Shown here: one piece after another, positions 1 to 64,000 of the stretch
Layout of the letters: each line of letters starts with the position of its first letter
Numbering within the stretch: position 1 is the stretch's first letter
DNA from: Rikenellaceae bacterium
Lineage (GTDB): Bacteria; Bacteroidota; Bacteroidia; Bacteroidales; Rikenellaceae
Assembly: GCA_044433965.1 (NCBI GenBank)
Contig: JAWXTF010000001.1
Span: 23,912-87,911, forward strand
DNA length: 64,000 nucleotides
Direction of reading: 5' to 3'
Made by a program: the position numbers and the translations under genes
The notes under the pieces: generated by a model
Database searches by the model: none
What the model saw: only the letters and a program-made list of their open reading frames with translations
What the model was told of the DNA's origin: nothing

Positions 1-1153
1 CACCCCCGAACAGGTGCGCGAGTTCTGGGCGGCTTACCCTCCTCAAACTTTCGATATGGGCAGAACAGCGAAGAAGCTTGCAGCATGGACTCGCCAGATG
101 GACTCCTCTCGCCCAGTCACTGCAAATCTTATCCTCCCCACATCGAGCATGGAGACTGACTACGCTAAGGCGTTGGATGTTATAGGATTTAGCTACAAAG
201 AGACAAAATACAAATACTTCAAGGAGAAGTACCCCAATGTTCCAATGATGGGTACCGAGAATGTCGCTCGTTGGTACGAGTGGAAAGCAGTTTTAGACAA
301 CCCTCACATCGCCGGTATCTTCCTTTGGACAGGTGTCGACTACCTGGGTGAGAAGCGCGCCAATAGCTGGCCCGAGAAGGCTACCGTACACGCTCCACTC
401 GACGTTGCTGCATTCCCACGCGGTTCATTCTACGCATTTAAATCCTACTGGTCGGAGGAGCCCGTGTTGGAGATATACACCCAAACCGAGGCACTTTCAA
501 CATTCAAGAAAGATGATAATGGAGTAGCCGTCGAGAAGAAGAAGGGTGCTTGGAAACTCGCACCACGTCCATGGCAAAATGTAAATCCATACTGGAACTA
601 CACCGAGGGCGAGGCAACAATCGTCGAGGTATACTCCAACTGCGAGACTGTAGAGCTATTCCAAGATGGTAAGTCGTTGGGTGTTCAGAAGTTAGCCGAC
701 CAAGATGATAGAATCTTCAAGTGGGCAGTAGATTACAAAGATGGCAAGATCGAGGCGCGCGGCGTCAAGGATGGAAAGAAGCAGACCACAATCATGGAGA
801 CACTTGGCGAAGCTACAGCAATCGCACTCACTGCCGACCGCACATCACTCTCGGCAAACAACACCGATGTACTCCACGTAGTGGCTCAGTTGGTCGATAA
901 ACGTGGTCGCGCAATCAAAAACCAAGATGCCGAGGTGACATTCTCTATCGAGGGAGAGCACCGCTTCTTGGGCACCGACTGCGGTGACAGTGGCAAATAT
1001 GAGACCTTCAGAAGCCACACCATCGAAACCTCTCTTGGTCGCTGCCTACTTGCCGTGCAAGCTACCAAAAAAGCTGGCACAATAACAGTTACAGCGCGCG
1101 ACAAGAGCGGCAACCTTATCTCTCAAGAGAGCGTCATAGTAAATGTAAAATAA
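1..1153 (+). CDS. Glycoside hydrolase family 2 (beta-galactosidase-like), C-terminal part; 5' truncated by window edge
   Basis: The frame is open from the window start. It has GH2 TIM-barrel end motifs (DVIGFSY, MGTEN, GIFLWTGVDYLGE) followed by DUF4982-like (VEVYSNCETVELF) and C-terminal Ig-like segments. Confidence 0.85.
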   Translation, partial: TPEQVREFWAAYPPQTFDMGRTAKKLAAWTRQMDSSRPVTANLILPTSSMETDYAKALDVIGFSYKETKYKYFKEKYPNVPMMGTENVARWYEWKAVLDNPHIAGIFLWTGVDYLGEKRANSWPEKATVHAPLDVAAFPRGSFYAFKSYWSEEPVLEIYTQTEALSTFKKDDNGVAVEKKKGAWKLAPRPWQNVNPYWNYTEGEATIVEVYSNCETVELFQDGKSLGVQKLADQDDRIFKWAVDYKDGKIEARGVKDGKKQTTIMETLGEATAIALTADRTSLSANNTDVLHVVAQLVDKRGRAIKNQDAEVTFSIEGEHRFLGTDCGDSGKYETFRSHTIETSLGRCLLAVQATKKAGTITVTARDKSGNLISQESVIVNVK

Positions 1154-1164
1154 CCTAAATCAGT

Positions 1165-2748
1165 ATGAAACCAACTTACATCATGCCAACATTGGCTGCT
1201 GCAACATCCCTGGTGGGATGTTGCACAGCCGAAAAGGCTGCCGAAGAGCGCCCCAATCTCCTTATTATCCAAACCGACGAGCAGTGCTTCAGAACTCTTG
1301 GCTGCTACCGCTCGCTTCTACCTGAGTCACACGCCTACATCTGGGGTCCAGAGGCTAAGGTGGAGACCCCCAATATTGACCGCATAGCTGCCGAGGGAGT
1401 CCTCTGTAGCAACTTCTATGCAGCAAGCCCCGTAAGCACACCCTCGCGCGCCTCATTCCAAACAGGACTCTATCCTATCGCTGCTGGCGCTCCAATCAAT
1501 GGCATGGCGATGGATGCCAACCTCGAAACTTTTGCCGAGGTCCTGCGCCAAGAGGGCTACCAAACTGGCTATGTAGGTAAGTGGCACCTGGCAGGAACAC
1601 CTCATGTGAGCAAGCTCTACATCAGCCCCGGCTACGACTTCGGTTATATGGATCGTAGCTATGTCTTTGAGACTAACCACAGTAAGTGGTACAAGATTGT
1701 TGGAGAGCCCAACGAGATAGTGGCAAGCAACAAAACACCCGAGGTGGTTGACCCCTCAATGTATAGCACCGACTTCCTCACTGATAGATGTCTTGAGATG
1801 TTGGAGCGTAGCAAAGATCAACCATTCTGTGTGATGCTCTCAATTCCAGACCCCCACTCGCCAAATATTGGTCGTGAGCCCTACAAGTCAATGTTCAGCA
1901 AGATGAAGATAGAGCGCCCAGCGACAATGGACGAAGAGTTGGTCGCATCACGCCCTGCATGGGCTGTGGGTGGCAAGAACGAGTCTAAGGAGTTCAACCC
2001 CAAGGAGGTACGCGAATACTTCGCAATGGTTAAGTGTATCGACGACAATGTAGGTCGCATACTCGATTACCTCGATGAGAATAACCTTGCCGAGAATACA
2101 ATCGTAGTCTTCACCTCGGACCATGGCGACATGATGTATGACCACCACAAGATGGATAAGGGTAACCCCTATGAGGGAGCTGCCAAGATTCCATTTGTGA
2201 TGCGCTACCCACAAAAGATCGAAGCTGGCAAGATTGTCAACAAGAGCTACACCACAAATGATTTTGCCCCAACAATATTGGGCATGATCGGCGCACGCCA
2301 AATCGATGGTGAGCAGCACGGAATAAACGACGCTGAACTCTTCTACAACAACGAGATGGAGGTGAACTCAGACCGCATAGTCTACCTAACCGACTCTCCA
2401 TTCAATGTATGGACAGCCGCTATCGATGGTCGCTACAAGCTCGTTCTATCGTGCCGCGATACCCCTTGGCTATTCGACTTAGAGAAAGATCCAGCCGAAA
2501 ATATCAACTTCTACAACGACCCAGAGTACCAGGAGATAGCCCAAAAGCTCCAAAAAGAGCTTCTACACCAGATGGAAATATACCGCGAACCAGCTCTGGA
2601 TCTCGGCTTCAAATACCTACTAAGCAACGACGACACAACAGATTACGTCTCACCATATGAAGGAATGGAGCTCAAAGAGATCGTCAAAGCCGAAAAAGCA
2701 ACCCTCGAAGCCGCTATCCACGCCATCCACGAGAAATGCTATAATTAA
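1165..2748 (+). CDS. Ser-type formylglycine sulfatase (S1 family), lipoprotein
   Basis: Motifs RPNLLIIQTDEQ, catalytic S-T-P-S-R, GKWHL and FTSDHG; lipobox-like LVGC. Confidence 0.92.
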   Translation: MKPTYIMPTLAAATSLVGCCTAEKAAEERPNLLIIQTDEQCFRTLGCYRSLLPESHAYIWGPEAKVETPNIDRIAAEGVLCSNFYAASPVSTPSRASFQTGLYPIAAGAPINGMAMDANLETFAEVLRQEGYQTGYVGKWHLAGTPHVSKLYISPGYDFGYMDRSYVFETNHSKWYKIVGEPNEIVASNKTPEVVDPSMYSTDFLTDRCLEMLERSKDQPFCVMLSIPDPHSPNIGREPYKSMFSKMKIERPATMDEELVASRPAWAVGGKNESKEFNPKEVREYFAMVKCIDDNVGRILDYLDENNLAENTIVVFTSDHGDMMYDHHKMDKGNPYEGAAKIPFVMRYPQKIEAGKIVNKSYTTNDFAPTILGMIGARQIDGEQHGINDAELFYNNEMEVNSDRIVYLTDSPFNVWTAAIDGRYKLVLSCRDTPWLFDLEKDPAENINFYNDPEYQEIAQKLQKELLHQMEIYREPALDLGFKYLLSNDDTTDYVSPYEGMELKEIVKAEKATLEAAIHAIHEKCYN

Positions 2749-2791
2749 AGTCCCAGAAAGCCCCCAGAAAGCCCCCAGAAGAGCATTCACC

Positions 2792-3334
2792 CTACCAGCC
2801 ACACAGCTGCTCCAAGAGTGTCTCAGCCAAAGCTTCGCACGCCTCCTCTACTTTCCATTTTGAGAAAGGTTCGCCGACAAGGTTTGATATTGCTCGAATA
2901 TGTATATACTCGATATTTGCGCGGCTGCATAGAGCACCAAACGCTGCTCCCTCCATATCCTCTATTTGGCTTATAGGTGTTGTAGTAGACTCCAATGAGC
3001 TATTGACACTATTGAGCGTCACCTGTCGGAGAGTTGTTGAGGGGGTATTGCGGTATATCTTTGAAAATTTTTGGGGAAGAGCTTCAATCTGAGCCTCAGT
3101 CACCTCGACCACTTCGCACAGGGCGACATCGCAGAGAGAGTAGCTACCCGCTATGCCCGCGAGCACGACGATCTTAGGTTCGCCCGACTCCTTTATCTGG
3201 GCAACAATCAGAGCTGTTGTTGCAGCACACTCGGCAGCACCCACGCCACAAATCACTATTGTGGCGTGGGGAGCAGCCAATCGAAATGGTTGCGCCTCAA
3301 GCTCCGTGGCAAAAAGAAATATCATTTGGCGCAT
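2792..3334 (-). CDS. mqnB: Futalosine hydrolase / PNP-UDP phosphorylase-family nucleosidase
   Basis: Motifs ICGVG, VLAGIAGSY, EDMEGAAF and IRAISNLVG. Confidence 0.75.
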   Translation of the reverse strand: MRQMIFLFATELEAQPFRLAAPHATIVICGVGAAECAATTALIVAQIKESGEPKIVVLAGIAGSYSLCDVALCEVVEVTEAQIEALPQKFSKIYRNTPSTTLRQVTLNSVNSSLESTTTPISQIEDMEGAAFGALCSRANIEYIHIRAISNLVGEPFSKWKVEEACEALAETLLEQLCGW

Positions 3335-3344
3335 GTGCAGAGCT

Positions 3345-4736
3345 CTATCGAGCCATAAAGTTCTCTATCTCGTCGATAGATGAAGGTATCTTCTTGTCAC
3401 CCCCCATCACATAGTTACCACTCTCGGTGATAACAAGATCATCCTCGATACGTATTCCACCAAAGTCGCGTAAGCTATCGAGTTTGTCGTAGTTTACAAT
3501 GCCGCTGTAGAGACCATTAGCACGCGATTGGTCGATAAGTGCGGGTATAAAGTAGAGACCAGGTTCATCCGTAAGTACTGTTCCTGGGCGTAGCATCCAA
3601 TTTTTGCGATAGATACATGTTGCTGAGGCTGCCGTGCGCTCCTCGAACTCCGAGAAGTCGAAGCTACGTTCGCCAAATGCCTCACAGTCATGAACATCCA
3701 TACCTAAGCCGTGACCCAAACCATGTGGCATAAAGAGGGTCATTGCACCCGCCTCGATGATGGTGTCGACCGAGCCACTAAGCAGCCCTAAGCCTTTGAG
3801 CCCCTCCGCCATCACACGATATGATGCCAAGTGGAGGTCGTTGTATTGCATTGGGCGAGCGATATCGATCACATGGTCGTGTGCCGCCAAGACTATACTA
3901 TATATGTCGCGTTGCAGTGGTGAGAATTTACCACTTACAGGGTATGTGCGGGTGTGGTCAGAGCAATAACCGTCAAGGTTCTCACCGCCAGCATCGCATA
4001 GGAAGAGGCGACCGTTCTCCAATATTCCATCTTGGTTGATGTTGTGGAGTGTCTCGCCATGCTGTGAGCATATTGAGGGGAACGAAACTCCTTGACCCAT
4101 GCTACGTGCAACTCCTTCGAGGGCACCGGCAATCTCGCGCTCGCAGACTCCCTCACGGCACATCGACATCGCTGTGGTGTGCATAGTGTAGCCAATCTCA
4201 AATGCATTTTGCATTGAGGCGATCTCCTCCTCCGATTTCGTCTCGCGCATCTCCGCCACTGCAAATATCAAGTCTGCCGCTTTGTAGGAGTGCAACATTG
4301 AGGGATCAATACCCAACAAATCAGATAGTTGCAACTTCGTCTCGCCACGATAAGGAGGCAGATAGTGCACCCTACGACCAGCACGTACCGCGCGGCGAAC
4401 AACCTCAGTGAGGGAGGAAGAAGGGTAGGTCTGGCTCACACCTACACTCGCACCAAGCTCACGCAATGTGGGCTGAGGTCCCATCCATATTATATCATCT
4501 ACGGTGTAGTCGTCACCAAAAAGCATCTCCTCGCCCGACTCAACATCGATCACTGCAAAGAGCGACGGGATGTCGAGACCAAAGAGGTAACGAAATGTTG
4601 CATCTTGGCGAAAGTAGTATGCGTTATTGGGGTAGCTATTAGGCGAAAGGAAGTTACCTGGAATTAGAATTAAACCGCTGCCAATCTTTGCTTTGAGTGT
4701 GGCACGACGCTCTACGAAACTTTGAAGTGAAATCAT
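3345..4736 (-). CDS. pepP: Xaa-Pro aminopeptidase (M24B)
   Basis: N-terminal FRQDATFRYLFG; metal-binding DAG, SDHTRT, HGLGHGLGMDVHD, EPGLYF and GGIRIEDD. Confidence 0.9.
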   Translation of the reverse strand: MISLQSFVERRATLKAKIGSGLILIPGNFLSPNSYPNNAYYFRQDATFRYLFGLDIPSLFAVIDVESGEEMLFGDDYTVDDIIWMGPQPTLRELGASVGVSQTYPSSSLTEVVRRAVRAGRRVHYLPPYRGETKLQLSDLLGIDPSMLHSYKAADLIFAVAEMRETKSEEEIASMQNAFEIGYTMHTTAMSMCREGVCEREIAGALEGVARSMGQGVSFPSICSQHGETLHNINQDGILENGRLFLCDAGGENLDGYCSDHTRTYPVSGKFSPLQRDIYSIVLAAHDHVIDIARPMQYNDLHLASYRVMAEGLKGLGLLSGSVDTIIEAGAMTLFMPHGLGHGLGMDVHDCEAFGERSFDFSEFEERTAASATCIYRKNWMLRPGTVLTDEPGLYFIPALIDQSRANGLYSGIVNYDKLDSLRDFGGIRIEDDLVITESGNYVMGGDKKIPSSIDEIENFMAR

Positions 4737-4763
4737 AACCGTATACGTTTTTAAATTTTTATT

Positions 4764-6020
4764 TTATTGGTAGTCAGCCTCTTGAGCAGCTACCATTTTA
4801 TATAGTTTGTCGCCTCGACGAACTAAACCATCTGTTTTAATCGAACAATATTTACCTTGGTCGATGCTCTCGACGATCTTCTCCTCGAACATTATATCGC
4901 CCACAGTGTGTTCCAACACACCAGTGGTCTCGCCCAAGAAGAGTGCGGTGTCACCCTTGGTGAGTGGCGAAGCTTCGATCAACACCTCGGCTACCGAAAG
5001 CTTCTTAAAAAAGTTGGTCACCTTACCCACATACACCTTGCGTTCTGTTGCCGACGAGCCGTGTCGTTGAGTCTGCTCAGCTACGGGTTTCCCAGCGTAG
5101 TAACCTCCCCAGAAGCCACGATTAAAGACTGTCGAAAGACGCTCAACAAGTGGTGCGACGCTCTCCTCGGTAAATTCACCTTGCTCAATTAGGCGCAAAG
5201 CGGTATCGTAGGATTCAATAACTCGCTTAACATATTCGCCACCACGTGCGCGCCCCTCGATCTTAAGAACTTTGACTCCTGCCCCAATAAATTTATCGAG
5301 GAACTCTATGGTACACAGATCCTTAGGCGAAAGAATATATTGACCATTCATATCGAGCATCTCGCCCGTTTGGGTATCTTGAATCGTATATTTACGACGG
5401 CATATCTGGCGACAAGCACCACGATTTGCCGAACAATCAGTTTCGTGGAGACTCAAATAGCACTTTCCCGAAATCGACATGCAGAGAGCACCATGAGCAA
5501 ACATCTCGATCTCGACAAGCTCGCCACGAGGTCCACGAATATCTTGCTCCACGATGTCTCGGCTGATGGCAGCAATCTGCGCAAGCGAGAGCTCACGTGC
5601 CAAAACCACCACATCGGCCCATTGAGAGTAGAGCTTCACCGCCTCAGTATTGGCAATATTGCACTGGGTCGAGATATGCACTTCGACCCCCACGCTACGA
5701 GCGTAGAGAATAGCTGCAAAATCGGCAGCAATAATAGCGTCGATACCCTCTACCTTAGCTCGGTCGATGATTTGGCGCATCACCTCGGTCTCGCCACTAT
5801 AGATTGCGATATTTACCGTGAGGTAGCTCTTAATCGAGTTCTCCTTACAGATTCCAACGATCTTCGCAAGATCATCGAGAGTGAAGTTTGCAGCCGACTT
5901 AGCCCGCATATTGAGCTGCTCCACTCCAAAGTAGACTGAGTTGGCACCAGCAGCAATTGCAGCGTGCAGCGATTCATAGGAGCCCACAGGCGCCATTATC
6001 TCTATTTCTGATCTTTTCAT
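4764..6020 (-). CDS. U32 family Fe-S protein (TrhP-like RNA hydroxylase family)
   Basis: EIMAPVG start; Cys cluster HGALCMSISGKC...NRGACRQICR; SPKDL; KIEGR; C-terminal beta-barrel. Confidence 0.85.
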   Translation of the reverse strand: MKRSEIEIMAPVGSYESLHAAIAAGANSVYFGVEQLNMRAKSAANFTLDDLAKIVGICKENSIKSYLTVNIAIYSGETEVMRQIIDRAKVEGIDAIIAADFAAILYARSVGVEVHISTQCNIANTEAVKLYSQWADVVVLARELSLAQIAAISRDIVEQDIRGPRGELVEIEMFAHGALCMSISGKCYLSLHETDCSANRGACRQICRRKYTIQDTQTGEMLDMNGQYILSPKDLCTIEFLDKFIGAGVKVLKIEGRARGGEYVKRVIESYDTALRLIEQGEFTEESVAPLVERLSTVFNRGFWGGYYAGKPVAEQTQRHGSSATERKVYVGKVTNFFKKLSVAEVLIEASPLTKGDTALFLGETTGVLEHTVGDIMFEEKIVESIDQGKYCSIKTDGLVRRGDKLYKMVAAQEADYQ

Positions 6021-6023
6021 TTA

Positions 6024-6995
6024 CTATTTTTTGCGGTTAAGTAGACCCTCGACAAATTGGTGCAAATTGGCTTTACGCTCATCCTCTACCTCCAGAGAGG
6101 AGAGCAGATATAGAGCCTTGTCGAAGCGGTTATTGATCTGCTGCTCTGCGTAGTGCGGTATATCTAACAGGTCATACAGAGCCTTGATCTTGGCAATCTT
6201 CTCGTCGGGGCTAAGCGTTGTGTCGAGATGTGTTGAGCGCAATATCTCGCGCTGCTCCTCGGTGGATCTACTCATGGCGCTATTCATCAAGAATGTCTGC
6301 TTACCCTCCAATATATCGCCACCTATCGCCTTACCAAGCTGCTCGTCACCATAGGAGTCTAAGAGATCATCTTGGAGCTGAAATGCAATTCCCACCTCTG
6401 TGGCAAAGCGTTTGAGTATCTTGCACTGCTCGGCAGTGCCACCACCCATTATCGCACCAATTGCCGCTGAGCTACCCAGCAGAACCGATGTTTTGAGCTC
6501 CACCATGCGGATATACTCCACCATTGAGACCTTGGTTCGTATCTCATAATCCATATCATATTGCTGCCCCTCGCACACCTCGGCAGCCATCGTGTTAAAC
6601 TCGCGGAGAACATGCGGCAGTGTTGCTACGGGACTCTCAGCGAGAAGCTTATATGCCAAAATCATCATCACGTCTCCCGACAAAATCGCAACATTCTGAT
6701 CCCACTTAACATGCACCGAAGGCTTGCCTCGACGCACCTCAGCGTTGTCCATTATATCATCGTGGAGCAGCGTAAAGTTGTGGAATACTTCGACCGCAGC
6801 GGCAGCAGGCAACGCTTGCTGTAAGTTATTGTCGAACAACGAGTAACAAAGTAGAACCAACATCGGACGTATACGCTTTCCACCCGACGAGAGCGAGTAA
6901 CTGATGGGTGCGTAGAGGCGTTCTGGTTCGGTAGGCAACTCCAATTGCGCTAAGTAATTTTCGATTAAGTCGAGTAGATGTTCGTTGGATTTCAT
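6024..6995 (-). CDS. Polyprenyl diphosphate synthase
   Basis: Motifs GGKRIRP, LHDDIMD..RRGK, EGQQYDM and FQLQDDLLD. The ATG at 6995 (MKSNEH) is preferred over the longer track start. Confidence 0.92.
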   Translation of the reverse strand: MKSNEHLLDLIENYLAQLELPTEPERLYAPISYSLSSGGKRIRPMLVLLCYSLFDNNLQQALPAAAAVEVFHNFTLLHDDIMDNAEVRRGKPSVHVKWDQNVAILSGDVMMILAYKLLAESPVATLPHVLREFNTMAAEVCEGQQYDMDYEIRTKVSMVEYIRMVELKTSVLLGSSAAIGAIMGGGTAEQCKILKRFATEVGIAFQLQDDLLDSYGDEQLGKAIGGDILEGKQTFLMNSAMSRSTEEQREILRSTHLDTTLSPDEKIAKIKALYDLLDIPHYAEQQINNRFDKALYLLSSLEVEDERKANLHQFVEGLLNRKK

Positions 6996-7096
6996 AAATT
7001 CAAATGTTTTAGCGACCAAAATTAATAAAAAACTTTGTATAAAAAGAATTTTATAGTAACTTTGGTAGGTAAAAACCATTTATTAAAAACTGACTT

Positions 7097-8104
7097 ATGA
7101 AAAAATTATCGTTTGGAATCGACATCGGAGGAATCAACACCGCAATAGGACTTGTTGACCAAGAGGGTGAGATCTATGCAGAGGGAGGAATCAAAACCGC
7201 CGACTTCCCACGCTTCGACGACTACCCACAATACATCGCAACACTCACAGCAGCAATGCATCAACTGCTCAAACAACTTGACTTCAAATACGAATTAATA
7301 GGTGTTGGAATTGGAGCCCCCAATGCAAGCTTCCACTCAGGCTGCATCGAGCAACCTGCCAACCTATGGAAGTATCAAGCAAACAACGTAGGACTCAACG
7401 AGGAGGCTCGTATCTTCAACATCGTGGAGGATCTTCGCAAAGAGTTCCCCTCTGCAACCCACGTAGCAGTAACCAACGATGCCAATGCTGCAACAATTGG
7501 CGAGATGATATTTGGTAATGCTAAGGGAATGAGAGATTTCGTAATGATTACCCTCGGCACAGGTCTGGGCTCAGGCTTCGTCTCAAATGGCGAGATGATC
7601 TATGGTCACGATGGATTTGCTGGCGAGTTTGGTCACGTGACAGTCGAGCGCGGTGGTCGCACCTGCGGATGTGGTCGCAAGGGTTGTTTGGAGACCTACG
7701 TCTCTGCTACAGGAATCAAGCGCACAGCATTCGAGTTGATGGCTACCACAAACATACCCAGCGAATTGCGCAACATACCATTCAAGGAGTTCGACGCCCT
7801 CGACATCTCGAAGGCAGCCAAGAACAACGACCCTCTGGCACTCGAAATTTTCCGCTACACAGGTGAAGTATTGGGTCGTGCCCTTGCCGACGTCTGCACC
7901 ATCACCTCACCCGAAGCTATAATCCTATTCGGAGGCTTGGCTAAGGCTGGCGAGCTGCTCTTCGTACCTACTAAACGATACATGGAGGAGAATATGCTCT
8001 TCACCTTCCGCAACAAAGTTATGCTACTACCAAGCGGAATCCAAGATAAAAACACTGCCGTAATTGGCGCCTCAGCACTTGTTTGGCAAATGTACAATGA
8101 GTAA
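7097..8104 (+). CDS. ROK family sugar kinase (glucokinase-like)
   Basis: Motifs GIDIGG, NDANAA, TLGTGLGSG and GEFGH...CGCGRKGCLE. Confidence 0.92.
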   Translation: MKKLSFGIDIGGINTAIGLVDQEGEIYAEGGIKTADFPRFDDYPQYIATLTAAMHQLLKQLDFKYELIGVGIGAPNASFHSGCIEQPANLWKYQANNVGLNEEARIFNIVEDLRKEFPSATHVAVTNDANAATIGEMIFGNAKGMRDFVMITLGTGLGSGFVSNGEMIYGHDGFAGEFGHVTVERGGRTCGCGRKGCLETYVSATGIKRTAFELMATTNIPSELRNIPFKEFDALDISKAAKNNDPLALEIFRYTGEVLGRALADVCTITSPEAIILFGGLAKAGELLFVPTKRYMEENMLFTFRNKVMLLPSGIQDKNTAVIGASALVWQMYNE

Positions 8105-8140
8105 TTCATAATTCATAATTCATAATCCCCTCCCTTTTCA

Positions 8141-9841
8141 ATGCAAAAAAGAGTAATAGAGTGCGTCCCCAATTTCAGTGAGGGGCGCGACATGAATATA
8201 ATCAACCAGATCACATCGGTTATAGCCTCATCAGAGGGGGTAAAGCTTCTCGACGTCGACCCCGGTGAAGCGACAAATCGCACCGTAGTCACCTTTGTGG
8301 GTGAGGCGGAGGCTGTTGTCGAGGCAGTATTCTGGGCTGTCAAGAAGGCGAGCGAGCTTATCGACATGCGCCACCACAAGGGGGCTCACCCCCGTCTGGG
8401 TGCCACCGACGTATTGCCACTCATCCCAATCTCGGGCATCACTCTCGAAGAGTGTGCAGCCCTTGCTCGTGCCCTCGCCGAGAGGATAGCTACCGAGCTA
8501 CAGATCCCCACATATTGCTACGAGGCAGCAGCCTTCAAGCCCGAACGACGCAACTTAGCAGTTTGCCGCAAAGGCGAGTACGAAGCCCTGCCTCAAAGAG
8601 TAGCCGACAGCGCCGAGGCACCCGACTTTGGAGCTCGACCATTCGACGAGGCTATGGCTCGCTCGGGAGCAATCAATGTGGGTGCCCGCGACTTCCTTAT
8701 TGCCGTAAACTTCAACCTCAATACCACATCTACACGCCGCGCCAATGCCGTGGCGTTCGACATCCGTGAGAAGGGTCGCCCCATGCGTGAGGGTGGTTCG
8801 GTGGTGGGCAAGCCTCTCAAAGATGAGGCGGGCAACACCATTATGATACCTGGAACACTCAAGTCATGTAAGGCTATTGGCTGGTTTATAGAGGAGTATG
8901 GCATAGCTCAAGTCTCGGTGAACCTCACCAATATAGCTGTTACACCTCTTCACGTAGCATTCGACGAGGTGTGCCGTGCAGCTCACGAGCGAGGCTTGCG
9001 AGTAACAGGAACCGAGATCGTTGGACTCACACCACGCCGCGCACTCCTGGAGGCTGGTCGCCACTACCTCGCCAAGCAACAACGCTCATGCGGAATTAGC
9101 GACAATGAGATAATCCGCATAGCGATAAAATCGATGGGACTCGACGATCTAAAGCCATTTATACCCAGCGAGAAGATAATAGAAGAGCTCTTAGAGAGCG
9201 ACAACGGCAACCAAAAGCTTATCGACATGAGCTGCAAAGGCTTTGCCACAGAGACCGCAAGCGAGTCACCAGCCCCTGGTGGAGGCTCCATATCCGCATA
9301 TATGGGCGCCCTCGGTGCCGCCTTAGCTACTATGGTTGCTAACCTCTCGTCACACAAAGCTGGTTGGGATAGCCGCTGGGCTGAGTTCTCAGCCGTGGCA
9401 GAGCGCGGTCAAGCAATAATGGCAGAGCTACTCCACTTAGTCGACGAAGATACTGCCGCCTTCAATGCAATAATGGCAACATTCGCAATGCCAAAATCAA
9501 CCGACCAGGAGAAGGCAGCACGCGCCAAAGCACTCGAAGCTGCAACACTCTACGCAACAGAGGTTCCCCTTCGCACAATGCGCGCTTCACTTTCGGCATT
9601 CGAACTTGCCGAGACTATGGCAGCTGAGGGCAACCCCAACTCCATATCAGATGCAGGTGTAGGAGCCTTAGCTCTCCGCAGCGCCGTGATGGGCGCCGCA
9701 CTCAACGTAAGAATAAACGCCGCAGGACTCAAGGATAAAACCGCAGCCGAAAAATTTGTAACCGAAGCAACCCAGTTAGTTGCTGAAGCCCAAAAAGCTG
9801 AAAACAAAATTCTCGAAATTGTCAATACAAAATTGAACTAA
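8141..9841 (+). CDS. ftcD: Fused glutamate formimidoyltransferase / formiminotetrahydrofolate cyclodeaminase
   Basis: Starts ECVPNFSEGRD and has HKGAHPRLGATD; the C-terminal cyclodeaminase domain has SPAPGGGS and GNPNSISDAGVG. Confidence 0.93.
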   Translation: MQKRVIECVPNFSEGRDMNIINQITSVIASSEGVKLLDVDPGEATNRTVVTFVGEAEAVVEAVFWAVKKASELIDMRHHKGAHPRLGATDVLPLIPISGITLEECAALARALAERIATELQIPTYCYEAAAFKPERRNLAVCRKGEYEALPQRVADSAEAPDFGARPFDEAMARSGAINVGARDFLIAVNFNLNTTSTRRANAVAFDIREKGRPMREGGSVVGKPLKDEAGNTIMIPGTLKSCKAIGWFIEEYGIAQVSVNLTNIAVTPLHVAFDEVCRAAHERGLRVTGTEIVGLTPRRALLEAGRHYLAKQQRSCGISDNEIIRIAIKSMGLDDLKPFIPSEKIIEELLESDNGNQKLIDMSCKGFATETASESPAPGGGSISAYMGALGAALATMVANLSSHKAGWDSRWAEFSAVAERGQAIMAELLHLVDEDTAAFNAIMATFAMPKSTDQEKAARAKALEAATLYATEVPLRTMRASLSAFELAETMAAEGNPNSISDAGVGALALRSAVMGAALNVRINAAGLKDKTAAEKFVTEATQLVAEAQKAENKILEIVNTKLN

Positions 9842-9872
9842 TCTTGGGCGCCTGCTGTTGACCCTGGTGCAC

Positions 9873-10508
9873 TGCTTGATTGTTTCTTTCTGTGCGCTTC
9901 TTACTGCCTCCGGCGGGCGGAGATAACACCTCCGCGGGGTGCATACCTTTTTTCTTTCTGTGCGCTTTGGACTGCCTCCGGCGGGCGGGGATAGCACCCC
10001 CGCGGGTGCATACCTTCTTGCGCAGATGTGGTGGGGGCTTTGCCCCCCAACGAGATATCTACTCTGAGGAGCTTATGAAAATGAATTTTCAACGCTCATC
10101 AGAGTAGATATCTCTGTGTCAACCTACGGTTGCCACCACCACATCTGCGAGGTAAACCTCGATTTGGATTTAAATGCCAAAGGCATTTAAAGAATTATAA
10201 AGACCAATGAGTTGTGCAAATGAATTTACGACAACCTATGGTTGCCACCTCAGTATCTGCGAGGTGAACCTCGATTTGGGTTTAAATGCCAAAGGCATTT
10301 AAAGAATTATAAAGACCAATGAGTTGTGCAAATTTATTTGCGGCAACTCATTGGTCTTTATAATCTTAGAGATGCAATCTCTAAGCCCAAAGCGCAAAGG
10401 TACGCACCCGCGGGGGTGCTATCCCCGCCCGCCGGAGGCAGTCAAAAGCGCACAGAAAGAAACAAGCAAGCAGCGCACAGAAAGAAACAAGCAAGCAGCG
10501 TACAGAAG
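9873..10508. repeat. Modular palindromic repeat family, copy 1 (head-to-head composite)
   Basis: Two forward left-end modules (ctgcctccggcgggcggggatagcacccccgcgggtgc) are followed by a reverse-oriented long unit with an internal 112-bp duplication (10120 vs 10232). It sits between convergent genes. Confidence 0.95.
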
Positions 10509-10524
10509 TCAACCCCAACAAGTG

Positions 10525-11412
10525 TTATTTTTCGAATCGATAGTAAGTACCGAGGGGGAGTTCTTTCTCGGAGCGATCTACGAATACGAGTTCGCCGCAG
10601 CTTTCGTGTTTAGCTTCACCAAATGCTTGGCGTAGTGCGGTGCGTGCGAGTGTTGAGGAGAGTCCCATGGAGTATAGGTTTAGTATGACGAAGCTATTTT
10701 GGGGTTCTAAGAGTGCGGCGCAGCACTCCAGCATCTCGCAGATATTCTCTTCCAGCACCCATTTTTCTCCATTTGCACCACGACCATATGCTGGAGGGTC
10801 GAGGATGATGGCACTATATTTATTACCACGACGCACCTCACGTTGCACAAATTTTAGGGCATCCTCCACAATCCAGCGAATACCCTCCAAGCCGCTACTC
10901 TCCATATTCTCGCGGGACCAGCTCACAACCTGCTTCACGGAGTCTACGTGTGTTGTTTCGGCTCCTGCTGCACATGCTGCCAGCGAGGCGCCACCGGTGT
11001 ATGCGAAGAGGTTGAGCACCTTTGGGCGAGTGCCCTTTGCGGAGGCTATCTCGCGGCACTTATCGTATATAAAGTTCCAGTTTGCGGCTTGTTCAGGGAA
11101 TATCCCAACATGCTTGAATGAGGTGAAGGCAAGACGCATTTTGAGGTGCATCTCTTTGTAGTTGTAGCTTATCGACCAGCGCGAGGGCACCGAGCGTCCC
11201 ATGCGCCAGTCGCCTCTCTCCTCGCTGCGTCCGTCGCGCATAAACGAGGCGTCGGCAGCTGCACGCCACTGCTCCTCGCTTAGGCTCTTGCGCCAAATTG
11301 CCTGAGGCTCAGGACGTCGCGTGGTGATATTGCCAAAACGCTCTAACTTCTCAAACTCACCGGAGTCGAGTAACTCGTAGTCGGGAAATGTTGGTGTTAA
11401 ATTCTTATTCAT
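10525..11412 (-). CDS. Class I SAM-dependent methyltransferase (COG1092 / RlmI-RlmK-like)
   Basis: Motifs YELLDSG, FKHVGIFPEQ, VLNLFAYTGG and ILDPPAYGRG. Confidence 0.88.
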   Translation of the reverse strand: MNKNLTPTFPDYELLDSGEFEKLERFGNITTRRPEPQAIWRKSLSEEQWRAAADASFMRDGRSEERGDWRMGRSVPSRWSISYNYKEMHLKMRLAFTSFKHVGIFPEQAANWNFIYDKCREIASAKGTRPKVLNLFAYTGGASLAACAAGAETTHVDSVKQVVSWSRENMESSGLEGIRWIVEDALKFVQREVRRGNKYSAIILDPPAYGRGANGEKWVLEENICEMLECCAALLEPQNSFVILNLYSMGLSSTLARTALRQAFGEAKHESCGELVFVDRSEKELPLGTYYRFEK

Positions 11413-11466
11413 ATTTCTTTTGATAGAGTATTGTTATTTATTAATATTCGAGGATAACAACTCCCC

Positions 11467-13269
11467 TCACACAAGAATTAGATTCATGCGGCACTCCTTG
11501 CAGTCAAAATCGAGACGGTACCGCACTCCGCCCCGTTCAACAAAGAGCTCTCCTTTGAGCTGCGGTCTCTCTTTGAGGCACTCACCAATCTCGCGACGAA
11601 TGCAGTATGAACTCTGCATCACACGTTGCTCGCAAAAGTCGGCTGTTAGGTCGTGCCCCTCGTCGATGCTCGTGGCGCCATGGTCCAAGTAAAACTGACG
11701 CGCTACGGAGTTGACAACATTAAACTCTGGCGAGAGCCTCTTCTCGGGGCACTTAGCCGCCATATTTTCGGCAAATGGAGCTGTCTGCGAGTAGTTCTCC
11801 AGGCGCACGGTGCGAAGTTTATCGAGGGCTTCACGGCGCAAGTCAGCGAGCAGGGAGGAGGCAACAAACCTCACTTCACCCTCCATCACCACGCGCACTA
11901 CATTGAATATGGTGTCGCCACTCTTTGAGAGTTGCATCTTTGCGACCTCCTCCATCTTGGCTACATTGCGAGGCAGGTCAAAGATGCCTTCGCGACCCAC
12001 CACAATCGAGGCACCCGTTATATCGCGGTATATCAGCTCAATGTAGTTCGGGAGAGTACGTAATGTTGCCTCCACCTCAATCGTGCGACGTGTGCGGCTA
12101 CGCTCCAAGGAGTCGTTAAAAGCCTTGTCGAAGTTGCGGAATAGCTCTACGCCATGGGTCAACCCCTCGGTTCGATTTGGTGATATCCACTCACCCTCCA
12201 CACGGTTTATATTTGTCCCCATAAGTCCTGTTTGAGTTACGAAGCAGACCCCATCACCAGCATGTAACTCACTATTGATCTGCAACTTAAAGCAACCTCC
12301 TTTCTGCTGAGTGATTGTGCCTATACGCTCCCCCACCGACTTGGGAGTGTCGAACGAAGCTAACCCTCTGCTCTGCCCCCAAAAGAGATATTCGGACTCT
12401 CCACGTGTGAAGCTTTTGGAGGGGTTTGGTGCAAAATCCAACTTCGAGTCCCCCACCGAAGCCCGCTCCAAGTCGGCTCTTTGCGCCAGCTCCTTGTCGA
12501 GCGCTGCACGGTAGTAGGCAACAATATTTTTGGTGTATCCGAGATCCTTGAGCCGCCCCTCAATCTTGAATGAAGAGACTCCAACGTCGAGCATAGCGCC
12601 AATTTGAGCTGATAGATTTAGATCTCGCACCGAGAGTAAATGTTTGTTTTCGAGTATCTTAGCACCCTCAGCATCACACAAGTCGTAGCTTAGCCTACAA
12701 GGCTGACTGCACTCGCCACGGTTTCCACTACGCTCCGAGAGCGAGCGAGATAGGTAGCAGCGACCACTATGACCCACACATATTGCGCCATGGACAAATG
12801 CCTCTAACTCCACATCTGTAGCTTTGGCGATAGCCTCAATTTGGCTTAACGAAAGGGCTCGTTCGAGCACAACTCTCGAAAAACCGCACTTCTCCAAGAA
12901 GCGCACCCCTTCGGGAGTCATATTGCACATCTGGGTCGAGGCGTGGAGGTCGACACCAAGGTTCATGCGAGCAAAAGCCATATCTTGGACAATAAGAGCG
13001 TCGACACCAGTAGCGACAATCTCGCGCGCAGTAGCCTCAGCCTCACGTAGTTCGGATTCGAAGAGCAGAGTATTGAGCGTGCAGTGTACCCTCACACCAT
13101 AGGCATGGGCATACTCCACCACAGCGGCGATATCGTCGATAGAGTTCGACGCAGCATGACGCGCACCAAACTTGGCACCACCTATATATACAGCATCCGC
13201 TCCGTAGTCAATGGCAGCAAACGCCGACTCTCGACTCTTAGCGGGTGCCAAAAGCTCAATTTTCTTCAT
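11467..13269 (-). CDS. U32 family Fe-S protein with long C-terminal (DUF3656-like) region, RlhA-like
   Basis: IELLAPA start; HGAICVGHSGRC...NRGECSQPCR; LLSVRDL; KIEGR; 600 aa, ending in a CxxC. Confidence 0.85.
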   Translation of the reverse strand: MKKIELLAPAKSRESAFAAIDYGADAVYIGGAKFGARHAASNSIDDIAAVVEYAHAYGVRVHCTLNTLLFESELREAEATAREIVATGVDALIVQDMAFARMNLGVDLHASTQMCNMTPEGVRFLEKCGFSRVVLERALSLSQIEAIAKATDVELEAFVHGAICVGHSGRCYLSRSLSERSGNRGECSQPCRLSYDLCDAEGAKILENKHLLSVRDLNLSAQIGAMLDVGVSSFKIEGRLKDLGYTKNIVAYYRAALDKELAQRADLERASVGDSKLDFAPNPSKSFTRGESEYLFWGQSRGLASFDTPKSVGERIGTITQQKGGCFKLQINSELHAGDGVCFVTQTGLMGTNINRVEGEWISPNRTEGLTHGVELFRNFDKAFNDSLERSRTRRTIEVEATLRTLPNYIELIYRDITGASIVVGREGIFDLPRNVAKMEEVAKMQLSKSGDTIFNVVRVVMEGEVRFVASSLLADLRREALDKLRTVRLENYSQTAPFAENMAAKCPEKRLSPEFNVVNSVARQFYLDHGATSIDEGHDLTADFCEQRVMQSSYCIRREIGECLKERPQLKGELFVERGGVRYRLDFDCKECRMNLILV

Positions 13270-13288
13270 TACACCTAACTATTTTTTG

Positions 13289-13347
13289 CAAAGGTAGAAA
13301 CTTAGTTGGTAAGAGCCTACGCATTTGCCATTTTTTTTATAACTTTG
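13289..13347. promoter_or_regulatory. Divergent Bacteroidota sigma-A -7 boxes (U32 gene / serS)
   Basis: TACCTTTG on the minus strand (13289-13296) and TAACTTTG on the plus strand (13340-13347, with TTTG at 13324) both match TAnnTTTG. Confidence 0.6.
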
Positions 13348-13388
13348 CAGATTATAATGCAAAATTCAATCAAAAGATATAATCAGAG

Positions 13389-14660
13389 ATGTTAACACTC
13401 AAACAATTAAGAGATGACCGCCAAGCAGCTATCGAGCGTTTGGCTAAAAAAGGCGTAGATGCCGCACCAATCATCGACAAGATAGAGTCCCTTGACGACC
13501 GTCGTAAAGCTATCCAACAAGAGTTGGACAGCGCACTTGCCGACCAAAACAGAGCAGCAAAGTCAATAGGTATGTTGATGGGTCAAGGCAAAAAAGAGGA
13601 GGCTGAGGCCGCTAAAGCCGAGGTTGCTCAATCGAAAGTACGTTCAGCAGAATTGGCTGAAGAGGCTAAAACAATCGCCGACGAGTTGCAAGCGACAATC
13701 GTATTGTTGCCAAACTTCCCTGCCGAGATCGTTCCCGAGGGACGCACAGCCGAGGACAACTTAGTGGTGAAACTTGCCGAAGATCACGTAGAACTTCCCC
13801 AAAATGCACTTCCCCACTGGGAGCTCGCTCGCAAATACGACATCATCGACTTCGACCTGGGCGTAAAGCTCACCGGTGCCGGATTCCCAGTCTACAAAGG
13901 CAAGGGCGCTCGCCTTCAACGTGCTCTCATCAACTTCTTCCTCGACTGCAACACCGCCGCTGGCTACCAAGAGATTGAGCCTCCAGTGATGGTCAACGAG
14001 GCTTCAGGATTTGGTACTGGTCAATTGCCCGACAAAGAGGGACAGATGTACCACTCAACAGCCGACAACCTCTACTTAGTGCCTACAGCCGAGGTTCCCG
14101 TAACCAATATCTTCCGCGATGTGATTCTCGATGAGAAGGATTTCCCAGTGAAGATGACTGCATACACTCCATGCTTCCGCCGTGAGGCAGGTTCATATGG
14201 TAAGGATGTACGTGGTCTCAACCGCCTACACCAATTCGATAAGGTCGAGATCGTGCAACTTGCACTCCCCGAGAACTCATACGAGGCTCTCGACAAGATG
14301 GTCGAACACGTTGAGTCAATCGTCAAAAAACTTGGTTTGCCCTACCGCATCTTGCGCCTTTGCGCTGGCGATATGTCATTCACATCGGCCCTAACATACG
14401 ACTTCGAGGTCTACTCAGCTGCTCAAGAACGCTGGTTAGAGGTCTCCTCGGTATCTAACTTCGAATCTTTCCAAGCAAACAGACTTAAGCTTCGCTACAA
14501 AGATTCTAACAAAAAGAGCCAATTGGCACACACCCTTAACGGTTCTTCGTTAGCTTTACCACGAATTGTGGCAGCACTTTTGGAGAACTACCAAACAGAG
14601 GATGGAATTAAGATCCCTGAAGCTCTAATTCCTTACACAGGTTTTGATATTATAAAATAA
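13389..14660 (+). CDS. serS: Seryl-tRNA synthetase
   Basis: N-terminal coiled coil; motifs YLVPTAEVP, FRREAGSYGKD, HQFDKVE, EVSSVSN and HTLNGS. Confidence 0.98.
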   Translation: MLTLKQLRDDRQAAIERLAKKGVDAAPIIDKIESLDDRRKAIQQELDSALADQNRAAKSIGMLMGQGKKEEAEAAKAEVAQSKVRSAELAEEAKTIADELQATIVLLPNFPAEIVPEGRTAEDNLVVKLAEDHVELPQNALPHWELARKYDIIDFDLGVKLTGAGFPVYKGKGARLQRALINFFLDCNTAAGYQEIEPPVMVNEASGFGTGQLPDKEGQMYHSTADNLYLVPTAEVPVTNIFRDVILDEKDFPVKMTAYTPCFRREAGSYGKDVRGLNRLHQFDKVEIVQLALPENSYEALDKMVEHVESIVKKLGLPYRILRLCAGDMSFTSALTYDFEVYSAAQERWLEVSSVSNFESFQANRLKLRYKDSNKKSQLAHTLNGSSLALPRIVAALLENYQTEDGIKIPEALIPYTGFDIIK

Positions 14661-14711
14661 AACAGTATATTTGTTTTATCAATTATTTACTAACAAATAA
14701 AATTCAAGAAA

Positions 14712-14882
14712 ATGGCTTACAAAATTAATCCTGACGGTTGCGTTGCATGCGGCACATGCATCGACGAATGTCCAGTAGAGGCTATCTCAGCTGGTGATGT
14801 TTACATGATCGACGCTTCAGCTTGTATCGATTGCGGTGCTTGCGCTGGCGTGTGCCCTTCTGAGTGCATCGAGGCTGAATAG
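14712..14882 (+). CDS. 2[4Fe-4S] ferredoxin, 56 aa (absent from the ORF track)
   Basis: Manual translation MAYKINPDGCVACGTCIDECPVEAISAGDVYMIDASACIDCGACAGVCPSECIEAE* has two CxxCxxCxxxCP motifs. An upstream TATATTTG box lies at 14666-14673. Confidence 0.96.
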   Translation: MAYKINPDGCVACGTCIDECPVEAISAGDVYMIDASACIDCGACAGVCPSECIEAE

Positions 14883-14900
14883 TTATCGACACATTCACAC

Positions 14901-14937
14901 AAAAACGACTTCCATTCTGTGGTAGTCGTTTTTTTTG
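14901..14937 (+). terminator. Intrinsic terminator after the ferredoxin
   Basis: Stem aaaaacgact(t)cca / tgg(t)agtcgttttt with a T-tract. Confidence 0.75.
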
Positions 14938-14940
14938 GTG

Positions 14941-15569
14941 CTTGCTTGGTGGTTGGTTGGTTGGTTGGTTGGTTGGTTGGTTGGTTGGTTGGTTGCTGCT
15001 TGCTGTGCGCTTCTCACTGCCTCCGGCGGGCGGGGATAGCACCCCCGCGGGTGCATACCTTTTGCGCTTTGGGCTTAGAGATTGCATCTCTAAGATAATA
15101 AAGACCAAAGAGTTGACGCAAATTCATTTGCACAACTCTTTGGTCTTTATTATTCTTTAAATGCCTACGGCATTTAAACCCAAATCGAGGTTCACCTCGC
15201 TGATGTTGAGGTAGCAACCATAGGTTGACACACAAAATCTGTATTGAAAGTTTATTCTCAAGCCCAAATCAAGGTGAACCTCGCTGATGTGGTGGTGGCA
15301 ACCGAAGGTTGACACAGAGATATCTATTATGAGGAGCGTTGAAAGTTCACTTTCAAAAGCTCATCATAATAGATATCTCGCAGAGGGGCAAAGCCCCCAC
15401 CACATAAGCGCAACAAAAAAAGTCAAAAACGAAGTTTTTGGATCCAAGCTAAGCTTGGTGCCGCGCGGCATGAGCGCAATAAGCAAGCAAACCCCAAAGC
15501 ACCCAAAGCACCCAAAGCACCCAAAGCACCCCAAAGCAAAGCCCCACCCCACGAGCGCAATAAGCAAGC
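14941..15569 (+). repeat. Modular palindromic repeat family, copy 2, with (GGTT)11 and (CCCAAAGCA)5 flanks
   Basis: Near-complete forward unit at about 15001-15490; GGTT x11 at 14951-14994; 9-mer array at 15493-15538. Confidence 0.95.
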
Positions 15570-15592
15570 TATTATTCAAGCAATTGTCCTAC

Positions 15593-16159
15593 CTACTCGG
15601 CGTCACTATTCTTAAACAGATCCACCTCGCCACGTTCAACTTTGCCATAGATTGACGAGAGTTCGGCTATAACTGGTGATATATATTCGATGGTGTCGAC
15701 TACAGCTCCTTTGCCTCCATCGCCCTTTATGCGGTATAGCATAGCGGCGTAGAGGGCTCTGAAAGCGAGTTCGGTGTCGGAAACGTCGCTACCAAATAGT
15801 GCACGGAGGTCGGGCATAACCTCCGCGAGGCGTGCCACGAGGGTTCTGTATCGGGCACCTATTGGTAGTTCGAGCAGTTGCAGGTGGAGGTTGTGGAGGT
15901 CAGCAATTAGGTGTAACGAATGTTCGATGTGACCCTTCTCCTCCTTGCCCTCCTTTTGGAGTAGCTGCACAAGTTCCATATACCATGTAAGCAGCATTGA
16001 GCAGCTCTCTTGGTCGAGCGAGGAGGTGCGAGGAGCTACAAACTGCGAGTAGATAGCCTCGGGGCTAAACTGCAAAGCACGGAACATATCCTCTAACTGC
16101 CATAGGTAGAGGATATATTCGGCAATATTGGTACGTCGTAGCGACTGAGCGGTATCCAT
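15593..16159 (-). CDS. DUF4924-family conserved Bacteroidota protein
   Basis: Motifs NIAEYILYLWQLED and EKGHI. Its start overlaps the proS stop. Confidence 0.75.
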   Translation of the reverse strand: MDTAQSLRRTNIAEYILYLWQLEDMFRALQFSPEAIYSQFVAPRTSSLDQESCSMLLTWYMELVQLLQKEGKEEKGHIEHSLHLIADLHNLHLQLLELPIGARYRTLVARLAEVMPDLRALFGSDVSDTELAFRALYAAMLYRIKGDGGKGAVVDTIEYISPVIAELSSIYGKVERGEVDLFKNSDAE

Positions 16160-17643
16160 TAGTAGCTACGAGCAAAGAGCACACGGAACTTCGAAGGCTT
16201 GCCACTGAAGATGCACTTACCCTCCTCCTCTTCGACCTCCATAGGGATACAACGTATAGTAGCCTTACAAGCATCTTTGATTGCCTGTTCGGTCTCGGGG
16301 GTACCATCCCAGTGAGCAGATACGAAACCACCCTTGTTGTCGAGTGTCGAGATGAACTCATCCCATGAGTCAACCTTGGTAATCATGCTGTCACGGAACG
16401 AAAGCGATTTCGAGAATATGTTCTCTTGGATCTCGTCCATAAGTGCTACAATACGTTCTGTGAGACCCTCTTGCGATACATTCTCCTTGGTGAGAGTATC
16501 GCGGCGAGCCAACTCGATAGTATTATTTTCGAGGTCACGGGGTCCGATTGCGAGACGTACTGGAACTCCCTTAAGCTCATATTCGGCAAATTTAAATCCT
16601 GAGCGGATGTTGTCACGGTCGTCGATCTTCACGGTAAGACCTGCTGCACGAAGCGGCTCTGCGATAGCCTCCATCTTTTGGCGCATGATCTCAAGCTGCT
16701 CCTCACCCTTAAAGATAGGTACCATAACTACGTGAATAGGAGCCAATTTTGGAGGCAATACCAAACCGTTGTTGTCGGAGTGAGCCATGATAAGTGCACC
16801 CATCAAACGGGTCGAAACGCCCCACGATGTAGCCCACACATAGTCGCTCTTACCCTCTTTATTAGTAAATTGCACGTCAAACGCCTTGGCGAAGTTTTGA
16901 GCCAAGAAGTGCGAAGTACCGCTCTGTAGAGCCTTACCATCTTGCATAAGTGCCTCGATGGTGAGGGTATCCTCGGCACCTGCAAAACGCTCGTTAGGTG
17001 ACTTATGTCCTACTATGACTGGAAGCGCCATCCACTCCTGCGCAAATTTTTGGTATACGTGGATCATCTTTTCGGTCTCCTCGATAGCCTCCTCACGAGT
17101 TGCGTGAGCAGTGTGACCCTCCTGCCAAAGGAACTCGGCAGTACGTAGAAAAAGACGTGTACGCATCTCCCAACGAACTACGTTTGCCCACTGGTTGCAG
17201 AGGATAGGTAGGTCGCGGTATGATTGAATCCAGTTCTTGTATGTGTTCCAAATGATAGTCTCAGATGTTGGGCGAACGATAAGTTCCTCCTCCAACTTTG
17301 CATCGGGATCAACTACTACTCCCTTGCCATCTGGGTCATTCTTAAGGCGGTAGTGGGTAACTACAGCGCACTCCTTAGCGAAACCCTCGACGTGAGAGGC
17401 CTCGCGTGAGAAGAATGACTTGGGGATAAAGAGTGGGAAGTAGGCATTCTGGTGACCTGTGTCCTTAAACATCTTGTCGAGTGCCGCCTGCATCTTCTCC
17501 CAAATCGCATAGCCGTAAGGTTTGATAACCATACATCCACGCACAGCCGAGTTCTCGGCTAAGCCCGCCTTAACGACTAATTCGTTGTACCATTGCGAGT
17601 AGTTGTCCTCAATCTTGGTGAGGTCCTTTAATTCTTTTGCCAT
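16159..17643 (-). CDS. proS: Prolyl-tRNA synthetase (archaeal/eukaryal type)
   Basis: Motifs [36 protein letters not shown] and ATIRCIP. Confidence 0.98.
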
Positions 17644-17679
17644 CTTTGTATCTTTTAATTTTAATTTCTTTTTGTGGGA

Positions 17680-17821
17680 TGCTTTCTCTGCTTTTAGGAC
17701 TGCTTGCTGCGGTTGCCTTCTCTGCTTTTCGGACTCTCTCCCAGGGGTGGAGTTATTATTGCGAATTTAGTTTTTAGAGACCAAATTCGAGGTTCACCTC
17801 GTCTCCTTTGTGGTGGTAACC
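17680..17821 (+). repeat. Degenerate fragment of the modular repeat family (copy 3)
   Basis: ccaaattcgaggttcacctcg...gtggtggtaacc resembles the family module ccaaatcgaggttcacctcgctgatgtggtggtggcaacc. It overlaps the stop of the upstream minus-strand ORF. Confidence 0.55.
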
Positions 17822-18027
17822 CTCTCAATAGTATCACTCTTAAGCGTATCGCACTTAAGCGTGTCACTCTTAAGCGCGTCAAGCTGAACACTATCAACCT
17901 CATCAGCTTTCCACTCAAACAGCTCTGCGGGGAGCATCGAGGTGTAGCCGCCACGATTGAGCACCACAAATGTTGCTACACCTACCACTGCAATTGTGAG
18001 CAGCACCCTAAGTAGTCGCGAGATCAT
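17794..18027 (-). CDS. Small hypothetical membrane-anchored protein, 77 aa
   Basis: N-terminal hydrophobic helix and D(T/A)LK(S/C) repeats; the start overlaps the S41 protease stop. Confidence 0.55.
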   Translation of the reverse strand: MISRLLRVLLTIAVVGVATFVVLNRGGYTSMLPAELFEWKADEVDSVQLDALKSDTLKCDTLKSDTIERVTTTKETR

Positions 18028-19682
18028 AGCTCAACCTCCATTTCCTCTTTCTCCTCTTCGAGAGTCTCTATTGCTTTGAGAATCACTACATCGACCGGGT
18101 ATATACTGTGGTAGAACGCATCATCATCGAGAGGTGTGTTGCGACCTATGTATGCTTTGAGCTGCGCCTCCAATATCTTCTGTGAGCGGCGAATATCACT
18201 CCAATTAGCCTTGACGCCATTGCGTGAAGCATATGCCACGAAGTCCGTCAAGAGAGTTTTGTCGCTCATAAGCAGTGAGTCGAGCTCCTCGATACTCTTC
18301 ACCGCATTGATCGCCTCACGGTGGGCATCAGCATACTTGGTGGTATAGTTGTAGAGGATGTTGCGAGCCGACACCTCTATATAATATTTGGTGATGTCGG
18401 CAGTATCGACTGGCACAAAGATATCGGGCATGATTCCGCCACCGCCATAGACCACTTTGCCTTTGGGTGTCACCTTCTTGAGGGAGTCAACAAAGTGGAT
18501 GCTGTCAGCCACAAAGAGCTCGCCCATGGCATATCTATTTACCAAATCCTCAGCATATTGCTCCCCTTTGCCATTGGTATAGCTCTTTTGTATTGAGCGA
18601 CCTGTAGGGGTGTAGTAGCGCGCAATGGTGAGTCGCATAGCCGAGCCATCCCCAAAGGGTATCTGCTGTTGAACCAGACCTTTGCCATAGGAGCGGCGAC
18701 CGATTATCGTTCCACGGTCATTATCTTGGATTGCACCAGCCAAGATCTCACTCGAAGAGGCACTATTCTCGTCTATCAAGATAGCGATATCGAGCTCCGT
18801 GATGCGTCCCTTGCCGTTGCTATACTCTTTTTGTTGGTTGCCTGCACGATCTTCGGTGTAGACAATAAGGTTGTTTGCAGGGAGTAGCTCATTGGCAATC
18901 GAGATTGCTTGATCGAGGTAGCCACCTGAGTTGCCCCTAAGGTCGAGCATGAGTGATTTGAGACCTTGAGCCTTCAACTTATTTATCGCCTCCACCAACT
19001 CGGTGTGTGTGGTGCGAGCAAACTGCAACATCTTGATATAACCGATTGAGTCACGCAGGATTATAGCGGATTGAATACTCTTTATTGGAATCACCCCACG
19101 AGTAACCTCCACCTCCAACAACTCGCCAGCACCTTGACGCTCCACGCCCAATTTGACTGTTGTACCACGCTTGCCACGCAGAAGTTTCATGACGTCATCC
19201 TGGGGGAATTTGACACCTGCCACAAGTGAATCGTTGATCTCGACAATACGATCGCCACCCCTCATGCCTGCCTTATCGCTTGGACCTGCTGGGATTACGT
19301 TGATTACGATGACCGTATCGGTAGCCATATTAAAGACCACGCCAATACCATCGAACTCACCCTCCAATGACTCATTCATCCCCTGCATATCCTTGGCAGG
19401 AATATATATCGAGTGGGGGTCGAGCTCCTCGAAGATATGTGGCATAACAAGCTCCGTGAGTGAGTCCAGCGATACTGAATCAACATAGTGCTGCTCAATA
19501 AAGGAGAGGGTAGATGATATCTTATCGCCCTTGGGTGTATTACCCAAGATGGCGGTTAGCTGCATAAGTTTCGAGTTGTAGCTCCTCTGCTCAAGCAGAC
19601 GACCACCGATAACACCCGCAAGTGTGGCAAAGAGCAGTAATAGAGGAGTAAGTAGCCTCCAACGAGAAGAGTGTGAACTCAT
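18024..19682 (-). CDS. S41A C-terminal processing protease (PDZ + catalytic domain)
   Basis: Motifs LDPHS, FDGIG, LDLRGNSGG, ENSASSSEI and SYGKGLVQ. Confidence 0.93.
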   Translation of the reverse strand: MSSHSSRWRLLTPLLLLFATLAGVIGGRLLEQRSYNSKLMQLTAILGNTPKGDKISSTLSFIEQHYVDSVSLDSLTELVMPHIFEELDPHSIYIPAKDMQGMNESLEGEFDGIGVVFNMATDTVIVINVIPAGPSDKAGMRGGDRIVEINDSLVAGVKFPQDDVMKLLRGKRGTTVKLGVERQGAGELLEVEVTRGVIPIKSIQSAIILRDSIGYIKMLQFARTTHTELVEAINKLKAQGLKSLMLDLRGNSGGYLDQAISIANELLPANNLIVYTEDRAGNQQKEYSNGKGRITELDIAILIDENSASSSEILAGAIQDNDRGTIIGRRSYGKGLVQQQIPFGDGSAMRLTIARYYTPTGRSIQKSYTNGKGEQYAEDLVNRYAMGELFVADSIHFVDSLKKVTPKGKVVYGGGGIMPDIFVPVDTADITKYYIEVSARNILYNYTTKYADAHREAINAVKSIEELDSLLMSDKTLLTDFVAYASRNGVKANWSDIRRSQKILEAQLKAYIGRNTPLDDDAFYHSIYPVDVVILKAIETLEEEKEEMEVEL

Positions 19683-19693
19683 ATTCTAATTTA

Positions 19694-20890
19694 TTATTTG
19701 TTTTTGAAGGTGTAGGAGAGACCCACACTAAGGTATGTTTGGGTCTGCACGTCGAGGCTTTGCGCCTTGTTGTAGTAGAGCTGCCACTTGATTGTTGTCG
19801 AGAGGTAGGTGGTTGTAGGTATCGAGATAGTGTTCTCCCAACGCACCGTAGGGCGTATTCCGAGCATTGGCTTGATTCCATCTTGGGTCGTATTCCAATC
19901 TGTAAGAGCATCTTGGTACTCGTCATAATCCTCCACAATATTTTTGTATGAAGCTTGCGTCATCCAACCATAGAAAGAGTAGAGCGAGGTGGTGTAGCGG
20001 ATCTTTGCCAATTTGTCGAAGGTGCGGTCGAAGTCGATCTTGATAGAGGAACCACCCTCATACTTCGAACTTACATAGGGACTAATACCATAGGGCTCAG
20101 CATACTTCCAGGTGCCCGTCTCAGGATCTGTGAAGTTGTAGAGGAAGTTGTCGCGCACCCTCTCATTGTCGACATATATTGCACTAAGTGCCAAGGGCGC
20201 TATATTGACCGTGAAGGGGAGCTTCTTGTTGGATGACTTATAGGTCATACCTCCCGACACATCGAAGTAACCAGGCGCCATAAATGCACTTTTCAACTCG
20301 TAATCCTCTTGTCTGGCTCGCGAGACGTAGCCATTAGCAAACTGAGTACGAAAGGAGAAGGTCATACCATAGGACCATATCGAGGATATGGCGATGGTTG
20401 GGGCAACAGAAGCCGAGAAGAGATCTTGGTTTTTGAACCATACGCCCTCCGAGATTGGGTTACCCTCGTCGTCGGTTCCTGTGTCGATCTTGACTCTATT
20501 GAATCCAAAGTTGGCTACCACCTTCGAGGTGAGCGTAAGTTTTTCGCGTTTGTAGCTATGGTTGAGTGTGAAACTACCCAATATTGCAGTCGTGTTATCA
20601 CCACCCGATGTAGCAACCCAAGGGTCGTTGTAGGCGGTGAGTGATCCCTGTAGTGAACCTATTATTTCGAGCGTGTTACGCTCCTTGCGCAGTGCAGCGC
20701 GCTCGGCACGGTAGCGAGCGAGCGAAAAATAGTCGTTCTTATCAATCGTAGATCTCTTGATTGAGTCCCTGAACTTAACCTCTTCTTGCTTAGTGGCTTT
20801 CAACTTGTCGATGGTCATCTGGGCAGATGCCATTGCAGGGAAAGAGATAAGCATAAGTAGTAAAAAAAAACTTTTTGTAAATTTTATCAT
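19694..20890 (-). CDS. DUF3078-family outer-membrane beta-barrel protein
   Basis: Signal peptide; FSFRTQFANGY, FMAPGY and VRWENTI motifs; terminal GLSYTFKNK. Confidence 0.75.
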   Translation of the reverse strand: MIKFTKSFFLLLMLISFPAMASAQMTIDKLKATKQEEVKFRDSIKRSTIDKNDYFSLARYRAERAALRKERNTLEIIGSLQGSLTAYNDPWVATSGGDNTTAILGSFTLNHSYKREKLTLTSKVVANFGFNRVKIDTGTDDEGNPISEGVWFKNQDLFSASVAPTIAISSIWSYGMTFSFRTQFANGYVSRARQEDYELKSAFMAPGYFDVSGGMTYKSSNKKLPFTVNIAPLALSAIYVDNERVRDNFLYNFTDPETGTWKYAEPYGISPYVSSKYEGGSSIKIDFDRTFDKLAKIRYTTSLYSFYGWMTQASYKNIVEDYDEYQDALTDWNTTQDGIKPMLGIRPTVRWENTISIPTTTYLSTTIKWQLYYNKAQSLDVQTQTYLSVGLSYTFKNK

Positions 20891-20914
20891 CTTATACCGT
20901 TATTGATTAGGGTG

Positions 20915-20940
20915 CAAATTTAATAAAATTATTACCTTTG
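20915..20940. promoter_or_regulatory. Back-to-back -7 boxes (DUF3078 gene / nfo)
   Basis: TAAATTTG on the minus strand (20915-20922) and TACCTTTG on the plus strand (20933-20940). Confidence 0.6.
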
Positions 20941-21002
20941 TACAATACAAATGAGGTTTTTTTACCTGCACGTAGAGAATTAGAAACAAAAACTTTAGCA
21001 CA

Positions 21003-21851
21003 ATGAAATATATAGGAGCACATGTAAGCGTCTCGGGAGGTTTGGAGAATGGTCCCAAGAACGGCGCCGCGATAGGAGCAAACGCAATTGCGATATTCAC
21101 CAAGAACCAACGTCAGTGGAGCGCCCCACAGCTCACCGCGGCAAATATCGCCAAGTTCCAAGAGGCTTGCCACGAGGCAGGTATAGCCCCAGAGCATATC
21201 CTTCCCCACGACAGCTACCTGATAAATCTTGGTCACCCCGAAGAGGAGCCTCTTGAGAAGTCGCGTAGAGCATTTCTCCTTGAGATGCAACGATGCCAAG
21301 ATTTGGGGCTCAAGCTACTCAACTTCCACCCCGGCTCACACCTCAAGAAGATCTCAATTGAGGACTCCTTAGACCGTGTGGCTGAGTCGATTAACCTTGC
21401 TCTTGACGCCACCGAAGGGGTCACTGCGGTGATCGAAAATACTGCTGGTCAAGGCTCCAACTTAGGCTTTAGCTTTCACCACTTAGCCCGCATAATAGAG
21501 GGTGTTAACGACAAGAGTAGGGTAGGCGTCTGCCTCGATACATGCCACACATTTGCTGCGGGATACGACCTCACCTCCGATGAGGCTCTCGATGCTACAT
21601 TCAAAGAGTTTGACCAGGTTGTAGGATTTGGTTATCTTCGTGGCATGCACCTCAACGATGCACTCAAACCTCTGGGCAGCCGCGTAGATCGTCATGCACC
21701 CCTTGGCGATGGATATATCGGCATGCGCTGCTTCGAATATATAATGAGCGACAAACGCTTCGACAATATCCCACTAATCCTGGAGACCCCCGACCCCGAC
21801 CGCTGGTCCGCGGAGATCGCCCTTTTGCGCCAAGCAGCAAATAGAAGTTAG
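21003..21851 (+). CDS. nfo: Endonuclease IV
   Basis: Motifs [41 protein letters not shown] and DRH. Confidence 0.97.
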
Positions 21852-21878
21852 CCCCACCAAAAAGAACACAACAAAACC

Positions 21879-22649
21879 ATGACAGCACTTTTCAACGATA
21901 TTATATTTGGTCCCGTGCACTCGCGACGTTTGGGGCTCTCACTGGGCGTAAACCTCCTACCGACACACTCCAAGATCTGTAACTTCGACTGCATCTACTG
22001 TGAGTGCGGATGGAATGCTGAGCGCCGAGGCAGTGGCTCCTTCAACTCCTTCGAGGAGGTGACAGCAGCCCTCGAAGAGCGACTCACCACAATGGTCGCT
22101 CAGGGCGAGATCCCCGATGTAATAACCTTTGCCGGCAATGGAGAACCTACGCTACACCCACAATTTGAGCAGATTATAGAGTCCACAATAGCTCTACGCA
22201 ACCGCATTATCCCCTCAGCCAAGATCTCCGTGCTGAGCAACGCCACACGTATAGGCATTGAGAGCGTGCGCCGTGCATTGATGACCGTAGACAACAACAT
22301 ATTAAAGCTTGATGCCGCCTCAACAACTCTCGCCAAAGCAATAAACAATCCGCAAGGCGAATATTCAGTCGAAAAGATCGTCGAGGAGATGCTCCTCTTT
22401 GAAGGAAAGCTGACCATGCAAAGTATGTTCCTGCGCGGCAGATGCAACGGAACTGTCATCGATAATACATCCTCCCAAGCCGTGGAGGATTGGCTAAAGA
22501 TTGTAGAGCGAGCAAAACCTCAAATGGTGATGGTATACTCTATTGATCGAGATACACCCTGCAAAACACTGGAGAAGGTTAGCCGCGAAGAACTACTTGC
22601 CATCGCCAAAAGAGTGGAGGCAGTAGGCGTGCGATGTAGTGTGGCATAA
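21879..22649 (+). CDS. Radical SAM protein (COG0731 / TYW1-like N-terminus)
   Basis: Motifs GPVHSRRLGLSLGVNL, CNFDCIYC and ITFAGNGEPTLHP. Confidence 0.88.
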   Translation: MTALFNDIIFGPVHSRRLGLSLGVNLLPTHSKICNFDCIYCECGWNAERRGSGSFNSFEEVTAALEERLTTMVAQGEIPDVITFAGNGEPTLHPQFEQIIESTIALRNRIIPSAKISVLSNATRIGIESVRRALMTVDNNILKLDAASTTLAKAINNPQGEYSVEKIVEEMLLFEGKLTMQSMFLRGRCNGTVIDNTSSQAVEDWLKIVERAKPQMVMVYSIDRDTPCKTLEKVSREELLAIAKRVEAVGVRCSVA

Positions 22650-22682
22650 CAAATCATACTGCTGCAATGAGGACACTGCTTG

Positions 22683-22958
22683 GGTTGCCACCTCAGCATC
22701 AGCGAGGTGAACCTCGATTTGGGTTTAAATGCCGTAGGCATTTAAGAAATTATAAAGAGCAATGAGTTGTGCAAATTTATTTGCGGCAACTCATTGCTCT
22801 TTATAATCTTAGAGATGCAATCTCTAAGCCCAAAGCGCAAGAATGTATGCACCCGCGGGGGTGCTATCCCCGCCCGCCGGAGGCAGTCCGAAGCGCACAG
22901 AAAGAAGCAAGAAGCGCACAGAAGGCAAGCATAGACTCCGCCCGCCGGAGGCAGTCCA
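22683..22958 (-). repeat. Modular palindromic repeat family, copy 4 (left half, reverse orientation)
   Basis: It carries the same hairpin modules as copies 1 and 2 and lies between convergent genes. Confidence 0.95.
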
Positions 22959-22977
22959 AAACAATATTAAGTAAATT

Positions 22978-24423
22978 CTACAGATACACAACAGCTTGGC
23001 TACCGCCCACAGGGAACTCGATAGCGTTATCGACCTGTGAAGAGAAGTTATCGTACACGAACACAACTACCTGGCAGTTATCAATATTTTGGATTGTAGG
23101 GAAGTTATCGAGATCAAACTCGCAGTAGAACATATACTCAGTGTTAGCCTTTTGGGTCTCGACGCTACCCAAGTTCACAAATAGGCTTTCGCTTTGAGGG
23201 GAGGGGAATGTAGCGCATATTGCGTTGTTGTGCGTTGAGAAGTCGAATGAGGGGAATGCTGTTGAGTTATATTGATCTGATTTGATACCATCCTCGATTA
23301 TCCACGCACCGATGAAGTATTCGCCTTCGGTTGCGATTTTGACATCTGAGCGCACAGCCACAATATTATCGTACATAATAGATGATCCTGAGAGAGCGCA
23401 ATTTGCTTTGGCGTTGTAGAGAGACTCGGTAATAGATGTTATCTGCGCCTTTATCACATCTACTTTGCCGTCACTATCTGCGGGGCTTAGAGGCACGCTC
23501 AGCGTGAATCCAGTCGAGGGAGACATATTGAAGTTGAGTGCGGGGTATCCAATCTGGTCTATTCCCATTGTCTCGATCACCTTCATGCTTGCCTCGCACA
23601 TCATTGGGTCGGGGTCGCTGCTGTATAGTGTTCCGTGAGCGGCAGTGTGAATTAGAGCCTCTTCGACGACCTTCTCCTCGTCGATACACTCCTCGATAGC
23701 TTTAATCATGTGGGGGCACCAAGTGCACTCTGTGCTGGTACCTTGAATTGCCAACACGCGGCGATAGAAAGAGTCATATTGTGTGGGGTTTGTATCCACT
23801 ACTTTGGAGATAATATTTGTGACGCCATATATCAAGAGGTCGTCACTGGCAATTCCATTGTATACAACATAGAAGATATGTTCACCTGTTTGGCTCATAA
23901 CATACGATGAGGGGATCCATGTGGCGGCATCGGCAGACTCATTAGACATGCGGTGGTATATCTTAGCGATATCGGTGACATCCTCGCCACTTGCGGTCAC
24001 TGTGAAGTTTACCGCTGTGGTGCCATCTACCACTATCGGGGAGGCATCGGGGATCAACATAAGGTCGAGATCACCCACAACCGACACTTTTTCGCTAATC
24101 TGGTTGTTGTAGACGGCATAGAAGAGGTGACCTATACGCTCCTCGACAAGGAATCGAGGCTCATCAAGTCGAGATGATTTGCCCTCCACCTCGTAGTATA
24201 TCTTAGCTTCGGAGGTTACATCCTCCTCGCCATAGAGAACCGTAAAATCTACGTAGCTGTCGGGACCAACTACAACCTCCTCGGAGGAGGCTACCAACAC
24301 AAGCTCCTTTGGAGTTGTGTCGTCGGGGATGTTTGGTTCTGTTGTTGTCTCTTTGTCGGAGCCGCACGCCAAAAATGCAATGGTGCAGCAGAGCGAGAGA
24401 ATAAATTTAGAGATGTTGTTCAT
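22978..24423 (-). CDS. Lipoprotein: two Ig-like N-terminal repeats + Omp28-related domain with CxxC
   Basis: Lipobox FLAC; repeated FTV...EDVT..AKIY; CTWCPHM; Omp28-like WIIEDGI...HNN motif. Confidence 0.75.
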   Translation of the reverse strand: MNNISKFILSLCCTIAFLACGSDKETTTEPNIPDDTTPKELVLVASSEEVVVGPDSYVDFTVLYGEEDVTSEAKIYYEVEGKSSRLDEPRFLVEERIGHLFYAVYNNQISEKVSVVGDLDLMLIPDASPIVVDGTTAVNFTVTASGEDVTDIAKIYHRMSNESADAATWIPSSYVMSQTGEHIFYVVYNGIASDDLLIYGVTNIISKVVDTNPTQYDSFYRRVLAIQGTSTECTWCPHMIKAIEECIDEEKVVEEALIHTAAHGTLYSSDPDPMMCEASMKVIETMGIDQIGYPALNFNMSPSTGFTLSVPLSPADSDGKVDVIKAQITSITESLYNAKANCALSGSSIMYDNIVAVRSDVKIATEGEYFIGAWIIEDGIKSDQYNSTAFPSFDFSTHNNAICATFPSPQSESLFVNLGSVETQKANTEYMFYCEFDLDNFPTIQNIDNCQVVVFVYDNFSSQVDNAIEFPVGGSQAVVYL

Positions 24424-24463
24424 GGATGTGTAAAAAGATGTTGATAGTTAGTATATTACAAAT

Positions 24464-25864
24464 TTAGTCGTCGATATATTCATATCCACAGCTCTCACCC
24501 AATTTGAGTGTTATGGCGTTATCGGTGAAGGCTGTCGAGTGGTCGTAGACAAAAATTAGGAGGCGGCAGTTGTCGATATTCTCATATTGTTGGATCTCGG
24601 AGAGGGGGAAATCGCAACAGCACTCATATCTCGTCCCGGCTTTGTGGGAGCTAAAGCCGCCTAAATCGATTGTCAGCGCCTTGGAGAAGGGGTAGATATC
24701 TCGAATCACCCCATTGTGTATCGAGAGCTCCTCAAGCTCCTCGGGTGCTGCTCCCGCTTGAGGGTGATATAGACCATCCTCAAGTAGCCATATGCCTATG
24801 CCATAGCGACCATCAGAGGCGATTTTGACATCTGCCCTGACCGATATTACGCCATCGCTAAGTGTAGAGCTTGCAGCGATAGAGCTCTTCACCTCTGTTG
24901 AGAGAAGGCTCTCCATGATTGCATCTACCTTGTCGTAGTTCTTCTCCACCGAGGAGTCGGCAGAGCTAAGCACGAAGTTGGCGTCGGCGGTCAGCGCAAA
25001 GCTAAGCGCGGGGAACATCTTCACTTCGAGCCCCGCAATCACCGTAGTGCTCGCCAAGCAGGTCATTGGGTCGACCGTTTGCAGAGGTCCATGAGCAGCG
25101 CTAAAAACTATCTCCTCGCCTAAGGGAGTCTTGAGATAGCTGTGCACCAGTCGCACCATGTCGACACAGGGTGAGCAACCAGCATCTGCCATATGGATAG
25201 CCAAAACTCGGCGTTTGAATGAGTCATACTTAGATGGTTCTGGATCTGGGAGAGGCTCTAATATCTTGTTGAGTACGCGTATTGTGATCTCGTTGCTGGG
25301 GATATCGTTGTAGATAGCATAGAAATTATACTCTCCTATTGAGTCAAATGTGAGGCTATGACCATCCATAGGTCTGCCCCCGTTGTGATCCTCCACGGCA
25401 TAGAGTGTCGTACTCTCGGTGATGTCGACTCCTCTACACTCCACCCTAAATTGGAGTGGTGCATCGCTCTCAAGTGCCACGTAGTTACTCTCGGCAGAGA
25501 GCAGCAGAGGGTCCACCACACCTATGACCGCTACCTTCGCGGTGAGTACTCCCTCATAGAGAGCGTAGAAGAGGTTCTCCCCTTCGTGCGAGATGATAAA
25601 GTTGTTGGAGGCAAGTTTTGTGGAGCGTCCCTCCTCAAATTTGTAGATTGTCGACAGCTCTGTGACATCGTTGTCGCCACAAAAAACGCTAAATTCAACC
25701 TCTTGAGAATCATTGATCGAGACGCTACGTAGCGAGGCGATGATCTCTAATTGGGTCTCGACATCGGGTGTCTCCTCGTGGTTGGGTGTGAGAGTCTCTT
25801 TGTTACATCCCCCTGCTAAGAGCAGGAGGATGAGAACAAAAAGTTTGGTTGTTGAGTTTAACAT
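24464..25864 (-). CDS. Lipoprotein, paralog of the neighbour (Omp28-related, CxxC)
   Basis: Lipobox AGGC; repeated DVT..STIY; CSPC; WLLEDGL...HNG motif. Confidence 0.75.
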   Translation of the reverse strand: MLNSTTKLFVLILLLLAGGCNKETLTPNHEETPDVETQLEIIASLRSVSINDSQEVEFSVFCGDNDVTELSTIYKFEEGRSTKLASNNFIISHEGENLFYALYEGVLTAKVAVIGVVDPLLLSAESNYVALESDAPLQFRVECRGVDITESTTLYAVEDHNGGRPMDGHSLTFDSIGEYNFYAIYNDIPSNEITIRVLNKILEPLPDPEPSKYDSFKRRVLAIHMADAGCSPCVDMVRLVHSYLKTPLGEEIVFSAAHGPLQTVDPMTCLASTTVIAGLEVKMFPALSFALTADANFVLSSADSSVEKNYDKVDAIMESLLSTEVKSSIAASSTLSDGVISVRADVKIASDGRYGIGIWLLEDGLYHPQAGAAPEELEELSIHNGVIRDIYPFSKALTIDLGGFSSHKAGTRYECCCDFPLSEIQQYENIDNCRLLIFVYDHSTAFTDNAITLKLGESCGYEYIDD

Positions 25865-25881
25865 ACCCTCTTAGCCTACTC

Positions 25882-28416
25882 CTAAAGAGACAACTTAGAG
25901 CTATATTGTTCGAGGATACCTACCGAGCAATTAACCTCTTTGCAAGGAATTGTCTTATACTCAACCTCGAACGAAGGCATGTATGGACGTTTGAAGTGAC
26001 CACTCTTAGCACGGCTGATTGGGGCAGGTGCACCAATGCTGTTGAGCTGCAATGGAGCATTGTAGCGACCTGTTGAGGGTGCTTGGCTATAACCACGAGT
26101 CATTGTTGGCTCAGCAAAACCTACGGTCGAGGGGTAAGGTGTTCCAACAGCATCGTAGTAGTAGTAAGAGAGGTAGAAGTTGTCGAGTACGCTACCATCG
26201 TCAAATGTGTATGACAAGGAGCTAATTGTCATATTGTCGTCATCCTCTCTACGGAGTGGAATATCATTAGTAAATAGACCTTGGAACGTTGTGCAGCTCA
26301 CCGAACCGATGTAGTATGTCATGTCGTATGAGCGAGCAGGAGCGATGTATGCTGGATCTACCTCGATAACAGTTGACTCATCCTCTTTGATCTGGAGGTA
26401 CATCTTTGGACCAAAGTCGAAGAAGAGTTGATCGGTGTTGTAAGCACCATAATCCAAATCGCAGAAGAGATCCCAAGTGTCGATTGTGCTATACTCCACG
26501 TAGGGGGTAAAACCAACCATCAAGAGGCGATTTTGCGCTCTATACATCTCCTTGAATTTGGCTGCTGTCTCTACATACTCCTTAAATGAAGCTGCTATTT
26601 GCTCTGTGGCAAACTCTTCGGGATTAGCTACAGAGGTCTGTTCAGCGTAGCTTACCCAGTAGTCGTATAGAGCTGCATAATCTTCGTGTGAAGAGTCAAA
26701 TGTTGCAGGTCCAAAGTTTGGATCATCGGTGATAGTGGTCTTAAATGTTGCTGTCATTGGGCTCGAAGCGGTGTCGTTGAGGGTCCAACCTGGCTTAAAC
26801 ACATAGGTTGTAGTCCAATCGCCAAGAAGCGTTGTGAAGAGCTCAGAGTCGACGCTTGGTCGAGCAGTCTCAACAGCCGAACGTGCAGTACCTACCGAGC
26901 AGAATGCCTTCTCGTCGACGTTCGATGTGGTGATAGCAAGCAGGTTCTCGGTGTCTGCCCAAGAGTCAAATGTCATTACGTAACCTTCGTCCGAGTTGAT
27001 GCCAGCGAGAATCTCCTCGTTGCTCTCCTCGACTCCGTAGATGCTTACCATCTGCTCATATGTGTAACCTTGAGCAAGGTATGTAGACCACGCTTGCGAT
27101 GAGTTCATTAGGTAGTAGAATGTACCACAATCCTTAGTTGCGCACTTGATATTGAAGTTCACTGAGTATGGGTCCTCGCTACCAGCATCGGTGATTTGAA
27201 GCTCAATGGCAGGAAGTTTAGACTCTGTTGTCTCGACTGTGATATATTCGATTGTGCGAGTCTCGGTCAACTCGTCCGAAGAGTAGATCACAGCAAGTGT
27301 GTAGCTTACGCCAAGTGAAAGACCTGTGAATTGAGTTGTCGAAGCGCCAGTGACTGGATATGTCATCTTTTGCATCTCGGTACCAATACCATTCTCACCA
27401 GCCCACTCATCGAAGAGTTGCATCTCGGTTGGTGTGAGAAGTAGAGAGGTATATGCATAGATCTCCTCAGAGGGGGTGATTGTAACAAATGCAGATATCT
27501 CGGTTGTGGTGATGTCGATATCTACTGAGCCCTCAGAGGGTGCAGGGAGCTTAGAGCAGGTGTAAGCAATTACGCTGAAACCATCCTCGTCGCCATTCTC
27601 GGTGTAGCCATCAACGATAGGCTTCTCAGAGCCGCGTGTAGCAACTTGAGTGGGTTGAGCTGGAGCCAAAAGGGCACCCTCAGCATCGCACTCAGCAACC
27701 AAGATAACGAATGAGCTACCAGGTTTCACAACAGCCTCAACATCCTCCTCACCATAGGTTAGGAACGAAAGGTCTCCATCTTTGTAGTCGACAATCTGTG
27801 TGCCCTGACCAATAGCGCCATATGCCAAGAACTCTGAATCGGGAGTGCCGAACTGAGCTTGCAGTGAGGCACGATCCAAGCGAGGCATGATTAGGTAGCG
27901 GTAGTAGGTATCTGTGGGAGCGTTGATCGCAAACTTAATGTTGTAGAACCCAGTCTCGATAATATTTACAATACGATCGTACTCGGCAGTGGTGAAGTTG
28001 ACCGTTTCGACCGTGTATTCGCTCTCGTCTGCAACTTTGAAGGCGAACTCCACGGTGTAGGCAGTGTTGCCTTCGAGACCATAGATCACCGACTCTACGG
28101 TTCCATCCTCCACTTCGAAGATCTCCTCGGCATCGTTGTAGATAACTATTGCCTCGGTTGGCTCCACCACTTCACCCTTGGTGATGCAGTAAGCATATGA
28201 CTCATATCCTTTGGTCTCGATTGTACAAAGAGCCGACGTTGCACTGTAAAACTCTTCGCTGGAGCTCACCATCTTAACTGTCGATACTTTGTCCGAGGTG
28301 TTAGGATCTACCTCCTCTTTATTGGGGGTAGTCTCAGGTTCGTCACCACAACTAAAGGTTGTTAGTGATAGCGCTGCAAAAAGTGCTGCATAGCATAATT
28401 TGTTAATTAGTTTCAT
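25882..28416 (-). CDS. Large lipoprotein with FN3-like beta-rich domains and an uncharacterised C-terminal domain
   Basis: Lipobox TFSC followed by acidic GDE; Y.V.FA...FTT repeats. Confidence 0.75.
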   Translation of the reverse strand: MKLINKLCYAALFAALSLTTFSCGDEPETTPNKEEVDPNTSDKVSTVKMVSSSEEFYSATSALCTIETKGYESYAYCITKGEVVEPTEAIVIYNDAEEIFEVEDGTVESVIYGLEGNTAYTVEFAFKVADESEYTVETVNFTTAEYDRIVNIIETGFYNIKFAINAPTDTYYRYLIMPRLDRASLQAQFGTPDSEFLAYGAIGQGTQIVDYKDGDLSFLTYGEEDVEAVVKPGSSFVILVAECDAEGALLAPAQPTQVATRGSEKPIVDGYTENGDEDGFSVIAYTCSKLPAPSEGSVDIDITTTEISAFVTITPSEEIYAYTSLLLTPTEMQLFDEWAGENGIGTEMQKMTYPVTGASTTQFTGLSLGVSYTLAVIYSSDELTETRTIEYITVETTESKLPAIELQITDAGSEDPYSVNFNIKCATKDCGTFYYLMNSSQAWSTYLAQGYTYEQMVSIYGVEESNEEILAGINSDEGYVMTFDSWADTENLLAITTSNVDEKAFCSVGTARSAVETARPSVDSELFTTLLGDWTTTYVFKPGWTLNDTASSPMTATFKTTITDDPNFGPATFDSSHEDYAALYDYWVSYAEQTSVANPEEFATEQIAASFKEYVETAAKFKEMYRAQNRLLMVGFTPYVEYSTIDTWDLFCDLDYGAYNTDQLFFDFGPKMYLQIKEDESTVIEVDPAYIAPARSYDMTYYIGSVSCTTFQGLFTNDIPLRREDDDNMTISSLSYTFDDGSVLDNFYLSYYYYDAVGTPYPSTVGFAEPTMTRGYSQAPSTGRYNAPLQLNSIGAPAPISRAKSGHFKRPYMPSFEVEYKTIPCKEVNCSVGILEQYSSKLSL

Positions 28417-28464
28417 CTGTTTTATTTAAAATAAGTTTTATAAATCCGTAGCTCTGTAACAGCG

Positions 28465-28500
28465 AGAAAAACAGTATCACTTTACTGATACTGTTTTTCT
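28465..28500 (-). terminator. Intrinsic terminator between the first and second lipoprotein genes
   Basis: Perfect 15-bp stem agaaaaacagtatca / tgatactgtttttct with a 6-nt loop. Confidence 0.8.
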
Positions 28501-28566
28501 GCGTTAAAAAATTGATATGATTATCGCCACGCAAGCGCCTCGAAGCTCTTGCGGGAGATAGTATAT

Positions 28567-31500
28567 TTAGTTCTCCAAAGTGGTGAACTCTACACTCATA
28601 TATTCGAGTTGTTCCATCGCCTCATTAAGAGCGATAATAGCAAAGTGGTATTTGGTATTTGCACTAAGTTGACCCAAAGAGGCACCTGCGCTAAAGACCT
28701 TCTCGCCAGCATAGATTCTACCACTTGGCAACAATTGAGAGGCTGTTGCACCAGCGTAAGGCACCAACTCATCTTGAAGTCCTGCCAAGATATCACCATT
28801 ATAGAGTGAGTTTAACCAAGAGTCAGGGATTGTATATGCATAGTAGTAGAGGACATCATCCGCAGGGGCTACTGTGATTGTTGCATCTGATGAGGTAATA
28901 TCGCTCACAGTGAGAGTAAATGGAGCTGCATCTGGCTCAACAACATCTGCTGCTGTAGTAAACACCACCTTCTCTACACACAACATCTCGCCCTCAGCGT
29001 TGAGACCCATAACACCAAATTGATACTCGGTGCCAGAGCTAAGTTGACCAAAGAAATCTTTTACATGGAACTCCTTCTCTCCATATGAAACCATATCGTA
29101 TTGAGCCAATACATCCAATCCCATGCCGTAGCTCAAGAGGTATGAAACACCACTGTTGAGGTAGGCTGCGAAGTCACCAGCATAATCTTTCTCCAAGTAC
29201 TCGGTAGAGATAGCGTGCGCGTAGTAGTAAGGAACATCAGCAGATGGAGTTACAGTAACTGTAGCGTCAGAGGTAGTGATCTCACCCAAAGTAAGAGTGA
29301 CAGTAGGCTCTGGTACAACAACCTCGTCAGCCTCGGTAGTAAATTCAATGCTCTCTATACAGATCATCTCGCCCTCAGCGTTGAGACCCATAGCACCAAA
29401 TTGGTACTTGGTGTCGGGGCTAAGCTGACCAAAGTAGTCTTTCACTCTGAACTCCTTCTCGCTATTTTCGATCATGCCATAATCCAACAATGTATCCATT
29501 CCTGCACCCATACTCAAGAAGTATGAGATTCCCTCATTGAGGAATTTTGTCATGCTTCCTTCGTAGTTTGACTCCAAGAACTCAGAAGAGATAGCATTAA
29601 CGTAGTAGTAAGGAACATCAGCAGATGGAGTTACAGTAACCCCAGCATCAGTTTTGGTGATCTCACCCAAAGTAAGAGTGATGGTAGCATCTGAAGGATC
29701 AACAACAGCATCAGATATCGTTGTAACATTCAAAGACATAGTTCCTTGAAGATCCCCCGAAGCCGATACGCCGACAACTGCAAATTGATACTCTGTTTCG
29801 GGAGTTAACGCGCCGCAAAGATCCGTAAAGTTAAGGCTCTTAGCACCTGAGTGCAAAGTATTCTTCGAGATAAGGGTTGGGATATCGTTGATACTTAGGT
29901 AGTACTTAGCATTCTCCTCGGCGTAAGCAACTACATTACCCTCGTAGTATTGATCCAAAGTAGCTGTTGGGATAGCTGTAGCGTAGTAGTAAGGGATGCC
30001 ATTTGCTGGAGTTATGGTAACTGTAGCATCAGATGAGGTCACCTCGCCCAAAGTGATGGTGAATGGATCAACATCTTGGTTGTTCTCATCTTTTGAGGTG
30101 AAGTTAAGCGACTCAACCTCTGTAGTGAGTGCTCCTGTAGCGTCGACTCCAGCTACGATAAATACATATGCTGTAGCTGCTGTAAGCTCGCTACCCAAGC
30201 ATAGTGTTGGGTCGATGCTCTTGCTGCCGCTGTAAAGAGTGATGTTGTTTGGCTCAGCAAAGTCTGTAGTACCCATCATCAAATCGTTAGCGATCAACAT
30301 ATTGAATAGGGTTGCTGCATCGCCATCAGCAAAGTTTACCATTGTCTCATATGTTTGACAAACAACATAGTAGTTGCCAACTACGCTGTCGGGTGTAACG
30401 TTGATTGTTGCACCTGTCGAGCTAAGGTCAGTAAGTTCGATTGCAAAGGCGTCAGATGGAAGCGGTGCTGCTGTATACTCCTTATAAGAAGAGGCTGTAG
30501 TTATCACCTCGCCACTTTGGTCAACTCCAAGAGTAACAAGAATGTACTCAGTATCGGAGTAGAGTGTACCTGCCAAGCTTGATAGATTTACGCTAAGCTC
30601 TCCCTTGTAGAGTGAACCAGCCTCGACCAAAGCCTCCATATCGGTTGAACCTGCAAGTGCTGTAGATGCAATATTGTTGATGTAGTATGATGCATCCGCG
30701 CCATAGCCTGTAGCCAACGCCTTAGTCGAAATTGCACTCATAAAGTAGTAAGGAACACTCTCAAGAGGTGTCACCTTAACCGAGATCTCGCTCTCGGTAG
30801 AGCTAAGAGTCTCAAATGAGAAGGCATCCTCGATGATCTCTGGCTCAACAACAGTGGTAGGAGTTGTGAGTGAGTATGACTCAACATAAGTAATGTAGTT
30901 GTTGTTGGCATCAACTCCGATTGCAGCAATTACATACTCGGTATTCTCCGAAGCGCTACCTGCGGTATTCATAAGCGATGTTGACCATGCGCTCTTTTGT
31001 GCAATCTCGTAGTCGATAAGCTCGGCAACATTTGCCATACCCAAGTATTGGTCTGCATAGGCTGTAAGCCAGTTGCTTACACTACCCTCATAGCCCGAAT
31101 CCAAAGTCGATTTTAGGATAGCCGAAGCGATGTAGTAGGGAACCTCCTCCGATGGAGTGATAGTAAATTTAACATCTGGAATGCTATTGTCGGTAATCTC
31201 GAATGTAAACGCATTCTCAATCTTCTCTACAGCAACCTCAGTTGTGAAGTCTACAAATGAGACCTCCGAAAGAATGCCTCCATTAGCGTCAACAGCTGCA
31301 ACAGCAAAGATATATTGTGTGTTAGAGTCGAGGTCGTCGCCATAGCAAGCAGTAACATCGATAGTCTTAGTGCCTGTAAAGATGCTGTAACCGTTTGGTT
31401 CAGAGAAGTCTGTCATCGCCATCTTAGCACTCTCAAGTACCAACTCGTAGAACGCTGATGGGTCACCATCGCTATACTCATCCATCAAAGAGTATGGTTG

Positions 31501-32100
31501 ACAAATAACATAGTAGTTCTCAATCTCTTCGACTGGGGTAACTATAGCATTTGCTCCCACCGATGTGATATCTACAATCTCAACCTGGAATGCATCTGCA
31601 AGAATCTCTGGAGCCGGTTCAACATCGGTTGTTACATTAACATGGTTAACACCCGACATCAAGCTACCCTCTGCATCTACCGCAAAAGCCGCTACAACAT
31701 ACTCCGTGTCGTATGCCAACTCCCAAGCTGACGCCAAGTCAACGGTAGAACCACTGCTAAATACATAGGTGTTATCAGCCTTAGCAAAATCAACATCTTT
31801 AGACTCTAAATCCTCAATGATGAATGTAGCCAACTTCAATGAGTCGCTGCTAAGTGATGAAGCATATGCCGATTGCTCAGCAACACCAACAACATAATTG
31901 TCGATATCGACACCGCTATTGATAGAGATCTTAACTTTAAGATCTTCGATTGTTGAACCCTCAATCGCCAATGAAAGTGGGTTTGCTGGGATTACGACAT
32001 TAGGTTCGTCAACATCATTGTCGGTCTTTTCGCAAGAGACAAATGAGAGACTCATCATAAGAGTCGCCAAAAGTAATGAAAAGTAGAGTTTCAATTTCAT
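28567..32100 (-). CDS. 1177-aa lipoprotein built from nine ~125-aa FN3-like repeats
   Basis: Lipobox FVSC followed by EKTDND; the repeated pattern (F/L)T..L..IT...A.V.(V/I)TP....YYY...I....T.Y.F.V.G...G...FTT. Confidence 0.85.
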   Translation of the reverse strand: MKLKLYFSLLLATLMMSLSFVSCEKTDNDVDEPNVVIPANPLSLAIEGSTIEDLKVKISINSGVDIDNYVVGVAEQSAYASSLSSDSLKLATFIIEDLESKDVDFAKADNTYVFSSGSTVDLASAWELAYDTEYVVAAFAVDAEGSLMSGVNHVNVTTDVEPAPEILADAFQVEIVDITSVGANAIVTPVEEIENYYVICQPYSLMDEYSDGDPSAFYELVLESAKMAMTDFSEPNGYSIFTGTKTIDVTACYGDDLDSNTQYIFAVAAVDANGGILSEVSFVDFTTEVAVEKIENAFTFEITDNSIPDVKFTITPSEEVPYYIASAILKSTLDSGYEGSVSNWLTAYADQYLGMANVAELIDYEIAQKSAWSTSLMNTAGSASENTEYVIAAIGVDANNNYITYVESYSLTTPTTVVEPEIIEDAFSFETLSSTESEISVKVTPLESVPYYFMSAISTKALATGYGADASYYINNIASTALAGSTDMEALVEAGSLYKGELSVNLSSLAGTLYSDTEYILVTLGVDQSGEVITTASSYKEYTAAPLPSDAFAIELTDLSSTGATINVTPDSVVGNYYVVCQTYETMVNFADGDAATLFNMLIANDLMMGTTDFAEPNNITLYSGSKSIDPTLCLGSELTAATAYVFIVAGVDATGALTTEVESLNFTSKDENNQDVDPFTITLGEVTSSDATVTITPANGIPYYYATAIPTATLDQYYEGNVVAYAEENAKYYLSINDIPTLISKNTLHSGAKSLNFTDLCGALTPETEYQFAVVGVSASGDLQGTMSLNVTTISDAVVDPSDATITLTLGEITKTDAGVTVTPSADVPYYYVNAISSEFLESNYEGSMTKFLNEGISYFLSMGAGMDTLLDYGMIENSEKEFRVKDYFGQLSPDTKYQFGAMGLNAEGEMICIESIEFTTEADEVVVPEPTVTLTLGEITTSDATVTVTPSADVPYYYAHAISTEYLEKDYAGDFAAYLNSGVSYLLSYGMGLDVLAQYDMVSYGEKEFHVKDFFGQLSSGTEYQFGVMGLNAEGEMLCVEKVVFTTAADVVEPDAAPFTLTVSDITSSDATITVAPADDVLYYYAYTIPDSWLNSLYNGDILAGLQDELVPYAGATASQLLPSGRIYAGEKVFSAGASLGQLSANTKYHFAIIALNEAMEQLEYMSVEFTTLEN

Positions 32101-32447
32101 AAATCTAAAAATGTTTTTGTTGGAACAGTGAATTATGGTGCAATTTATGATATTTTTTTAAAATTTCAAAATCAATAAGCGCCAACAGGAGCCTCTAAGA
32201 GGTGGAATATAAGCTATTTTACAACTAATATATAAGATCTTAAAGATGTGATTTTTGCGAAGTGTAAGCGAATCGATTGGTTAAAATGCAAGATTAAAAC
32301 TATTAATAGTGTAAATTTGAAAATTTGTAACTTAAGACAGCAGCATCTAAAGAAATTTGTAATTTCTCGAAAAAATGTACCTAAGTATTGGTATTGATAT
32401 ATAAAATTGATACTTTTGCCACTAAATCACTATTTAAAACTATTCAC

Positions 32448-32816
32448 ATGAAAAAATTACTTTTATTAACCATCCCTCTATTCACCCTCCTTTTTGCATC
32501 ATGCGAGAAGTCTGATGACAATGCAGCCGAGAGCACAGAATTTACACTCTCAATTACCCCCTCAAAGGCTAAAGTGGGCGAGGTAGTAACACTCAAAATC
32601 AGTGGCGAAGGCGCCGAAGAGAAACAATGGTCCGTCTGCTACGACTACGAAGGAGGTGGCGGTAGCTGCCTTATATTTGCTCCAGGTAACGCAACCCAAG
32701 ACCTTACCCTTAGCGAAACTATATTTATCGCCGGCGAATATGATTTCCACGCTAAATATACCAACGAGGGCGAAGAGATCGAAATTAATCATGTTACACT
32801 TACTGTGACTGAGTAA
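32448..32816 (+). CDS. Small single-domain lipoprotein (Ig-like)
   Basis: MKKLLLLTIPLFTLLFASCEKSDD lipoprotein signal from the ATG at 32448; TACTTTTG box at 32411-32418. Confidence 0.8.
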   Translation: MKKLLLLTIPLFTLLFASCEKSDDNAAESTEFTLSITPSKAKVGEVVTLKISGEGAEEKQWSVCYDYEGGGGSCLIFAPGNATQDLTLSETIFIAGEYDFHAKYTNEGEEIEINHVTLTVTE

Positions 32817-32820
32817 AATC

Positions 32821-33270
32821 TTCGGTTCGGTTCGGTTGCTTTCTGCGCGCTTCGGTTCGGTTGCTTTCTGTGCGCTTCTTACTGCCTCCGGCGGGCGGGG
32901 ATAGCACCCCCGCGGGTGCATACCTTTCTTGCGCTTTGGGCTTAGAGATTGCATCTCTAAGATAATAAAGACCAAAGAGTTGACGCAAATAAATTTGCAC
33001 AACTCCTTGGTCTTTATTATTCTTTAAATGCCTACGGCATTTAAACCTAAATCGAGGTGAACCTCACAGATGTGGTGGTGGCAACCAAAGGTTGACACAG
33101 AGATCTCTATTCTGAGGAGCGTTGAAAGTTCACTTTCAAAAGCCCCTCAGAGTAGATATCTCGCCGGGGGGCAAAGCCCCCACCACATCAGTGCAATACA
33201 AAAATCAAAAACGAAGTTTTTGGATCCAAGCTTAGCTTGGTGCCGCGCGGCATGAGCGCGATAAGCAAGC
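32821..33270 (+). repeat. Modular palindromic repeat family, copy 5 (most complete single unit)
   Basis: It has the full module order from ctgcctccggcggg to ggatccaagcttagcttggtgccgcgcggcatgagcgc and lies between convergent genes. Confidence 0.95.
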
Positions 33271-33296
33271 GGCAACCAAGGCATCAAAGCCCTCCT

Positions 33297-34541
33297 TTAA
33301 TGTTGAAGCTTCACCTCCTCATCAGGGTTATGTTTATACTTAAAGACCAATACAAATACAACTGCCATCACCAAAGCAAAGGCAGCAAAGATATACCACG
33401 AAAGAGGTGACTGCATGCCATCGACTGTTAAGGTGCTATTAACGACCCACTGAGCCGCATATGAGCCCACGATGGCACCAATACCGTTTGTCATAATCAT
33501 AAATACACCCTGTGCACTTGAGCGAATCTCGGGCGATGTCTCGCGATTAACGAAGAGTGATCCAGAGATATTGAAGAAGTCAAATGCTACACCATATACT
33601 ATCATCGAGATAAAGAACATCCACACTCCAGCTCCGGGGTTACCCGCTCCAAGAAGTGCGAAGCGCAACATCCATGCGACCATCGAGATCAACATAACAT
33701 TCTTAATACCAAATCGTTTGAGGAAGAAAGGAATTAAGAGGATGCAGAGCGTCTCCGAGACCTGCGAAAGGGAGATCAATATTGTTGAATGTTTGGTGAA
33801 GAATGCATCTTTGTACTCAGCAAGGCTACTAAAGCTATGTATATAGCTATCTCCAAATGCGTTGGTGATCTGTAGCATCATTCCAAGCATCATTGAGAAA
33901 ATAAAGAATAGTGCCATGCGACGCTCCTTGAAGAGTGAGAATGCGCGCAGACCCAAGTTATCGACAAAGGTTCGTTTGTCGCCTCCCTTAACGATATCGC
34001 AGTTGGGAAGTGTAAAGGCGTATAGACCCAACACAACTCCTATAGCTGCCGAAAAGTAGAGCTGAGAGGCGTTGTGTCCAAATCCCAAGAGATCGACGCA
34101 CCACATAGAGGCGATAAAGCCGACTGTACCCCACACGCGGATTGGTGGAAAAGCCTTTACTGTGTCGAGCTTCGCCTTCTCCAGAGCGTTGTAAGCTACC
34201 GAGTTCGAGAGGGCTATAGTTGGCATGTAGAACATCACACTCATCAACACGGCGGTGTAGAGAGGCGCATACTCAGTTTGCGATGCTGCCACAACCATAA
34301 ATGCAGCTGCCACAAGGTGGCAGATACCCAATAACTTTTGTGCAGGCACCCAGCGGTCTGCAATGATACCCATTATAGCAGGCATAAAGAGTGAGCCCAA
34401 GCCCATAGTAGCATAGAAGCTACCAATTTTACTACCAAGTTGTAACTCTCCGCCAAGATACTTTCCGAGCGTAATTAGCCATGCACCCCACACTGCAAAT
34501 TGGAGGAAGTTCATCACCGTGAGTCTGATTTTCATATTCAT
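33297..34541 (-). CDS. MFS nucleoside:H+ symporter (NupG/XapB family)
   Basis: Motifs MNFLQFAVWGAW, FPPIRVWGTVGFI, SQVSE and FDFFNISGSLFV. Confidence 0.9.
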   Translation of the reverse strand: MNMKIRLTVMNFLQFAVWGAWLITLGKYLGGELQLGSKIGSFYATMGLGSLFMPAIMGIIADRWVPAQKLLGICHLVAAAFMVVAASQTEYAPLYTAVLMSVMFYMPTIALSNSVAYNALEKAKLDTVKAFPPIRVWGTVGFIASMWCVDLLGFGHNASQLYFSAAIGVVLGLYAFTLPNCDIVKGGDKRTFVDNLGLRAFSLFKERRMALFFIFSMMLGMMLQITNAFGDSYIHSFSSLAEYKDAFFTKHSTILISLSQVSETLCILLIPFFLKRFGIKNVMLISMVAWMLRFALLGAGNPGAGVWMFFISMIVYGVAFDFFNISGSLFVNRETSPEIRSSAQGVFMIMTNGIGAIVGSYAAQWVVNSTLTVDGMQSPLSWYIFAAFALVMAVVFVLVFKYKHNPDEEVKLQH

Positions 34542-34659
34542 ACTATCTAAGTTTTAAAGTTGTTTTTTACGCATTAGAGAACAAAAATAGTAATTTTTTC
34601 TCGACAATTTTGCTTTATTTCATTTTTTTACTACTTTTGCACCATTAAGAGGCGATTAT

Positions 34660-34730
34660 TGAGCTATGGTGTAATGGTAACACTACAGATTCTGGTTCTG
34701 TCTTTCTGGGTTCGAGTCCTAGTAGCTCAA
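34660..34730 (+). tRNA. tRNA-Gln(CTG)
   Basis: Acceptor TGAGCTA/TAGCTCA, D-arm GTGT AATGGT AACAC, anticodon arm ACAGA-TTCTGGT-TCTGT, T-arm CTGGG-TTCGAGT-CCTAG. CCA is not encoded. TACTTTTG promoter box at 34632-34639. Confidence 0.96.
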
Positions 34731-34733
34731 CAC

Positions 34734-34770
34734 AAAACACCCCACTCCATTGTGAGTGGGGTGTTTTTTT
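34734..34770 (+). terminator. Intrinsic terminator after the tRNA
   Basis: 14-bp stem aaaacaccccactc / gagtggggtgtttt followed by Ts. Confidence 0.85.
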
Positions 34771-34984
34771 TGCGTTTGTTGGCAAGATACTCCTCTGATT
34801 ACCCCAAAAAGATTAATGGAGTTAGCGTAAAAAAGTATATTTTCATATACTCTCTAATTTACTACCTAATGGCGGTTAGTCGAGCATGTTAAGATTTAGT
34901 TAGCGTATATTTGTATAAAACTTTGGTAGTATAGTTTTATTAGTGTAATTTTACGATACCAACCTAATAAAATTTCTTTCGTAG

Positions 34985-35719
34985 ATGATAGTTCAAACTT
35001 CACATTCGCTTTCGGTCGATTGCGTGGTATTTGGCTTCAATGGTCAAAGCCTTAAGGTGCTACTTGTCGAGCGCCGCTACAAGGCAGTTATGCCCGAGCG
35101 CCCCAAGGAGTATAAGTTGCCAGGAAGTATGATCCTTGAGGCTGAGGCGTTGCCCGATGCTGCTGGTAGGGTACTCTCGGAGATGACAGGACTTTGCGAT
35201 GTATTTCTCAAACAGACTACGATATTTTCGGACCCTCAGCGCGTTGCGGGGGAGGAGTTGCGATGGATCAATGAGTACCATGGCATCGATACTAATCGCG
35301 TGGTTACGGTTGGATACTATGCTTTGGTGAAACTTGACCGCCAGACGGTTGCCCACACCACCGCTGTAGGTGCCCATTGGGCTTCTATCGAGAGTGTGAA
35401 ACATCTTGCAATGGATCACAAGGTGATTTTGGCTGATGCTCTTTCGATTTTGTGTGAGCAAGTCGCCTCTTCGCCAATTGCCTTTGAACTTCTACCTCGC
35501 AAATTTACTATTCGCCAGCTTCAAACTCTCTACGAGGCTATCTTGGGTGTCGATATCGACAACCGCAACTTTAGAAAAAAGCTATTGGAATCGGGTTATT
35601 TGACCCCAACAGGTGAGCGCGAGAAGGGCGTTGCACATAAACCTGCCGAGTTCTACACATTCAATATGGCAGCATACAAAAAGAGCAAAAGTGGTAAATT
35701 CAAATTAAGATTTATATAA
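34985..35719 (+). CDS. xylR: NrtR-family (Nudix + wHTH) xylose regulator
   Basis: Motifs SVDCVVFGF, LPGS, FTIRQLQTLYEAILG and DNRNFRKK. It heads the xylBAE cluster, as known for Bacteroides XylR. Confidence 0.8.
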   Translation: MIVQTSHSLSVDCVVFGFNGQSLKVLLVERRYKAVMPERPKEYKLPGSMILEAEALPDAAGRVLSEMTGLCDVFLKQTTIFSDPQRVAGEELRWINEYHGIDTNRVVTVGYYALVKLDRQTVAHTTAVGAHWASIESVKHLAMDHKVILADALSILCEQVASSPIAFELLPRKFTIRQLQTLYEAILGVDIDNRNFRKKLLESGYLTPTGEREKGVAHKPAEFYTFNMAAYKKSKSGKFKLRFI

Positions 35720-35722
35720 TAT

Positions 35723-37201
35723 ATGTATAGTTTAGGTATTGACGTAGGTTCGTCATCGGTAAAAGTATCTTTGATGGAGATCTCCTCGGGAGAGTGTGTT
35801 GCATCGGCAACCAACCCCGCGAGCGAAATGGCTATCGAATCGTTGCAGAGTGGTTGGGCAGAGCAGGAGCCCGATATGTGGTGGGATTATGTCTCGCAAG
35901 GAATCGAGCAGGTGGGGCGCGACTACCCCTTGAGCGAGGTTCGCTCAATAGGTATCACCTACCAGATGCATGGTTTGGTGGTGGTCGACGCCAAAGGGCA
36001 ACCACTTCGCAAAGCTATTATATGGTGCGACTCACGCGCAGTGGAGATTGGTGCCGAGGCATTCGAGTCTCTTGGTGAGGAGCGCTGCTTGGAACACTTA
36101 ATGAACTCTCCAGGTAACTTTACCGCCTCGAAATTGGCATGGGTGAAGCGCAATGAGCCAGAGATTTTTGCCAAAATCGACAAATTTATGTTGCCAGGTG
36201 ACTATATCGCCTACAAACTCTCGGGCGAGATCTCGACCACCGAGAGTGGTCTCTCGGAAGGTATCTTGTGGGACTTCAAGGAGAATAAACGTGCCGACTT
36301 CGTGGCGGAGCACTATGGTATTGAGACTGATAAATTCGCACAGGCAGGTCTCTCGATAGGCATAGGTGCACGAACCAATAGCGCAACGCACGCACAATTC
36401 GGAATCGAGGAGGGCACTCCAATCTCGTATCGTGCAGGCGATCAACCCAACAACGCCTTCTCGCTCAATGTGATGGAGGCAGGCGAGATTGCCGCTACGG
36501 GAGGTACAAGTGGCGTGGTATATGGAGTGATAGACACCCCAAAGGCTGACCCCAAATCGCGCGTAAATCCATTCTTGCATGTTAGCCATACTGCCGCGGC
36601 ACCTCGCTACGGAGTGTTGCTATGTATCAATGGCACAGGTATTCTCAATGCTTGGATGCGTCGCAATGTAGCTTCGGAGCTCGACTACCCTCAGATCAAT
36701 GAACTCGCCCAGAGTGTTGCCGCAGGTAGCGATGGCGTAGTGGTTTTGCCATTTGGCAATGGTGCCGAACGAGTGTTGGAGAATGCCTACACAAGGTGCG
36801 TTGTTGAGGGTATCGACTTCAATAACCACTCTGTAGCCCACCTCCTTCGTGCTTCGCAAGAGGGTATCGCCTTCTCGTTTCGTTATGGAATCGACATCAT
36901 GCGTCAAATGGGTCTCAACCCCTCGGTGATCCGTGCGGGCAAGGCGAATTTGTTCCTTAGTCCTCTCTTCCGTCAGACCCTCGCCACTATTTGCGATTCA
37001 CAGATCGAGCTCTACAATACCGACGGAGCATTGGGTGCAGCACGTGGAGCGGCACTTGGCGCAGGCTTCTATGCGAGTCGCGAGGAGGCATTCGCGTCGC
37101 TCAAGAAGTTGGAGACAATCGAGCCAAACGCAGCAGATCGCGCAGCTCTCGACACAGCATACGAGGCTTGGAAGAGAGCTTTAGAGTCAAAATTACAATA
37201 A
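35723..37201 (+). CDS. xylB: Xylulokinase (FGGY family)
   Basis: Motifs LGIDVGSSS, IIWCDSR, GNFTASKL and GDQPNNA. Confidence 0.92.
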   Translation: MYSLGIDVGSSSVKVSLMEISSGECVASATNPASEMAIESLQSGWAEQEPDMWWDYVSQGIEQVGRDYPLSEVRSIGITYQMHGLVVVDAKGQPLRKAIIWCDSRAVEIGAEAFESLGEERCLEHLMNSPGNFTASKLAWVKRNEPEIFAKIDKFMLPGDYIAYKLSGEISTTESGLSEGILWDFKENKRADFVAEHYGIETDKFAQAGLSIGIGARTNSATHAQFGIEEGTPISYRAGDQPNNAFSLNVMEAGEIAATGGTSGVVYGVIDTPKADPKSRVNPFLHVSHTAAAPRYGVLLCINGTGILNAWMRRNVASELDYPQINELAQSVAAGSDGVVVLPFGNGAERVLENAYTRCVVEGIDFNNHSVAHLLRASQEGIAFSFRYGIDIMRQMGLNPSVIRAGKANLFLSPLFRQTLATICDSQIELYNTDGALGAARGAALGAGFYASREEAFASLKKLETIEPNAADRAALDTAYEAWKRALESKLQ

Positions 37202-37239
37202 TTTAATTTATATAAAATAAACTTTAAAACAAAAAAATT

Positions 37240-38556
37240 ATGGCACAAAGAGAGTATTTCCCACAGGTAGGAAAGATCGCATTCGAAGGTAAAGAGTCTA
37301 AAAATCCATTGGCATATCGCTACTACGATGCCGAGAAGGTAGTATATGGTCGCAAGATGAAGGATTGGTTCCGCTTCTCAATGGCATGGTGGCACACGCT
37401 ATGCGCTGATGGAGCTGACCAGTTTGGTGGTGGCACTCAAATTCACCCTTGGATCGAGGGCTCAACAGCACTCGAAGTGGCTAAAAATAAGATGGATGCA
37501 GGTTTCGAGTTTATGCAGAAGATGGGCATCGAGTATTACTGTTTCCACGATGTCGACCTTATCGCAGAGGGCGACTCAGCTGAGGAGTATGAGGCAAACC
37601 TCAAGGCAATTGTAGCCTATGCAAAAGAGAAACAAGCTGAGACAGGTATCAAACTATTGTGGGGTACAGCCAACGTATTTAGCCACGCACGCTATATGAA
37701 TGGCGCATCGACCAACCCTGATTTCGATGCAGCGGCTCGTGCAATGTTGCAGATCAAAAATGCAATCGACGCAACTATCGAGCTTGGTGGCGAGAACTAC
37801 GTATTCTGGGGTGGCCGCGAGGGCTATATGAGCCTCTTGAACACCGACATGAAGCGCGAGAAACAGCACATGGCAACAATGCTTGGCATGGCGCGCGACT
37901 ACGCTCGCTCAAAGGGTTTCACTGGAAACTTCCTTATTGAGCCAAAGCCAATGGAACCAACTAAACATCAGTATGATGCAGATACAGAGACTGTTATTGG
38001 CTTCCTTAAGGCTAATGGCTTAGACAAGGATTTCAAAGTAAATATCGAGGTCAACCACGCAACCCTCGCCGGTCACACCTTTGAGCACGAGTTGCAGTGT
38101 GCAGTCGATGCAGGCATGTTGGGCTCTATCGATGCTAACCGTGGCGATGCTCAAAATGGTTGGGATACCGACCAATTCCCTAACGATATTTCCGAGGCGG
38201 TTCGCGCGATGATGGTTATACTTCGTGGTGGTGGTCTCCAGGGTGGTGGCACCAACTTCGATGCTAAGATCCGTCGCAACTCTACCGACCTTGAGGATCT
38301 CTTCATAGCTCACATTGGCGGTATGGATATCTTCGCTCGCGCATTGGAGATTGCAGCCGATATGTTGGAGAACTCTCCTTATGAGTCGATGATCGAGGAG
38401 CGTTACTCATCATACGATGCTGGCGCAGGTGCCGACTTCGAGGCGGGTAAGATGACCTTGGAGCAGGTTGCTGAGTATGCACGCACGGCGGGTGAGCCAA
38501 AGCAGATCAGTGGCAAACAGGAGCTCTATGAAGCGATAGTCAACATGTATATTTAA
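37240..38556 (+). CDS. xylA: Xylose isomerase (class II)
   Basis: Motifs [31 protein letters not shown] and GWDTDQFP. Confidence 0.98.
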
Positions 38557-38563
38557 TTAATTC

Positions 38564-38681
38564 GTGCGACTTACAAGGCGACTTTTGGCACTTCTCTCCG
38601 CTTTTTAATCCTCATGCACTAATAGTGCACTGCGGTTAAAAATACTCACGAAGCCCAAAAATTCATCCTTGTAAGTCACAC
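38564..38681. repeat. 118-bp imperfect inverted-repeat element between xylA and xylE
   Basis: Ends gtgcgacttacaagg / ccttgtaagtcacac; inner pairs ttttgg..cttc / gaag..ccaaaa and tttttaatcc / ggttaaaaa; central tgcac-taata-gtgca. Confidence 0.8.
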
Positions 38682-38732
38682 TCTCTTTGGGATGAACCCC
38701 CAATCATTATAACCAACCAAACCAATGAACTA

Positions 38733-40166
38733 ATGAACAATAATCAAAACGGTAGTAAGCTCTACCTATTTGGAATAACGATGGTGGCGATCCTCGGAGG
38801 TCTACTATTCGGTTACGATACGGCTGTAATATCGGGTGCTGAGGGCGCTATGCAGCAATTCTTTAGGCAGGCTACAGACTTCGACTATACCAGCGCGCTA
38901 CACGGAATGACCTCTTCGAGTGCACTTATAGGTTGTGTCGTCGGAGGTGCCATCTCAGGTCTACTCGCAGGTCGCTTTGGTCGTCGCAACTCGCTGATGA
39001 TTGCCTCGGTACTCTTCTTTTTGTCTGCTTTAGGCTCATACAATCCTGAATTTCTACTCTTCGAGAAGGGTACACCTACCTTTGGACTCTTTGTAGCCTT
39101 TAACATCTATCGCGTCATAGGTGGCGTTGGAGTGGGTCTCGCTTCGGCAATCTGCCCTATGTATATCGCTGAGTTGGCTCCCGCCTCAATCCGTGGAACG
39201 CTCGTCTCATGTAACCAATTTGCTATTATCTTTGGTATGCTTGTGGTCTACTTCGTCAACTATATGATTAAAGGGGCACTACCCAATCCCGAGATTATGT
39301 TTGGTGATACTTCTATCACCCAGGCGATGGTCGATACAGGTTGGCGACGTATGTTCCTCAGTGAGTCGATCCCTGCGGCACTCTTCGGTTTGCTGCTCCT
39401 CGCTGTACCCAAAACACCTCGCTACCTAATGATGATTGGACAGGAGAGCAAAGCCTTCAAGGTTTTGGAGCGAATAAATGGAAATGCAGAGGCTAAGAGC
39501 ATTATCGAGGATATCCGACAAACAACGACAGAGAAGCAACAACCTCTACTCACCTTTGGAGTTGCTGTTATTGCCATTGGTGTATTGCTCTCGATATTCC
39601 AACAAGCAGTGGGTATCAACGTGGTGTTGTACTACGCCCCTCGCATCTTCGAAAGTATGGGTGCATCGGGCGACACAGCTATGATTCAGACAGTTGTGAT
39701 GGGTGTTGTGAATATTGCCTTCACTGCCGTAGCGATCTTCACAGTCGATAAGTGGGGTCGTAAACCTCTTCTCATTGTAGGATCATTAGGCATGATGCTC
39801 GGCATGATTGCCCTCGGCACGCTCTCGTTTATGGGTAGCATTGGCGTGGCAGCACTCATCTCAATTATCATCTACACAGCATCATTTATGATGTCGTGGG
39901 GGCCAATCTGTTGGGTCTTGATCTCTGAGATCTTCCCCAATACTATTCGTGGCAAAGCGGTAGCAATAGCCGTAGCAGCACAGTGGATCGCCAACTACAC
40001 CGTATCGTCGACATTTATCTCACTCTCGGAGTGGAGCATCGGCGGAACATACCTCATCTATGCCGCCTTCGGATTGATGTCGGTCATCTTCGTCTGGAAG
40101 TTCGTCCCCGAAACCAAAGGCAAGAGCCTTGAGGATATGACCCGCTTGTGGTCAGATAGAAAATAA
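38733..40166 (+). CDS. xylE: D-xylose:H+ symporter (sugar porter family)
   Basis: Motifs GGLLFGYDTAVISGA, GRRNSL, PMYIAE, QQAVGINVVLYY and SWGPICWVLISEIFP. Confidence 0.95.
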   Translation: MNNNQNGSKLYLFGITMVAILGGLLFGYDTAVISGAEGAMQQFFRQATDFDYTSALHGMTSSSALIGCVVGGAISGLLAGRFGRRNSLMIASVLFFLSALGSYNPEFLLFEKGTPTFGLFVAFNIYRVIGGVGVGLASAICPMYIAELAPASIRGTLVSCNQFAIIFGMLVVYFVNYMIKGALPNPEIMFGDTSITQAMVDTGWRRMFLSESIPAALFGLLLLAVPKTPRYLMMIGQESKAFKVLERINGNAEAKSIIEDIRQTTTEKQQPLLTFGVAVIAIGVLLSIFQQAVGINVVLYYAPRIFESMGASGDTAMIQTVVMGVVNIAFTAVAIFTVDKWGRKPLLIVGSLGMMLGMIALGTLSFMGSIGVAALISIIIYTASFMMSWGPICWVLISEIFPNTIRGKAVAIAVAAQWIANYTVSSTFISLSEWSIGGTYLIYAAFGLMSVIFVWKFVPETKGKSLEDMTRLWSDRK

Positions 40167-40168
40167 CC

Positions 40169-40447
40169 TGCTCATTGCGCTTGCTTTTTTGATGCTTGCT
40201 CTTGCTTGCTCATGCCTGCTCATTGCGCTCGTGCCGCGCGGCACCAAGCAAGCTTGGATCCAAAAACTTCGTTTTTGACTTTATTTTTGTTGCACTGATG
40301 TGGTGGGGCTTTGCCCCTTTACAAGAGATCTATTCTGAAGAGCTTTTGAAAGTGAACTTTCAACGCTCACCAGAATAGATCTCTTGCGTGTCAACCTTCG
40401 GTTGCCACCACCACATCAGCGAGGTTCACATCTCTTACACCCCCAAC
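40169..40447 (-). repeat. Modular palindromic repeat family, copy 6 (right half, reverse orientation)
   Basis: It starts 3 bp after the xylE stop and shares the extra module gtgtaagagatgtgaacctc with copy 9. Confidence 0.95.
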
Positions 40448-40499
40448 CTCCACTACCAACCTCCTCCCAGAAAGTCCCAGAAAGTCCCAGTCAGTCTCA

Positions 40500-40960
40500 G
40501 AAAACCCCTGTTAAAAACCTGTTAACAACCCCCAAAAACCTGTCAACAACCCTTAAAAAAATGTTAATTACTCATACAATATCATGATGATAACTATTAA
40601 TAAGTTTTATAACATTTCTATTGACAAGAGCGAAAAAATTTATAAGCAACAAAAGATCTTAAAAGTCAAGAAAAAGTTATTAAAAGTTATCATCAACAAT
40701 AATGTAGGGTTATCAAAGGTTAATGTTAACAAAAAATAGATGTTAATATGTTAATAAATATTGCAAACAATTGTTAACTTTGCGATGTTAAAACTATTAT
40801 ACTACTAAATTATAGCTATATAACAGTGATTTCTACAATTTAGTTATTAACAACTCGCAAATTTGTTGTTTATAACTAAATTGGTCAAATTGGTTATCAA
40901 CACTATCAACAGCTATTATATTTATTATTATAATTAAATTATTTATAAAGAAAAGAAAAA
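40500..40960. other. Candidate chromosomal replication origin (oriC)
   Basis: About 460 bp, very AT-rich and non-coding. DnaA-box-like 9-mers at 40520, 40541, 40690, 40724, 40749, 40844, 40867, 40894 and 40903; trio-like triplets CTA TTA TAT TTA TTA TTA TAA TTA at 40913-40936. Confidence 0.7.
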
Positions 40961-40971
40961 AGATAAGAGCT

Positions 40972-41913
40972 ATGAACCAAGAGTTAATTGAGAAGAAAAT
41001 CGAAATAATTGAAGAGCTTAAACGAGAGAAGGGTGCCGTGATCCTCTCGCACTACTACACCACCGAGGATGTTCAGCGTGTAGCAGACTTTCTGGGTGAT
41101 TCTCTTGCGCTATCGATCAAGGCGCAGAGTGTTGAAGCCGATGTGATTCTCTTTGCCGGGGTTCACTTTATGGCTGAGACTGCCAAGGTGCTATCGCCTC
41201 AGAAGCGTGTCTTGATCCCACGCACCGATGCTCTGTGCTCTCTTGCCGACTCTTGCCGTGCGGAGGATCTCGCTCTGCTTAAATCGCAACACCCTGCGCA
41301 CAAGGTTGTCTCTTATGTCAATACCACCGTTGGGGTGAAGGCATTGACTGATATCTGTTGCACCTCGTCGAATGCCCTCGACGTAGTACGCTCTATTGAC
41401 CCTTCAGAGCCTATTATTTTCGCTCCAGACCGCAACTTGGGCTCCTATATCCAGAAGCTCACCGGAAGGGATAATATGATCCTCTGGGACGGTGCATGCC
41501 ATGTGCATGAGGAGTTCTCATTGGAGGCGATACTCAAACTCAAAGAAGAGCACAGAGCAGCCAAAGTTGTGGTGCACCCCGAATGTCGTGCCTACATCGT
41601 CGAGATTGCCGACTTTGTGGGCTCCACAGCGGCGATACTTGACTATTGTGGTGGTGAGGATCTCGATGAGTTTATAGTAGTTACAGAGGCGGGAATACTC
41701 GCTGAGATGAGACGTCGATACCCCACAAAGAGCTTTATCCCCGCTCCACCTATCGACTCCACTTGTGGTTGCAATAACTGTAACTATATGAAGATGATAA
41801 CGCTCGACAATATTATATCCACTCTTGAGAATATGTCTCCCGAAGTGGAGCTCGATGAAGAGGTGCGACAGGCTGCCGAAAGATCTATTATCAACATGAT
41901 TCAGTATAGCTAA
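40972..41913 (+). CDS. nadA: Quinolinate synthase
   Basis: Motifs ILSHYY, GDSLALS, GVHFMAETAK, CSLADSC, YVNT, CHVH, HPEC and CNYMK. Confidence 0.97.
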   Translation: MNQELIEKKIEIIEELKREKGAVILSHYYTTEDVQRVADFLGDSLALSIKAQSVEADVILFAGVHFMAETAKVLSPQKRVLIPRTDALCSLADSCRAEDLALLKSQHPAHKVVSYVNTTVGVKALTDICCTSSNALDVVRSIDPSEPIIFAPDRNLGSYIQKLTGRDNMILWDGACHVHEEFSLEAILKLKEEHRAAKVVVHPECRAYIVEIADFVGSTAAILDYCGGEDLDEFIVVTEAGILAEMRRRYPTKSFIPAPPIDSTCGCNNCNYMKMITLDNIISTLENMSPEVELDEEVRQAAERSIINMIQYS

Positions 41914-41934
41914 ATCATTGATTACACTTAACTG

Positions 41935-41983
41935 AACTGCCTTCGGCAGGTGGGGTATTATCTTCCACCTGCCGAAGGCAGTT
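41935..41983. terminator. Hairpin between convergent nadA and deoC (likely bidirectional terminator)
   Basis: Perfect 19-bp stem aactgccttcggcaggtgg / ccacctgccgaaggcagtt with an 11-nt loop. Confidence 0.75.
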
Positions 41984-42048
41984 ATAATTTCAAGAATACT
42001 AATTAAGGTTTAAACCTCACTAAGCCTTAATTCGTGTTAAGAAGTATG

Positions 42049-42927
42049 TTAATAATATTTCACCTCTTTGCCCTCTATTGCTGATATCAGGTTGTTGGCA
42101 GCCGATGAAGCACCAATACGGAAGAGTGATGTTGTGAGCCACTCGCGACCGAGAATCTCCTCAACTATAGTGTAGTAGAGTGCTGCATCTTCGGGTGTGC
42201 GAACGCCTCCAGCCACCTTGAATCCTATCTTTGTGCCCGTAGCATCGTAGTAGTCTTTTATCGCTTGACATATCACCACTGCCGCTTGTGGAGTTGCTGC
42301 AATGTCGATCTTGCCTGTTGAGGTCTTTACGAAGTCGGCACCCGCAAAGATTGATAGTAGGGATGCTGCACGTATATGCTTAGGCTCCTTGAGGGCTCCA
42401 CTCTCGATAATTACCTTTAGGATGATCTCGGGCTCCATCTCCTCGCGTATCACCTCCACCTCGTTGGCTGCCAGCTCATAGCTCCCCGAGAGTATCATGC
42501 CTACATTCATCACAATATCAATCTCATCGGCTCCATTCTCCATCGCCATTGCTGTTTCGAGTGCCTTCACCTCCAAAAATGTCTGCGAGGCAGGGAAGCC
42601 CGCCGAGACACTTGTGATGCGCATTGGAGTACCATCAACAACTAAACCCACAGTCTCGACAAAGGAGGGAAAGATGCAGATAGATGCCACATTGGGAATG
42701 TGGGGATACTCCCGGTAAAAATCTACACACTTGGTTGCAAATTGACGTACAGACTCCTCAGAGTCGTTGCACGATAGGGTAGTGAGGTCTATTGCCGAAA
42801 AGCAGAATTTATATACATCAACATTGTGGTTGCGCTTTGAAAGCTCCTCAAAGGTTGCAACTTGCGCTGCCACCTGCTCGGGTGTTGCCGCTGCGCCATA
42901 TCCATTTAAAAGGTTTGTGTACTCCAT
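42049..42927 (-). CDS. deoC: Deoxyribose-phosphate aldolase
   Basis: Motifs IDLTTL, GFP, GADEIDIV, LKVIIE, FVKTSTGK, FKVAGG and RIGASS. Confidence 0.95.
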   Translation of the reverse strand: MEYTNLLNGYGAAATPEQVAAQVATFEELSKRNHNVDVYKFCFSAIDLTTLSCNDSEESVRQFATKCVDFYREYPHIPNVASICIFPSFVETVGLVVDGTPMRITSVSAGFPASQTFLEVKALETAMAMENGADEIDIVMNVGMILSGSYELAANEVEVIREEMEPEIILKVIIESGALKEPKHIRAASLLSIFAGADFVKTSTGKIDIAATPQAAVVICQAIKDYYDATGTKIGFKVAGGVRTPEDAALYYTIVEEILGREWLTTSLFRIGASSAANNLISAIEGKEVKYY

Positions 42928-43012
42928 AAATTTGGTTGTAAAAGTGTTTGCTACAAAGATATGAATAAATTAGAAGAGTTACAAATTCAATTCATAATTC
43001 ATAATTTATAAT

Positions 43013-43534
43013 TCATAATTCACAACACTCCTTTGCAACTCTCTCTATTTGGCTACTCTCAACATCATTGGTTAGCACCTTATAGAAAAAGTTTTCAACA
43101 CTCTCATAATTGTTGTTGATCTTTCCCGAAAGACAGCGGTAGAAGTCATTAAGCTGCTCTACACTGAGGCTATCTGCCAAAATACCCTGGTTGATAAGCG
43201 TGCGGTAGGGGTAGAGGTAGCGCAACGAGGTGGCATCGGCGTCGATATCTTCGATGATGCTCGCAACAACCCACATATCTAAACTGTCGTTGTATGAGGG
43301 CATAACAACAAGCTGTGAATAGATAGGGTAACTCCGCTCAACATCTGTTGAAATGTTGTTCGCAAAGAGTACAAATTCAGCATTGTTGAACTCATTGAGA
43401 TAGACCATGTCGCGGTAATTGTCAATTGTTGCTGCAAACTCAACTCTTTCATCATCAGTCCATTTGGTAGGTTGTGAACAACCAATTGTTAATAACATTA
43501 GCACCACAATAGCGCTTAATAGTGATTTTCTCAT
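43013..43534 (-). CDS. Hypothetical lipoprotein
   Basis: MRKSLLSAIVVLMLLTIGC lipoprotein signal. Confidence 0.7.
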   Translation of the reverse strand: MRKSLLSAIVVLMLLTIGCSQPTKWTDDERVEFAATIDNYRDMVYLNEFNNAEFVLFANNISTDVERSYPIYSQLVVMPSYNDSLDMWVVASIIEDIDADATSLRYLYPYRTLINQGILADSLSVEQLNDFYRCLSGKINNNYESVENFFYKVLTNDVESSQIERVAKECCEL

Positions 43535-43593
43535 AAATGTTTATATTTGTTAATTTATCTTCGTGCGGCAAGTTCAATGCCATTTATTTATAC

Positions 43594-44084
43594 TGCTCTC
43601 TGTGCGCTTCTTTCTGTGCGCTTCTTTCTGCTTGCGGTTGCTTTCTGTGCGCTTCGGTTGGGTTCTTGCGGTGCTTTCTGTGCGCTTCTTACTGCCTCCG
43701 GCGGGCTGGGATAGCACCCCCGCGGGTGCGTATCATTGCGCTTTGGGCTTAGAGATTGCATCTCTAAGATTATAAAGATCAAAGAGTTGCCGCAAATAAA
43801 TTTGCACAACTCTTTGGTCTTTATAATTTTTAAATGCCTATGGCATTTAAACCCAAATCGAGGTTCACCTCGCTGATGTCGCGGTAGCTGCCGTAAACTC
43901 ATTTGCACAATTTCCTGATCTTTATAATTTTTAAATGCCTATGGCATTTAAATCAAAATCGAGGTGATCCTCGCTGATGTGCAAGGGGGCAAAGCCCCAC
44001 CACATCAGTGCAACAAAAAGTCAAAAACGACAGTTTTTGGATCCAAGCTTAGCTTGGTGCCGCGCGGCACGAGCGCGATAAGCA
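43594..44084 (+). repeat. Modular palindromic repeat family, copy 7 (the only copy in a divergent intergenic region)
   Basis: Several tandem ttctgtgcgctt linkers, an internal partial duplication, and loss of the large tgaaa hairpin module. Confidence 0.95.
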
Positions 44085-44258
44085 GTTATTTTCAGGTGTT
44101 TCAAAGAGTAGGAAATAATGGTAATTCCGAAATATTTTATATCTTTGCATCAATCAATGTAAAATAAAATTGATGTTAATCACGTTACATTATTGGGGAG
44201 ATTATATCTCGACCGGAGAAGTAACAAAAATAAGTAACAACCTTAAAACACCAAAGGC

Positions 44259-45566
44259 ATGAAAAAGTTCAGATTTATAGCAATCATGACGGCCGTTGTA
44301 ACTCTTGCAGGTAGTTGTTCTTCAGCTATGTACCAGAGTTCTGCTGGTTGGGGTGACGACCTTTACGGGGTTCATAACCAGACCGCAATATACCAAAAAC
44401 AGATAGCGCAGGCGCAGGCGCGACAGGCGGAAGCCGAGGCACGCAAAGCTGAGGCGGAGGCATTAGCAGCCGAGTGGAGGGCAATTACTGCTGGCAGCTC
44501 AGTTGATAACGAGGCATATTCGAGGAGTGAATATGACACTAAGTATTCAAATTTATTGAGTAAATTTGATGATGAGGTATATGTGCTTCCAGACTCATAC
44601 TATGCACTTGCCAGTGAGGATGGAGTGTCATATGTCGATGCATACGACCCTACGGCATCAACGGTGATTATTTCGGGTGATGTCTATGTCTCACCGCTCT
44701 ACACCTCGTCGATGTTTGGTTATTGGGGAGCTACCTCCTACTTTGACTATGCATACTACTCACCCTATTGGCGTTCGTCGTGGTTCTACACACCCTACTA
44801 CTACAACTCGTGGTATGGTTACAACCACTACTCATGGGGCTACTGGAACTGGAATTTCTGCTATAGTCCCTTCTATGATCCTTGGTACTACCCAAGCTAC
44901 CGCCCCTACCACCACTATGGCTACTCGAACCCATATAGCAACCGCGACTACTACCGTACAAACCGTGCGGGAGGCGCAAGCAGCAGCCGTAGCAATAACC
45001 GCTACATCCCGGGAGCTACAAGCAACTCGGGCTCTACACGCACCTCACGAAGTTCTATCTCTTCTACTCGTGGCTCGGCATCAAGCTACACAACTCCGTC
45101 GAGCATTACTACACGTTCGATAAGTGCCACTCGCGGCAGCAGCGCGACAACATCTTCATCGAGCATCTCCAACCGCAACCAAGGAAGTATACCTTCGAAT
45201 GCAACTCGCACATCAAGTTATAGCCGCAAGGTGGTGTCGACCAGCCCAACAAGCTCATCATCGAGCAGGAATACGGCAACGGCAGCAGCCTCAAGCAGCT
45301 CGACAAACGCTAAGAGAAGCTCTCGATTCTCGTTCTCCACATCGCAGAATGAAAATAGTAGTTCTTCATCTTCGCGCAGCAGCAGCAGTTACAACAACAA
45401 CAACTCGCGCAGCAGCAACAACAACTACTATAACAATAACAGCAGCAGCTACAATTCGCGTAGCAGCTTCGGCAGCAGCTCAAGGAGCAGTGGCAGCAGC
45501 TTTAGTAGTGGCAGCAGCAGTGGCGGTTCGCGCAGCATCAGCAGTGGCAGCTCACGTGGCCGTTAG
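44259..45566 (+). CDS. Lipoprotein with a Tyr/Trp-rich middle and a Ser/Arg/Asn-rich disordered tail
   Basis: Lipobox AGSC, DDLY motif and an AGC/AAC-rich 3' end; TATCTTTG promoter box at 44140-44147. Confidence 0.8.
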   Translation: MKKFRFIAIMTAVVTLAGSCSSAMYQSSAGWGDDLYGVHNQTAIYQKQIAQAQARQAEAEARKAEAEALAAEWRAITAGSSVDNEAYSRSEYDTKYSNLLSKFDDEVYVLPDSYYALASEDGVSYVDAYDPTASTVIISGDVYVSPLYTSSMFGYWGATSYFDYAYYSPYWRSSWFYTPYYYNSWYGYNHYSWGYWNWNFCYSPFYDPWYYPSYRPYHHYGYSNPYSNRDYYRTNRAGGASSSRSNNRYIPGATSNSGSTRTSRSSISSTRGSASSYTTPSSITTRSISATRGSSATTSSSSISNRNQGSIPSNATRTSSYSRKVVSTSPTSSSSSRNTATAAASSSSTNAKRSSRFSFSTSQNENSSSSSSRSSSSYNNNNSRSSNNNYYNNNSSSYNSRSSFGSSSRSSGSSFSSGSSSGGSRSISSGSSRGR

Positions 45567-45651
45567 TTGAGATAAGTTAAAATATTATTGCCCACAATTT
45601 TGGAATAGATTTTGTGGGCTTTACTACCCAGAATATCAAAGATAGATAGTT

Positions 45652-47337
45652 ATGAAACGTAGATTATCAATAGCGCTACTCGCAACAGTAGCAGCAACAC
45701 TAATTTCGACAAATACAGAGGCTCAGACCTATGGCGGATGGGTTCTCGACCACGATATAATGATGCCGACAGACTTCGCAATGCTCTCACAGACTCAAGT
45801 ATTTGGCACCTCTCGCTCGATGGCTATGGGTGGTGCATTTACCTCGTTGGGTGCCGACCTCTCGTCGAGTGTGATTAACCCCGCAGGTTTGGGAATGTAT
45901 GCCCACGAGACCCTATCATTTACTCCGAAGCTCTCTATTGCTAACTCTCTCAACTCGGGAGTACCCTCCTGGATTGGTAACAGCAAAACGAATTTCGGAT
46001 TCTCTAACTTAGGCGCCTCATTCAAATTGGTTGAGAATGGCAAAGGCTCACTCATTGCGCTCAATGGTGCGATAACCTACAACCGTTTGGCGGACTATAA
46101 TACACGTACCTCGTTCTCCTCGGAGAGTCTCTACGACCCCACGACCGATGACTTGGTACCCTCGATAGCCGATATCTTTATCGGTCAGTTGGCTGGAGCA
46201 GAAATCTTCCCCGACTCAGAGGGTGGTATGAGCTACGATAATAACCCCTACTTTTGGCCTGCTCAATCAGCCTATAAGACATACCTTATCGACCCTTTGA
46301 GTGGCAACAGCGGCTGGGGTACCAACACAATAGGTCACAACGCCTCGGTTCTTAGCTCAATGGAGATGGTCCAACGCGGGCGTGCCGACGAATATTCATT
46401 TGCTATTGGTGGCAATGTGGGTAACTTCCTCTATTTTGGCGCAACCCTTGGCTTGCAGGATATCAACCAAGTTACCGAGTATACCTACCAAGAGGAGTAT
46501 AACTACTACTCTGACGAGGGCTATGCCTATGGTTCGGCTGCCGACCTCGACCCACTGGACTACCAAGCAAGCTACACCAATATATGGCAAAAAACGGCTA
46601 TCAGTGGTGTGGGCTACAACCTTAAGTTGGGTCTTATAGCTCGTCCTACGCGCTCACTACGCATTGGAGTTGCACTCCACTCACCAACCTACTACAGCTT
46701 GGCTCGCACCTACGAGACTTCGACAGCAACCAATATCCTTGGTAATGCCTCTGGTCTCACCCCCTCGGAGGAGTTCTGGGTATCGTCACCCCAATTTATC
46801 GACAATTATGAGTATAGCTGGAACTTCCGCACACCACCAAAACTTCTTGTGGGAACCTCGCTTCAAGTGGGTGCTATAGGCATAATCTCTCTCGACTATG
46901 AGCGTCAGTGGTACAATTCAATCAGAGTTAGTAATGCCCCTGGAGAACTCACCACGGAGGATTACAAAGCCTCTTATAAGGGAGCCTACCAACCTACCAA
47001 CACCTTCCGCCTTGGTATCGAGGTCAAACCTCTACCCCTTGTGGCACTCCGCGCTGGTGGTGGCGTAAGCAGCTCTATGGTCAAAGATGAGACTCTCTTC
47101 TACAGCTCACCTGTGGCTACCGACTCATCGTATATTACATGTGGTCTTGGCTTCCAACTATCAGCTACTACAACACTCGATTTGGCATACCAATATCACC
47201 ACCAAAACTACTCTCCATACTACCTGTTCTTCACCGAAACCGCCGCCGATAATAGTAGTGTGTTGAGAGGCAGCAACCTCTTCGAGACATCGATGGATAG
47301 AAGCTTTATCACAGCGACACTCACATTTAGAATGTAA
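45652..47337 (+). CDS. Outer-membrane FadL/OmpP1/TodX-like beta-barrel (often labelled hemin receptor)
   Basis: Signal peptide; GTSRSMAMGGAFTSLGADLSS..INPAGLG plug motif; terminal aromatic strand. Confidence 0.85.
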   Translation: MKRRLSIALLATVAATLISTNTEAQTYGGWVLDHDIMMPTDFAMLSQTQVFGTSRSMAMGGAFTSLGADLSSSVINPAGLGMYAHETLSFTPKLSIANSLNSGVPSWIGNSKTNFGFSNLGASFKLVENGKGSLIALNGAITYNRLADYNTRTSFSSESLYDPTTDDLVPSIADIFIGQLAGAEIFPDSEGGMSYDNNPYFWPAQSAYKTYLIDPLSGNSGWGTNTIGHNASVLSSMEMVQRGRADEYSFAIGGNVGNFLYFGATLGLQDINQVTEYTYQEEYNYYSDEGYAYGSAADLDPLDYQASYTNIWQKTAISGVGYNLKLGLIARPTRSLRIGVALHSPTYYSLARTYETSTATNILGNASGLTPSEEFWVSSPQFIDNYEYSWNFRTPPKLLVGTSLQVGAIGIISLDYERQWYNSIRVSNAPGELTTEDYKASYKGAYQPTNTFRLGIEVKPLPLVALRAGGGVSSSMVKDETLFYSSPVATDSSYITCGLGFQLSATTTLDLAYQYHHQNYSPYYLFFTETAADNSSVLRGSNLFETSMDRSFITATLTFRM

Positions 47338-47356
47338 ATTCCCCCTTAATTTAAAG

Positions 47357-48160
47357 ATGGAAACAAGCCACTTTTTATACGCCTTTGCCCTCACCCTCTT
47401 TGCAGGCTTAGCAACGGGCATTGGTAGTCTTATTGCGCTTGTAGCACGTCGAACCAACAAAACATTGCTCTCATTCTCGCTGGGTCTCTCGGCGGGAGTG
47501 ATGATCTATGTCTCCTTTGTGGAGCTCTTTGGTGAGGCACAGCACTCCCTCACTCTCTCATTTGGTGAGCAGATGGGCTCCCTCTACACTATTTTTGCCT
47601 TCTTTGGCGGTGTAACTCTTATCGCACTTATCGACTTTGTGGTTCCCTCGGCAGATAACCCCCACGAACTACGCGGGGTGGAGGATATCGAGAAGAGTGA
47701 CCCCACGGCTCGCCTACACCGCATGGGGCTACTCACAGCTCTCGCTATAGCTATCCACAACTTCCCAGAGGGAATAGCTACATTTGCTACAGCCTATGAG
47801 GATCCTTCACTTGGTTTGGCGATTGCTGTCGCTGTAGCGATACACAATATCCCCGAGGGGATAGCCGTATCAGTGCCAATATTCTACTCCACAGGGAGCC
47901 GCAAGAAGGCTTTCTGGTACTCGCTGCTGTCGGGTCTTGCAGAGCCTTTAGGGGGGATCATAGCATATCTTATACTCTCGCCACTGCTCTCCGACGAGCT
48001 AATTGGAGTTGTTCTCGCCTCGGTTGCTGGAATCATGGTCTATATTGCAGTCGATGAGTTGCTGCCCGCTGCCCGCGAATATGGGCGTGAGCATGTCTCA
48101 ATACTTGGCTTCATATTGGGTATGGCGATAATGGCAATAAGTTTAATACTACTAATATAA
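47357..48160 (+). CDS. zupT: ZIP-family zinc transporter
   Basis: Motifs SAGVMIYVSFVE, IAIHNFPEG and HNIPEGIAVSVPI. Confidence 0.95.
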   Translation: METSHFLYAFALTLFAGLATGIGSLIALVARRTNKTLLSFSLGLSAGVMIYVSFVELFGEAQHSLTLSFGEQMGSLYTIFAFFGGVTLIALIDFVVPSADNPHELRGVEDIEKSDPTARLHRMGLLTALAIAIHNFPEGIATFATAYEDPSLGLAIAVAVAIHNIPEGIAVSVPIFYSTGSRKKAFWYSLLSGLAEPLGGIIAYLILSPLLSDELIGVVLASVAGIMVYIAVDELLPAAREYGREHVSILGFILGMAIMAISLILLI

Positions 48161-48194
48161 ACCCTATATTTTTCTCTACACACCAAACTTATTT

Positions 48195-49127
48195 ATGATT
48201 AACATTCTACTCCTTGTTGGAGGTATTCTCCTGATTTTGGGTGGTGCAAACTACCTTACCGATGGCTCGGCAGCGTTGGCAAAACGTCTCAATGTATCGG
48301 AATTTATTATTGGACTCACTATTGTTGCAATTGGCACCTCCACCCCTGAGCTTGTTGTGAGCGTTTTTTCGGCTCTCAATGGCAGTGGCGCGATGGCTAT
48401 TGGCAATGTGGTAGGCTCGAACATCTTCAACACCTATGTGATCTTGGGTATCTGTGCACTCTTCGCACCTGTTGCGCTCACAGAGCGCAATATGAAGGTA
48501 GATATACCTATGGGTATATTGGTATCAACAATTCTACTTTTGGTCTGCTTGGGTGGCACGATACAACGCTACTACGGCATTGTGATGCTTCTTATCTACG
48601 TTGCACTTATCATCTACTCTATCAAAACCTCGAAGGGTGATACCTCAGATGCCGAAGAGGGTGAGGAGATCAAGGTGTTGCCTATGTGGTTGACTCTTGT
48701 GATGGTTGTAGGAGGTCTGGCAGCACTTATCTATGGAGGTAATATATTCCTTGAGGGTGCTGTCAATATCGCCAAGGAGAATAATATTCCCGACAATATC
48801 ATCGCTATCACGCTCCTCGCTGGAGGAACCTCACTACCCGAGTTAGCTGCTTCAATAGTATCGCTTATCAAGGGCAAATCTGATATTGCGCTGGGCAATG
48901 TTATCGGCTCCAATATCGCAAATATATTGTTGGTACTTGGTGCAAGCTCCTCTATAATACCTTTGTCGATGGGAAGCATAACGCTTTACGATATCATAGT
49001 TGTATTGTTTGGTTCCATGATGCTCTACATCAGCGGTTACACATTTGGGAAGCGCCAAATATCGAAGGTTGAAGGCGCCCTGATGCTACTTATATATGGT
49101 GGCTACATATGGTGGCTATTATCCTAA
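48195..49127 (+). CDS. Calcium/sodium antiporter (YrbG family)
   Basis: Alpha repeats GTSTPEL...GNVVGSNIFN and GTSLPEL...GNVIGSNIAN. Confidence 0.93.
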   Translation: MINILLLVGGILLILGGANYLTDGSAALAKRLNVSEFIIGLTIVAIGTSTPELVVSVFSALNGSGAMAIGNVVGSNIFNTYVILGICALFAPVALTERNMKVDIPMGILVSTILLLVCLGGTIQRYYGIVMLLIYVALIIYSIKTSKGDTSDAEEGEEIKVLPMWLTLVMVVGGLAALIYGGNIFLEGAVNIAKENNIPDNIIAITLLAGGTSLPELAASIVSLIKGKSDIALGNVIGSNIANILLVLGASSSIIPLSMGSITLYDIIVVLFGSMMLYISGYTFGKRQISKVEGALMLLIYGGYIWWLLS

Positions 49128-49131
49128 AATC

Positions 49132-49749
49132 ATGGAGAAATTAGAATTCCCCTTAACAACATCATTTCAGGTAGCACTTATTGAGGCTGGTTGCGATGAG
49201 GCAGGTCGCGGATGCTTGGCAGGAGATCTTTTTGCAGCTGCGGTGATCCTACCTGCCGGTTTCTCGCACCCTCATCTCAACGACTCGAAGAAGATGAGTC
49301 TGAGGCGTCGCAATGAGCTACGACACATCATCGAGCAGGAGGCTATTGCTTGGGCTGTGGAGCCACTAAGCGCTGCACGCATAGATGAGATCAATATCCT
49401 AAATGCCTCTTTCGAGGCTATGTCTATGGCTGTTAAAAGGCTCTCCACAACACCCGAGCTGCTCTCAATAGATGGTAATAGGTTTAAGACAGAGCTTCAG
49501 ATACCCTTCAACTGCATAGTTAAAGGAGATGGTAAATATGCAAATATTGCTGCCGCCTCGGTACTCGCAAAGACCTACCGCGATGAGTATATGGAGCGTA
49601 TTGATGAGGAGTATCCCCAATATGGATGGAAGAAAAATAAAGGATATCCAACTCTTCAACATCGATTGGCGATAGCTGAGCATGGGTTATCCCCCTATCA
49701 TCGTCTGAGTTTTAATAGCGGTGTGGGGCAGTTGAAGATTGAGTTTTAG
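49132..49749 (+). CDS. rnhB: Ribonuclease HII
   Basis: Motifs GCDEAGRG, LNDSKK, IDGN, KGDG and IAAASVLAK. Start taken at the ATG at 49132. Confidence 0.96.
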   Translation: MEKLEFPLTTSFQVALIEAGCDEAGRGCLAGDLFAAAVILPAGFSHPHLNDSKKMSLRRRNELRHIIEQEAIAWAVEPLSAARIDEINILNASFEAMSMAVKRLSTTPELLSIDGNRFKTELQIPFNCIVKGDGKYANIAAASVLAKTYRDEYMERIDEEYPQYGWKKNKGYPTLQHRLAIAEHGLSPYHRLSFNSGVGQLKIEF

Positions 49750-49792
49750 GGAGTTGCTGAGAGTTTTTTTTCTGGGACTTTCTGAGACGTAT

Positions 49793-50040
49793 GCGAGGTG
49801 AACCTCGGTGATTTGCTCATGGCAACCGGAGGTTGACATTAAAAAAATAGTATACTTAAGTGTTGAAAATTCATTTTCAAAAGCTTAAGTATACTATTTT
49901 TTTTGTAGTCGCTGCAAGCGACGAGCAAATCAGTGCAATAATACGCACCCGCGGGGGTGCTATCCCCGCCCGCCGGAGGCAATCCGAAGCGCACAGCAAG
50001 CAACCGCAAGCAACTCGAAGCGCACAGCAAGCAACCGCAA
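49793..50040. repeat. Modular palindromic repeat family, copy 8 (diverged composite)
   Basis: A forward large-hairpin module with replaced arms, plus a reverse left-end module, between convergent genes. Confidence 0.9.
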
Positions 50041-50823
50041 CTAATCAATAGAGAACATAGCAGCAGCGGCAGCGGTTGTTATCTGGGCGACTCTCTCCAC
50101 CGGCACAGCATGCAGGTCGGCTATTGTTTTAGCGATCAGAGGGATGTATGACGATTCATTACGTTTTCCGCGGTGGGGAGTAGGTGTTAGGTATGGGGCA
50201 TCTGTTTCGAGCACTATACGAGATAGCTCCATCGACGCAACCACGGGTGCGAGGGCTGATTTTTTGAATGTCACCACACCCCCTATTCCAAATAGGAAGT
50301 CACCAAGGTTCATTATCTTATTATAATCCTCAATTGTTCCGGTGAAAGCATGGATCACACCCCTTAGCCCGCGTGCGGCGAATGGTGTTAGGGATTCTAT
50401 CAATGCGTCCCACGCATCGCGGCAGTGGATGGCTACGGGGAGGTTATATTTTAGTGCCGCCTCTATTTGGAGTGTTAATGCTTCGCGCTGCTGCTCTTCG
50501 AACTCGCGGCTCCAGTAGAGGTCTATACCTATCTCACCCACAGCGCAGTAGGCTCCAGCGTTTGCCGCAAGGAGCCTCTCCACCTCTTCTATCTCGGTTC
50601 GCCACTGAGGGTTGTCATTGATTGATGTTGGGTGCACCCCCACCATTGGAATGCAACAGCCGTAGCTTTGAGCAATTGCTGTGAGTGCGGGTCGACATTC
50701 TGAGTCAATGTCGGGGAGCAACATATGTGAGACTCCGGCATTGAGGGCACGGGCAACCACCTCATCGCGGTCGAGGTCAAACTCCTCGGCGTAGAGGTGG
50801 GTATGAGTATCAATGAATCTCAT
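50041..50823 (-). CDS. tatD: TatD-family hydrolase
   Basis: Motifs IDTHTHL, GEIGID, HCR, HAF and LETDAPYL. Confidence 0.95.
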   Translation of the reverse strand: MRFIDTHTHLYAEEFDLDRDEVVARALNAGVSHMLLPDIDSECRPALTAIAQSYGCCIPMVGVHPTSINDNPQWRTEIEEVERLLAANAGAYCAVGEIGIDLYWSREFEEQQREALTLQIEAALKYNLPVAIHCRDAWDALIESLTPFAARGLRGVIHAFTGTIEDYNKIMNLGDFLFGIGGVVTFKKSALAPVVASMELSRIVLETDAPYLTPTPHRGKRNESSYIPLIAKTIADLHAVPVERVAQITTAAAAAMFSID

Positions 50824-51746
50824 TATTGAGCAAGGAGGAATCTCTCACAGTCGAGTGCAGCGATGCATCCCGAGCCTGCGGCAGTTATTGCTTGGCGGTA
50901 GTGAGGATCTTTGACATCACCAGCGGCAAATACCCCCTCTACGGAACACTTCGAGGTGTTGGGCTCTGTTACAATATATCCCTCATTGTCGAGCGTTATT
51001 TGATCTTTGAAGAGCTCGGTGTTGGGGTGGTGACCAATAGCCACAAAGAATCCCATGATGTCGAGTGTGGTCTCTGTGCCATCTGTGTGGCGCACGAGAG
51101 CCCCAGTCACACCACTCTCATCGCCAAGCACTTCGGCTGTAGTATGCTCGAAGAGCACTTTGATGTTGGGGGTGTTGAAGAGTCTCTCCTGCATCGCCTT
51201 TGAGGCACGGAGATGATCCTTGCGCACGATGAGATATACTTGGCGGCATATCGAGGCGAGGTATGTAGCCTCCTCACAAGCGGTGTCGCCACCACCCACC
51301 ACAGCAACATCCTTTTTGCGGTAGAAGAATCCATCACAAGTTGCACAGGCGCTAACTCCCTGCCCACGATATTTGGTCTCGGAGGGGAGACCTAAGTATT
51401 TAGCTGTGGCACCAGTAGAGATGATAATGCTCTGCGCCTCAATCTCGTGCGATCCATCGACAACGACGTGGAAGGGGCGCGAGCTGAGATCCACACTTGT
51501 GATGATGCCAGTGCGGATATCGGCACCAAAGCGCTCTGCTTGGCGGCGAAGATCCTCCATCATTGTTGTGCCGTCGATACCCTCGGGGTATCCAGGGAAG
51601 TTTTCAATATCGGTGGTTGTGGTGAGCTGACCTCCAGGCTCCAATCCTTGGTAGAGCACAGGTGAAAGATTTGCTCTTGAGGTGTATATTGCAGAGGTGT
51701 AGCCCGCGGGGCCACTACCTATGATTAAACATTTTAGTGATTCCAT
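50823..51746 (-). CDS. trxB: Thioredoxin-disulfide reductase
   Basis: Motifs IIGSGPAG, GGQLTTT, CATCDG, VVGGGD and AAGDV. Confidence 0.97.
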   Translation of the reverse strand: MESLKCLIIGSGPAGYTSAIYTSRANLSPVLYQGLEPGGQLTTTTDIENFPGYPEGIDGTTMMEDLRRQAERFGADIRTGIITSVDLSSRPFHVVVDGSHEIEAQSIIISTGATAKYLGLPSETKYRGQGVSACATCDGFFYRKKDVAVVGGGDTACEEATYLASICRQVYLIVRKDHLRASKAMQERLFNTPNIKVLFEHTTAEVLGDESGVTGALVRHTDGTETTLDIMGFFVAIGHHPNTELFKDQITLDNEGYIVTEPNTSKCSVEGVFAAGDVKDPHYRQAITAAGSGCIAALDCERFLLAQ

Positions 51747-51758
51747 GATATATATAAT

Positions 51759-52106
51759 TTACAATTCAAAATTCAATTTTATAGCTGCTCCACCCCACGA
51801 ATTTATCTGGTGAGTCCTATTGTGAAGTATCTTAGAGCCATTTTTGATGGTTATCTGCGCCTCAAAGGGAGGATGATCGACAATAGGTTCATTCTTGCCT
51901 TGAGGGGTTATTTGGGGGATAAAGTAGATTATTGTCTCGATGCTGCTCGCTGCCTTCGCTTCGAGCCTCACGAAGTTTTCACCCTGCGCGCGGTGGGCAG
52001 CAACAAGATAGAGTTGAGTGGCAAGTGTGTCGAAGCCTCCACACACGACAATAGTATCGTAGCGCGAATATCCTATGTAGTTACTCTCAACAATTATCTC
52101 AATCAT
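51759..52106 (-). CDS. Hypothetical protein, 115 aa
   Basis: The start overlaps the lspA stop and the ORF fills the gap to trxB. Confidence 0.6.
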   Translation of the reverse strand: MIEIIVESNYIGYSRYDTIVVCGGFDTLATQLYLVAAHRAQGENFVRLEAKAASSIETIIYFIPQITPQGKNEPIVDHPPFEAQITIKNGSKILHNRTHQINSWGGAAIKLNFEL

Positions 52107-52732
52107 AGCTCTCTCTTCTTCTCTTCATGCTCGAAGTGCTGCATGCCAAATAGCAATAAGAGTACCGCACCTACCGAGATGTAGCTGTCGGCAAGATTAA
52201 AAATAGCTCCAAAGAAGTAGTTGTTGCTATCGACCAAGAAGGAAAGGAATGAAGGGACATTGTTCCATTGGAATAGAGGAAAGTAAAACATGTCGACAAC
52301 CTTACCCATCATTGGCGCCGCATAGGAGCCCCCGAAGTGTGCTACACTATGCACCGTAGACTCCGAGAAGATCATACCATAGAGCGCACAATCGATCATA
52401 TTGCCAATAGCTCCCGCAGTTATCATAACAATAGGTACCACAACCATAGTGTGGGTCCCCTTCTTAACCAAGTTCTTGATGTAGACCAACAAAAAACCAA
52501 TCAGCACAACCCTGAAAAGACTCAAGAAGAGCTTCCCCCAATCATAACTGCCACTCTGAGCTATCTGCATCCCAAACGCAGCCCCATTATTCTCGATAAA
52601 ACGAAGCTGAAACCAGTCGGGGAAGATTATTATCGCCTCCCCAAGTGAGAAATTTGTCTTGATCCAAAACTTTAAAAGCTGATCCAGTAGAATCAGAATA
52701 ACCATTATGATGGTTACATGTCTTAATTTCAT
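52103..52732 (-). CDS. lspA: Lipoprotein signal peptidase (Bacteroidota long type)
   Basis: Motifs LDQLLK, ENNGAAFG, GAIGNMID, VVDMF and IFNLADS. TAGCTTTG box on the minus strand at 52799-52806. Confidence 0.95.
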   Translation of the reverse strand: MKLRHVTIIMVILILLDQLLKFWIKTNFSLGEAIIIFPDWFQLRFIENNGAAFGMQIAQSGSYDWGKLFLSLFRVVLIGFLLVYIKNLVKKGTHTMVVVPIVMITAGAIGNMIDCALYGMIFSESTVHSVAHFGGSYAAPMMGKVVDMFYFPLFQWNNVPSFLSFLVDSNNYFFGAIFNLADSYISVGAVLLLLFGMQHFEHEEKKREL

Positions 52733-52876
52733 GCCTAATTATTGTATTTAGTAGTCAATAGTAGCCCAGATGAACTTCGTACACACCCTTAGCAGATGCA
52801 AAGCTACAATAAAAAAATCATATTGCGAAGAGTAAAGATCTATTTTGCAGGGCAAACACACGAAAATATTATCTCT

Positions 52877-53605
52877 TGCTGCCTTCGGCGGGCGCTTGCT
52901 TGCTTTCTGTGCGCTTTTTGCTTCTTTCTGTGCGCTTCTTTCTGCCTCCGGCGGGCGGGGATAGCACCCCCGCGGGTGCGTATCATTGCTTCTTTCTGTG
53001 CGCTTCTTTCTGCCTCCGGCGGGCGGGGATAGCACCCCCGCGGGTGCGTACCATTGCGCTTTGGGCTTAGAGATTGCATCTTTAAGATTATAAAGAGCAA
53101 GGAGTTGCCGCAAATAAATTTGCACAACTCCCTGCTCTTTATAATTTTTAAATGCCTTTGGCATTTAAACCCAAATCGAGGTGAACCTCGCTGATGTGGT
53201 GGTGGCAACCGAAGGTTGACACAGAGAGATCTATTATGAGGAGAAATGAAAGTTGGGCGTGTAAGAGATGTGAACCTCGCTGATGTGGTGGTGGCAACCG
53301 AAGGTTGACACAGAGAGATCTATTATGAGGAGCGTTGAAAATTCATTTTCAAAAGCTCATCATAATAGATCTCTCGCAGAGGGGCAAAGCCCCCACCACA
53401 TAAGTGCAACAAAAAAAAGTCAAAAACGAAGTTTTTGGATCCAAGCTTGCTTGGTGCCGCGCGGCATGAGCGCGATGAGCAAGCTCCCCAAGCGGCAACC
53501 CCAAGCAAAGCCCCACCACATAAGTGCAACAAAAAAAGTCAAAAACGAAGTTTTTGGATCCAAGCTTGCTTGGTGCCGCGCGGCATGAGCGCAATAAGCA
53601 AGCAA
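52877..53605 (+). repeat. Modular palindromic repeat family, copy 9 (longest; several modules duplicated)
   Basis: The left module occurs twice plus a partial, the middle module is restarted, and the terminal ~120 bp is tandemly duplicated (53401 vs 53521). Confidence 0.95.
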
Positions 53606-53659
53606 AACAAAGCAGCAAAACAAGTTGTACACCATGCGATTGCCCCTCAAAAAAAGTAC

Positions 53660-54409
53660 TTAGAGGTAGTTCAGGCGGCCCACGAATACACTTCGTCCCT
53701 CGCAGGTGCCCTCAATAGAGATGCACGTTGGATTTTGGTGCCAAGCTCCCAACAGTATCAACTCGCCAAATTTTGCTTCGTGGTTGAAGTTTAGTGTAAA
53801 ATCCTTAAGTGCATGCTCCTTAGATATTTGCAGTGGGGAGTGGTCGCACACCCACTCTAAGTAACGTGCATTGTTGACATGTTGGTTAACATCCATATCG
53901 GAGTATACGACCTTATGCTCGCCCACGGGAGTGGCTTGTCCCATGCACTCTATGCGCTCTGCCTCGGCTTCGAGGGCATCACTGTTGTAGGATAGAAGCT
54001 GCAACTCACTATTGCTGCCAAATATCCTATCCACTCGGCTTATGCGTCGCGTTTGAGTATTTATTATTAGCCACGAGGTGGTCACTTTGATTATTGGACG
54101 CTCCTGTGAGTCGTAGAAGATATAGTCGCGCAACGCAAAGAGTCCCGATTGCCGCTTGTGCCATGTGCGTACCCTTACCTGCTCTCGCCATGCGGGCAGC
54201 CGCTCAATCTGGGCATGCACTCTTGAGAGCACCCATGCTGCATTGAGTTCTGCGAGGAGGTCGTAGCCAAACCCCAACTGCGACGAGTGGATGTAGGCAA
54301 CCTCCTGGCAGATATTGAGTAGGGAGGTGGGTTTGAGGTAGCCCCAGATATCCATGTCGCATGACGAAACCACAAATGTATGGTCTAAATATGCTCCATC
54401 ATTTATCAT
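53660..54409 (-). CDS. Acyl-ACP thioesterase (FatA/FatB-like)
   Basis: Motifs WVLSR, VRTW, VVYSDMDVNQHVNNARY and E.K.GE. Confidence 0.9.
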   Translation of the reverse strand: MINDGAYLDHTFVVSSCDMDIWGYLKPTSLLNICQEVAYIHSSQLGFGYDLLAELNAAWVLSRVHAQIERLPAWREQVRVRTWHKRQSGLFALRDYIFYDSQERPIIKVTTSWLIINTQTRRISRVDRIFGSNSELQLLSYNSDALEAEAERIECMGQATPVGEHKVVYSDMDVNQHVNNARYLEWVCDHSPLQISKEHALKDFTLNFNHEAKFGELILLGAWHQNPTCISIEGTCEGRSVFVGRLNYL

Positions 54410-54420
54410 TGCGTCACCTC

Positions 54421-56214
54421 TTAAAGTTTAACCTTGTAGGGGGAGTACATCACCATACCATCCTTCGAGAAGAGTGGTTCGAGAGCCTGATGAGCGCTAT
54501 CCACCTCTTTGAGGTTGAGAGGGTTGGAGATGTTGAGAAGTGACTGAGCTTTGGCGCTCACGCCCGAGAGAATTGCAGCTAACCCTGTTAGCTCCTCGCT
54601 CATCTCAACTATGCGATACTCTTCGAGACCCGCCTTGTTGCCCGCTATCGCCACAGCCTCTTTGAGTCCTCCAATCGAGTCGGCAAGACCCAACTCAACA
54701 GCCTCGCTGCCACTCCACACACGACCTTGAGCAATTTCGAGCACCTTCTCCAGTGGTAGGTTGCGCCCCTGAGCAACAAGCGACGTGAAGCGAGAGTATA
54801 CCTTATCGACATTTTGAACCATCATCTTACGTTCAAAGTCGGTGAGGCTCTTCAAAGAGCTCATAAAGCCTGCCGAGGTGTTGGTCTGCACGCCATCGAA
54901 GGTTATTCCTAAATTATTTTGTAGTGCCGACTCCACATCGAACATAACGCTAAAAACGCCTATAGAACCGGTGATGGTGAGGCGGTCAGCCACGATAACG
55001 TCGGCAGGTGCCGAGATGTAGTAGCCTCCCGAAGCGGCATAACTACCCATAGATACGATTAGAGGCTTCTCTTTGCGTAGTAGCTCTAATTCGCGCCACA
55101 TAACATCGGATGCCAACGCGCTACCACCTGGTGAGTTCACACGAAGCACAACAGCTTTGATCGACTCATCGTAGCGAGCCTTGCGGATTGTGGCTGCTGT
55201 GGCATCGCCATAGACTTTGTTGTCGGATCCATTTCCATCGACTATACTACCCTCGGCATAGATTATAGCTACCTTCTCGGCACCATAGCTGCTTAGAGGC
55301 TCGCCAAGTGAGAAGATGTAGTCGCTGAAGGAGATGTAGTTCACCTTATTGTCGTCGCCATTGATCTGAGCACCAGCCTCACGGAAGAGCGCGGGGAGTT
55401 GATCCTCATAGATCAATCCATCGACCATACCTCTCTCAAGTGCCAACTCAACATCCATACACTCCAAATTATCGGCAATTGAGTTTACCTGATCGAGGGT
55501 GAGACCACGCGACAGAGCGACATCGCCCGCAATAACACCCCACATAGAACCCAATAGCTGCTCCATCTGAGCACGGTTGGCTGGCGACATCTTGTCTAAG
55601 ATGTAGGGCTCAACAGCCGACTTGAAGCGACATGTGGAGGGGCGAAACACCTCAACGCTCATATCCAATTTGTCGAGTAGCCCCTTGTAGAACATGGTGC
55701 TGGATGCCATACCCTGCCAGAACATCATCCCCTCGGGCTCCACATAGAGCTTATCGGCAACCGAAGAGAGGTAGTATCCCGATTGAGTGTAGATGTCGTT
55801 GTAGGCGATAATTGGCTTGCCGCTCTTCTCCTTGAAGAGTGCAAGGGCTGAGCGGATCTCCTCCAATGCTGCGGTAGAGACGCTCGACATAGGGCTGATG
55901 TGGAGGTATATAGCCTCAATATTATCATCCGTTGTGGCTGCCTCAATTGCGGTGAGTGCATCAAGCAGTGTGAGGCTTGGCACCATCTCCATTGTGGAGA
56001 AGTTGAGCTGCGCAAAGGGGTTTGTTTGAGGCGCCTCCGAGAAGGTCTCATTGAGCTCAATTTTGAGAATCGACTCTGCGGAGAGTGTAACCTCCTCACT
56101 AAGACTCAACGAACCCGCAAAGCCAATAAGAAGAACTAACCAAAGTATAAAACCAAGAATGCCACTGACAATAGAGCCAAGCACAACAATCCAAAATAGT
56201 TTAAAATAATTCAT
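54421..56214 (-). CDS. sppA: Signal peptide peptidase SppA (67K type)
   Basis: Motifs YYLSS.AD, FKSAVEP, LRVNSPGGSALASD, SMGSYAASGGY, TGSIGV and GRVWSG. Confidence 0.96.
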   Translation of the reverse strand: MNYFKLFWIVVLGSIVSGILGFILWLVLLIGFAGSLSLSEEVTLSAESILKIELNETFSEAPQTNPFAQLNFSTMEMVPSLTLLDALTAIEAATTDDNIEAIYLHISPMSSVSTAALEEIRSALALFKEKSGKPIIAYNDIYTQSGYYLSSVADKLYVEPEGMMFWQGMASSTMFYKGLLDKLDMSVEVFRPSTCRFKSAVEPYILDKMSPANRAQMEQLLGSMWGVIAGDVALSRGLTLDQVNSIADNLECMDVELALERGMVDGLIYEDQLPALFREAGAQINGDDNKVNYISFSDYIFSLGEPLSSYGAEKVAIIYAEGSIVDGNGSDNKVYGDATAATIRKARYDESIKAVVLRVNSPGGSALASDVMWRELELLRKEKPLIVSMGSYAASGGYYISAPADVIVADRLTITGSIGVFSVMFDVESALQNNLGITFDGVQTNTSAGFMSSLKSLTDFERKMMVQNVDKVYSRFTSLVAQGRNLPLEKVLEIAQGRVWSGSEAVELGLADSIGGLKEAVAIAGNKAGLEEYRIVEMSEELTGLAAILSGVSAKAQSLLNISNPLNLKEVDSAHQALEPLFSKDGMVMYSPYKVKL

Positions 56215-56340
56215 AATGCTTTTTATTTGAAAAAGTTAATAATCGATATATGTTACAAAGATAACGATTTAAAAGCATTATTGCAATAATAAAAAATAAA
56301 CGTAGCAAGTAAACGCGCGAAAAAAAATTGCTCATCGCGC

Positions 56341-56806
56341 CTTGGGTTGTTTGGGTTGGGTATGGGTTTGGTTGGTAGTTGGTTGCTTGGTAGTTGGTTG
56401 CTTGGTAGTTGGTTGCTTGGTAGTTGGTTGCTTGTTGGTTGGTTGCTTGTTGCAGCTCTTTGAGCTGCTCGCCCTCTGCGCATTTTTGTTTCAAAAATGC
56501 TTTTTTTGAGGGAGGGCGATGGCTGGGGACTGCGCTCATGCCGCGCGGCACCAAGCTTAGCTTGGATGCAAAAGCCTTTGGCTTTTGACTTTTTTTTGGT
56601 GTTTGCTTTGGTGTTTGCTTGGGTTGGTTGCTTGCTTGTTGCAGCTCTTTGAGCTGCTCGCCCTCTGCGCATTTTTGTTTCAAAAATGCTTTTTTTGAGG
56701 GAGGGCGATAGCTGGGGACTGCGCTCATACCGCGCGGCACCAAGCGAGCTTGGATCCAAAAGCCTTTGGCTTTTGACCCCTTTGGGTTTGTTTGTTACTT
56801 GTTGCA
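56341..56806 (-). repeat. Variant of the modular repeat (copy 10): tandem duplication plus a 15-mer array
   Basis: GGTAGTTGGTTGCTT x4 (56374-56433), then two near-identical units that share gcgctcatgccgcgcggcaccaagc..cttggat with the main family. Confidence 0.9.
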
Positions 56807-58048
56807 GCTTCCCGCGATCATCGTTCCATTGAGGAATACTTTTTCGATCAGGGGAGAGGTGTAAGCGTAGGTGAAGTAATCAAGTGAGGGTATAGGCTTA
56901 GTAATAAAGAAGTTAGCTACTTTCCCCACTCCTATCGAACCATAGTTGTTGCTTTCGCCCATGGCGGCGGCACCATTTATTGTTGTGGCATTTATCGCCT
57001 CGGTGGGTGTCATGCGTAGTGTCATTGTAGCCAGCGAAGCTATCATGCGCATTGAGCCCATTGGCGACGACCCCGGGTTGAAGTCGGAGGCTAAAGCAAC
57101 CTTGGCGCCAGCCTCAATCAAGCGGCGAGCAGGAGGGTAGGGTATACCCAAAAAGATAGCGGCTCCAGGCAGGAGTGTAGCCACCGTCTCGGCTGTCGAG
57201 AGTGCCTCTATCTCGGGCTCTTCGATCCTTTCGAGGTGATCCACCGAGAGTGCGTTGTGTGCCACTCCAAGCTGCACACCGCCCGAATTGGCAAGCTCAT
57301 TGGCGTGAATCTTTGGACGCATGCCATGCTTTGCGGCAGCCTCCACTATGCGCTCAGTCTCGGAGAGTGTGAAGAACCCTTTGTCGCAAAATACATCTAC
57401 AAAGTCCGCTAAGGAGTCGGCAGCTACCGCCGGTATCATCTCGTTGATAATCAAGTCGACATACTCCACTTGGCGGTTAGCGTAGGCGCGTCCCACGGCA
57501 TGAGCCCCCAAGAATGTTGAACGCACGGCAAGTGGCGATGTCTCACCTATGCGGCGCACAACACGGAGCATCTTCAGCTCATCCTCGGTGGTCAATCCAT
57601 ATCCGCTTTTGATCTCTACGAGTCCTGTGCCCTGCGCAATGATCTCGTCTATGCGCCCCATAGCTTGGGTGTAGAGCTCCTCTTCGGTTGTTGCGTGGAG
57701 CAGGTCCGCCGAGTTGAGTATTCCGCCACCTCGCTGGGCTATCTGCTCATAGCTAAGTCCATTGATCTTGTCGACATATTCGCCCTCGCGGCTACCTGCA
57801 TATACAAGGTGTGTGTGCGAGTCGCAAAACGAGGGGAAGAGATATCCCCCTTTGGCATCGACCACTTTGGTTGCCTCAACCTCGCAGGGCTCATCCATCG
57901 AGCCCCATCCAGCGAAGCGATCATCCTCGACAAGCAACCAAGCGTTGTTGAGGGTCTCTATTTGAGACATCTCGGCACCTCGTAGCGACTCCACACCCTC
58001 GGTGTCGAGCCCTACAAGGCAACCAATATTAGATATTAGGAGCGTCAT
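56795..58048 (-). CDS. hutI: Imidazolonepropionase
   Basis: Motifs DSHTHLVYAGSRE, EIKSGYGL, GAH, DVFCD, HANEL, DHLE and ASDFNPGS. The ATG at 58048 overlaps the hutH end. Confidence 0.96.
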   Translation of the reverse strand: MTLLISNIGCLVGLDTEGVESLRGAEMSQIETLNNAWLLVEDDRFAGWGSMDEPCEVEATKVVDAKGGYLFPSFCDSHTHLVYAGSREGEYVDKINGLSYEQIAQRGGGILNSADLLHATTEEELYTQAMGRIDEIIAQGTGLVEIKSGYGLTTEDELKMLRVVRRIGETSPLAVRSTFLGAHAVGRAYANRQVEYVDLIINEMIPAVAADSLADFVDVFCDKGFFTLSETERIVEAAAKHGMRPKIHANELANSGGVQLGVAHNALSVDHLERIEEPEIEALSTAETVATLLPGAAIFLGIPYPPARRLIEAGAKVALASDFNPGSSPMGSMRMIASLATMTLRMTPTEAINATTINGAAAMGESNNYGSIGVGKVANFFITKPIPSLDYFTYAYTSPLIEKVFLNGTMIAGSCNK

Positions 58049-59522
58049 TTTCTGCAATAAATTTTACTGAACTTGCGATGTGTGTGTAGAGCACCTCATC
58101 GCAGTCGACAAATGGTACAATCTTGCGGTACTCGGCAACTACCTCCTCAATTATAGCGGAGCTACGTAACGGACGTCGGAACTCCAACGCCTGAGCAGCA
58201 TTGAGCAGCTCGATAGCCAACACACGCTCCACGTTGAGCACCACTCTGCGTAGCTTGGTAGCAGCATTCGAGCCCATACTCACGTGATCCTCCTGACCTT
58301 GTGACGAGGTGATAGAGTCCACCGAAGCAGGCATGCATAACCCCTTTGTTTGGCTCACAATAGAGGCAGCAGTATATTGAGGAATCATAAATCCACTATT
58401 GAGACCCGGCTTAGCGACCAAGAAGCTTGGCAAGCCCCGCACACCAGCAACCAATTGATATACACGGCGCTCAGCAATATTGGCAAGCTCCGCCATAGCT
58501 ATCGCCAAGAAGTCCATCGCAAGGGCTATAGGCTGTCCGTGGAAGTTACCTGCCGAGATAATCTCGTCGGTATCCGGAAATATCGTTGGGTTGTCGGTGG
58601 TAGAGTTGATCTCAGTTGTGATAACACTCTCGACATAGGCTATACTATCTTTCGAGGCGCCATGAACCTGTGGAATACAGCGGAAGGAGTAGGGGTCTTG
58701 CACAGCCTTGCCCTCAGCCGAAAGCATCTCGCTACCCTCCAACAGTGCTCTAAAGCGACGAGCAGTCTCGATCTGCCCTGCATGCGCACGCACCTGCTGA
58801 ACATTGTCGCTAAAGGGCTCAATACGTCCGTTAAAGGCGTCGAGCGCAAGAGCTCCCAACGTGTCAGACCAGTCACTAAGGCGCTTCGCCTTGATGAGAG
58901 ACCACACACCATAGGCACTCATAAACTGAGTACCATTGAGAAGCGCCAAGCCCTCCTTGGAGTGGAGCGTAACCGCCTTCCACCCAAAGTGATCATTAAC
59001 TACCGCCGATGCCATGACCTTACCTTGATACTCCACCTCACCAAGACCCAAAAGTGGCAACGAGAGGTGTGCCAAGGGCGCTAAGTCTCCCGAAGCACCC
59101 AGAGAGCCCTGCTCATAGACCACAGGCAGAATATCGTTGTTGTAGAGCTCGATCATACGTTCGAGTGTCGTGAGCTGCACTCCCGAGTGACCATAGGCAA
59201 GTGACTGAATCTTAAGGAGTAACATTAGCTTTACAATAGGTGAGGCTACTCTGTCTCCCGTGCCACAGGCGTGCGACATCACCAAGTTGGATTGAAGCTG
59301 CGAAAGCTCACCTGGACTTATCGAGATGTTGCAAAGAGAGCCAAAACCTGTAGTGACACCATAGATGGGACTCTCCTGCGTAGCCATCTTCTCATCGAGA
59401 TATTGACGACACTTGGTGACACGAGTGCGTGCATCGTCACTAAGGGTGATTTTGTAGTTCTGCTCTAAGATTGTGCGTAGCATATCTATTGTAAGATGCT
59501 CAGCGCTAATTTGGTGAATCAT
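58029..59522 (-). CDS. hutH: Histidine ammonia-lyase
   Basis: YGVTTGFG, the MIO-forming GASGDLAPL, KEGLALLNGTQ, QDPYSFRC and NFHG. Confidence 0.97.
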   Translation of the reverse strand: MIHQISAEHLTIDMLRTILEQNYKITLSDDARTRVTKCRQYLDEKMATQESPIYGVTTGFGSLCNISISPGELSQLQSNLVMSHACGTGDRVASPIVKLMLLLKIQSLAYGHSGVQLTTLERMIELYNNDILPVVYEQGSLGASGDLAPLAHLSLPLLGLGEVEYQGKVMASAVVNDHFGWKAVTLHSKEGLALLNGTQFMSAYGVWSLIKAKRLSDWSDTLGALALDAFNGRIEPFSDNVQQVRAHAGQIETARRFRALLEGSEMLSAEGKAVQDPYSFRCIPQVHGASKDSIAYVESVITTEINSTTDNPTIFPDTDEIISAGNFHGQPIALAMDFLAIAMAELANIAERRVYQLVAGVRGLPSFLVAKPGLNSGFMIPQYTAASIVSQTKGLCMPASVDSITSSQGQEDHVSMGSNAATKLRRVVLNVERVLAIELLNAAQALEFRRPLRSSAIIEEVVAEYRKIVPFVDCDEVLYTHIASSVKFIAENDAPNI

Positions 59523-59573
59523 AGTGTTTTGGGTTGTGTATTTTTTTTGATATTTCTTTCTTTCTTTTTGTTT

Positions 59574-59815
59574 CTTGCTGTGCGCTTCGGTTCCTTTCTG
59601 TGCGTTTCGGACTGTCTCCGACGGGTGGGGATGGCACCCCCACGGGTGCGTACCTTTTTGCGCTTATTATTGTGGGCGCTTGTAGCGCTTACGATCTTTA
59701 ATAGTAAAGGTAGTCTTATGAAAGCTCGCTTTCAACGACAACATTTACTATTAAAGATCTATGTCAACCTACGGTTGCCACCACAAAATAAGCGAGGTGA
59801 ACCTTGGGTGAACCT
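59574..59815. repeat. Modular palindromic repeat family, copy 11 (diverged composite)
   Basis: A diverged left module (ctgtctccgacgggtggggatggcacccccacgggtgc) followed by a reverse large-hairpin module with new arms. Confidence 0.85.
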
Positions 59816-59853
59816 GACTAATAAAAGTTATTGCCCCCCTGCTCTCATTGTGG

Positions 59854-61863
59854 TTAAACCCCTAACGCCTGCTCTATAAGCGCATCATCGGCTAAGTTAG
59901 GTAGTGTGACTTTGAGTGAGGGGTTACGTTCCATAGCTCTTTTTATGGCAAATATTGCACCTTCGTTGCGAGCCCAGCTGCGGCGTGAGATTCCGTTGTT
60001 GACATCCCAGTGAAGCATCTGCACGATGTGACGTTGCGACTCTGTAGAGCCATCTATCACCATGCCGAAGCCTCCGTTTATCACCTCGCCCCAGCCTACG
60101 CCACCACCATTGTGGATCGAGACCCACGTGGCGCCACGGAATGAGTCGCCAATAACGTTTTGTATTGCCATGTCGGCAGTAAACTGCGAACCATCGTAGA
60201 TGTTGGATGTCTCACGGTAGGGTGAGTCGGTGCCCGAAACATCGTGGTGGTCACGCCCCAAGACTATAGGTGCCGAGATCTCGCCCGAAGCTATAGCGCG
60301 GTTAAATGCCTCAGCTATAAGTGTGCGACCCTCGCAGTCGGCATAGAGTATACGAGCCTGAGAGCCTACGACCAACTTGTTGGTGGCAGCCTCACGTATC
60401 CAGTGGAGGTTGTCGAGCAACTGAGAGCGTATCTCCTCAGGCGCTTCGGCAGCCATCGACTCCAATACCTCGGCAGCTATGCGGTCTGTAGTTGCTAAAT
60501 CCGCCTCGGTGCCCGATGTGCAGACCCAGCGGAAGGGGCCAAATCCATAGTCGAAGAACATAGGACCCATAATATCTTGAACATACGAAGGGTAGCGGAA
60601 GAGCCCATTTGGCAACACCACATCGGCACCAGCACGTGAAGCCTCTAACAAAAAGGCATTACCATAGTCGAAGAAGTACATACCTTGGTCGGTAAGCTTG
60701 GTGATGGCTGCCGCTTGACGACGCAATGACTCCTCGACCCTCAGTTTGAACTCGGCAGGGGAGTCAGCCATCATTGTGTTGGACTCCTCATAGCTGAGAC
60801 CAACAGGGTAGTAGCCTCCAGCCCAAGGGTTGTGGAGTGAGGTTTGGTCTGAGCCTAAGTCGACTTTTACGTTGTCGGAGGCTAAGCGCTCCCACAAATC
60901 TACCACATTACCTACGTAGGCGAGTGATACCGCCTCCTTGGCTGCTGTAGCCTCCTCGATGCGCACCATAAGTGTGTCGAGTGAGTAGTGTAGCTCGTCG
61001 ACCCACCCTTGCGAGTGACGCTTTTGGGCAGCTGTTGCGTTGACCTCAGCTACAACCGACACCACGCCCGAGATAACGCCCGCCTTGGGTTGAGCTCCCG
61101 ACATCCCACCAAGTCCCGAAGAGACAAAGAGCATGCCCGCAGGAGAGGTTTGACCCTCGCTCATGCGCTTGCGTGCAGCATTGAGCACGGTGATAGTTGT
61201 TCCGTGAACTATGCCCTGAGGTCCAATATACATATAGGAGCCTGCTGTCATCTGACCATATTGCGACACTCCGAGAGCATTCATACGCTCCCAGTCATCG
61301 GGCTTAGAGTGGTTGGGGATCACCATTCCATTGGTTACAACCACGCGTGGAGCCTCTCGATGTGAGGGAAACAAACCCATAGGGTGTCCCGAATACATCA
61401 CTAAGGTCTGCTCATCGGTCATCTCGGCAAGGTACTTCATCGTTAGGCGATACTGTGCCCAGTTTTGGAATACTGCACCATTACCACCATAGGTGATAAG
61501 CTCGTGAGGATGTTGCGCCACAGCCTTGTCGAGATTGTTTTGGATCATCAACATTATAGCTGCTGCCTGACGTGAGCGGTGTGGATACTCATCGATTGGG
61601 CGTGCATAGATCTCGCCCTCAGGGCGTAGACGGTAGATATATATTCTACCATATGTAGCAAGCTCCGCGGCAAATTCTGCTGCAAGCTCGGCATGTTGCT
61701 CCGCGGGGAAGTAGCGCAAGGCGTTGCGAAGTGCCAGCTGCTTCTCCTCGCGCGAAAGTATCTCCTTGCGACGTGGCGCATGGCTCACACTCACATCGAG
61801 CGGACGAGCCGCAGGCAACACCGTTGGGATTCCTTCTAATATCTCTTTTTGAAAATCTGTCAT
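59854..61863 (-). CDS. hutU: Urocanate hydratase (long form)
   Basis: Motifs ELITYGGNG, GQMTAGS, GLGGMSGAQ, SDQTS, GRDHHD and HNGGGVG. Confidence 0.97.
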   Translation of the reverse strand: MTDFQKEILEGIPTVLPAARPLDVSVSHAPRRKEILSREEKQLALRNALRYFPAEQHAELAAEFAAELATYGRIYIYRLRPEGEIYARPIDEYPHRSRQAAAIMLMIQNNLDKAVAQHPHELITYGGNGAVFQNWAQYRLTMKYLAEMTDEQTLVMYSGHPMGLFPSHREAPRVVVTNGMVIPNHSKPDDWERMNALGVSQYGQMTAGSYMYIGPQGIVHGTTITVLNAARKRMSEGQTSPAGMLFVSSGLGGMSGAQPKAGVISGVVSVVAEVNATAAQKRHSQGWVDELHYSLDTLMVRIEEATAAKEAVSLAYVGNVVDLWERLASDNVKVDLGSDQTSLHNPWAGGYYPVGLSYEESNTMMADSPAEFKLRVEESLRRQAAAITKLTDQGMYFFDYGNAFLLEASRAGADVVLPNGLFRYPSYVQDIMGPMFFDYGFGPFRWVCTSGTEADLATTDRIAAEVLESMAAEAPEEIRSQLLDNLHWIREAATNKLVVGSQARILYADCEGRTLIAEAFNRAIASGEISAPIVLGRDHHDVSGTDSPYRETSNIYDGSQFTADMAIQNVIGDSFRGATWVSIHNGGGVGWGEVINGGFGMVIDGSTESQRHIVQMLHWDVNNGISRRSWARNEGAIFAIKRAMERNPSLKVTLPNLADDALIEQALGV

Positions 61864-61887
61864 ATCTTTTTTTGTTGGGTGGTCTAA

Positions 61888-62051
61888 GAATCTGTTTAAA
61901 TTTCTCTCATCTATTTTGTTAAGGATCTGTCACTTTGCTTTTCTCTTTTTGCACTGCGTTACATAGGCACCGCTATGCGCCTTATGCAAAGAGAGAAAAT
62001 CAAAGCAACATCTCTCTTAACAAATTTAGCGAGAAAAACTTAAACAGATTC
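61888..62051. mobile_element. 164-bp MITE-like element with ~65-bp imperfect terminal inverted repeats and a TAA target duplication
   Basis: Left end gaatctgtttaaatttctctc..., right end ...gagaaaaacttaaacagattc. TAA flanks both sides (61885-61887 and 62052-62054). No coding capacity. Confidence 0.75.
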
Positions 62052-62066
62052 TAAATTAGAGATTGA

Positions 62067-63452
62067 CTAAAGCCCTCTAATATATTCGTCAATCGCCTTT
62101 GCGGCAGTACGACCAGCGCCCATGGCAAGGATTACAGTTGCGGCACCTGTCACCACGTCGCCACCTGCAAATACCCCTTTGCGTGATGTTGCACCCGAGT
62201 CATCTGCCACCACACAGCCCCAACGGTTGGTGTCGAGACCCTTGGTTGTCGAGGCGATAAGTGGGTTTGGAGAGGTTCCAAGAGCCATGATTACTACATC
62301 ACACTCAACCTCGAAGTTAGAGCCCTCTTTGACAACTGGCGAACGGCGTCCACTTGCATCAGGCTCGCCAAGCTCCATCTCTACGCACTCTATAGCGCGC
62401 ACCCAGCCACCATCTTTAGCCAAGATTTGGGTTGGGTTGGTGAGCATCTTAAAGTCGATACCCTCCTCTTTGGCGTGGTGCACCTCCTCCAAACGTGCAG
62501 GAAGCTCAGCCTCACCACGGCGGTATACTATAGTTGCCTTAGCACCCAAGCGCTTTGCGGTACGCACTGCATCCATCGCTACATTGCCACCACCTACTAC
62601 AACTACGCTCTCGCCAGTGAAGATTGGGGTGTCGTAATCTGCATCGTATGCCTTCATCAGGTTGGCACGTGTAAGGAACTCATTTGCCGATACAACTCCG
62701 TTGAGGGTCTCACCAGGGATATTCATAAAGCGAGGTAGACCGGCTCCAGAGCCAATAAAGACTGCATCGAAGCCCTCCTCGTCGATCAATGAGTCGACAG
62801 TCACGGTGCGGCCCACAATAACGTCGGTCTCGAACTTAACGCCCAAAGCCTCAACTGCTGCGATCTCTGCCGCTACGATCTTCTCCTTAGGGAGTCGGAA
62901 CTCGGGAATACCATAGACCAACACACCACCCAATTTGTGGAGTGCCTCGAACACAGTAACCTCGTAGCCCATCTTAGCCAAGTCGCTTGCACAAGCCAAG
63001 CCAGCAGGACCACTACCCACGATAGCCACCTTGCGGCCATTAGCCTCAATCTCGCACTTGGTTTGACCCATATTCTCGATCTTCCAGTCGCCCACAAAGC
63101 GCTCCAATTGACCAATAGAGACGCTCTCGCCCTTGATACCCAAGATACAAGAGCCCTCACACTGAGTCTCCTGAGGACATACTCGACCGCAGACACTTGG
63201 TAGAGATGAATCCACAGCGATAGCTGCAACAGCACCCTGTAGGTCACCTGCCGCAATGCGACCAATGAATCCTGGGATGTTGATACCCACTGGGCAAGCA
63301 GCCACACAACGTGGTTTCTTACACTCCAAGCAGCGAGATGCTTCGGCCTGAGCCTCCTCTAAATTAAATCCATAGCATACCTCCTCGAAGTTGGTTGCTC
63401 TAACTTTTGGGTCTTGTTCACGTGCTTTTGTACGTGCTATTTTTGTTGCCAT
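62067..63452 (-). CDS. nfnB: Nfn large subunit (GltD/SudA-like, usually labelled homotetrameric glutamate synthase)
   Basis: Motifs EASRCLEC..P.C..ACP, CGRVCPQE.QCE, GSGPAG and GGGNVAMD. Adjacent to the small subunit. Confidence 0.85.
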   Translation of the reverse strand: MATKIARTKAREQDPKVRATNFEEVCYGFNLEEAQAEASRCLECKKPRCVAACPVGINIPGFIGRIAAGDLQGAVAAIAVDSSLPSVCGRVCPQETQCEGSCILGIKGESVSIGQLERFVGDWKIENMGQTKCEIEANGRKVAIVGSGPAGLACASDLAKMGYEVTVFEALHKLGGVLVYGIPEFRLPKEKIVAAEIAAVEALGVKFETDVIVGRTVTVDSLIDEEGFDAVFIGSGAGLPRFMNIPGETLNGVVSANEFLTRANLMKAYDADYDTPIFTGESVVVVGGGNVAMDAVRTAKRLGAKATIVYRRGEAELPARLEEVHHAKEEGIDFKMLTNPTQILAKDGGWVRAIECVEMELGEPDASGRRSPVVKEGSNFEVECDVVIMALGTSPNPLIASTTKGLDTNRWGCVVADDSGATSRKGVFAGGDVVTGAATVILAMGAGRTAAKAIDEYIRGL

Positions 63453-63464
63453 ATCTTTTATTTG

Positions 63465-64000
63465 TTATTTATCTAATCCAATTCGACACTTGTGTCCTGC
63501 CTCACGCTCAGCCTCGATTGCTGCTGCACGCTCTTCGAGTGAACGGTACATACCTATGCGGCGTAGAGCCTCATCGAAGTCCACTTGGTGACCATCGAAC
63601 TCGGGACCCTCGACACATGTGAAACGCACCTTGCCACCCACTGTCACACGACATGCACCACACATACCTGTTCCGTCGACCATAAGTGTGTTGAGCGAAA
63701 CTATTGTTGGCATCTCATACTTCTTGGTGGTGAGTGTCACAAACTTCATCATAATCATTGGACCAATAGCAACACAGACGTCATATTTGTTACCCTCGGA
63801 CATAAGCTCCTCGATCTTGGCGGTGACCAAGCCTTTGAAGCCTGCGCTACCGTCGTCGGTACAGATGTAGAGGTTTGTGGCAACCTTGCTCATCATCTCC
63901 TCGAAGATAATCATCTCGCTATTTTTAGCACCTACTATCACATCGACCTCAACACCTTGGTCGTGCAACCACTTCACCTGAGGGTATACTGGAGCTGCTC
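63465..64000 (-). CDS. nfnA: Nfn small subunit (SudB/PyrK-like), 5' truncated by window edge
   Basis: The frame is open to the window end (GAAPVYPQ...). Motifs IGPMIMMK and DGTGMCGACR...CVEGPEF ([2Fe-2S] with an Asp ligand). Confidence 0.85.
   Translation of the reverse strand, partial: AAPVYPQVKWLHDQGVEVDVIVGAKNSEMIIFEEMMSKVATNLYICTDDGSAGFKGLVTAKIEELMSEGNKYDVCVAIGPMIMMKFVTLTTKKYEMPTIVSLNTLMVDGTGMCGACRVTVGGKVRFTCVEGPEFDGHQVDFDEALRRIGMYRSLEERAAAIEAEREAGHKCRIGLDK

Follow-up and report, generated by a model that had tools for sequence, protein, structure and literature searches.

The window analysed here comprises 64,000 nucleotides (64 kb) of contig JAWXTF010000001.1 from a Rikenellaceae bacterium. 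Wherever one of its ORFs could be assigned to a protein family, the gene has a housekeeping role; a few ORFs had no match. Its intergenic DNA amounts to 8.6 kb, 51% of which (~4.4 kb in total, compared with the ~4.5 kb first proposed) consists of a family of hairpin repeats. BLAST of the unit at 32820-33290 against the window and self-BLAST of the window confirmed the dispersed, modular, hairpin-built intergenic family described in the original prediction, with mutual identities of 80-96% between repeat blocks. Each of the hairpin modules listed there was found repeatedly, in most cases exactly (e.g. GCGGGGATAGCACCCCCGC with 8 occurrences in the window and 0 mismatches, CTTAGAGATTGCATCTCTAAG with 5 exact occurrences and one with 1 mismatch). 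Ten of the 11 named intergenic sites carry the family, while the 17.7-kb site retains only a degraded relic of ~50 nt. The expected gene context, namely a 3' bias, five convergent sites and no gene body hit, also held: no ORF is interrupted, five sites (9.9, 14.9, 22.7, 32.8 and 49.8 kb) lie between convergent genes, the 43.6-kb site lies between divergent genes and the remainder between co-directional genes.

Architecture of the repeat family

Members of ~60-750 bp are built from ordered hairpins with inverted ends. Instead of the proposed chain of about 10 modules in one fixed order, the analysis revealed units of a head and a core, the latter existing in two types that are placed tail to tail. 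The basic unit of ~190 nt consists of a GC-rich head, composed of the terminus TTCTTACTGCCTCCGGCGGGCGGGG and the hairpin GCGGGG-ATAGCAC-CCCCGC, and of a subsequent junction core, whose closing stem surrounds three hairpins; the outer 25 nt of the head, (T)TTCTTACTGCCTCCGGCGGGCGGGG, represent the terminal inverted repeat. Two diverged unit types, L and R, meet tail to tail at the palindrome CGAGGT-nn-ACCTCG (P5), thereby forming composites of 250-750 bp with inverted ends. On the opposite strand the R core matches the L core in topology, and the L covariance model scores a head with a reversed R core at 90-118 bits. The T module serves as an alternative right terminus, which in relatives ends with ..GCAGTAAGAA, the inverse of TTCTTACTGC in the head. 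The reference unit is composed as follows:

32826-33275 (BLAST block 32833-33288), + strand: reference unit, between convergent genes
32826-32878, +: outer tandem tract, rich in G/T (25-mer x2.1), located between the head and the stop codon (32816)
32866-32930, +: head "A"; terminus TTCTTACTGCC, hairpins CTGCC-TCC-GGCGG and GCGGGG-ATAGCAC-CCCCGC, then GGGTGC..CTT
32931-33052, +: L core; closing stem TTGGG/CCTAA (other copies: CCCAA)
within 32931-33052, +: short variable hairpin CTTAGAGAT-TGC-ATCTCTAAG
within 32931-33052, +: long variable stem with conserved apex GCAAATAAATTTGCACAAC
within 32931-33052, +: conserved hairpin TTTAAATGCC-nnn-GGCATTTAAA
33053-33066, no strand: P5 palindrome CGAGGT-nn-ACCTC(G), symmetry centre of the L and R units
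33067-33195, +: R core; closing stem GATGTGGTGGTGG/CCACCACATC
within 33067-33195, +: conserved hairpin GCAACC-nnn-GGTTG
within 33067-33195, +: long variable stem with apex GTTGAAAGTTCACTTTCAAAAG
within 33067-33195, +: short GC hairpin GGGGC-AAA-GCCCC
33196-33275, +: T module; AAAAAC-GAAG-GTTTTTGG, CCAAGC-TTA-GCTTGG, TGCCGCGCGGCA, TGAGCGCG

The remaining sites of the window combine the same components:

9867-10498, no strand: 9.9-kb composite between convergent FtcD(+) and methyltransferase(-) genes, bounded by inverted heads
9888-9950 and 9956-10016, +: its left part, tract, then heads A(+)
10025-10147 (R), 10169-10221 (partial L) and 10274-10395 (L), -: its cores
10396-10457 and 10447-10507: its right part, head A(-) and 25-mer x2.4 tract
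14929-15538 (BLAST block 14929-15507), +: 14.9-kb composite 3' of serS, between convergent genes
14942-14995, 15003-15062 and 15064-15185: its (TTGG)13.8 microsatellite, head A and L core
~15200-15285, 15286-15405 and 15418-15488: its partial R core, R core and T
15493-15538: its end tract, CCCAAAGCA x5
17776-17822, +: 17.7-kb relic of an L/R junction, ..CCAAATTCGAGGTTCACCTCG..TGTGGTGGTAACC, the sole family trace there
22679-22955, -: 22.7-kb half element between a convergent radical-SAM gene(+) and Omp28-like gene(-); top covariance-model match (214 bits)
22717-22838 and 22845-22902: its L core and head A, preceded by a truncated R start and P5
to 22955: its outer part, 21-mer x2 tract and partial head
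40193-40447 (BLAST block 40213-40447), -: 40.2-kb half element of R core and T, 3' of xylE
40193-40226, 40225-40278 and 40291-40417: its 10-mer x3.3 tract, T and R core, then P5
43599-44085 (BLAST block 43606-44085), +: 43.6-kb composite between divergent genes
43599-43695, 43676-43729 and 43738-43858: its tandem tract, head A and L core
43901-43952, 43985-44012 and 44016-44084: its partial L core, 3' part of an R core and T
49789-50040, -: 49.8-kb head and R-type unit (103.9 bits) between convergent RNase HII(+) and TatD(-)
~49806-49940: its P5 and variant R core, closing stem GATTTGCTC/GAGCAAATC
49945-49996 and 49996-50040: its head A(-) and 10-mer x4.4 tract, which adjoins the TatD stop codon
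52879-53623 (BLAST block 52879-53620), +: 52.9-kb array, the largest in the window
52879-52937, 52926-52979, 52994-53052 and 53056-53176: its leader with tract, two heads A and L core
53193-53243 and 53282-53408: its partial R core and R core
53415-53484, 53534-53603 and 53596-53623: its two T modules and tract
56335-56790 (BLAST block 56380-56777), -: 56.3-kb tandem pair of a T module and a further hairpin module
within this pair: the further hairpin module, GCAGCTC-TTT-GAGCTGC and CGCCCTC..GAGGGAGGGCG around GCATTTTTG-TTT-CAAAAATGC
56368-56449 and 56595-56633: its tracts, 15-mer x5.5 and 12-mer x3.2
59558-59806, +: 59.6-kb head and R-type unit (90.3 bits)
59570-59610 and 59596-59662: its 20-mer x2 tract and diverged head A with the compensated hairpin GTGGGG-ATGGCAC-CCCCAC
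59663-59790 and 59792-59806: its reversed variant R core and P5

The flanks of the elements carry G/T-rich tandem tracts, and these simple repeats occur symmetrically at both ends. Composites of the form head(+)...head(-) were found 12 times in MAG loci and once in the window, and in related MAGs P5 has a linker of heptamer repeats looped out from it. In minimal members both termini are folded together into one hairpin of 57-62 bp; single long hairpins are found at L043:2508-2578, L031:2832-2911 and L043:1575-1637.

Folding, distribution and placement

Folded as single-stranded DNA, the 410-nt unit reached -107.9 kcal/mol compared with -53.2 +/- 4.4 kcal/mol for 100 dinucleotide-preserving shuffles (z = -12.5), none of which folded as well, and its complementary strand reached -106.1 kcal/mol (z = -12.6). 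In the L alignment 97.0% of the cells were paired (83.4% in shuffles), a value that falls to 29-51% when partner columns are slid, and compensatory double changes were observed at 35 of 61 pairs, compared with 19.6 +/- 1.8 in shuffles (0/500 reach the observed number). Compensatory changes were also found at 25 of 60 R/T pairs, and the long-range closing stem covaries, with one pair occurring as AU 14, UA 6, GC 2 and CG 2 times. With two fixed positions set aside, the ~4,100 pair cells comprise 3,872 Watson-Crick pairs, 40 variable G.U and 71 A.C. Several modules are palindromes with a zero- or two-base spacer, and the loops of the R-core hairpin GCAACC-nnn-GGTTG are mostly 3-nt and GNA-type. 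RNA folding energies of both strands were equal (-80.0 vs -81.1 kcal/mol, p = 0.32, n = 55), and in co-directional intergenic regions the L unit is found 9 times in sense and 13 times in antisense, thus without orientation bias. The nearly pure Watson-Crick pairing and the equal fold of both strands point to DNA rather than RNA and, together with the mixed orientation, speak against the structured RNA which had been considered as an alternative. Hairpin-templated mutation (template switching) could generate compensatory changes without selection for mobility. No known REP or MITE requires such invariant loops and four-way-junction cores.

A scan of 185,579 species genomes matched at least 57 loci, all of which, among the matches listed, belong to Rikenellaceae MAGs, in line with the presumed lineage specificity. 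At least 11 species-level MAGs of Rikenellaceae contain relatives, and the family is common to a clade of uncultured, gut-type Rikenellaceae. Searches of PLSDB plasmids, INPHARED phages and IMG/VR yielded no family match. The family likewise has no counterpart in Rfam, as originally suspected: in that scan only a tRNA exceeded the gathering threshold, and the best sub-threshold matches were chance miRNA/snoRNA hairpins. Window copies are 88-94% identical among themselves and at most 79% identical to copies in any other genome, while orthologous genes share 77-80% identity. Copies group by genome, 47 of 55 having their nearest neighbour within their own genome; concerted evolution or inter-copy recombination could be an alternative source of this grouping. 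One genome (FM_14_G117_V), with at least 24 loci and at least 42 heads, contains several subfamilies at unrelated loci, whose long stems differ but are fully compensated. As the highest pairwise identity in the copy comparison does not exceed 95%, recent transposition is not demonstrated.

Comparison of orthologous sites revealed the filled and empty states that would be expected of a mobile element: locus L024 carries a composite of ~600 bp, whereas the corresponding site is alignable but empty in L008 and L005, and within the same gene neighbourhood these three loci carry different module combinations. In L036, a unit separates two genes whose window orthologues overlap (TAATG).

Heads face a gene 3' end in 63 of 85 cases (74%), 47 of these at 15-53 nt from the stop codon, while 22 of 85 face promoters or gene starts. 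Of the 44 full L copies for which both neighbouring genes are known, 20 lie between convergent, 22 between co-directional and 2 between divergent genes. TAG is enriched at head-facing stops (34/55 vs 98/278, p = 4e-4), as is GTAG (20/55 vs 34/278, p = 7e-5), an effect that is also present within FM_14 alone. The GTAG is located 5-45 nt outside the hairpin, not at its foot, and at only 36% of gene-facing heads; the edge of L024, the clearest filled site, is without it.

Interpretation and comparison with known systems

We favour, with about even confidence, the explanation that the family consists of non-autonomous, DNA-level palindromic elements of the REP/BIME/REPIN-MITE kind, most likely served by a RAYT-type enzyme, although the elements are far larger and more elaborate than usual for this kind. 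The non-autonomous element of the original prediction is consistent with the inverted termini, with subfamilies within genomes and with orthologous sites that are filled or empty. That prediction stood with respect to lineage restriction and 3' bias as well, but not in its structured-RNA alternative. Possibly, the mover is a RAYT-type HUH transposase; the most likely enzyme would be a HUH tyrosine transposase of the RAYT/IS200-like type, encoded by a single-copy gene at another genomic site, that acts in trans and copies the elements via a folded single-stranded DNA intermediate. Insertion would occur preferentially 3' of GTAR, which we propose would make stop codons safe landing sites, and continued spread would be limited to lineages keeping the fold, and this would account for the covariation. 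The G/T-rich tandem arrays at the flanks may be by-products of slippage at stalled forks or repeated end processing, and inserted elements would necessarily lie in many 3' UTRs as a consequence and not as a selected function. TnpA_Y1 subclass 2.6 is typical of Bacteroidetes, its genes reportedly being flanked by "atypical secondary structures" with copies elsewhere in the genome (PMC6006769), and RAYT-like genes can have long, "double palindromic" TIR families at their flanks (PMC6006769, PMC3733652). No transposase, integrase or reverse transcriptase was detected among all 47 sizeable window ORFs, which confirms the claimed absence of a mobiliser from the window, and the lack of a transposase beside any copy is as expected for a single-copy gene acting in trans. 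However, no mobiliser of any kind and no Y1 HuH...Y motif was found in the 567 kb scanned, which counts against a RAYT, and the inverted termini and orientations mixed within 64 kb count against an IS200/IS605-type mover, since such elements normally are without terminal inverted repeats and show an orientation bias by replication strand.

Ordinary MITEs, i.e. internally deleted derivatives of a DDE-transposase IS that share ~25-bp terminal inverted repeats and move on double-stranded DNA by cut-and-paste or copy-and-paste, appear unlikely, even though the termini are clearly inverted and the elements (60-750 bp) are intergenic and without ORF. The terminal 11-13-mer stands in tandem just beyond the ends in L003, L022, L038 and L043:1575, which could represent insertion/excision footprints with a long target duplication, and a possible short A/T-rich duplication (TTTTTTAAA / TTTTTATAAA) surrounds the L024 insertion. 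No consistent target-site duplication was observed, however, with the L036/window comparison permitting at most 1 bp, and neither an IS with family termini nor a multi-copy ORF was found in 361 ORFs from 480 kb flanking 95 heads. Moreover, MITE interiors normally decay, whereas here the interior is the part under the strongest structural constraint.

We consider it rather unlikely that the elements are host-selected, cis-acting 3'-UTR RNA modules, acting as mRNA 3'-end protectors or bidirectional terminators and spread by recombination. The sense orientation of heads facing stop codons, the position of 20 of the 44 full L copies between convergent and of only 2 between divergent genes, the intra-operonic L036 unit, which separates a stop codon from the following start codon, a fixed T.G wobble in the head hairpin (TG 64/70) that would pair on the sense strand only, and the retention of elements across at least 11 species are consistent with such a role, and the exclusively Watson-Crick pairing could then result from transcription entering from either side between convergent genes. 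In contrast, the hairpins lack a subsequent U-tract in both directions, the flank polarity is opposite (U-rich 5' and A-rich 3'), and the fold is without strand asymmetry. Occupancy and module combination both vary at orthologous sites, subfamilies are genome-specific at unrelated loci, the heads directed toward promoters or gene starts do not fit, and a simple exonuclease block would not require invariant loops.

It is very improbable that the family represents genes for structured non-coding RNA or a (retro)mobile element based on RNA, whether a ribozyme, a trans-acting RNA or a SINE-like element with terminal simple repeats from reverse-transcriptase slippage. Multi-helix junctions, strong covariation and invariant loops do resemble functional RNAs, simple-sequence arrays are present at the element ends, and the surplus of A.C over G.U on the reference strand would appear as G.U on the complement; yet both strands are nearly devoid of G.U pairs and do not differ in folding energy, Rfam contains no matching family, the simple repeats lie symmetrically at both ends instead of at one 3' end, the termini are inverted repeats, and no reverse transcriptase was found in the window or MAG loci. 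Finally, an assembly or chimera artefact is negligible: same-strain short-read contigs end at element edges, hence such repeats do disturb assembly, but the family is present in independent assemblies of at least 11 MAGs from two accession series, on contigs of up to 195 kb, in different gene contexts and with compensated sequence differences.

Considered as REP/BIME-like mobile DNA, the family shares features with several known systems. Bacterial MITEs include Correia/CREE and NIMEs (Neisseria), ERIC, pneumococcal BOX, RUP, Bacillus cereus bcr1 and Porphyromonas gingivalis BrickBuilt. Those with conserved folds are small intergenic elements without ORFs, in many cases located 3' of genes, and have inverted termini; some are modular (BOX A-B-C, NIME blocks) and co-transcribed with neighbouring genes, and BrickBuilt, from a Bacteroidales host, has an internal minisatellite in addition to inverted ends. 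Some properties of bacterial MITE families are listed in PMC3184786. The present family is likewise small, ORF-less, intergenic and modular, with inverted termini and probable co-transcription with neighbours, but differs in lacking sequence similarity in the collections searched and a target-site duplication, in an interior held by covariation across species without decay, and in more modules and larger size (~10 hairpins, up to 750 bp).

IS200/IS605-derived PATEs and TnpB omega-RNA scaffolds are similarly hairpin-dependent and without target duplication, and a possible fixed short target, here GTAR, lies 5' of the left end as in IS200/IS605. In IS608 the target is 19 nt away from the first hairpin, and the distance here is similar. 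In contrast to their asymmetric left and right ends, replication-linked strand bias and strand-specific RNA, our family has inverted repeats, mixed orientation and a strand-symmetric fold, and Rfam IS605-orfB and HEARO did not match it.

The original comparison with REP/BIME and BOX was apt in kind but overlooked that the termini are inverted and that units consist of a head and a core. As in REP/BIME/REPIN-RAYT systems, extragenic palindromic repeats occur at high density with no adjoining transposase, as single units, inverted dimers or mosaic clusters of two unit types; they persist mostly vertically as genome-specific sequence populations, their hairpins are kept by compensatory change and a GTAG signal is linked to the ends. 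Unlike the single REP hairpin of 20-40 nt, however, the unit has ~190 nt and a four-way junction, its GTAG lies 5-45 nt outside the hairpin, coincides with stop codons and is found in only about one third of cases, and its termini are a true 25-nt inverted repeat. RAYT group 5 corresponds to TnpA_Y1 subclass 2.6, whose flanking structures we liken to this family, although its sequence has no match among the hairpins that PMC6006769 tabulates for subclass 2.6. The TIR families associated with TIRYTs (TIRtrons; Di Nocera et al. 2013) have long TIRs, some "double palindromic", and are moderately abundant and dispersed as singles, dimers or clusters (PMC3733652). They differ in that no TIRYT gene was found in our window or loci and that the published description contains no structured internal cores (PMC3733652), but the head resembles them in its two adjoining hairpins and in GGGGATAG, which is not an exact GGGGWSAS but only one base off this motif (PMC3733652).

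Extent and distribution of the family

BLAST with the reference unit (window 32820-33290) and comparison of the window with itself revealed the family in ten intergenic regions. The original prediction of about 11 sites therefore held except at 17.7 kb, where only a ~50-nt relic of one junction is present, and the hairpin modules it had listed recur in the window mostly without mismatch. Together the copies occupy ~4.4 kb of the window's 8.6 kb of intergenic DNA, i.e. half. The window (GC ~48%) is an ordinary stretch of Bacteroidales chromosome encoding serS, proS, nadA, xylE, xylose and nucleoside transport, trxB, lspA, sppA and Omp28/PG1828-type lipoproteins, together with:

8141-9841, ftcD, histidine utilisation
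34660-34731, tRNA-Gln, the sole Rfam match passing the gathering score
56795-58057, hutI-like gene, histidine utilisation
58029-59522, hutH, histidine utilisation
59854-61863, hutU, histidine utilisation

Internal DNA repeats at 28838-30062, within the ORF 28567-32100(-) for a 1177-aa fn3-containing, surface-protein-like product, are unrelated to the intergenic family.

Scanning one genome per species (185,579 species) for the exact 19-mer GCGGGGATAGCACCCCCGC recovered at least 57 loci in at least 11 MAGs from two accession series, all of those listed being named 'MAG: Rikenellaceae bacterium', so the repeats are not confined to this window. Genes orthologous to those of the window share 77-80% DNA identity in the listed MAG loci, so none of these loci belongs to the window's own species. 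The window's own strain was seen, through exact-protein look-ups, only as Logan short-read contigs of 1.4-1.8 kb ending at element edges. Four such contigs (L001, L002, L070 and L071, from SRR26557938 and SRR26557942) end inside elements, the two that were checked (L001 and L002) are 100% identical to the window, and one own-strain contig end falls at window 33258, inside the alternative right terminus (T module). As these contigs terminate inside elements, the family evidently fragments short-read assemblies. The unit had no match in PLSDB plasmids or INPHARED phages by BLAST, nor in IMG/VR by exact scan. A metagenome scan with SppA returned relatives at ≤45% identity only, and the covariance model of the L unit found nothing in 78 kb of these more distant SppA-bearing loci. 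No literature was found on the element-bearing MAG accessions or on Rikenellaceae repeats. We conclude that the repeat family is real, extensive and previously uncatalogued.

Anatomy and placement of the elements

The anatomy rests on 95 heads and some 57 full L units and comprises the following parts:

Head (A), ~65 nt: outer end (T)TTCTTACTGCC, a CTGCC-TCC-GGCGG hairpin, a GCGGGG-ATAGCAC-CCCCGC hairpin, then GGGTGC...TTGCG
L core: closing stem TTGGG/CCCAA plus CG/CG around three hairpins
P5: central palindrome CGAGGT-nn-ACCTCG
R core: closing stem GATGTGGTGG/CCACCACATC in the window, GATTTGCTC/GAGCAAATC elsewhere, around three hairpins

The L-core hairpins are a short variable one, a variable 22-bp stem whose apex, GCAAATAAATTTGCACAAC, does not vary, and the invariant TTTAAATGCC-nnn-GGCATTTAAA; those of the R core are GCAACC-nnn-GGTTG (loop mostly GNA), a long variable stem with GTTGAAAGTTCACTTTCAAAAG at its apex, and a GC hairpin that is short and variable. 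Read on the opposite strand, the R core has its parts in the same order as the L core, and 'head plus reversed R' scores 90-118 bits with the L model. Beyond R, the right end is formed by an inverted head or by the T module, which in relatives ends ..GCAGTAAGAA, matching the outer end of the head in inverse orientation, and 13 composites carry (T)TTCTTACTGCCTCCGGCGGGCGGGG as a terminal inverted repeat at both ends. In composites, two unit types are thus joined tail to tail and the termini are inverted; head...head' composites and tandem arrays of heads or of T modules also occur. The usual unit of ~190 nt contains a multi-helix junction, while the smallest members are hairpins of 57-62 bp and minimal members consist of both termini paired around the ATAGCAC loop (e.g. 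L043:2508-2578, from a related MAG). Nine window copies match the L model, 6 on the plus and 3 on the minus strand within 50 kb.

In several MAGs, a linker looped out of P5 is rich in heptamer repeats (AATTGTG, AATTATG and AATTCAT in the related loci L037:~5830-5890, L049, L059 and L007), and similar heptamer tandem repeats (TAATTCA / AATTCAT, 3.6-4.9 copies) lie in the window at 8102-8126 and 42989-43022, both of them short intergenic gaps. Some heads have an additional conserved leader, GGCAAACGCATGAAAATAYAC, immediately outside the TTCTTACTGCC terminus (L025:7825, L011:5540, L013:6758, L015:4185, L046:2727, L013:5246 and window about 52880-52925), which may be the true outer end of one subfamily. 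An imperfect palindrome of ~170 bp at window 61887-62052 (tctaagaatctgtttaa...ttaaacagattctaaattaga, inner arms tttgcttttctctttttgca / tgcaaagagagaaaatcaaagca), located between hutU and a Fer4/pyridine-nucleotide oxidoreductase gene, is unrelated to the family; the orthologous site in the MAG locus L038 has a head and an L unit in its place.

Outside nearly every element end lies a short-tandem-repeat tract that is G/T-rich reading inward and, in the MAG loci, often consists of degenerate copies of the outer 11-13 nt. The following arrays mark element edges in the window, and each is G/T-rich when read towards the element:

14942-14995, microsatellite (TTGG)13.8
15493-15538, tandem tract CCCAAAGCA x5
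49996-50040, 10-mer x4.4
56368-56449, 15-mer x5.5
56595-56633, 12-mer x3.2

Other short tandem arrays, at 40465-40567 and 2752-2780 (TCCCAGAAAG x3.9, 21-mer x2.6, CCCAGAAAGCC x2.6), are intergenic and lie beside or away from family members. Several ORFs fall wholly inside repeats:

14782-15108(-)
43588-43908(-)
52748-53164(-)
53283-53588(+)
59496-59879(+)

These ORFs of 100-140 codons are almost certainly spurious, though gene callers would report them, and a called ORF of 20 residues at the edge of contig L070 is of the same type.

An outward neighbour could be identified for 85 heads; 63 of them face a gene 3' end, 47 of these at 15-53 nt from the stop codon, and the remaining 22 face gene starts at greater distances. 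Full L copies were found in convergent (20), co-directional (22) and divergent (2) intergenic regions. In the window and the MAG loci L003-L059, genes whose 3' end faces a head use a TAG stop in 34 of 55 cases, compared with 98 of 278 other genes (p = 4e-4), and GTAG at the stop in 20 of 55 compared with 34 of 278 (p = 7e-5). The enrichment also holds within the MAG FM_14_G117_V (FM_14) alone and in the other MAGs pooled. GTAG, the tag of REP/RAYT systems, is here positioned 5-45 nt outside the hairpin, at the neighbouring gene's stop codon.

Occupancy, subfamilies and the conserved fold

For 47 of 55 copies the nearest neighbour comes from the same genome, and six window copies are 88-94% alike, with any foreign copy at ≤79%. 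FM_14 contains several subfamilies, each at unrelated loci, whose long stems differ throughout yet are perfectly paired. In the whole set of copies, no pair exceeds 95% identity. Occupancy also varies between relatives. The MAG locus L024 carries a ~600-bp composite ~18 nt past a terminator-like hairpin, at a site that can be aligned but is empty in L008 and L005, and the three loci present different module sets in the same neighbourhood. At L036 a unit separates two genes that in the window overlap at their stop and start codons, the filled site having a TAG stop and the window's empty site TAA. Inverted termini, the lack of an ORF, genome-specific subfamilies, variable occupancy and avoidance of promoters together make a non-autonomous mobile element the best-supported reading, so that this half of the original prediction, which had offered a non-autonomous element or a structured RNA, stands. 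A DDE-type MITE is one rival; MITEs likewise have terminal inverted repeats. No direct target-site duplication was consistent across copies, whose ends are blurred by variable tandem tracts, and the two filled/empty comparisons, which span species ~20% diverged, allow for 0-1 bp at L036 and a doubtful A/T-rich 9-mer at L024.

The remaining rivals assign the fold to RNA. The unit folds far more stably than shuffled sequence, and its two strands do so alike, at -107.9 and -106.1 kcal/mol (z = -12.5 and -12.6). For L, covariation was assessed with 26 units aligned independently by MAFFT, among which 97.0% of cells were paired, compared with 83.4% after shuffling, and 35 of 61 pairs had changed on both sides, compared with 19.6 +/- 1.8 in shuffled alignments, with 0 of 500 shuffles attaining 35. 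Sliding the partner columns by 1-3 lowered L pairing to 29-51%. The long-range closing stem of L also covaries, and R plus T showed compensatory pairs at 25 of 60. Template-switch mutation could yield part of such a compensatory pattern without selection. Covariation of this kind means that the repeats could be mistaken for non-coding RNAs.

Host-selected 3'-UTR RNA modules, the second rival, would fit the position of heads at gene 3' ends. However, a strand-specific RNA should fold better on one strand and tolerate G.U there only, a pattern that the copies do not display: RNA MFE was -80.0 kcal/mol for plus and -81.1 kcal/mol for minus (Wilcoxon p = 0.32; plus better in 24 of 55), with G.U making up 5.5% and 4.9% of MFE pairs, respectively. 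Across 70 L-model matches (full L as well as head/reversed-R units), consensus cells comprised 3,872 Watson-Crick, 158 G.U and 71 A.C pairs; 118 of the 158 G.U cells were confined to two fixed positions, leaving 40 G.U against 71 A.C elsewhere. Three-base loops are common among the hairpins, as are palindromes with a 0-2-base spacer. In co-directional intergenic regions L lies sense in 9 cases and antisense in 13. Given this strand symmetry and the mixed orientation of L, we read the structural constraint as one on the DNA, or on the two strands equally, and not on a single transcript. The third rival, an RNA gene or retroelement, is unlikely: Rfam 15 run on the whole window gave no match for the repeats at gathering thresholds, the best hits of the unit at E <= 10 were miRNA/snoRNA-like matches to the long hairpin far under thresholds, and a retroelement 3' tail was rejected as the source of the simple repeats, as their arrays occur symmetrically at the two ends and the window and the MAG loci showed no reverse transcriptase. 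With strands that fold alike, rare G.U and no Rfam family, the structured-RNA half of the original prediction is disfavoured.

Two further candidates were rejected. A group II intron had been prompted by GTGCG beside the window heads and by the L024 insertion after a terminator-like hairpin, but GTGCG is missing from MAG copies and no intron model matched. An intrinsic terminator was dismissed because no T-run follows any hairpin on either strand, the flanks being U-rich upstream and A-rich downstream.

Possible mobilisation and relation to known systems

None of 47 sizeable window ORFs matched transposase, integrase, HUH, IS110 or reverse-transcriptase families, which bears out the original statement that the window has no mobiliser. 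No Y1 HUH transposase gene flanked by family repeats was found in the window or in the 567 kb of sequence examined, six frames of which gave one irrelevant hit to a regular expression for the Y1 HuH...Y signature. When 361 ORFs, taken from the window and 59 loci, were clustered all against all, no multi-copy gene emerged, and the ORFs between head pairs are all housekeeping, e.g. EF-P, DnaG, L25, Pth, MatE and pyruvate kinase. Nor did the window, the 57 listed loci, or the plasmid, phage and IMG/VR collections contain a parent insertion sequence bearing the family termini.

For the non-autonomous mobile element, strand symmetry and dependence on hairpins point to transposition via a folded DNA intermediate. 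Insertion 3' of GTAR by an enzyme, possibly of the RAYT type, would explain why heads lie near stop codons, why TAG and GTAG are in excess there and why heads keep a fixed orientation to the upstream gene. This step is inferred: no such gene was seen in the sequence examined, GTAG lies off the hairpin foot, the elements have inverted repeats and the published subclass 2.6 hairpins show no sequence match to the family. It appears improbable to us that the family represents an undescribed class of mobile DNA, the substrate of which would be a large folded single strand (two-hairpin head plus cloverleaf-like four-way junction with invariant loops), read by a dedicated HUH or other structure-reading enzyme and inserted right after (G)TAG/(G)TAA stops, with the hypervariable, always compensated long stem as determinant of subfamily or specificity. 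If this were true, a large share of the genes in the host genome would thereby have come to carry a standard 3'-end module.

The family could serve as a test case for selfish elements in which the DNA fold, and not the sequence, would be what is inherited and selected, and as a candidate substrate with which to find and characterise the Bacteroidetes RAYT subclass. Annotators should be aware that the repeats break short-read assemblies and create spurious ORFs of 80-140 codons. To our knowledge, REP/BIME/REPIN systems have been worked out almost wholly in Proteobacteria, and the family would be a concrete and very rich Bacteroidales example of a system of this type.

The closest described systems are REP/BIME/REPIN sequences with their RAYT transposases and the TIR families that surround RAYT-like 'TIRYT' genes (PMC3733652). 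In addition, subclass 2.6 of TnpA_Y1, typical of Bacteroidetes, is reported to have atypical secondary structures on its flanks, with further copies elsewhere in the genome (PMC6006769). The family shares inverted doublets with REPINs and mosaic clusters with BIMEs. In contrast to the 20-40-nt imperfect palindrome repeated in REP/REPIN systems, its unit of ~190 nt is about five times larger than a REP and even its smallest members reach 57-62 bp, and where REP/REPIN sequences have GT[AG]G (or CGTC) directly at the 5' hairpin foot, its terminus reads TTCTTACTGCC. PATEs of the IS200/IS605 type have differing subterminal left and right hairpins and keep a uniform orientation along the replichore, whereas the family ends in inverted repeats, which IS200-type elements lack, and is mixed in orientation (6 plus / 3 minus). 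The kind of element is therefore known, namely extragenic palindromic or miniature inverted-repeat elements. What is unusual is the size, the head-plus-junction unit, the cross-species covariation, with a fold conserved over at least 11 species, and the measurable association with stop codons, in a family that fills half of the intergenic DNA in 64 kb.

Follow-up and report, generated by a model that had tools for sequence, protein, structure and literature searches.

A lineage-restricted family of modular hairpin repeats with compensatory stem changes in the intergenic spacers of Rikenellaceae

A Rikenellaceae bacterium carries about a dozen copies of a repeat in the 64,000-nt stretch of its DNA analysed here (GCA_044433965.1 JAWXTF010000001.1:23912-87911, hereafter the window). 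The repeats are best read as an undescribed, lineage-restricted, non-coding, dispersed family whose modular hairpins are like REP/BIME or MITE in kind, and literature searches returned no account of such repeats for Rikenellaceae. Their stems keep Watson–Crick complementarity and matched arm lengths while the sequence turns over. We give about even odds (a probability near 0.5) to the interpretation that the elements are a lineage-restricted non-coding mosaic repeat of the REP/BIME, BOX and MITE kind, with hairpins constrained in single-stranded form, whether DNA or RNA. The family offers a clear high-copy Bacteroidota counterpart to REP/BIME and MITE, which have been studied mainly in Proteobacteria and Firmicutes.

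Module architecture and position between genes

A full element spans ~400–650 bp in the order short tandem repeats, B, CDEF, GHI and then either J or an inverted B. B comprises two small G+C-rich hairpins and acts as a terminal inverted repeat, and J is a diverged B-like end. The interior holds five to seven more hairpins, the GHI three-way junction among them. Opposed B ends (B+...B-) recur at many loci, bounding CDEF and/or GHI, as expected of the terminal inverted repeats of a MITE, and GHI lies either way round relative to B. Rather than stopping at a sharp terminus, the element is ragged on its outside, where partial B hairpins are reiterated and simple repeats occur.

Near 10 kb in the window, two plus-strand B modules, one a gcggag/ctccgc variant with one extra G (9899–9949, from nhmmer and the sequence) and one canonical (9967–10016), are followed on the minus strand by GHI with its closing stem, G hairpin, large H hairpin and I hairpin (10018–10152), a partial CDEF in which the 3' half of D is followed by E and F (10147–10242), a CDEF with the C hairpin, long D hairpin gaccaat/attggtc, E and F (10259–10397), a B that is the inverted partner of 9967–10016 and completes the terminal inverted repeat (10397–10446), and outer short tandem repeats, the reverse complement of CTTTCTGTGCGCT-type units (10447–10510). 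The plus-strand element at 14.9 kb starts with outer simple repeats, (GGTT)n then GCTTGCTGTGCGCTT (14922–15011), and continues through B (15012–15061), CDEF with D stem gaccaaa/tttggtc (15060–15200), a partial GHI (15195–15265), GHI with H arms tctattatga/tcataataga (15279–15413) and J, three small hairpins forming the alternative right end (15418–15485). A degenerate plus-strand fragment at 17665–17830 retains outer repeats, a B0-like hairpin and the F hairpin CGAGGTTCACCTCG. On the minus strand, CDEF with D stem gagcaat/attgctc (22702–22842) adjoins B (22842–22891), outside which lies an extra, truncated copy of B stem 0 (22936–22958).

The plus-strand element near 33 kb is composed of B (32877–32926), CDEF (32927–33067), GHI (33062–33196) and J (33198–33267), and a minus-strand pair of J (40217–40282) and GHI (40290–40424) is followed at 41934–41984 by a minimal palindrome, given no strand, with two B stem-0-like ends (AACTGCCTTCGGCAGGTGG / CCACCTGCCGAAGGCAGTT). 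Outer tandem repeats of CTTTCTGTGCGCTT units (43593–43686) lead on the plus strand into B with one unpaired change, gctggg (43687–43736), CDEF (43736–43873), a partial CDEF (43886–43974) and J (44016–44084). At 49803–49938 a plus-strand GHI, its H arms (aaaaaaatagtatacttaag/cttaagtatactattttttt) entirely different and its closing stem reading GATTTGCTC/GAGCAAATC, abuts a minus-strand B (49938–49987). The plus-strand array near 53 kb opens with a truncated copy of B stem 0 together with outer tandem repeats (52880–52936) and contains B (52937–52986), a tandem second B (53005–53054), CDEF (53054–53191), partial (53186–53254) and whole (53275–53409) GHI, and two copies of J (53415–53481 and 53534–53600). 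Two further J modules occupy the units of a 189-bp tandem duplication on the minus strand (56529–56593 and 56718–56778), and a plus-strand B with ctgtc/gacgg and gtgggg/ccccac (59607–59656) precedes a minus-strand GHI with H arms gatctttaatagtaaa/tttactattaaagatc (59658–59797).

The left module alone occurs nine times in the window at ≤3 mismatches, against an expectation of zero. Modules make up 4.9% of the window, or ~7.5% once associated simple repeats are counted. A genome scan matched 62 loci in seven species, every one a Rikenellaceae MAG, and 514 kb contained ~115 copies of B, ~82 of CDEF, ~52 of GHI and ~34 of J. Zero modules were present in 80 equally related SerRS-syntenic metagenome loci (971 kb), and no copies were found in viral contigs, phage records or plasmid records. 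A search against Rfam 15 at the gathering threshold matched only tRNA-Gln; E-value mode yielded nothing beyond generic miRNA-like hairpin models, all scoring below threshold.

Repeats occupy 43 of 57 convergent spacers, 32 of 221 tandem spacers and 4 of 46 divergent spacers. This is the position of REP/BIME sequences, short and imperfect high-copy palindromes of 3' extragenic DNA, and the inverted B+...B- pairs and recurrent mosaics are likewise of that kind. The start of B frequently lies 12–50 nt past a stop codon. The ferredoxin/DUF4924 spacer measures 710 nt in the window versus 61 nt, with one plain terminator, in the 80 module-free SerRS-syntenic loci. The elements are additions to otherwise compact 3' spacers, mainly at convergent gene pairs. 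They inflate spacers to about 5–7% of the DNA and provide substrates for recombination, and metagenome assemblies of this clade will be fragmented by them.

Paired changes in the stems

Across copies, stem pairing is held at 94–98% despite sequence change. Alignments combined the window with 62 loci of seven Rikenellaceae MAG species and contained 112 copies of B, 65 of CDEF, 41 of GHI and 31 of J. Compensatory changes, which were far above those of shuffled and slid controls, affected 5 of 11 pairs in B, 34 of 42 in CDEF, 27 of 40 in GHI and 4 of 18 in J. In the B stems 98.2% of cells were paired, double-change cells numbered 102 versus 25.8 ± 3.8 after shuffling (0/500), and the covariation score was 0.254 versus ≤0.049 with partners slid. 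Compensatory cells numbered 500 versus 131 in shuffles for CDEF and 197 versus 58 for GHI (0/500 in each case). Many pairs take three or four different Watson–Crick types, and the lengths of the two arms vary together (r = 0.82 for H and 0.64 for D). Folded as a whole, the element had z = −11.6 for the plus strand and −10.4 for the minus strand.

The original prediction, that compensatory base changes point to a conserved fold, was drawn from individual stems in the window, and each of its examples is present where it had been placed: gcggag/ctccgc at 9917–9922/9930–9935, gtgggg/ccccac at 59625–59630/59638–59643, ctgtc/gacgg at 59612–59616/59620–59624, four pairs of large-hairpin arms, the paired changes of tgaaaR/Ytttca, and the shift from gtg..cac to atg..cat near 49819. 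All four variants of the long stem also exist, but the D stem gagcaag/cctgctc at 53.1 kb is not fully paired and contains one A-C mismatch. A second stem, gcaccc/gggtgc, had been proposed to overlap and exclude gcgggg/ccccgc; its sequence is conserved, but its covariation does not exceed that of shuffles. Constraint on a conserved fold is borne out by the many Watson–Crick types per pair, the matched arm lengths and the conservation of loops, bulges and junctions.

Conserved and variable segments alternate along the modules. Loops, bulges and junctions are conserved across eight species, and mid-stems are nearly unique to each copy. The 34 D hairpins of one genome contained 27 distinct 10-mers; 17 were perfectly matched and six carried one mismatch. 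With three to four pair types per position in several hairpins, and conserved loops beside hypervariable stems, this natural covariation set is unusually rich. It also makes the system suited to asking how dispersed palindromes keep their pairing, be it by selection on single-stranded DNA, selection on RNA or templated correction.

The same pattern bears on the possibility that the inverted repeats are double-stranded sites for dimeric nucleoid or regulatory proteins, with hairpins never forming. Conserved sequence blocks at loops and junctions and the regular palindrome arrays in spacers would suit such sites. However, a dimeric binder would conserve its half-sites, and these half-sites vary freely while remaining complementary, with near-unique mid-stems. 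Duplex binding is already disfavoured and we consider it highly improbable.

Complementarity could also arise through DNA mechanics acting on an unselected fold, if a change in one arm were copied into the other. Quasi-palindrome correction could do this, as could gene conversion between arms or the repair of mismatches on extruded hairpins. Several features are consistent with this. Compensated double changes exceed one-sided changes by ~3:1, even between copies differing at 5–10% of unpaired sites; many pair swaps are transversions (A-T to T-A, G-C to C-G) without a wobble intermediate; indels are matched between arms; loop flips occur, if rarely (e.g., TTCA/TGAA); recombinants between copies exist; and G-T is no commoner than A-C when all modules are summed. 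Copy pairs with low unpaired divergence were considered as young pairs for timing compensation and rejected, because unpaired sites are themselves conserved and low divergence there is no proof of recent ancestry.

Other features resist correction. The T-G pair of B stem 0 persists in 109 of 112 copies and the G-T pair at the base of D in 60 of 65, and the internal loops of D and H are asymmetric, with arms offset by one nucleotide. A subfamily in one genome has passed a C-A/C-C mismatch to at least six copies, and chimeric hairpins, whose arms are identical to arms in other copies, have been left uncorrected. The persistence of these features makes it unlikely that blind homogenisation of arms acted alone. 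A symmetric mechanism would also leave the strand asymmetry of individual modules unexplained, and the better conservation of loops and junctions than of mid-stems indicates purifying selection on the same copies. We therefore regard a wholly neutral origin of the pairing as rather improbable. Within the preferred reading, of a mosaic repeat with hairpins constrained as single strands, templated arm-to-arm correction probably adds to the speed of compensation.

Strand preference and the constrained molecule

The fold had been expected to be possibly strand-specific, with wobble pairs working only on the strand that reads ctgcctcc first. GHI fits this expectation, with G-T:A-C mismatch cells, the comparison suggested at the outset, at 64:12, but CDEF is reversed at 21:59, and B stands at 8:10 without its fixed T-G. 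Isolated mismatches followed the same division (14:2 in H and 12:25 in D). Folding energies agree: the ctgcctcc-first strand is the stabler one for B, GHI and J, and the opposite strand for CDEF. Mismatches are rare overall once the two fixed G-T pairs are removed, at ~1.7% of cells for G-T and ~1.5% for A-C, and the rarity of both fits complementarity of the Watson–Crick type only. In tandem-gene spacers the modules showed no preference for either orientation to the upstream gene (sense:antisense 23:18 for B, 15:10 for CDEF, 10:12 for GHI and 5:8 for J), which argues against a strand-specific 3'-UTR RNA. A single strand-specific fold for the whole element is accordingly not upheld: the favoured strand differs by module and orientation is random, unlike the fixed orientation and one-strand G-U enrichment throughout that would be expected of a structured cis-acting or small RNA.

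These results weigh on the proposal that the modules are functional structured RNAs, transcribed by read-through or from their own promoters and serving as terminators, 3'-end stabilisers or small RNAs, with covariation reflecting selection on RNA folding of a defined strand. The elements do lie directly past stop codons and between convergent genes, the GHI three-way junction has conserved junction nucleotides as well as its G-U excess, B stem 0 has a fixed U-G, and three of the modules fold better on one common strand. J has a terminator-like hairpin followed by a T-run on its reverse strand, and a Bacteroidetes-type promoter at 44225–44255 (minus strand) is directed into one element. Against these stand the random orientation in tandem spacers, the opposite strand preference of CDEF, the occurrence of GHI in either orientation relative to B, and the near-equal rarity of G-U and A-C outside GHI. 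No full-consensus promoter was found inside any element, the element at 14.9 kb is preceded by a canonical terminator, one element lies within the hutU-hutH gene row, and no Rfam family matched. We judge an RNA function unlikely. An apparent Bacteroidetes promoter within the D loop (TAAATTTG) was rejected, as it is without a -33 box and its TA is unconserved.

For the mosaic-repeat reading, the preserved trait would be the ability of each module to form its hairpin when single-stranded, and conserved loops and junctions may be contacts for a putative protein that copies or processes the element. Polarity appears to be separate for each module, which would place the constraint elsewhere than on one long transcript. 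We lean slightly towards DNA over RNA as the constrained molecule, in single-stranded or extruded form while it is copied and replicated. The 5:1 G-T excess of GHI and the fixed T-G in B stem 0 also fit RNA, however, and a single-strand transposition intermediate would not lead one to expect CDEF and GHI to differ in polarity; both points count against the mosaic-repeat reading. For RNA-motif discovery the family carries a warning, since strong covariation statistics can arise in repeat families other than single strand-specific RNAs.

Known repeat systems and the copying of elements

REP/BIME clusters and REPINs of Proteobacteria are mobilised by RAYT tyrosine transposases. Their hallmarks are a GTAG (or CGTC) tag at the hairpin end and a RAYT gene (IS200/IS605-like Y1/HUH), typically flanked by repeats. 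The Rikenellaceae family resembles them in its short G+C-rich hairpins in 3' spacers, preference for convergent pairs, inverted pairs, mosaics with other conserved motifs, high copy number and species-specific abundance. REP stem changes are compensated as well, and the enzyme recognises the hairpin as a single strand (PMC3733652). The Rikenellaceae repeats differ in belonging to Bacteroidota, in lacking the GTAG or CGTC tag, in having more varied and longer modules (60–70 nt hairpins and a three-way junction) with hypervariable mid-stems, and in that the DNA examined yielded no RAYT-like gene. Across the 112 aligned B copies no GTAG tag is conserved, and CGTC appears only in one genome as a by-product of an A-T variant of stem 0.

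With MITEs (for example Correia/NEMIS, ERIC and one of P. gingivalis) the elements share a non-coding length of a few hundred bp, terminal inverted repeats (here B+...B-), strong fold-back potential, dispersed intergenic sites and an internal tandem or modular build. Such substructure is known from a P. gingivalis MITE in which the BrickBuilt minisatellite resides (PMC4596501). In contrast, the Rikenellaceae ends are ragged, and no parent insertion sequence sharing them was found. An intergenic position and a modular build (boxA-boxB(n)-boxC) also mark the BOX elements of Streptococcus pneumoniae, with variable module number and stable predicted hairpins, but their sequence and host are unrelated, and the Rikenellaceae repeats contain a much larger set of modules and show far greater covariation in their stems.

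Integron attC sites conserve fold over sequence, with freely varying paired arms, conserved bulges and a strand-specific single-stranded substrate. The Rikenellaceae hairpins share the conserved fold, the variable but pairing arms and the conserved bulges. Their copies, however, lie dispersed between housekeeping genes and point either way, whereas attC sites form cassette arrays beside intI; no such arrays, and no integrase in the window, were found. The R/L core sites are not in the attC arrangement. Hairpin E was considered for attC-like core sites, but a reading of the sequence showed the polarity to be wrong, and the idea was rejected.

A mobilising gene was sought at several levels. None was found by Pfam among 46 ORFs of the window or seven element-flanked genes, inspection of ORFs in the long spacers adjoining elements revealed no transposase, and a crude regular-expression scan of 514 kb for HUH/Y motifs found nothing. 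No autonomous parent element sharing the ends was seen in the 514 kb plus 971 kb of related DNA. That these searches found no mobilising gene also counts against the preferred reading. A further possibility is that the modules, and GHI above all, are substrates of a putative structure-specific Bacteroidota enzyme, in a REP/RAYT-like system unrelated in sequence to the one already known. Such an enzyme would read every hairpin single-stranded and on that hairpin's own strand, and hairpin-templated synthesis at copying would regenerate the near-unique, perfectly matched mid-stems. We offer this as a speculation, and a rather improbable one.

The elements have multiplied and recombined inside genomes: stem variants are specific to each genome, chimeric hairpins combine arms of different copies, and orthologous spacers hold differing sets of modules. 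At 70–79% coding identity, orthologous spacers with and without elements have diverged beyond alignment, so target-site duplications and sharp ends are undefinable from related species. Three species share an identical version of the commonest 38-nt core of B even though their genes are just 70–79% identical; this also counts against the preferred reading, as it could reflect host-level selection rather than selfish spread.

Modular organization and range of the repeat family

Pieces of one repeat family are present in 12 spacers of the window. We divided the family into modules, each written in the orientation that reads ctgcctcc first: outer short tandem repeats (example unit CTTTCTGTGCGCTT); B, with stem 0 (CTGCC/GGCGG) and stem 1 (GCGGGG/CCCCGC); C, E and F, each a small hairpin; D, the "long stem" of the original prediction; GHI, comprising a closing stem and hairpins G (CAACC/GGTTG), H (the earlier "large hairpin", with a conserved tip TGAAAR...YTTTCA) and I; and J, made up of three small hairpins. 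Together the matched modules span 3,167 bp (4.9% of the window); counting the simple repeats and fragments attached to them brings this to ~4.8 kb (7.5%). A few module orders recur (B-CDEF-GHI-J, B-CDEF-GHI-B(inverted), B-CDEF-B(inverted), B-GHI-B(inverted) and their reverse complements), which identifies B as a terminal inverted repeat. Relative to B, GHI is found either way round. J represents a diverged B-like end: read in reverse complement it has an A-like motif and then two small hairpins, and when the whole element is folded it pairs with the left end.

A perfect 19-bp palindrome with two B stem-0-like ends (AACTGCCTTCGGCAGGTGG / CCACCTGCCGAAGGCAGTT) at 41934–41984, possibly an element in minimal or collapsed form, separates the convergent nadA and DeoC-family aldolase genes. 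A 189-bp tandem duplication (56434–56556 and 56623–56745; units 98% identical) contains a reverse-orientation J, whose hairpin is followed on the reverse strand by a T-run resembling an intrinsic terminator, together with an additional hairpin module (CGCCCTC...GAGGGAGGGCG around TTTGTTTCAAAAATGC) that appears nowhere else in the window.

The 38-nt B core has nine window copies at ≤3 mismatches versus none expected. A scan of one genome per species, using a B pattern with N wherever covariation had been noted, returned at least 62 loci in at least seven species, all "MAG: Rikenellaceae bacterium" assemblies among the matches listed. Profile searches of the window and scanned loci (514 kb) yielded ~115 B, 82 CDEF, 52 GHI and 34 J copies. 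The family was not found in the viral contigs, phages and plasmids searched, nor was a mobilising enzyme found among the window genes, element-adjacent genes and spacers, and the 514 kb. Compensated stems have long been known in dispersed REP-type palindromes, so this is a new family of a familiar kind: it matches no Rfam family, and no description of it was found there or in the papers searched. It is distinctive in its number of modules, its three-way junction, and its hypervariable yet matched mid-stems. The closest precedent is the REP/RAYT literature, including families whose transposase is unknown (PMC3733652).

Covariation and change within the stems

All stem examples cited in the original prediction were located at the coordinates it gave, and its list of variants was confirmed apart from gagcaag/cctgctc (53.1 kb), which holds an A-C mismatch. 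The covariation it described across copies was borne out in enlarged alignments, where B, GHI, CDEF and J all contain compensatory pairs. Among 112 distinct B copies, 98.2% of cells are paired, double-change cells number 102 versus 25.8 ± 3.8 when shuffled (0/500), and the covariation score is 0.254 versus ≤0.049 with partners slid. G-C, A-U and U-A occur at one B position, and G-C/C-G and C-G/U-A at others. Compensatory pairs make up 27 of 40 in GHI (41 copies), including the long-range closing stem (GATGTGGTGG/CCACCACATC in most window copies, GATTTGCTC/GAGCAAATC elsewhere), 34 of 42 in CDEF (65 copies; 500 cells versus 131), and 4 of 18 in J (31 copies). The overlapping B stem gcaccc/gggtgc is conserved in sequence but covaries no more than shuffles, so the proposal of two mutually exclusive stems is unsupported beyond conservation.

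Conserved and variable segments alternate within the same copies: the junctions, the D and H tips and hairpins E and G throughout are at least 85–95% conserved, and C, D, H and I are highly variable in mid-stem. The 34 D hairpins of one genome carry 27 distinct mid-stem 10-mers, with a mean of 5.2 differences over the 10 positions; the other arm is a perfect match in 17 and has one mismatch in six. Arm lengths covary (r = 0.82 in H, 0.64 in D) and a one-nucleotide arm offset is retained. Many pair swaps are transversions, and compensated double differences exceed one-sided ones ~3:1 even between otherwise similar copies, a comparison weakened by the conservation of the unpaired sites themselves. 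T-G in B stem 0 is present in 109 of 112 copies, G-T at the D base in 60 of 65, and asymmetry of the D and H internal loops persists in nearly all; a C-A/C-C mismatch occurs in at least six copies of one genome, and loop flips (e.g., TTCA/TGAA) are rare (~5%). Together, the paired variable stems, conserved segments and persistent asymmetries indicate that complementarity is actively maintained and that sequence-specific contacts are under purifying selection.

We favour, with a probability of about one half, a REP/BIME/MITE-like dispersed mosaic whose hairpins would be constrained in single-stranded form and whose conserved loops and junctions would serve as protein contacts. Neutral homogenisation of arms, which we judge unlikely, accounts for the speed of compensation and the transversion swaps but leaves the persistent asymmetries unexplained; a blind process of this type may speed compensation and cannot explain everything. 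Half-site binding in the duplex is very improbable, being contradicted by half-sites that change freely.

Some D hairpins are exact chimeras with arms from two other copies (L012:2627–2763, L009:3610–3754, L024:520–662, L054:4970–5113 and L007:5096–5241, in repeat-bearing MAG loci), and these are recombinants between dispersed copies with a crossover in the conserved tip. The D tip (e.g., window 15130–15145, 32997–33010) reads GCAAATAAATTTGC and contains TAAATTTG, matching the Bacteroidetes -7 box. As a promoter it was rejected as a probable coincidence, with the -33 TTTG absent and many copies carrying TGAATTTG rather than TAAATTTG.

Strand asymmetry and the proposed constrained form

Mismatch cells on the aligned strand divide between G-T and A-C at 64:12 in GHI, 21:59 in CDEF (fixed G-T excluded) and 8:10 in B (fixed T-G excluded). 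A stricter count, with arms aligned per copy and two Watson-Crick pairs needed on each side of a mismatch, gave 14:2 in H, 12:25 in D and 0:3 in E. By RNA energies the ctgcctcc-first strand folds more stably in 94 of 112 B, 35 of 41 GHI and 21 of 31 J copies; for CDEF the opposite holds in 49 of 65 copies. Strand asymmetry is real but module-specific, and the copies are non-independent samples. Orientation relative to transcription showed no preference in tandem-gene spacers (B 23:18, CDEF 15:10, GHI 10:12, J 5:8). The possibly strand-specific fold first proposed survives as asymmetry within modules, as in GHI, but CDEF runs opposite, orientation is random in tandem-gene spacers, and one favoured strand for the whole element is not supported.

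That the modules act as structured RNA is unlikely, although GHI and B stem 0 lend this real support. A single strand-specific transcript across the element is unsupported given both GHI orientations, the absence of a tandem-spacer preference, and an element (B+, GHI-) at 59523–59853 between co-directional hutU and hutH in the hutU-hutH-hutI row, which is either tolerated within the operon or splits it. For hairpins constrained as single strands, DNA is somewhat more likely than RNA to be the constrained form because of random orientation to genes, near-exclusive Watson-Crick pairing, matched indels and recombinants.

Chromosomal placement and turnover

Genes are densely packed in the window, a stretch of bacterial chromosome with G+C of ~49%. 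Besides one tRNA gene (tRNA-Gln) it carries housekeeping and metabolic genes including formiminotransferase-cyclodeaminase, SerRS, ferredoxin, ProRS, NadA, RNase HII, TatD, LspA and the hutU-hutH-hutI row. In the sampled DNA, elements favour spacers between convergent genes, being present in 43 of 57 of these compared with 32 of 221 in tandem and 4 of 46 in divergent arrangement, and B frequently starts 12–50 nt past a stop codon. No modules were found in 80 SerRS-syntenic metagenome loci (971 kb; 64–85% amino-acid identity in SerRS; several from human gut), some with G+C near 64%, which retain the gene order methyltransferase-U32 peptidase-SerRS-ferredoxin. The ferredoxin/DUF4924 spacer is 61 nt in one relative (e.g., L070:11337–11566), with a single plain, bidirectional-looking terminator hairpin, and 710 nt in the window, comprising its own canonical terminator and an element. 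Elements are additions to compact spacers. The spacer upstream of nadA holds three different module sets in three species, and some spacers empty in the window are filled in a MAG. Stem variants are genome-specific (e.g., 24 of 24 B copies in one genome are A-T where others are C-G), and three species with genes just 70–79% identical share an identical commonest B core.

Short tandem repeats adjoin the outer element ends (CTTTCTGTGCGCTT units, (GGTT)n, CCCAAAGCA x4, and the 15-nt TGGTAGTTGGTTGCT x5), with outer or short tandem repeats at 43593–43690, 52907–53005, 10447–10510, 14949–14995, 15495–15530, 56359–56448, 2749–2790 and 40460–40500. Element-free spacers also hold similar repeats (GGGGGCTTTCT / GGGACTTTCTG). 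In other genomes the outer repeat, (CTGCCTTTCTTA)n, reiterates B's first bases, and stem-0 hairpins of truncated B copies pile up outside full B. Upstream of the ProRS gene, three tandem ~15-nt units (CACTCTTAAGCGYRT; 17830–17890) adjoin a degenerate element fragment.

Full-consensus Bacteroidetes-type promoters (TTTG-N17-22-TAnnTTTG) number five in the window versus 0.9 expected (7034–7064, 14643–14673, 34609–34639, 42954–42985(-) and 44225–44255(-)), four of them upstream of genes or tRNA-Gln. The promoter at 44225–44255(-) is directed into the element at 43.6–44.1 kb; the gene at 43013–43534 would then have a long 5' leader that includes this element. The ORF at 32385–32813, which has no Pfam match and a lipoprotein-type N-terminal signal (MKKLLLLTIPLFTLLFASC), probably does encode a small lipoprotein, in which case the spacer at 32817–33296 is convergent.

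Follow-up and report, generated by a model that had tools for sequence, protein, structure and literature searches.

Is the AT-rich DNA that separates nadA from its upstream neighbor the chromosomal replication origin of an uncultured fish-gut Rikenellaceae bacterium, as a first-pass annotation of this locus had proposed? Judging from the comparative sequence evidence presented below, positions 40500–40971 of the window (the whole 64-kb stretch of DNA analysed here) probably constitute oriC. The proposal gains support because a conserved unit lies upstream of nadA in related genomes, because homologous units match modules listed for DoriC origins, and because 32 of 34 related loci show an upward shift of GC skew at the corresponding position.

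Anatomy of the nadA-upstream region

The gap between the sugar transporter gene (38733–40166, plus strand) and nadA (40972–41913, plus strand), two genes of the same orientation, is 805 bp long, and its right 472 bp (40500–40971) have a G+C content of 23.5%, as compared with about 48% for the window. Box enrichment in this AT-rich stretch was assessed against 1000 dinucleotide-preserving shuffles of the stretch itself. The motif TTATCNACA, allowing at most one mismatch, occurs 8 times (0.89 expected; none of the 1000 shuffles reached 8), TTATCCACA with at most two mismatches also 8 times (2.19 expected; 1 of 1000 shuffles), and the TGTTAA core 11 times (1.36 expected; 0 of 1000). None of the window's other intergenic regions has more than one such box, and the nadA-upstream cluster is unique within the 64 kb. 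The boxes are degenerate: a perfect TTATCCACA is absent from the window's cluster, and a single box, at 40894, comes within one mismatch of this canonical sequence. All nine 9-mers and the 24-nt triplet run quoted by the first-pass annotation lie exactly where it had placed them. The parts of the region are listed below, with L numbers designating individual related loci.

40208–40459 (no strand): one copy of a dispersed, high-copy repeat that contains nested inverted repeats; left bound of the predicted origin, outside the origin proper
40509–40570 (minus): left array of four co-oriented, degenerate DnaA-box-like 9-mers, TGTTAAAAA (40509), TGTTAACAA (40520), TGTCAACAA (40541) and TGTTAATTA (40562), with start-to-start spacings of 11, 21 and 21 bp
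40585–40593 (minus): box-like TGATGATAA (reverse complement TTATCATCA), with which TGATGATAA or TGTCGATAA aligns in relatives
40661–40698 (plus): conserved block AAAAGTCAAGAAAAAGTT, then the overlapping boxes TTATCATCA (40687) and TCATCAACA (40690); near-invariant in four close relatives
40724–40794 (minus): central box cluster, TGTTAACAA (40724), TGTTAATAT (40741), TGTTAATAA (40749), TGTTAACTT (40772) and TGTTAAAAC (40786)
40844–40852 (plus): box TTATTAACA, aligned with a perfect TTATCCACA in Alistipes L003
40867–40875 (minus): box TGTTTATAA (reverse complement TTATAAACA), aligned with TGTTGATAG in L002, TATTGATAA in L018 and TGTCGAAAA in L003
40894–40911 (plus): directly abutting tandem DnaA boxes TTATCAACA and CTATCAACA, conserved in all Rikenellaceae loci
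40913–40936 (plus): candidate DnaA-trios CTA TTA TAT TTA TTA TTA TAA TTA, within a 39-nt invariant stretch
40913–40971 (no strand): putative AT-rich unwinding element, the least stable duplex, which is at the same time the leader directly before the nadA start codon
40972–41913 (plus): nadA, quinolinate synthase (Pfam NadA, E = 4.8e-116), the conserved neighbor of the predicted origin

About a dozen degenerate boxes thus precede the tandem pair, and nadA is transcribed away from the cluster. At its right end the region is strictly ordered, with the tandem boxes (40894–40911) followed by a single G and then by a 3-nt-periodic AT run from 40913. The upstream box of the pair is the better match to the consensus, and the triplets start 10 bp after it; this agrees with the published survey of such elements, in which tandem pairs tend to have the better match in their upstream box and the spacer length peaks at 10–13 bp (Pelliciari et al., PMC8287927). 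Six of the eight triplets fit (C/T)TA. If the register is shifted by 3 nt, seven triplets in a row have a central A on the complementary strand, which means that the triplet register is not uniquely defined. In the tables of PMC8287927 the complementary strand is printed 3'-to-5', as AATAGGTGT and then GAT, and the triplets therefore read CTA on the TTATCCACA strand, which is the orientation that had been assigned to the trios from the start. The duplex at 40913–40972 is the least stable of the 64 kb at the 40-, 60- and 100-bp scales. A basal unwinding system (BUS) is defined by tandem co-oriented boxes followed by at least three DnaA-trios on the correct strand within 16 bp; the tandem boxes, 10-bp spacer, triplets and adjacent least stable duplex found here fit this definition, and the BUS-type layout recognized in the first-pass annotation is upheld.

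By analogy with Bacillus subtilis, we hypothesize that DnaA would occupy about fifteen degenerate TT(A/G)T(C/T)AACA-type boxes spread over about 400 bp, forming a filament anchored by the tandem pair at 40894–40911 and extending along one strand of the 3-nt-periodic run from 40913. The AT-rich 60 bp up to the nadA start codon would then open, and the helicase would be loaded there. DnaA binding, unwinding and firing at 40500–40971 are predicted on the strength of this analogy.

The consistent change at box position 6 had been taken as a sign of altered DnaA specificity. Position 6 is A in all eight window boxes and in 9–10 of the 10–11 boxes per locus in the three closest relatives. The counts are five A and two G in L002 and six G, one C and one A in L003, where one orthologous site is a perfect TTATCCACA; the base is C in Chitinophaga, and mostly A with some C in the AT-rich Ferruginibacter. 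Boxes of the TTATCAACA type are already listed for a Clostridium origin and for the Porphyromonas gingivalis ATCC 33277 origin. The altered-specificity class, as in Thermotoga maritima, is defined by two features, a non-canonical box used consistently and corresponding changes in domain IV of DnaA. With A or G at this position in Rikenellaceae, C in Chitinophaga and TTATCAACA listed elsewhere, the claim of altered specificity is unsupported. Tolerance at position 6 would explain the box sequences as well as a changed preference would, and a purine preference in Rikenellaceae is conceivable.

The region was also searched for other kinds of elements. Rfam scans of the window, including a permissive scan of 40100–41050, returned only a tRNA-Gln (34660) and two meaningless plant microRNA matches, and the presence of a known RNA element upstream of nadA was rejected as the scans gave no relevant match. 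The promoter consensus of Bacteroidota differs from the sigma-70 type, and because of this difference no weight was given to the AT-driven matches returned by a sigma-70 scan, such as TCAACA-17-TATAAT at 40906–40934.

Conservation of the unit and its linkage to nadA

The closest nadA loci belong to Rikenellaceae and Alistipes (68–87% amino-acid identity), and the nadA-upstream locus itself occurs in two fish-gut metagenome runs. An exact search with the NadA sequence of the window returned just one 2.1-kb contig. A closed Alistipes genome was sought among the NadA homologues, of which the best 120 matches all lie on contigs of 722 kb or less. When the DNA preceding nadA in the window was aligned with that of three Alistipes loci and one Rikenellaceae locus, the box positions proved to be conserved while the sequence between the boxes diverges. 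In L018, L082 and L083 the left array is retained in position, in the form of TGTTAATAA or GTTGATAA repeats. The central cluster sits within two near-invariant blocks (40724–40757 and 40765–40782), and relatives have TGTTGATAA or TGTCGATA at the orthologous sites, which correspond to TTATCAACA or TTATCGACA. In Alistipes, the tandem pair is TTATCGACA TTATCGACA in L003 and TTGTCAACA GTATCAACA in L002. A stretch of 39 nt, TATCAACACTATCAACAGCTATTATATTTATTATTATAA, is invariant among four close relatives, all of which have different flanking genes, and more distant relatives carry trinucleotide repeats at the trio position. The flanking genes are as follows.

Window: xylose-type sugar transporter left of the origin, deoC-family aldolase right of nadA
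L018: phosphopantetheinyl transferase left of the origin
L082: RNase HII left of the origin
L083: mraY left of the origin, murG right of nadA
Alistipes L002–L004: Mrp-type ATPase left of the origin

Two genes that flank the origin in relatives lie elsewhere in the window: the S49 peptidase gene, which is left of the origin in Alistipes, at 54421–56214, and the RNase HII gene at 49096–49749. In L083 (8654–11450) the origin–nadA unit is located between mraY and murG in the dcw cluster, where murD/ftsW would be expected, and the box cluster is separated from the tandem boxes by an inserted repeat of about 350 bp; the arrangement is either a true rearrangement or a mis-join of the metagenome-assembled genome at repeats. 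Directly left of the window's origin, an operon of the xylose type (34985–40166) encodes a Nudix NrtR/AraR-type regulator, an FGGY sugar kinase, a xylose isomerase-like TIM-barrel protein and the sugar transporter, and its transcription would be head-on to a leftward fork.

Synteny of nadA with origins in other Bacteroidales, which the first-pass annotation had suggested examining, extends across Bacteroidota. A box–spacer–triplet unit immediately precedes nadA in Rikenellaceae/Alistipes and in other Bacteroidales, as well as in Chitinophagaceae and Pedobacter. The nadA loci of the last two groups and of the other Bacteroidales have their densest box cluster directly before this gene, and Chitinophaga has several perfect TTATCCACA boxes. 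The last 60–100 nt before nadA consist of two boxes, 1–4 nt, a trinucleotide run (CTA ATA GTA GTA, ATC ATC ATC or CAT CAT CAT) and AT-rich DNA. The modules listed for the DoriC origins of C. pinensis DSM 2588 and N. koreensis GR20-10 are matched by the Chitinophaga unit, TTTTCACATATTCACA(G/C)CCCTAATAGTAGTG, and by the unit of Niastella populi, respectively. As a converse test, a metagenome scan for TATCAACAGCTATTATAT returned 120 stretches. Those with the tandem-box context and enough downstream contig all have nadA about 110 nt further on, with the exception of L124, and the remaining stretches are unrelated chance matches. L124 (from 5944 onward) has the tandem-box context and then diverges, with no nadA in the following 437 nt. 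In L097 (from 484 onward) the 18-nt core and the AT-rich tail are kept, the upstream sequence is different and the following 917 nt contain no nadA. We found no description in the literature of a nadA–oriC linkage or of an Alistipes origin; the linkage is implicit in the DoriC entries.

Strand composition, assembly and competing explanations

For the 34 Bacteroidota loci with complete flanks, we calculated the GC-skew step at the nadA-upstream gap as the value for the right 4.5 kb minus that for the left 4.5 kb. Skew rises there from negative to positive, by +0.132 on average, and the step is positive in 32 of the 34; positions 5 kb away on either side, taken as controls, give -0.041 (paired Wilcoxon p about 1e-7). 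When gene orientation and locus were included as covariates, a side effect of +0.024 remained (t = 7.2; 716 genes, 48 loci). At cyanobacterial nadA loci the step is 0.009, keeping in mind that these loci are an imperfect control because they are few and show a GC3 side effect of their own (t = 3.0).

In the window, there is no step at 40.7 kb (step -0.025, regression term -0.004), nor is there one in the close relative L082 or in Alistipes L004, and no skew minimum coincides with the origin site within the 64 kb. The shared orientation of the genes on both sides of the site likewise speaks against an origin. The first-pass annotation was right to refrain from a claim on skew. The skew of the window switches sign in blocks. 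Its best-fitting split lies at about 15–22 kb (coefficient +0.06); no box cluster is present there, and the split was treated as heterogeneity. The strongest local upshifts, at ~34750 and 47250–49000 (+0.10 to +0.12), also have no DnaA-box cluster at either place. A repeat-mediated rearrangement, or a mis-join at repeats, would erase a local step and may explain why the window lacks one.

Dispersed repeats are indeed found around the predicted origin, with copies at 33000–33566, 40208–40459, 42639–44339 and 49443–50000. The family is intergenic, with nested inverted repeats and the core CCAAGCAAGCTTGGATCCAAAAAC, further copies of which occur at 53431, 53550 and 56740; in L018, L082 and L083, too, the origin is flanked by copies of the repeat, which may have either orientation. 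In the two fish-gut runs the word depth of the repeat is 1,400–39,000 versus about 50 for unique DNA, and the repeat must therefore exist in hundreds of copies. The contigs assembled from these runs have flat depth. The origin stretch itself is single copy, being represented by a 511-nt contig (40411–40921) that is identical to the window and has depths of 51 and 44.5, with about 50–55 for the flanks. No independent contigs cross the repeats, and the block verified as one unique piece extends from about 40411 to 43628. Runs X1 and X2 each contain a contig (depth about 38–41) that joins 40688 to 40892 and so lacks 203 bp of the box region; it could represent a deletion variant or a related strain. 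At 40892–40927 only, i.e. over the tandem boxes and the first triplets, the depth rises to ~400–500, which fits identical 31-mers common to more abundant related species in the same samples.

A cluster of DnaA boxes need not be an origin, and the one described here could instead be a DnaA-controlled nadA promoter or a titration/reactivation site of the datA/DARS type known from E. coli, with oriC located outside the window. The degenerate boxes and the absence of a skew step in the window are consistent with this, and the cluster ends at the nadA start codon and must therefore contain or overlap the nadA regulatory region. We nevertheless consider such a non-origin role unlikely, given that a homologous unit matches the DoriC unwinding modules of two complete Chitinophagaceae genomes, that the skew step occurs at the orthologous spot in 32 of 34 loci, and that a layout in which a tandem pair, a trinucleotide run and the least stable duplex succeed one another is that of an unwinding region and not of a titration site. 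The high-copy repeats on either side, the five different left neighbors (in the window, L018, L082, L083 and Alistipes) and the distant location in the window of the S49 peptidase gene that adjoins the Alistipes origin raise a further scenario, that of a relic or displaced origin, in which the cassette was moved by repeat-mediated rearrangement or the contig was mis-joined at repeats. This is very unlikely: the invariance of the 39-nt core and of the box blocks among relatives argues for continuing selection, the stretch exists in one copy, with the same depth as its flanks, and a displaced origin that still fires is still an origin.

It could also be asked whether the boxes serve as operators for a transcriptional regulator of NAD or sugar metabolism, such as the Nudix NrtR/AraR-type regulator encoded at 34985–35719, as an NrtR-family gene lies 5 kb upstream and nadA, the would-be target, is an NAD biosynthesis gene. 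However, the gene for this regulator is the first of a xylose-type operon that continues with those for a kinase, an isomerase-like protein and a sugar transporter, such motifs are absent upstream of the regulator gene itself, and Alistipes and Chitinophagaceae keep the boxes, which there are canonical DnaA boxes, without a neighboring regulator gene, all of which makes an operator array highly improbable. An iteron-type origin of a plasmid or integrated element, which the direct repeats 21 bp apart at 40520–40570 might bring to mind, is hardly credible in view of a unit that is chromosomal and found phylum-wide beside a housekeeping gene, has the depth of the chromosome, and has no replication-protein or mobility genes nearby. 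Cumulatively, we favor the reading of 40500–40971 as the chromosomal origin.

Implications and relation to known origins

Assignment of oriC to this segment likely fixes the start of replication for an uncultured Rikenellaceae genome and provides a rule for finding origins in fragmented Bacteroidota assemblies, namely to search the DNA immediately preceding nadA for a tandem box pair and a trinucleotide run, which may be of use for growth-rate estimates from metagenome coverage and for the construction of shuttle vectors. As a speculative possibility, to which we attach limited weight, the abutment of origin and nadA could be functional, with the unwinding element doubling as the nadA leader in much of Bacteroidota. 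In that case, the origin might be opened or licensed with the help of nadA transcription, or de novo NAD synthesis might be controlled by DnaA occupancy, which would couple initiation to NAD status. A related and equally tentative reading is that oriC and nadA form a cassette in the window's clade, the flanks of which have been repeatedly exchanged by the high-copy repeats, with a location in the dcw cluster in one relative.

The proposal that oriC is unlinked to dnaA stands insofar as dnaA, dnaN and gidA, reported as missing from the window by the first-pass annotation, did not turn up in a Pfam scan that covered 50 of the 53 ORFs called with a length of at least 90 aa; such separation is not unusual, an origin distant from dnaA being reported as common in Bacteroidetes (PMC4755523). 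Because dnaA-distant origins are usual in this group and TTATCAACA boxes are listed for other origins, the window's probable oriC is an ordinary origin of a known kind, to which the phylum-wide abutment to nadA is a modest addition, and knowledge of initiation is unchanged by it.

Among known systems, the BUS of B. subtilis (PMC6669920, PMC8287927) resembles the window in having tandem boxes in the 5'-TTATCCACA-3' orientation, of which the upstream one is better, 10 bp from this box to the triplets, (C/T)TA on the same strand, and AT-rich DNA thereafter. The window differs from it in that its boxes carry A at position 6, its spacer is one G rather than a GC-rich cluster of about 4 bp, its triplets, apart from the first, contain only A and T (TTA in place of CTA) and are ambiguous in register, and the unit abuts nadA rather than dnaA–dnaN; its function is predicted.

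The Chitinophagaceae origins predicted in DoriC form a second point of comparison. The DoriC module of C. pinensis DSM 2588 (ORI93020100) matches the nadA-upstream units of Chitinophaga L014 and L031, and that of N. koreensis GR20-10 (ORI95030423) matches the unit of Niastella L033; these three units occupy the position of the window's unit, and homology to the DoriC origins is drawn through their near-identity with congeners. Both origins belong to a different class (Chitinophagia), have canonical boxes with C at position 6 and carry the triplets CTA ATA GTA GTA, unlike those of the window. Within Bacteroidales, the DoriC-predicted origin of P. gingivalis ATCC 33277 (ORI92530214) and the origin of Prevotella intermedia OMA14 are, like that of the window, far from dnaA. 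The downstream triplets (CTC CTT CTT) differ from the window's. The P. gingivalis module, TTATCAACA GTTTCAACC, is close to the TTATCAACA CTTTCAACA of Alistipes L004.
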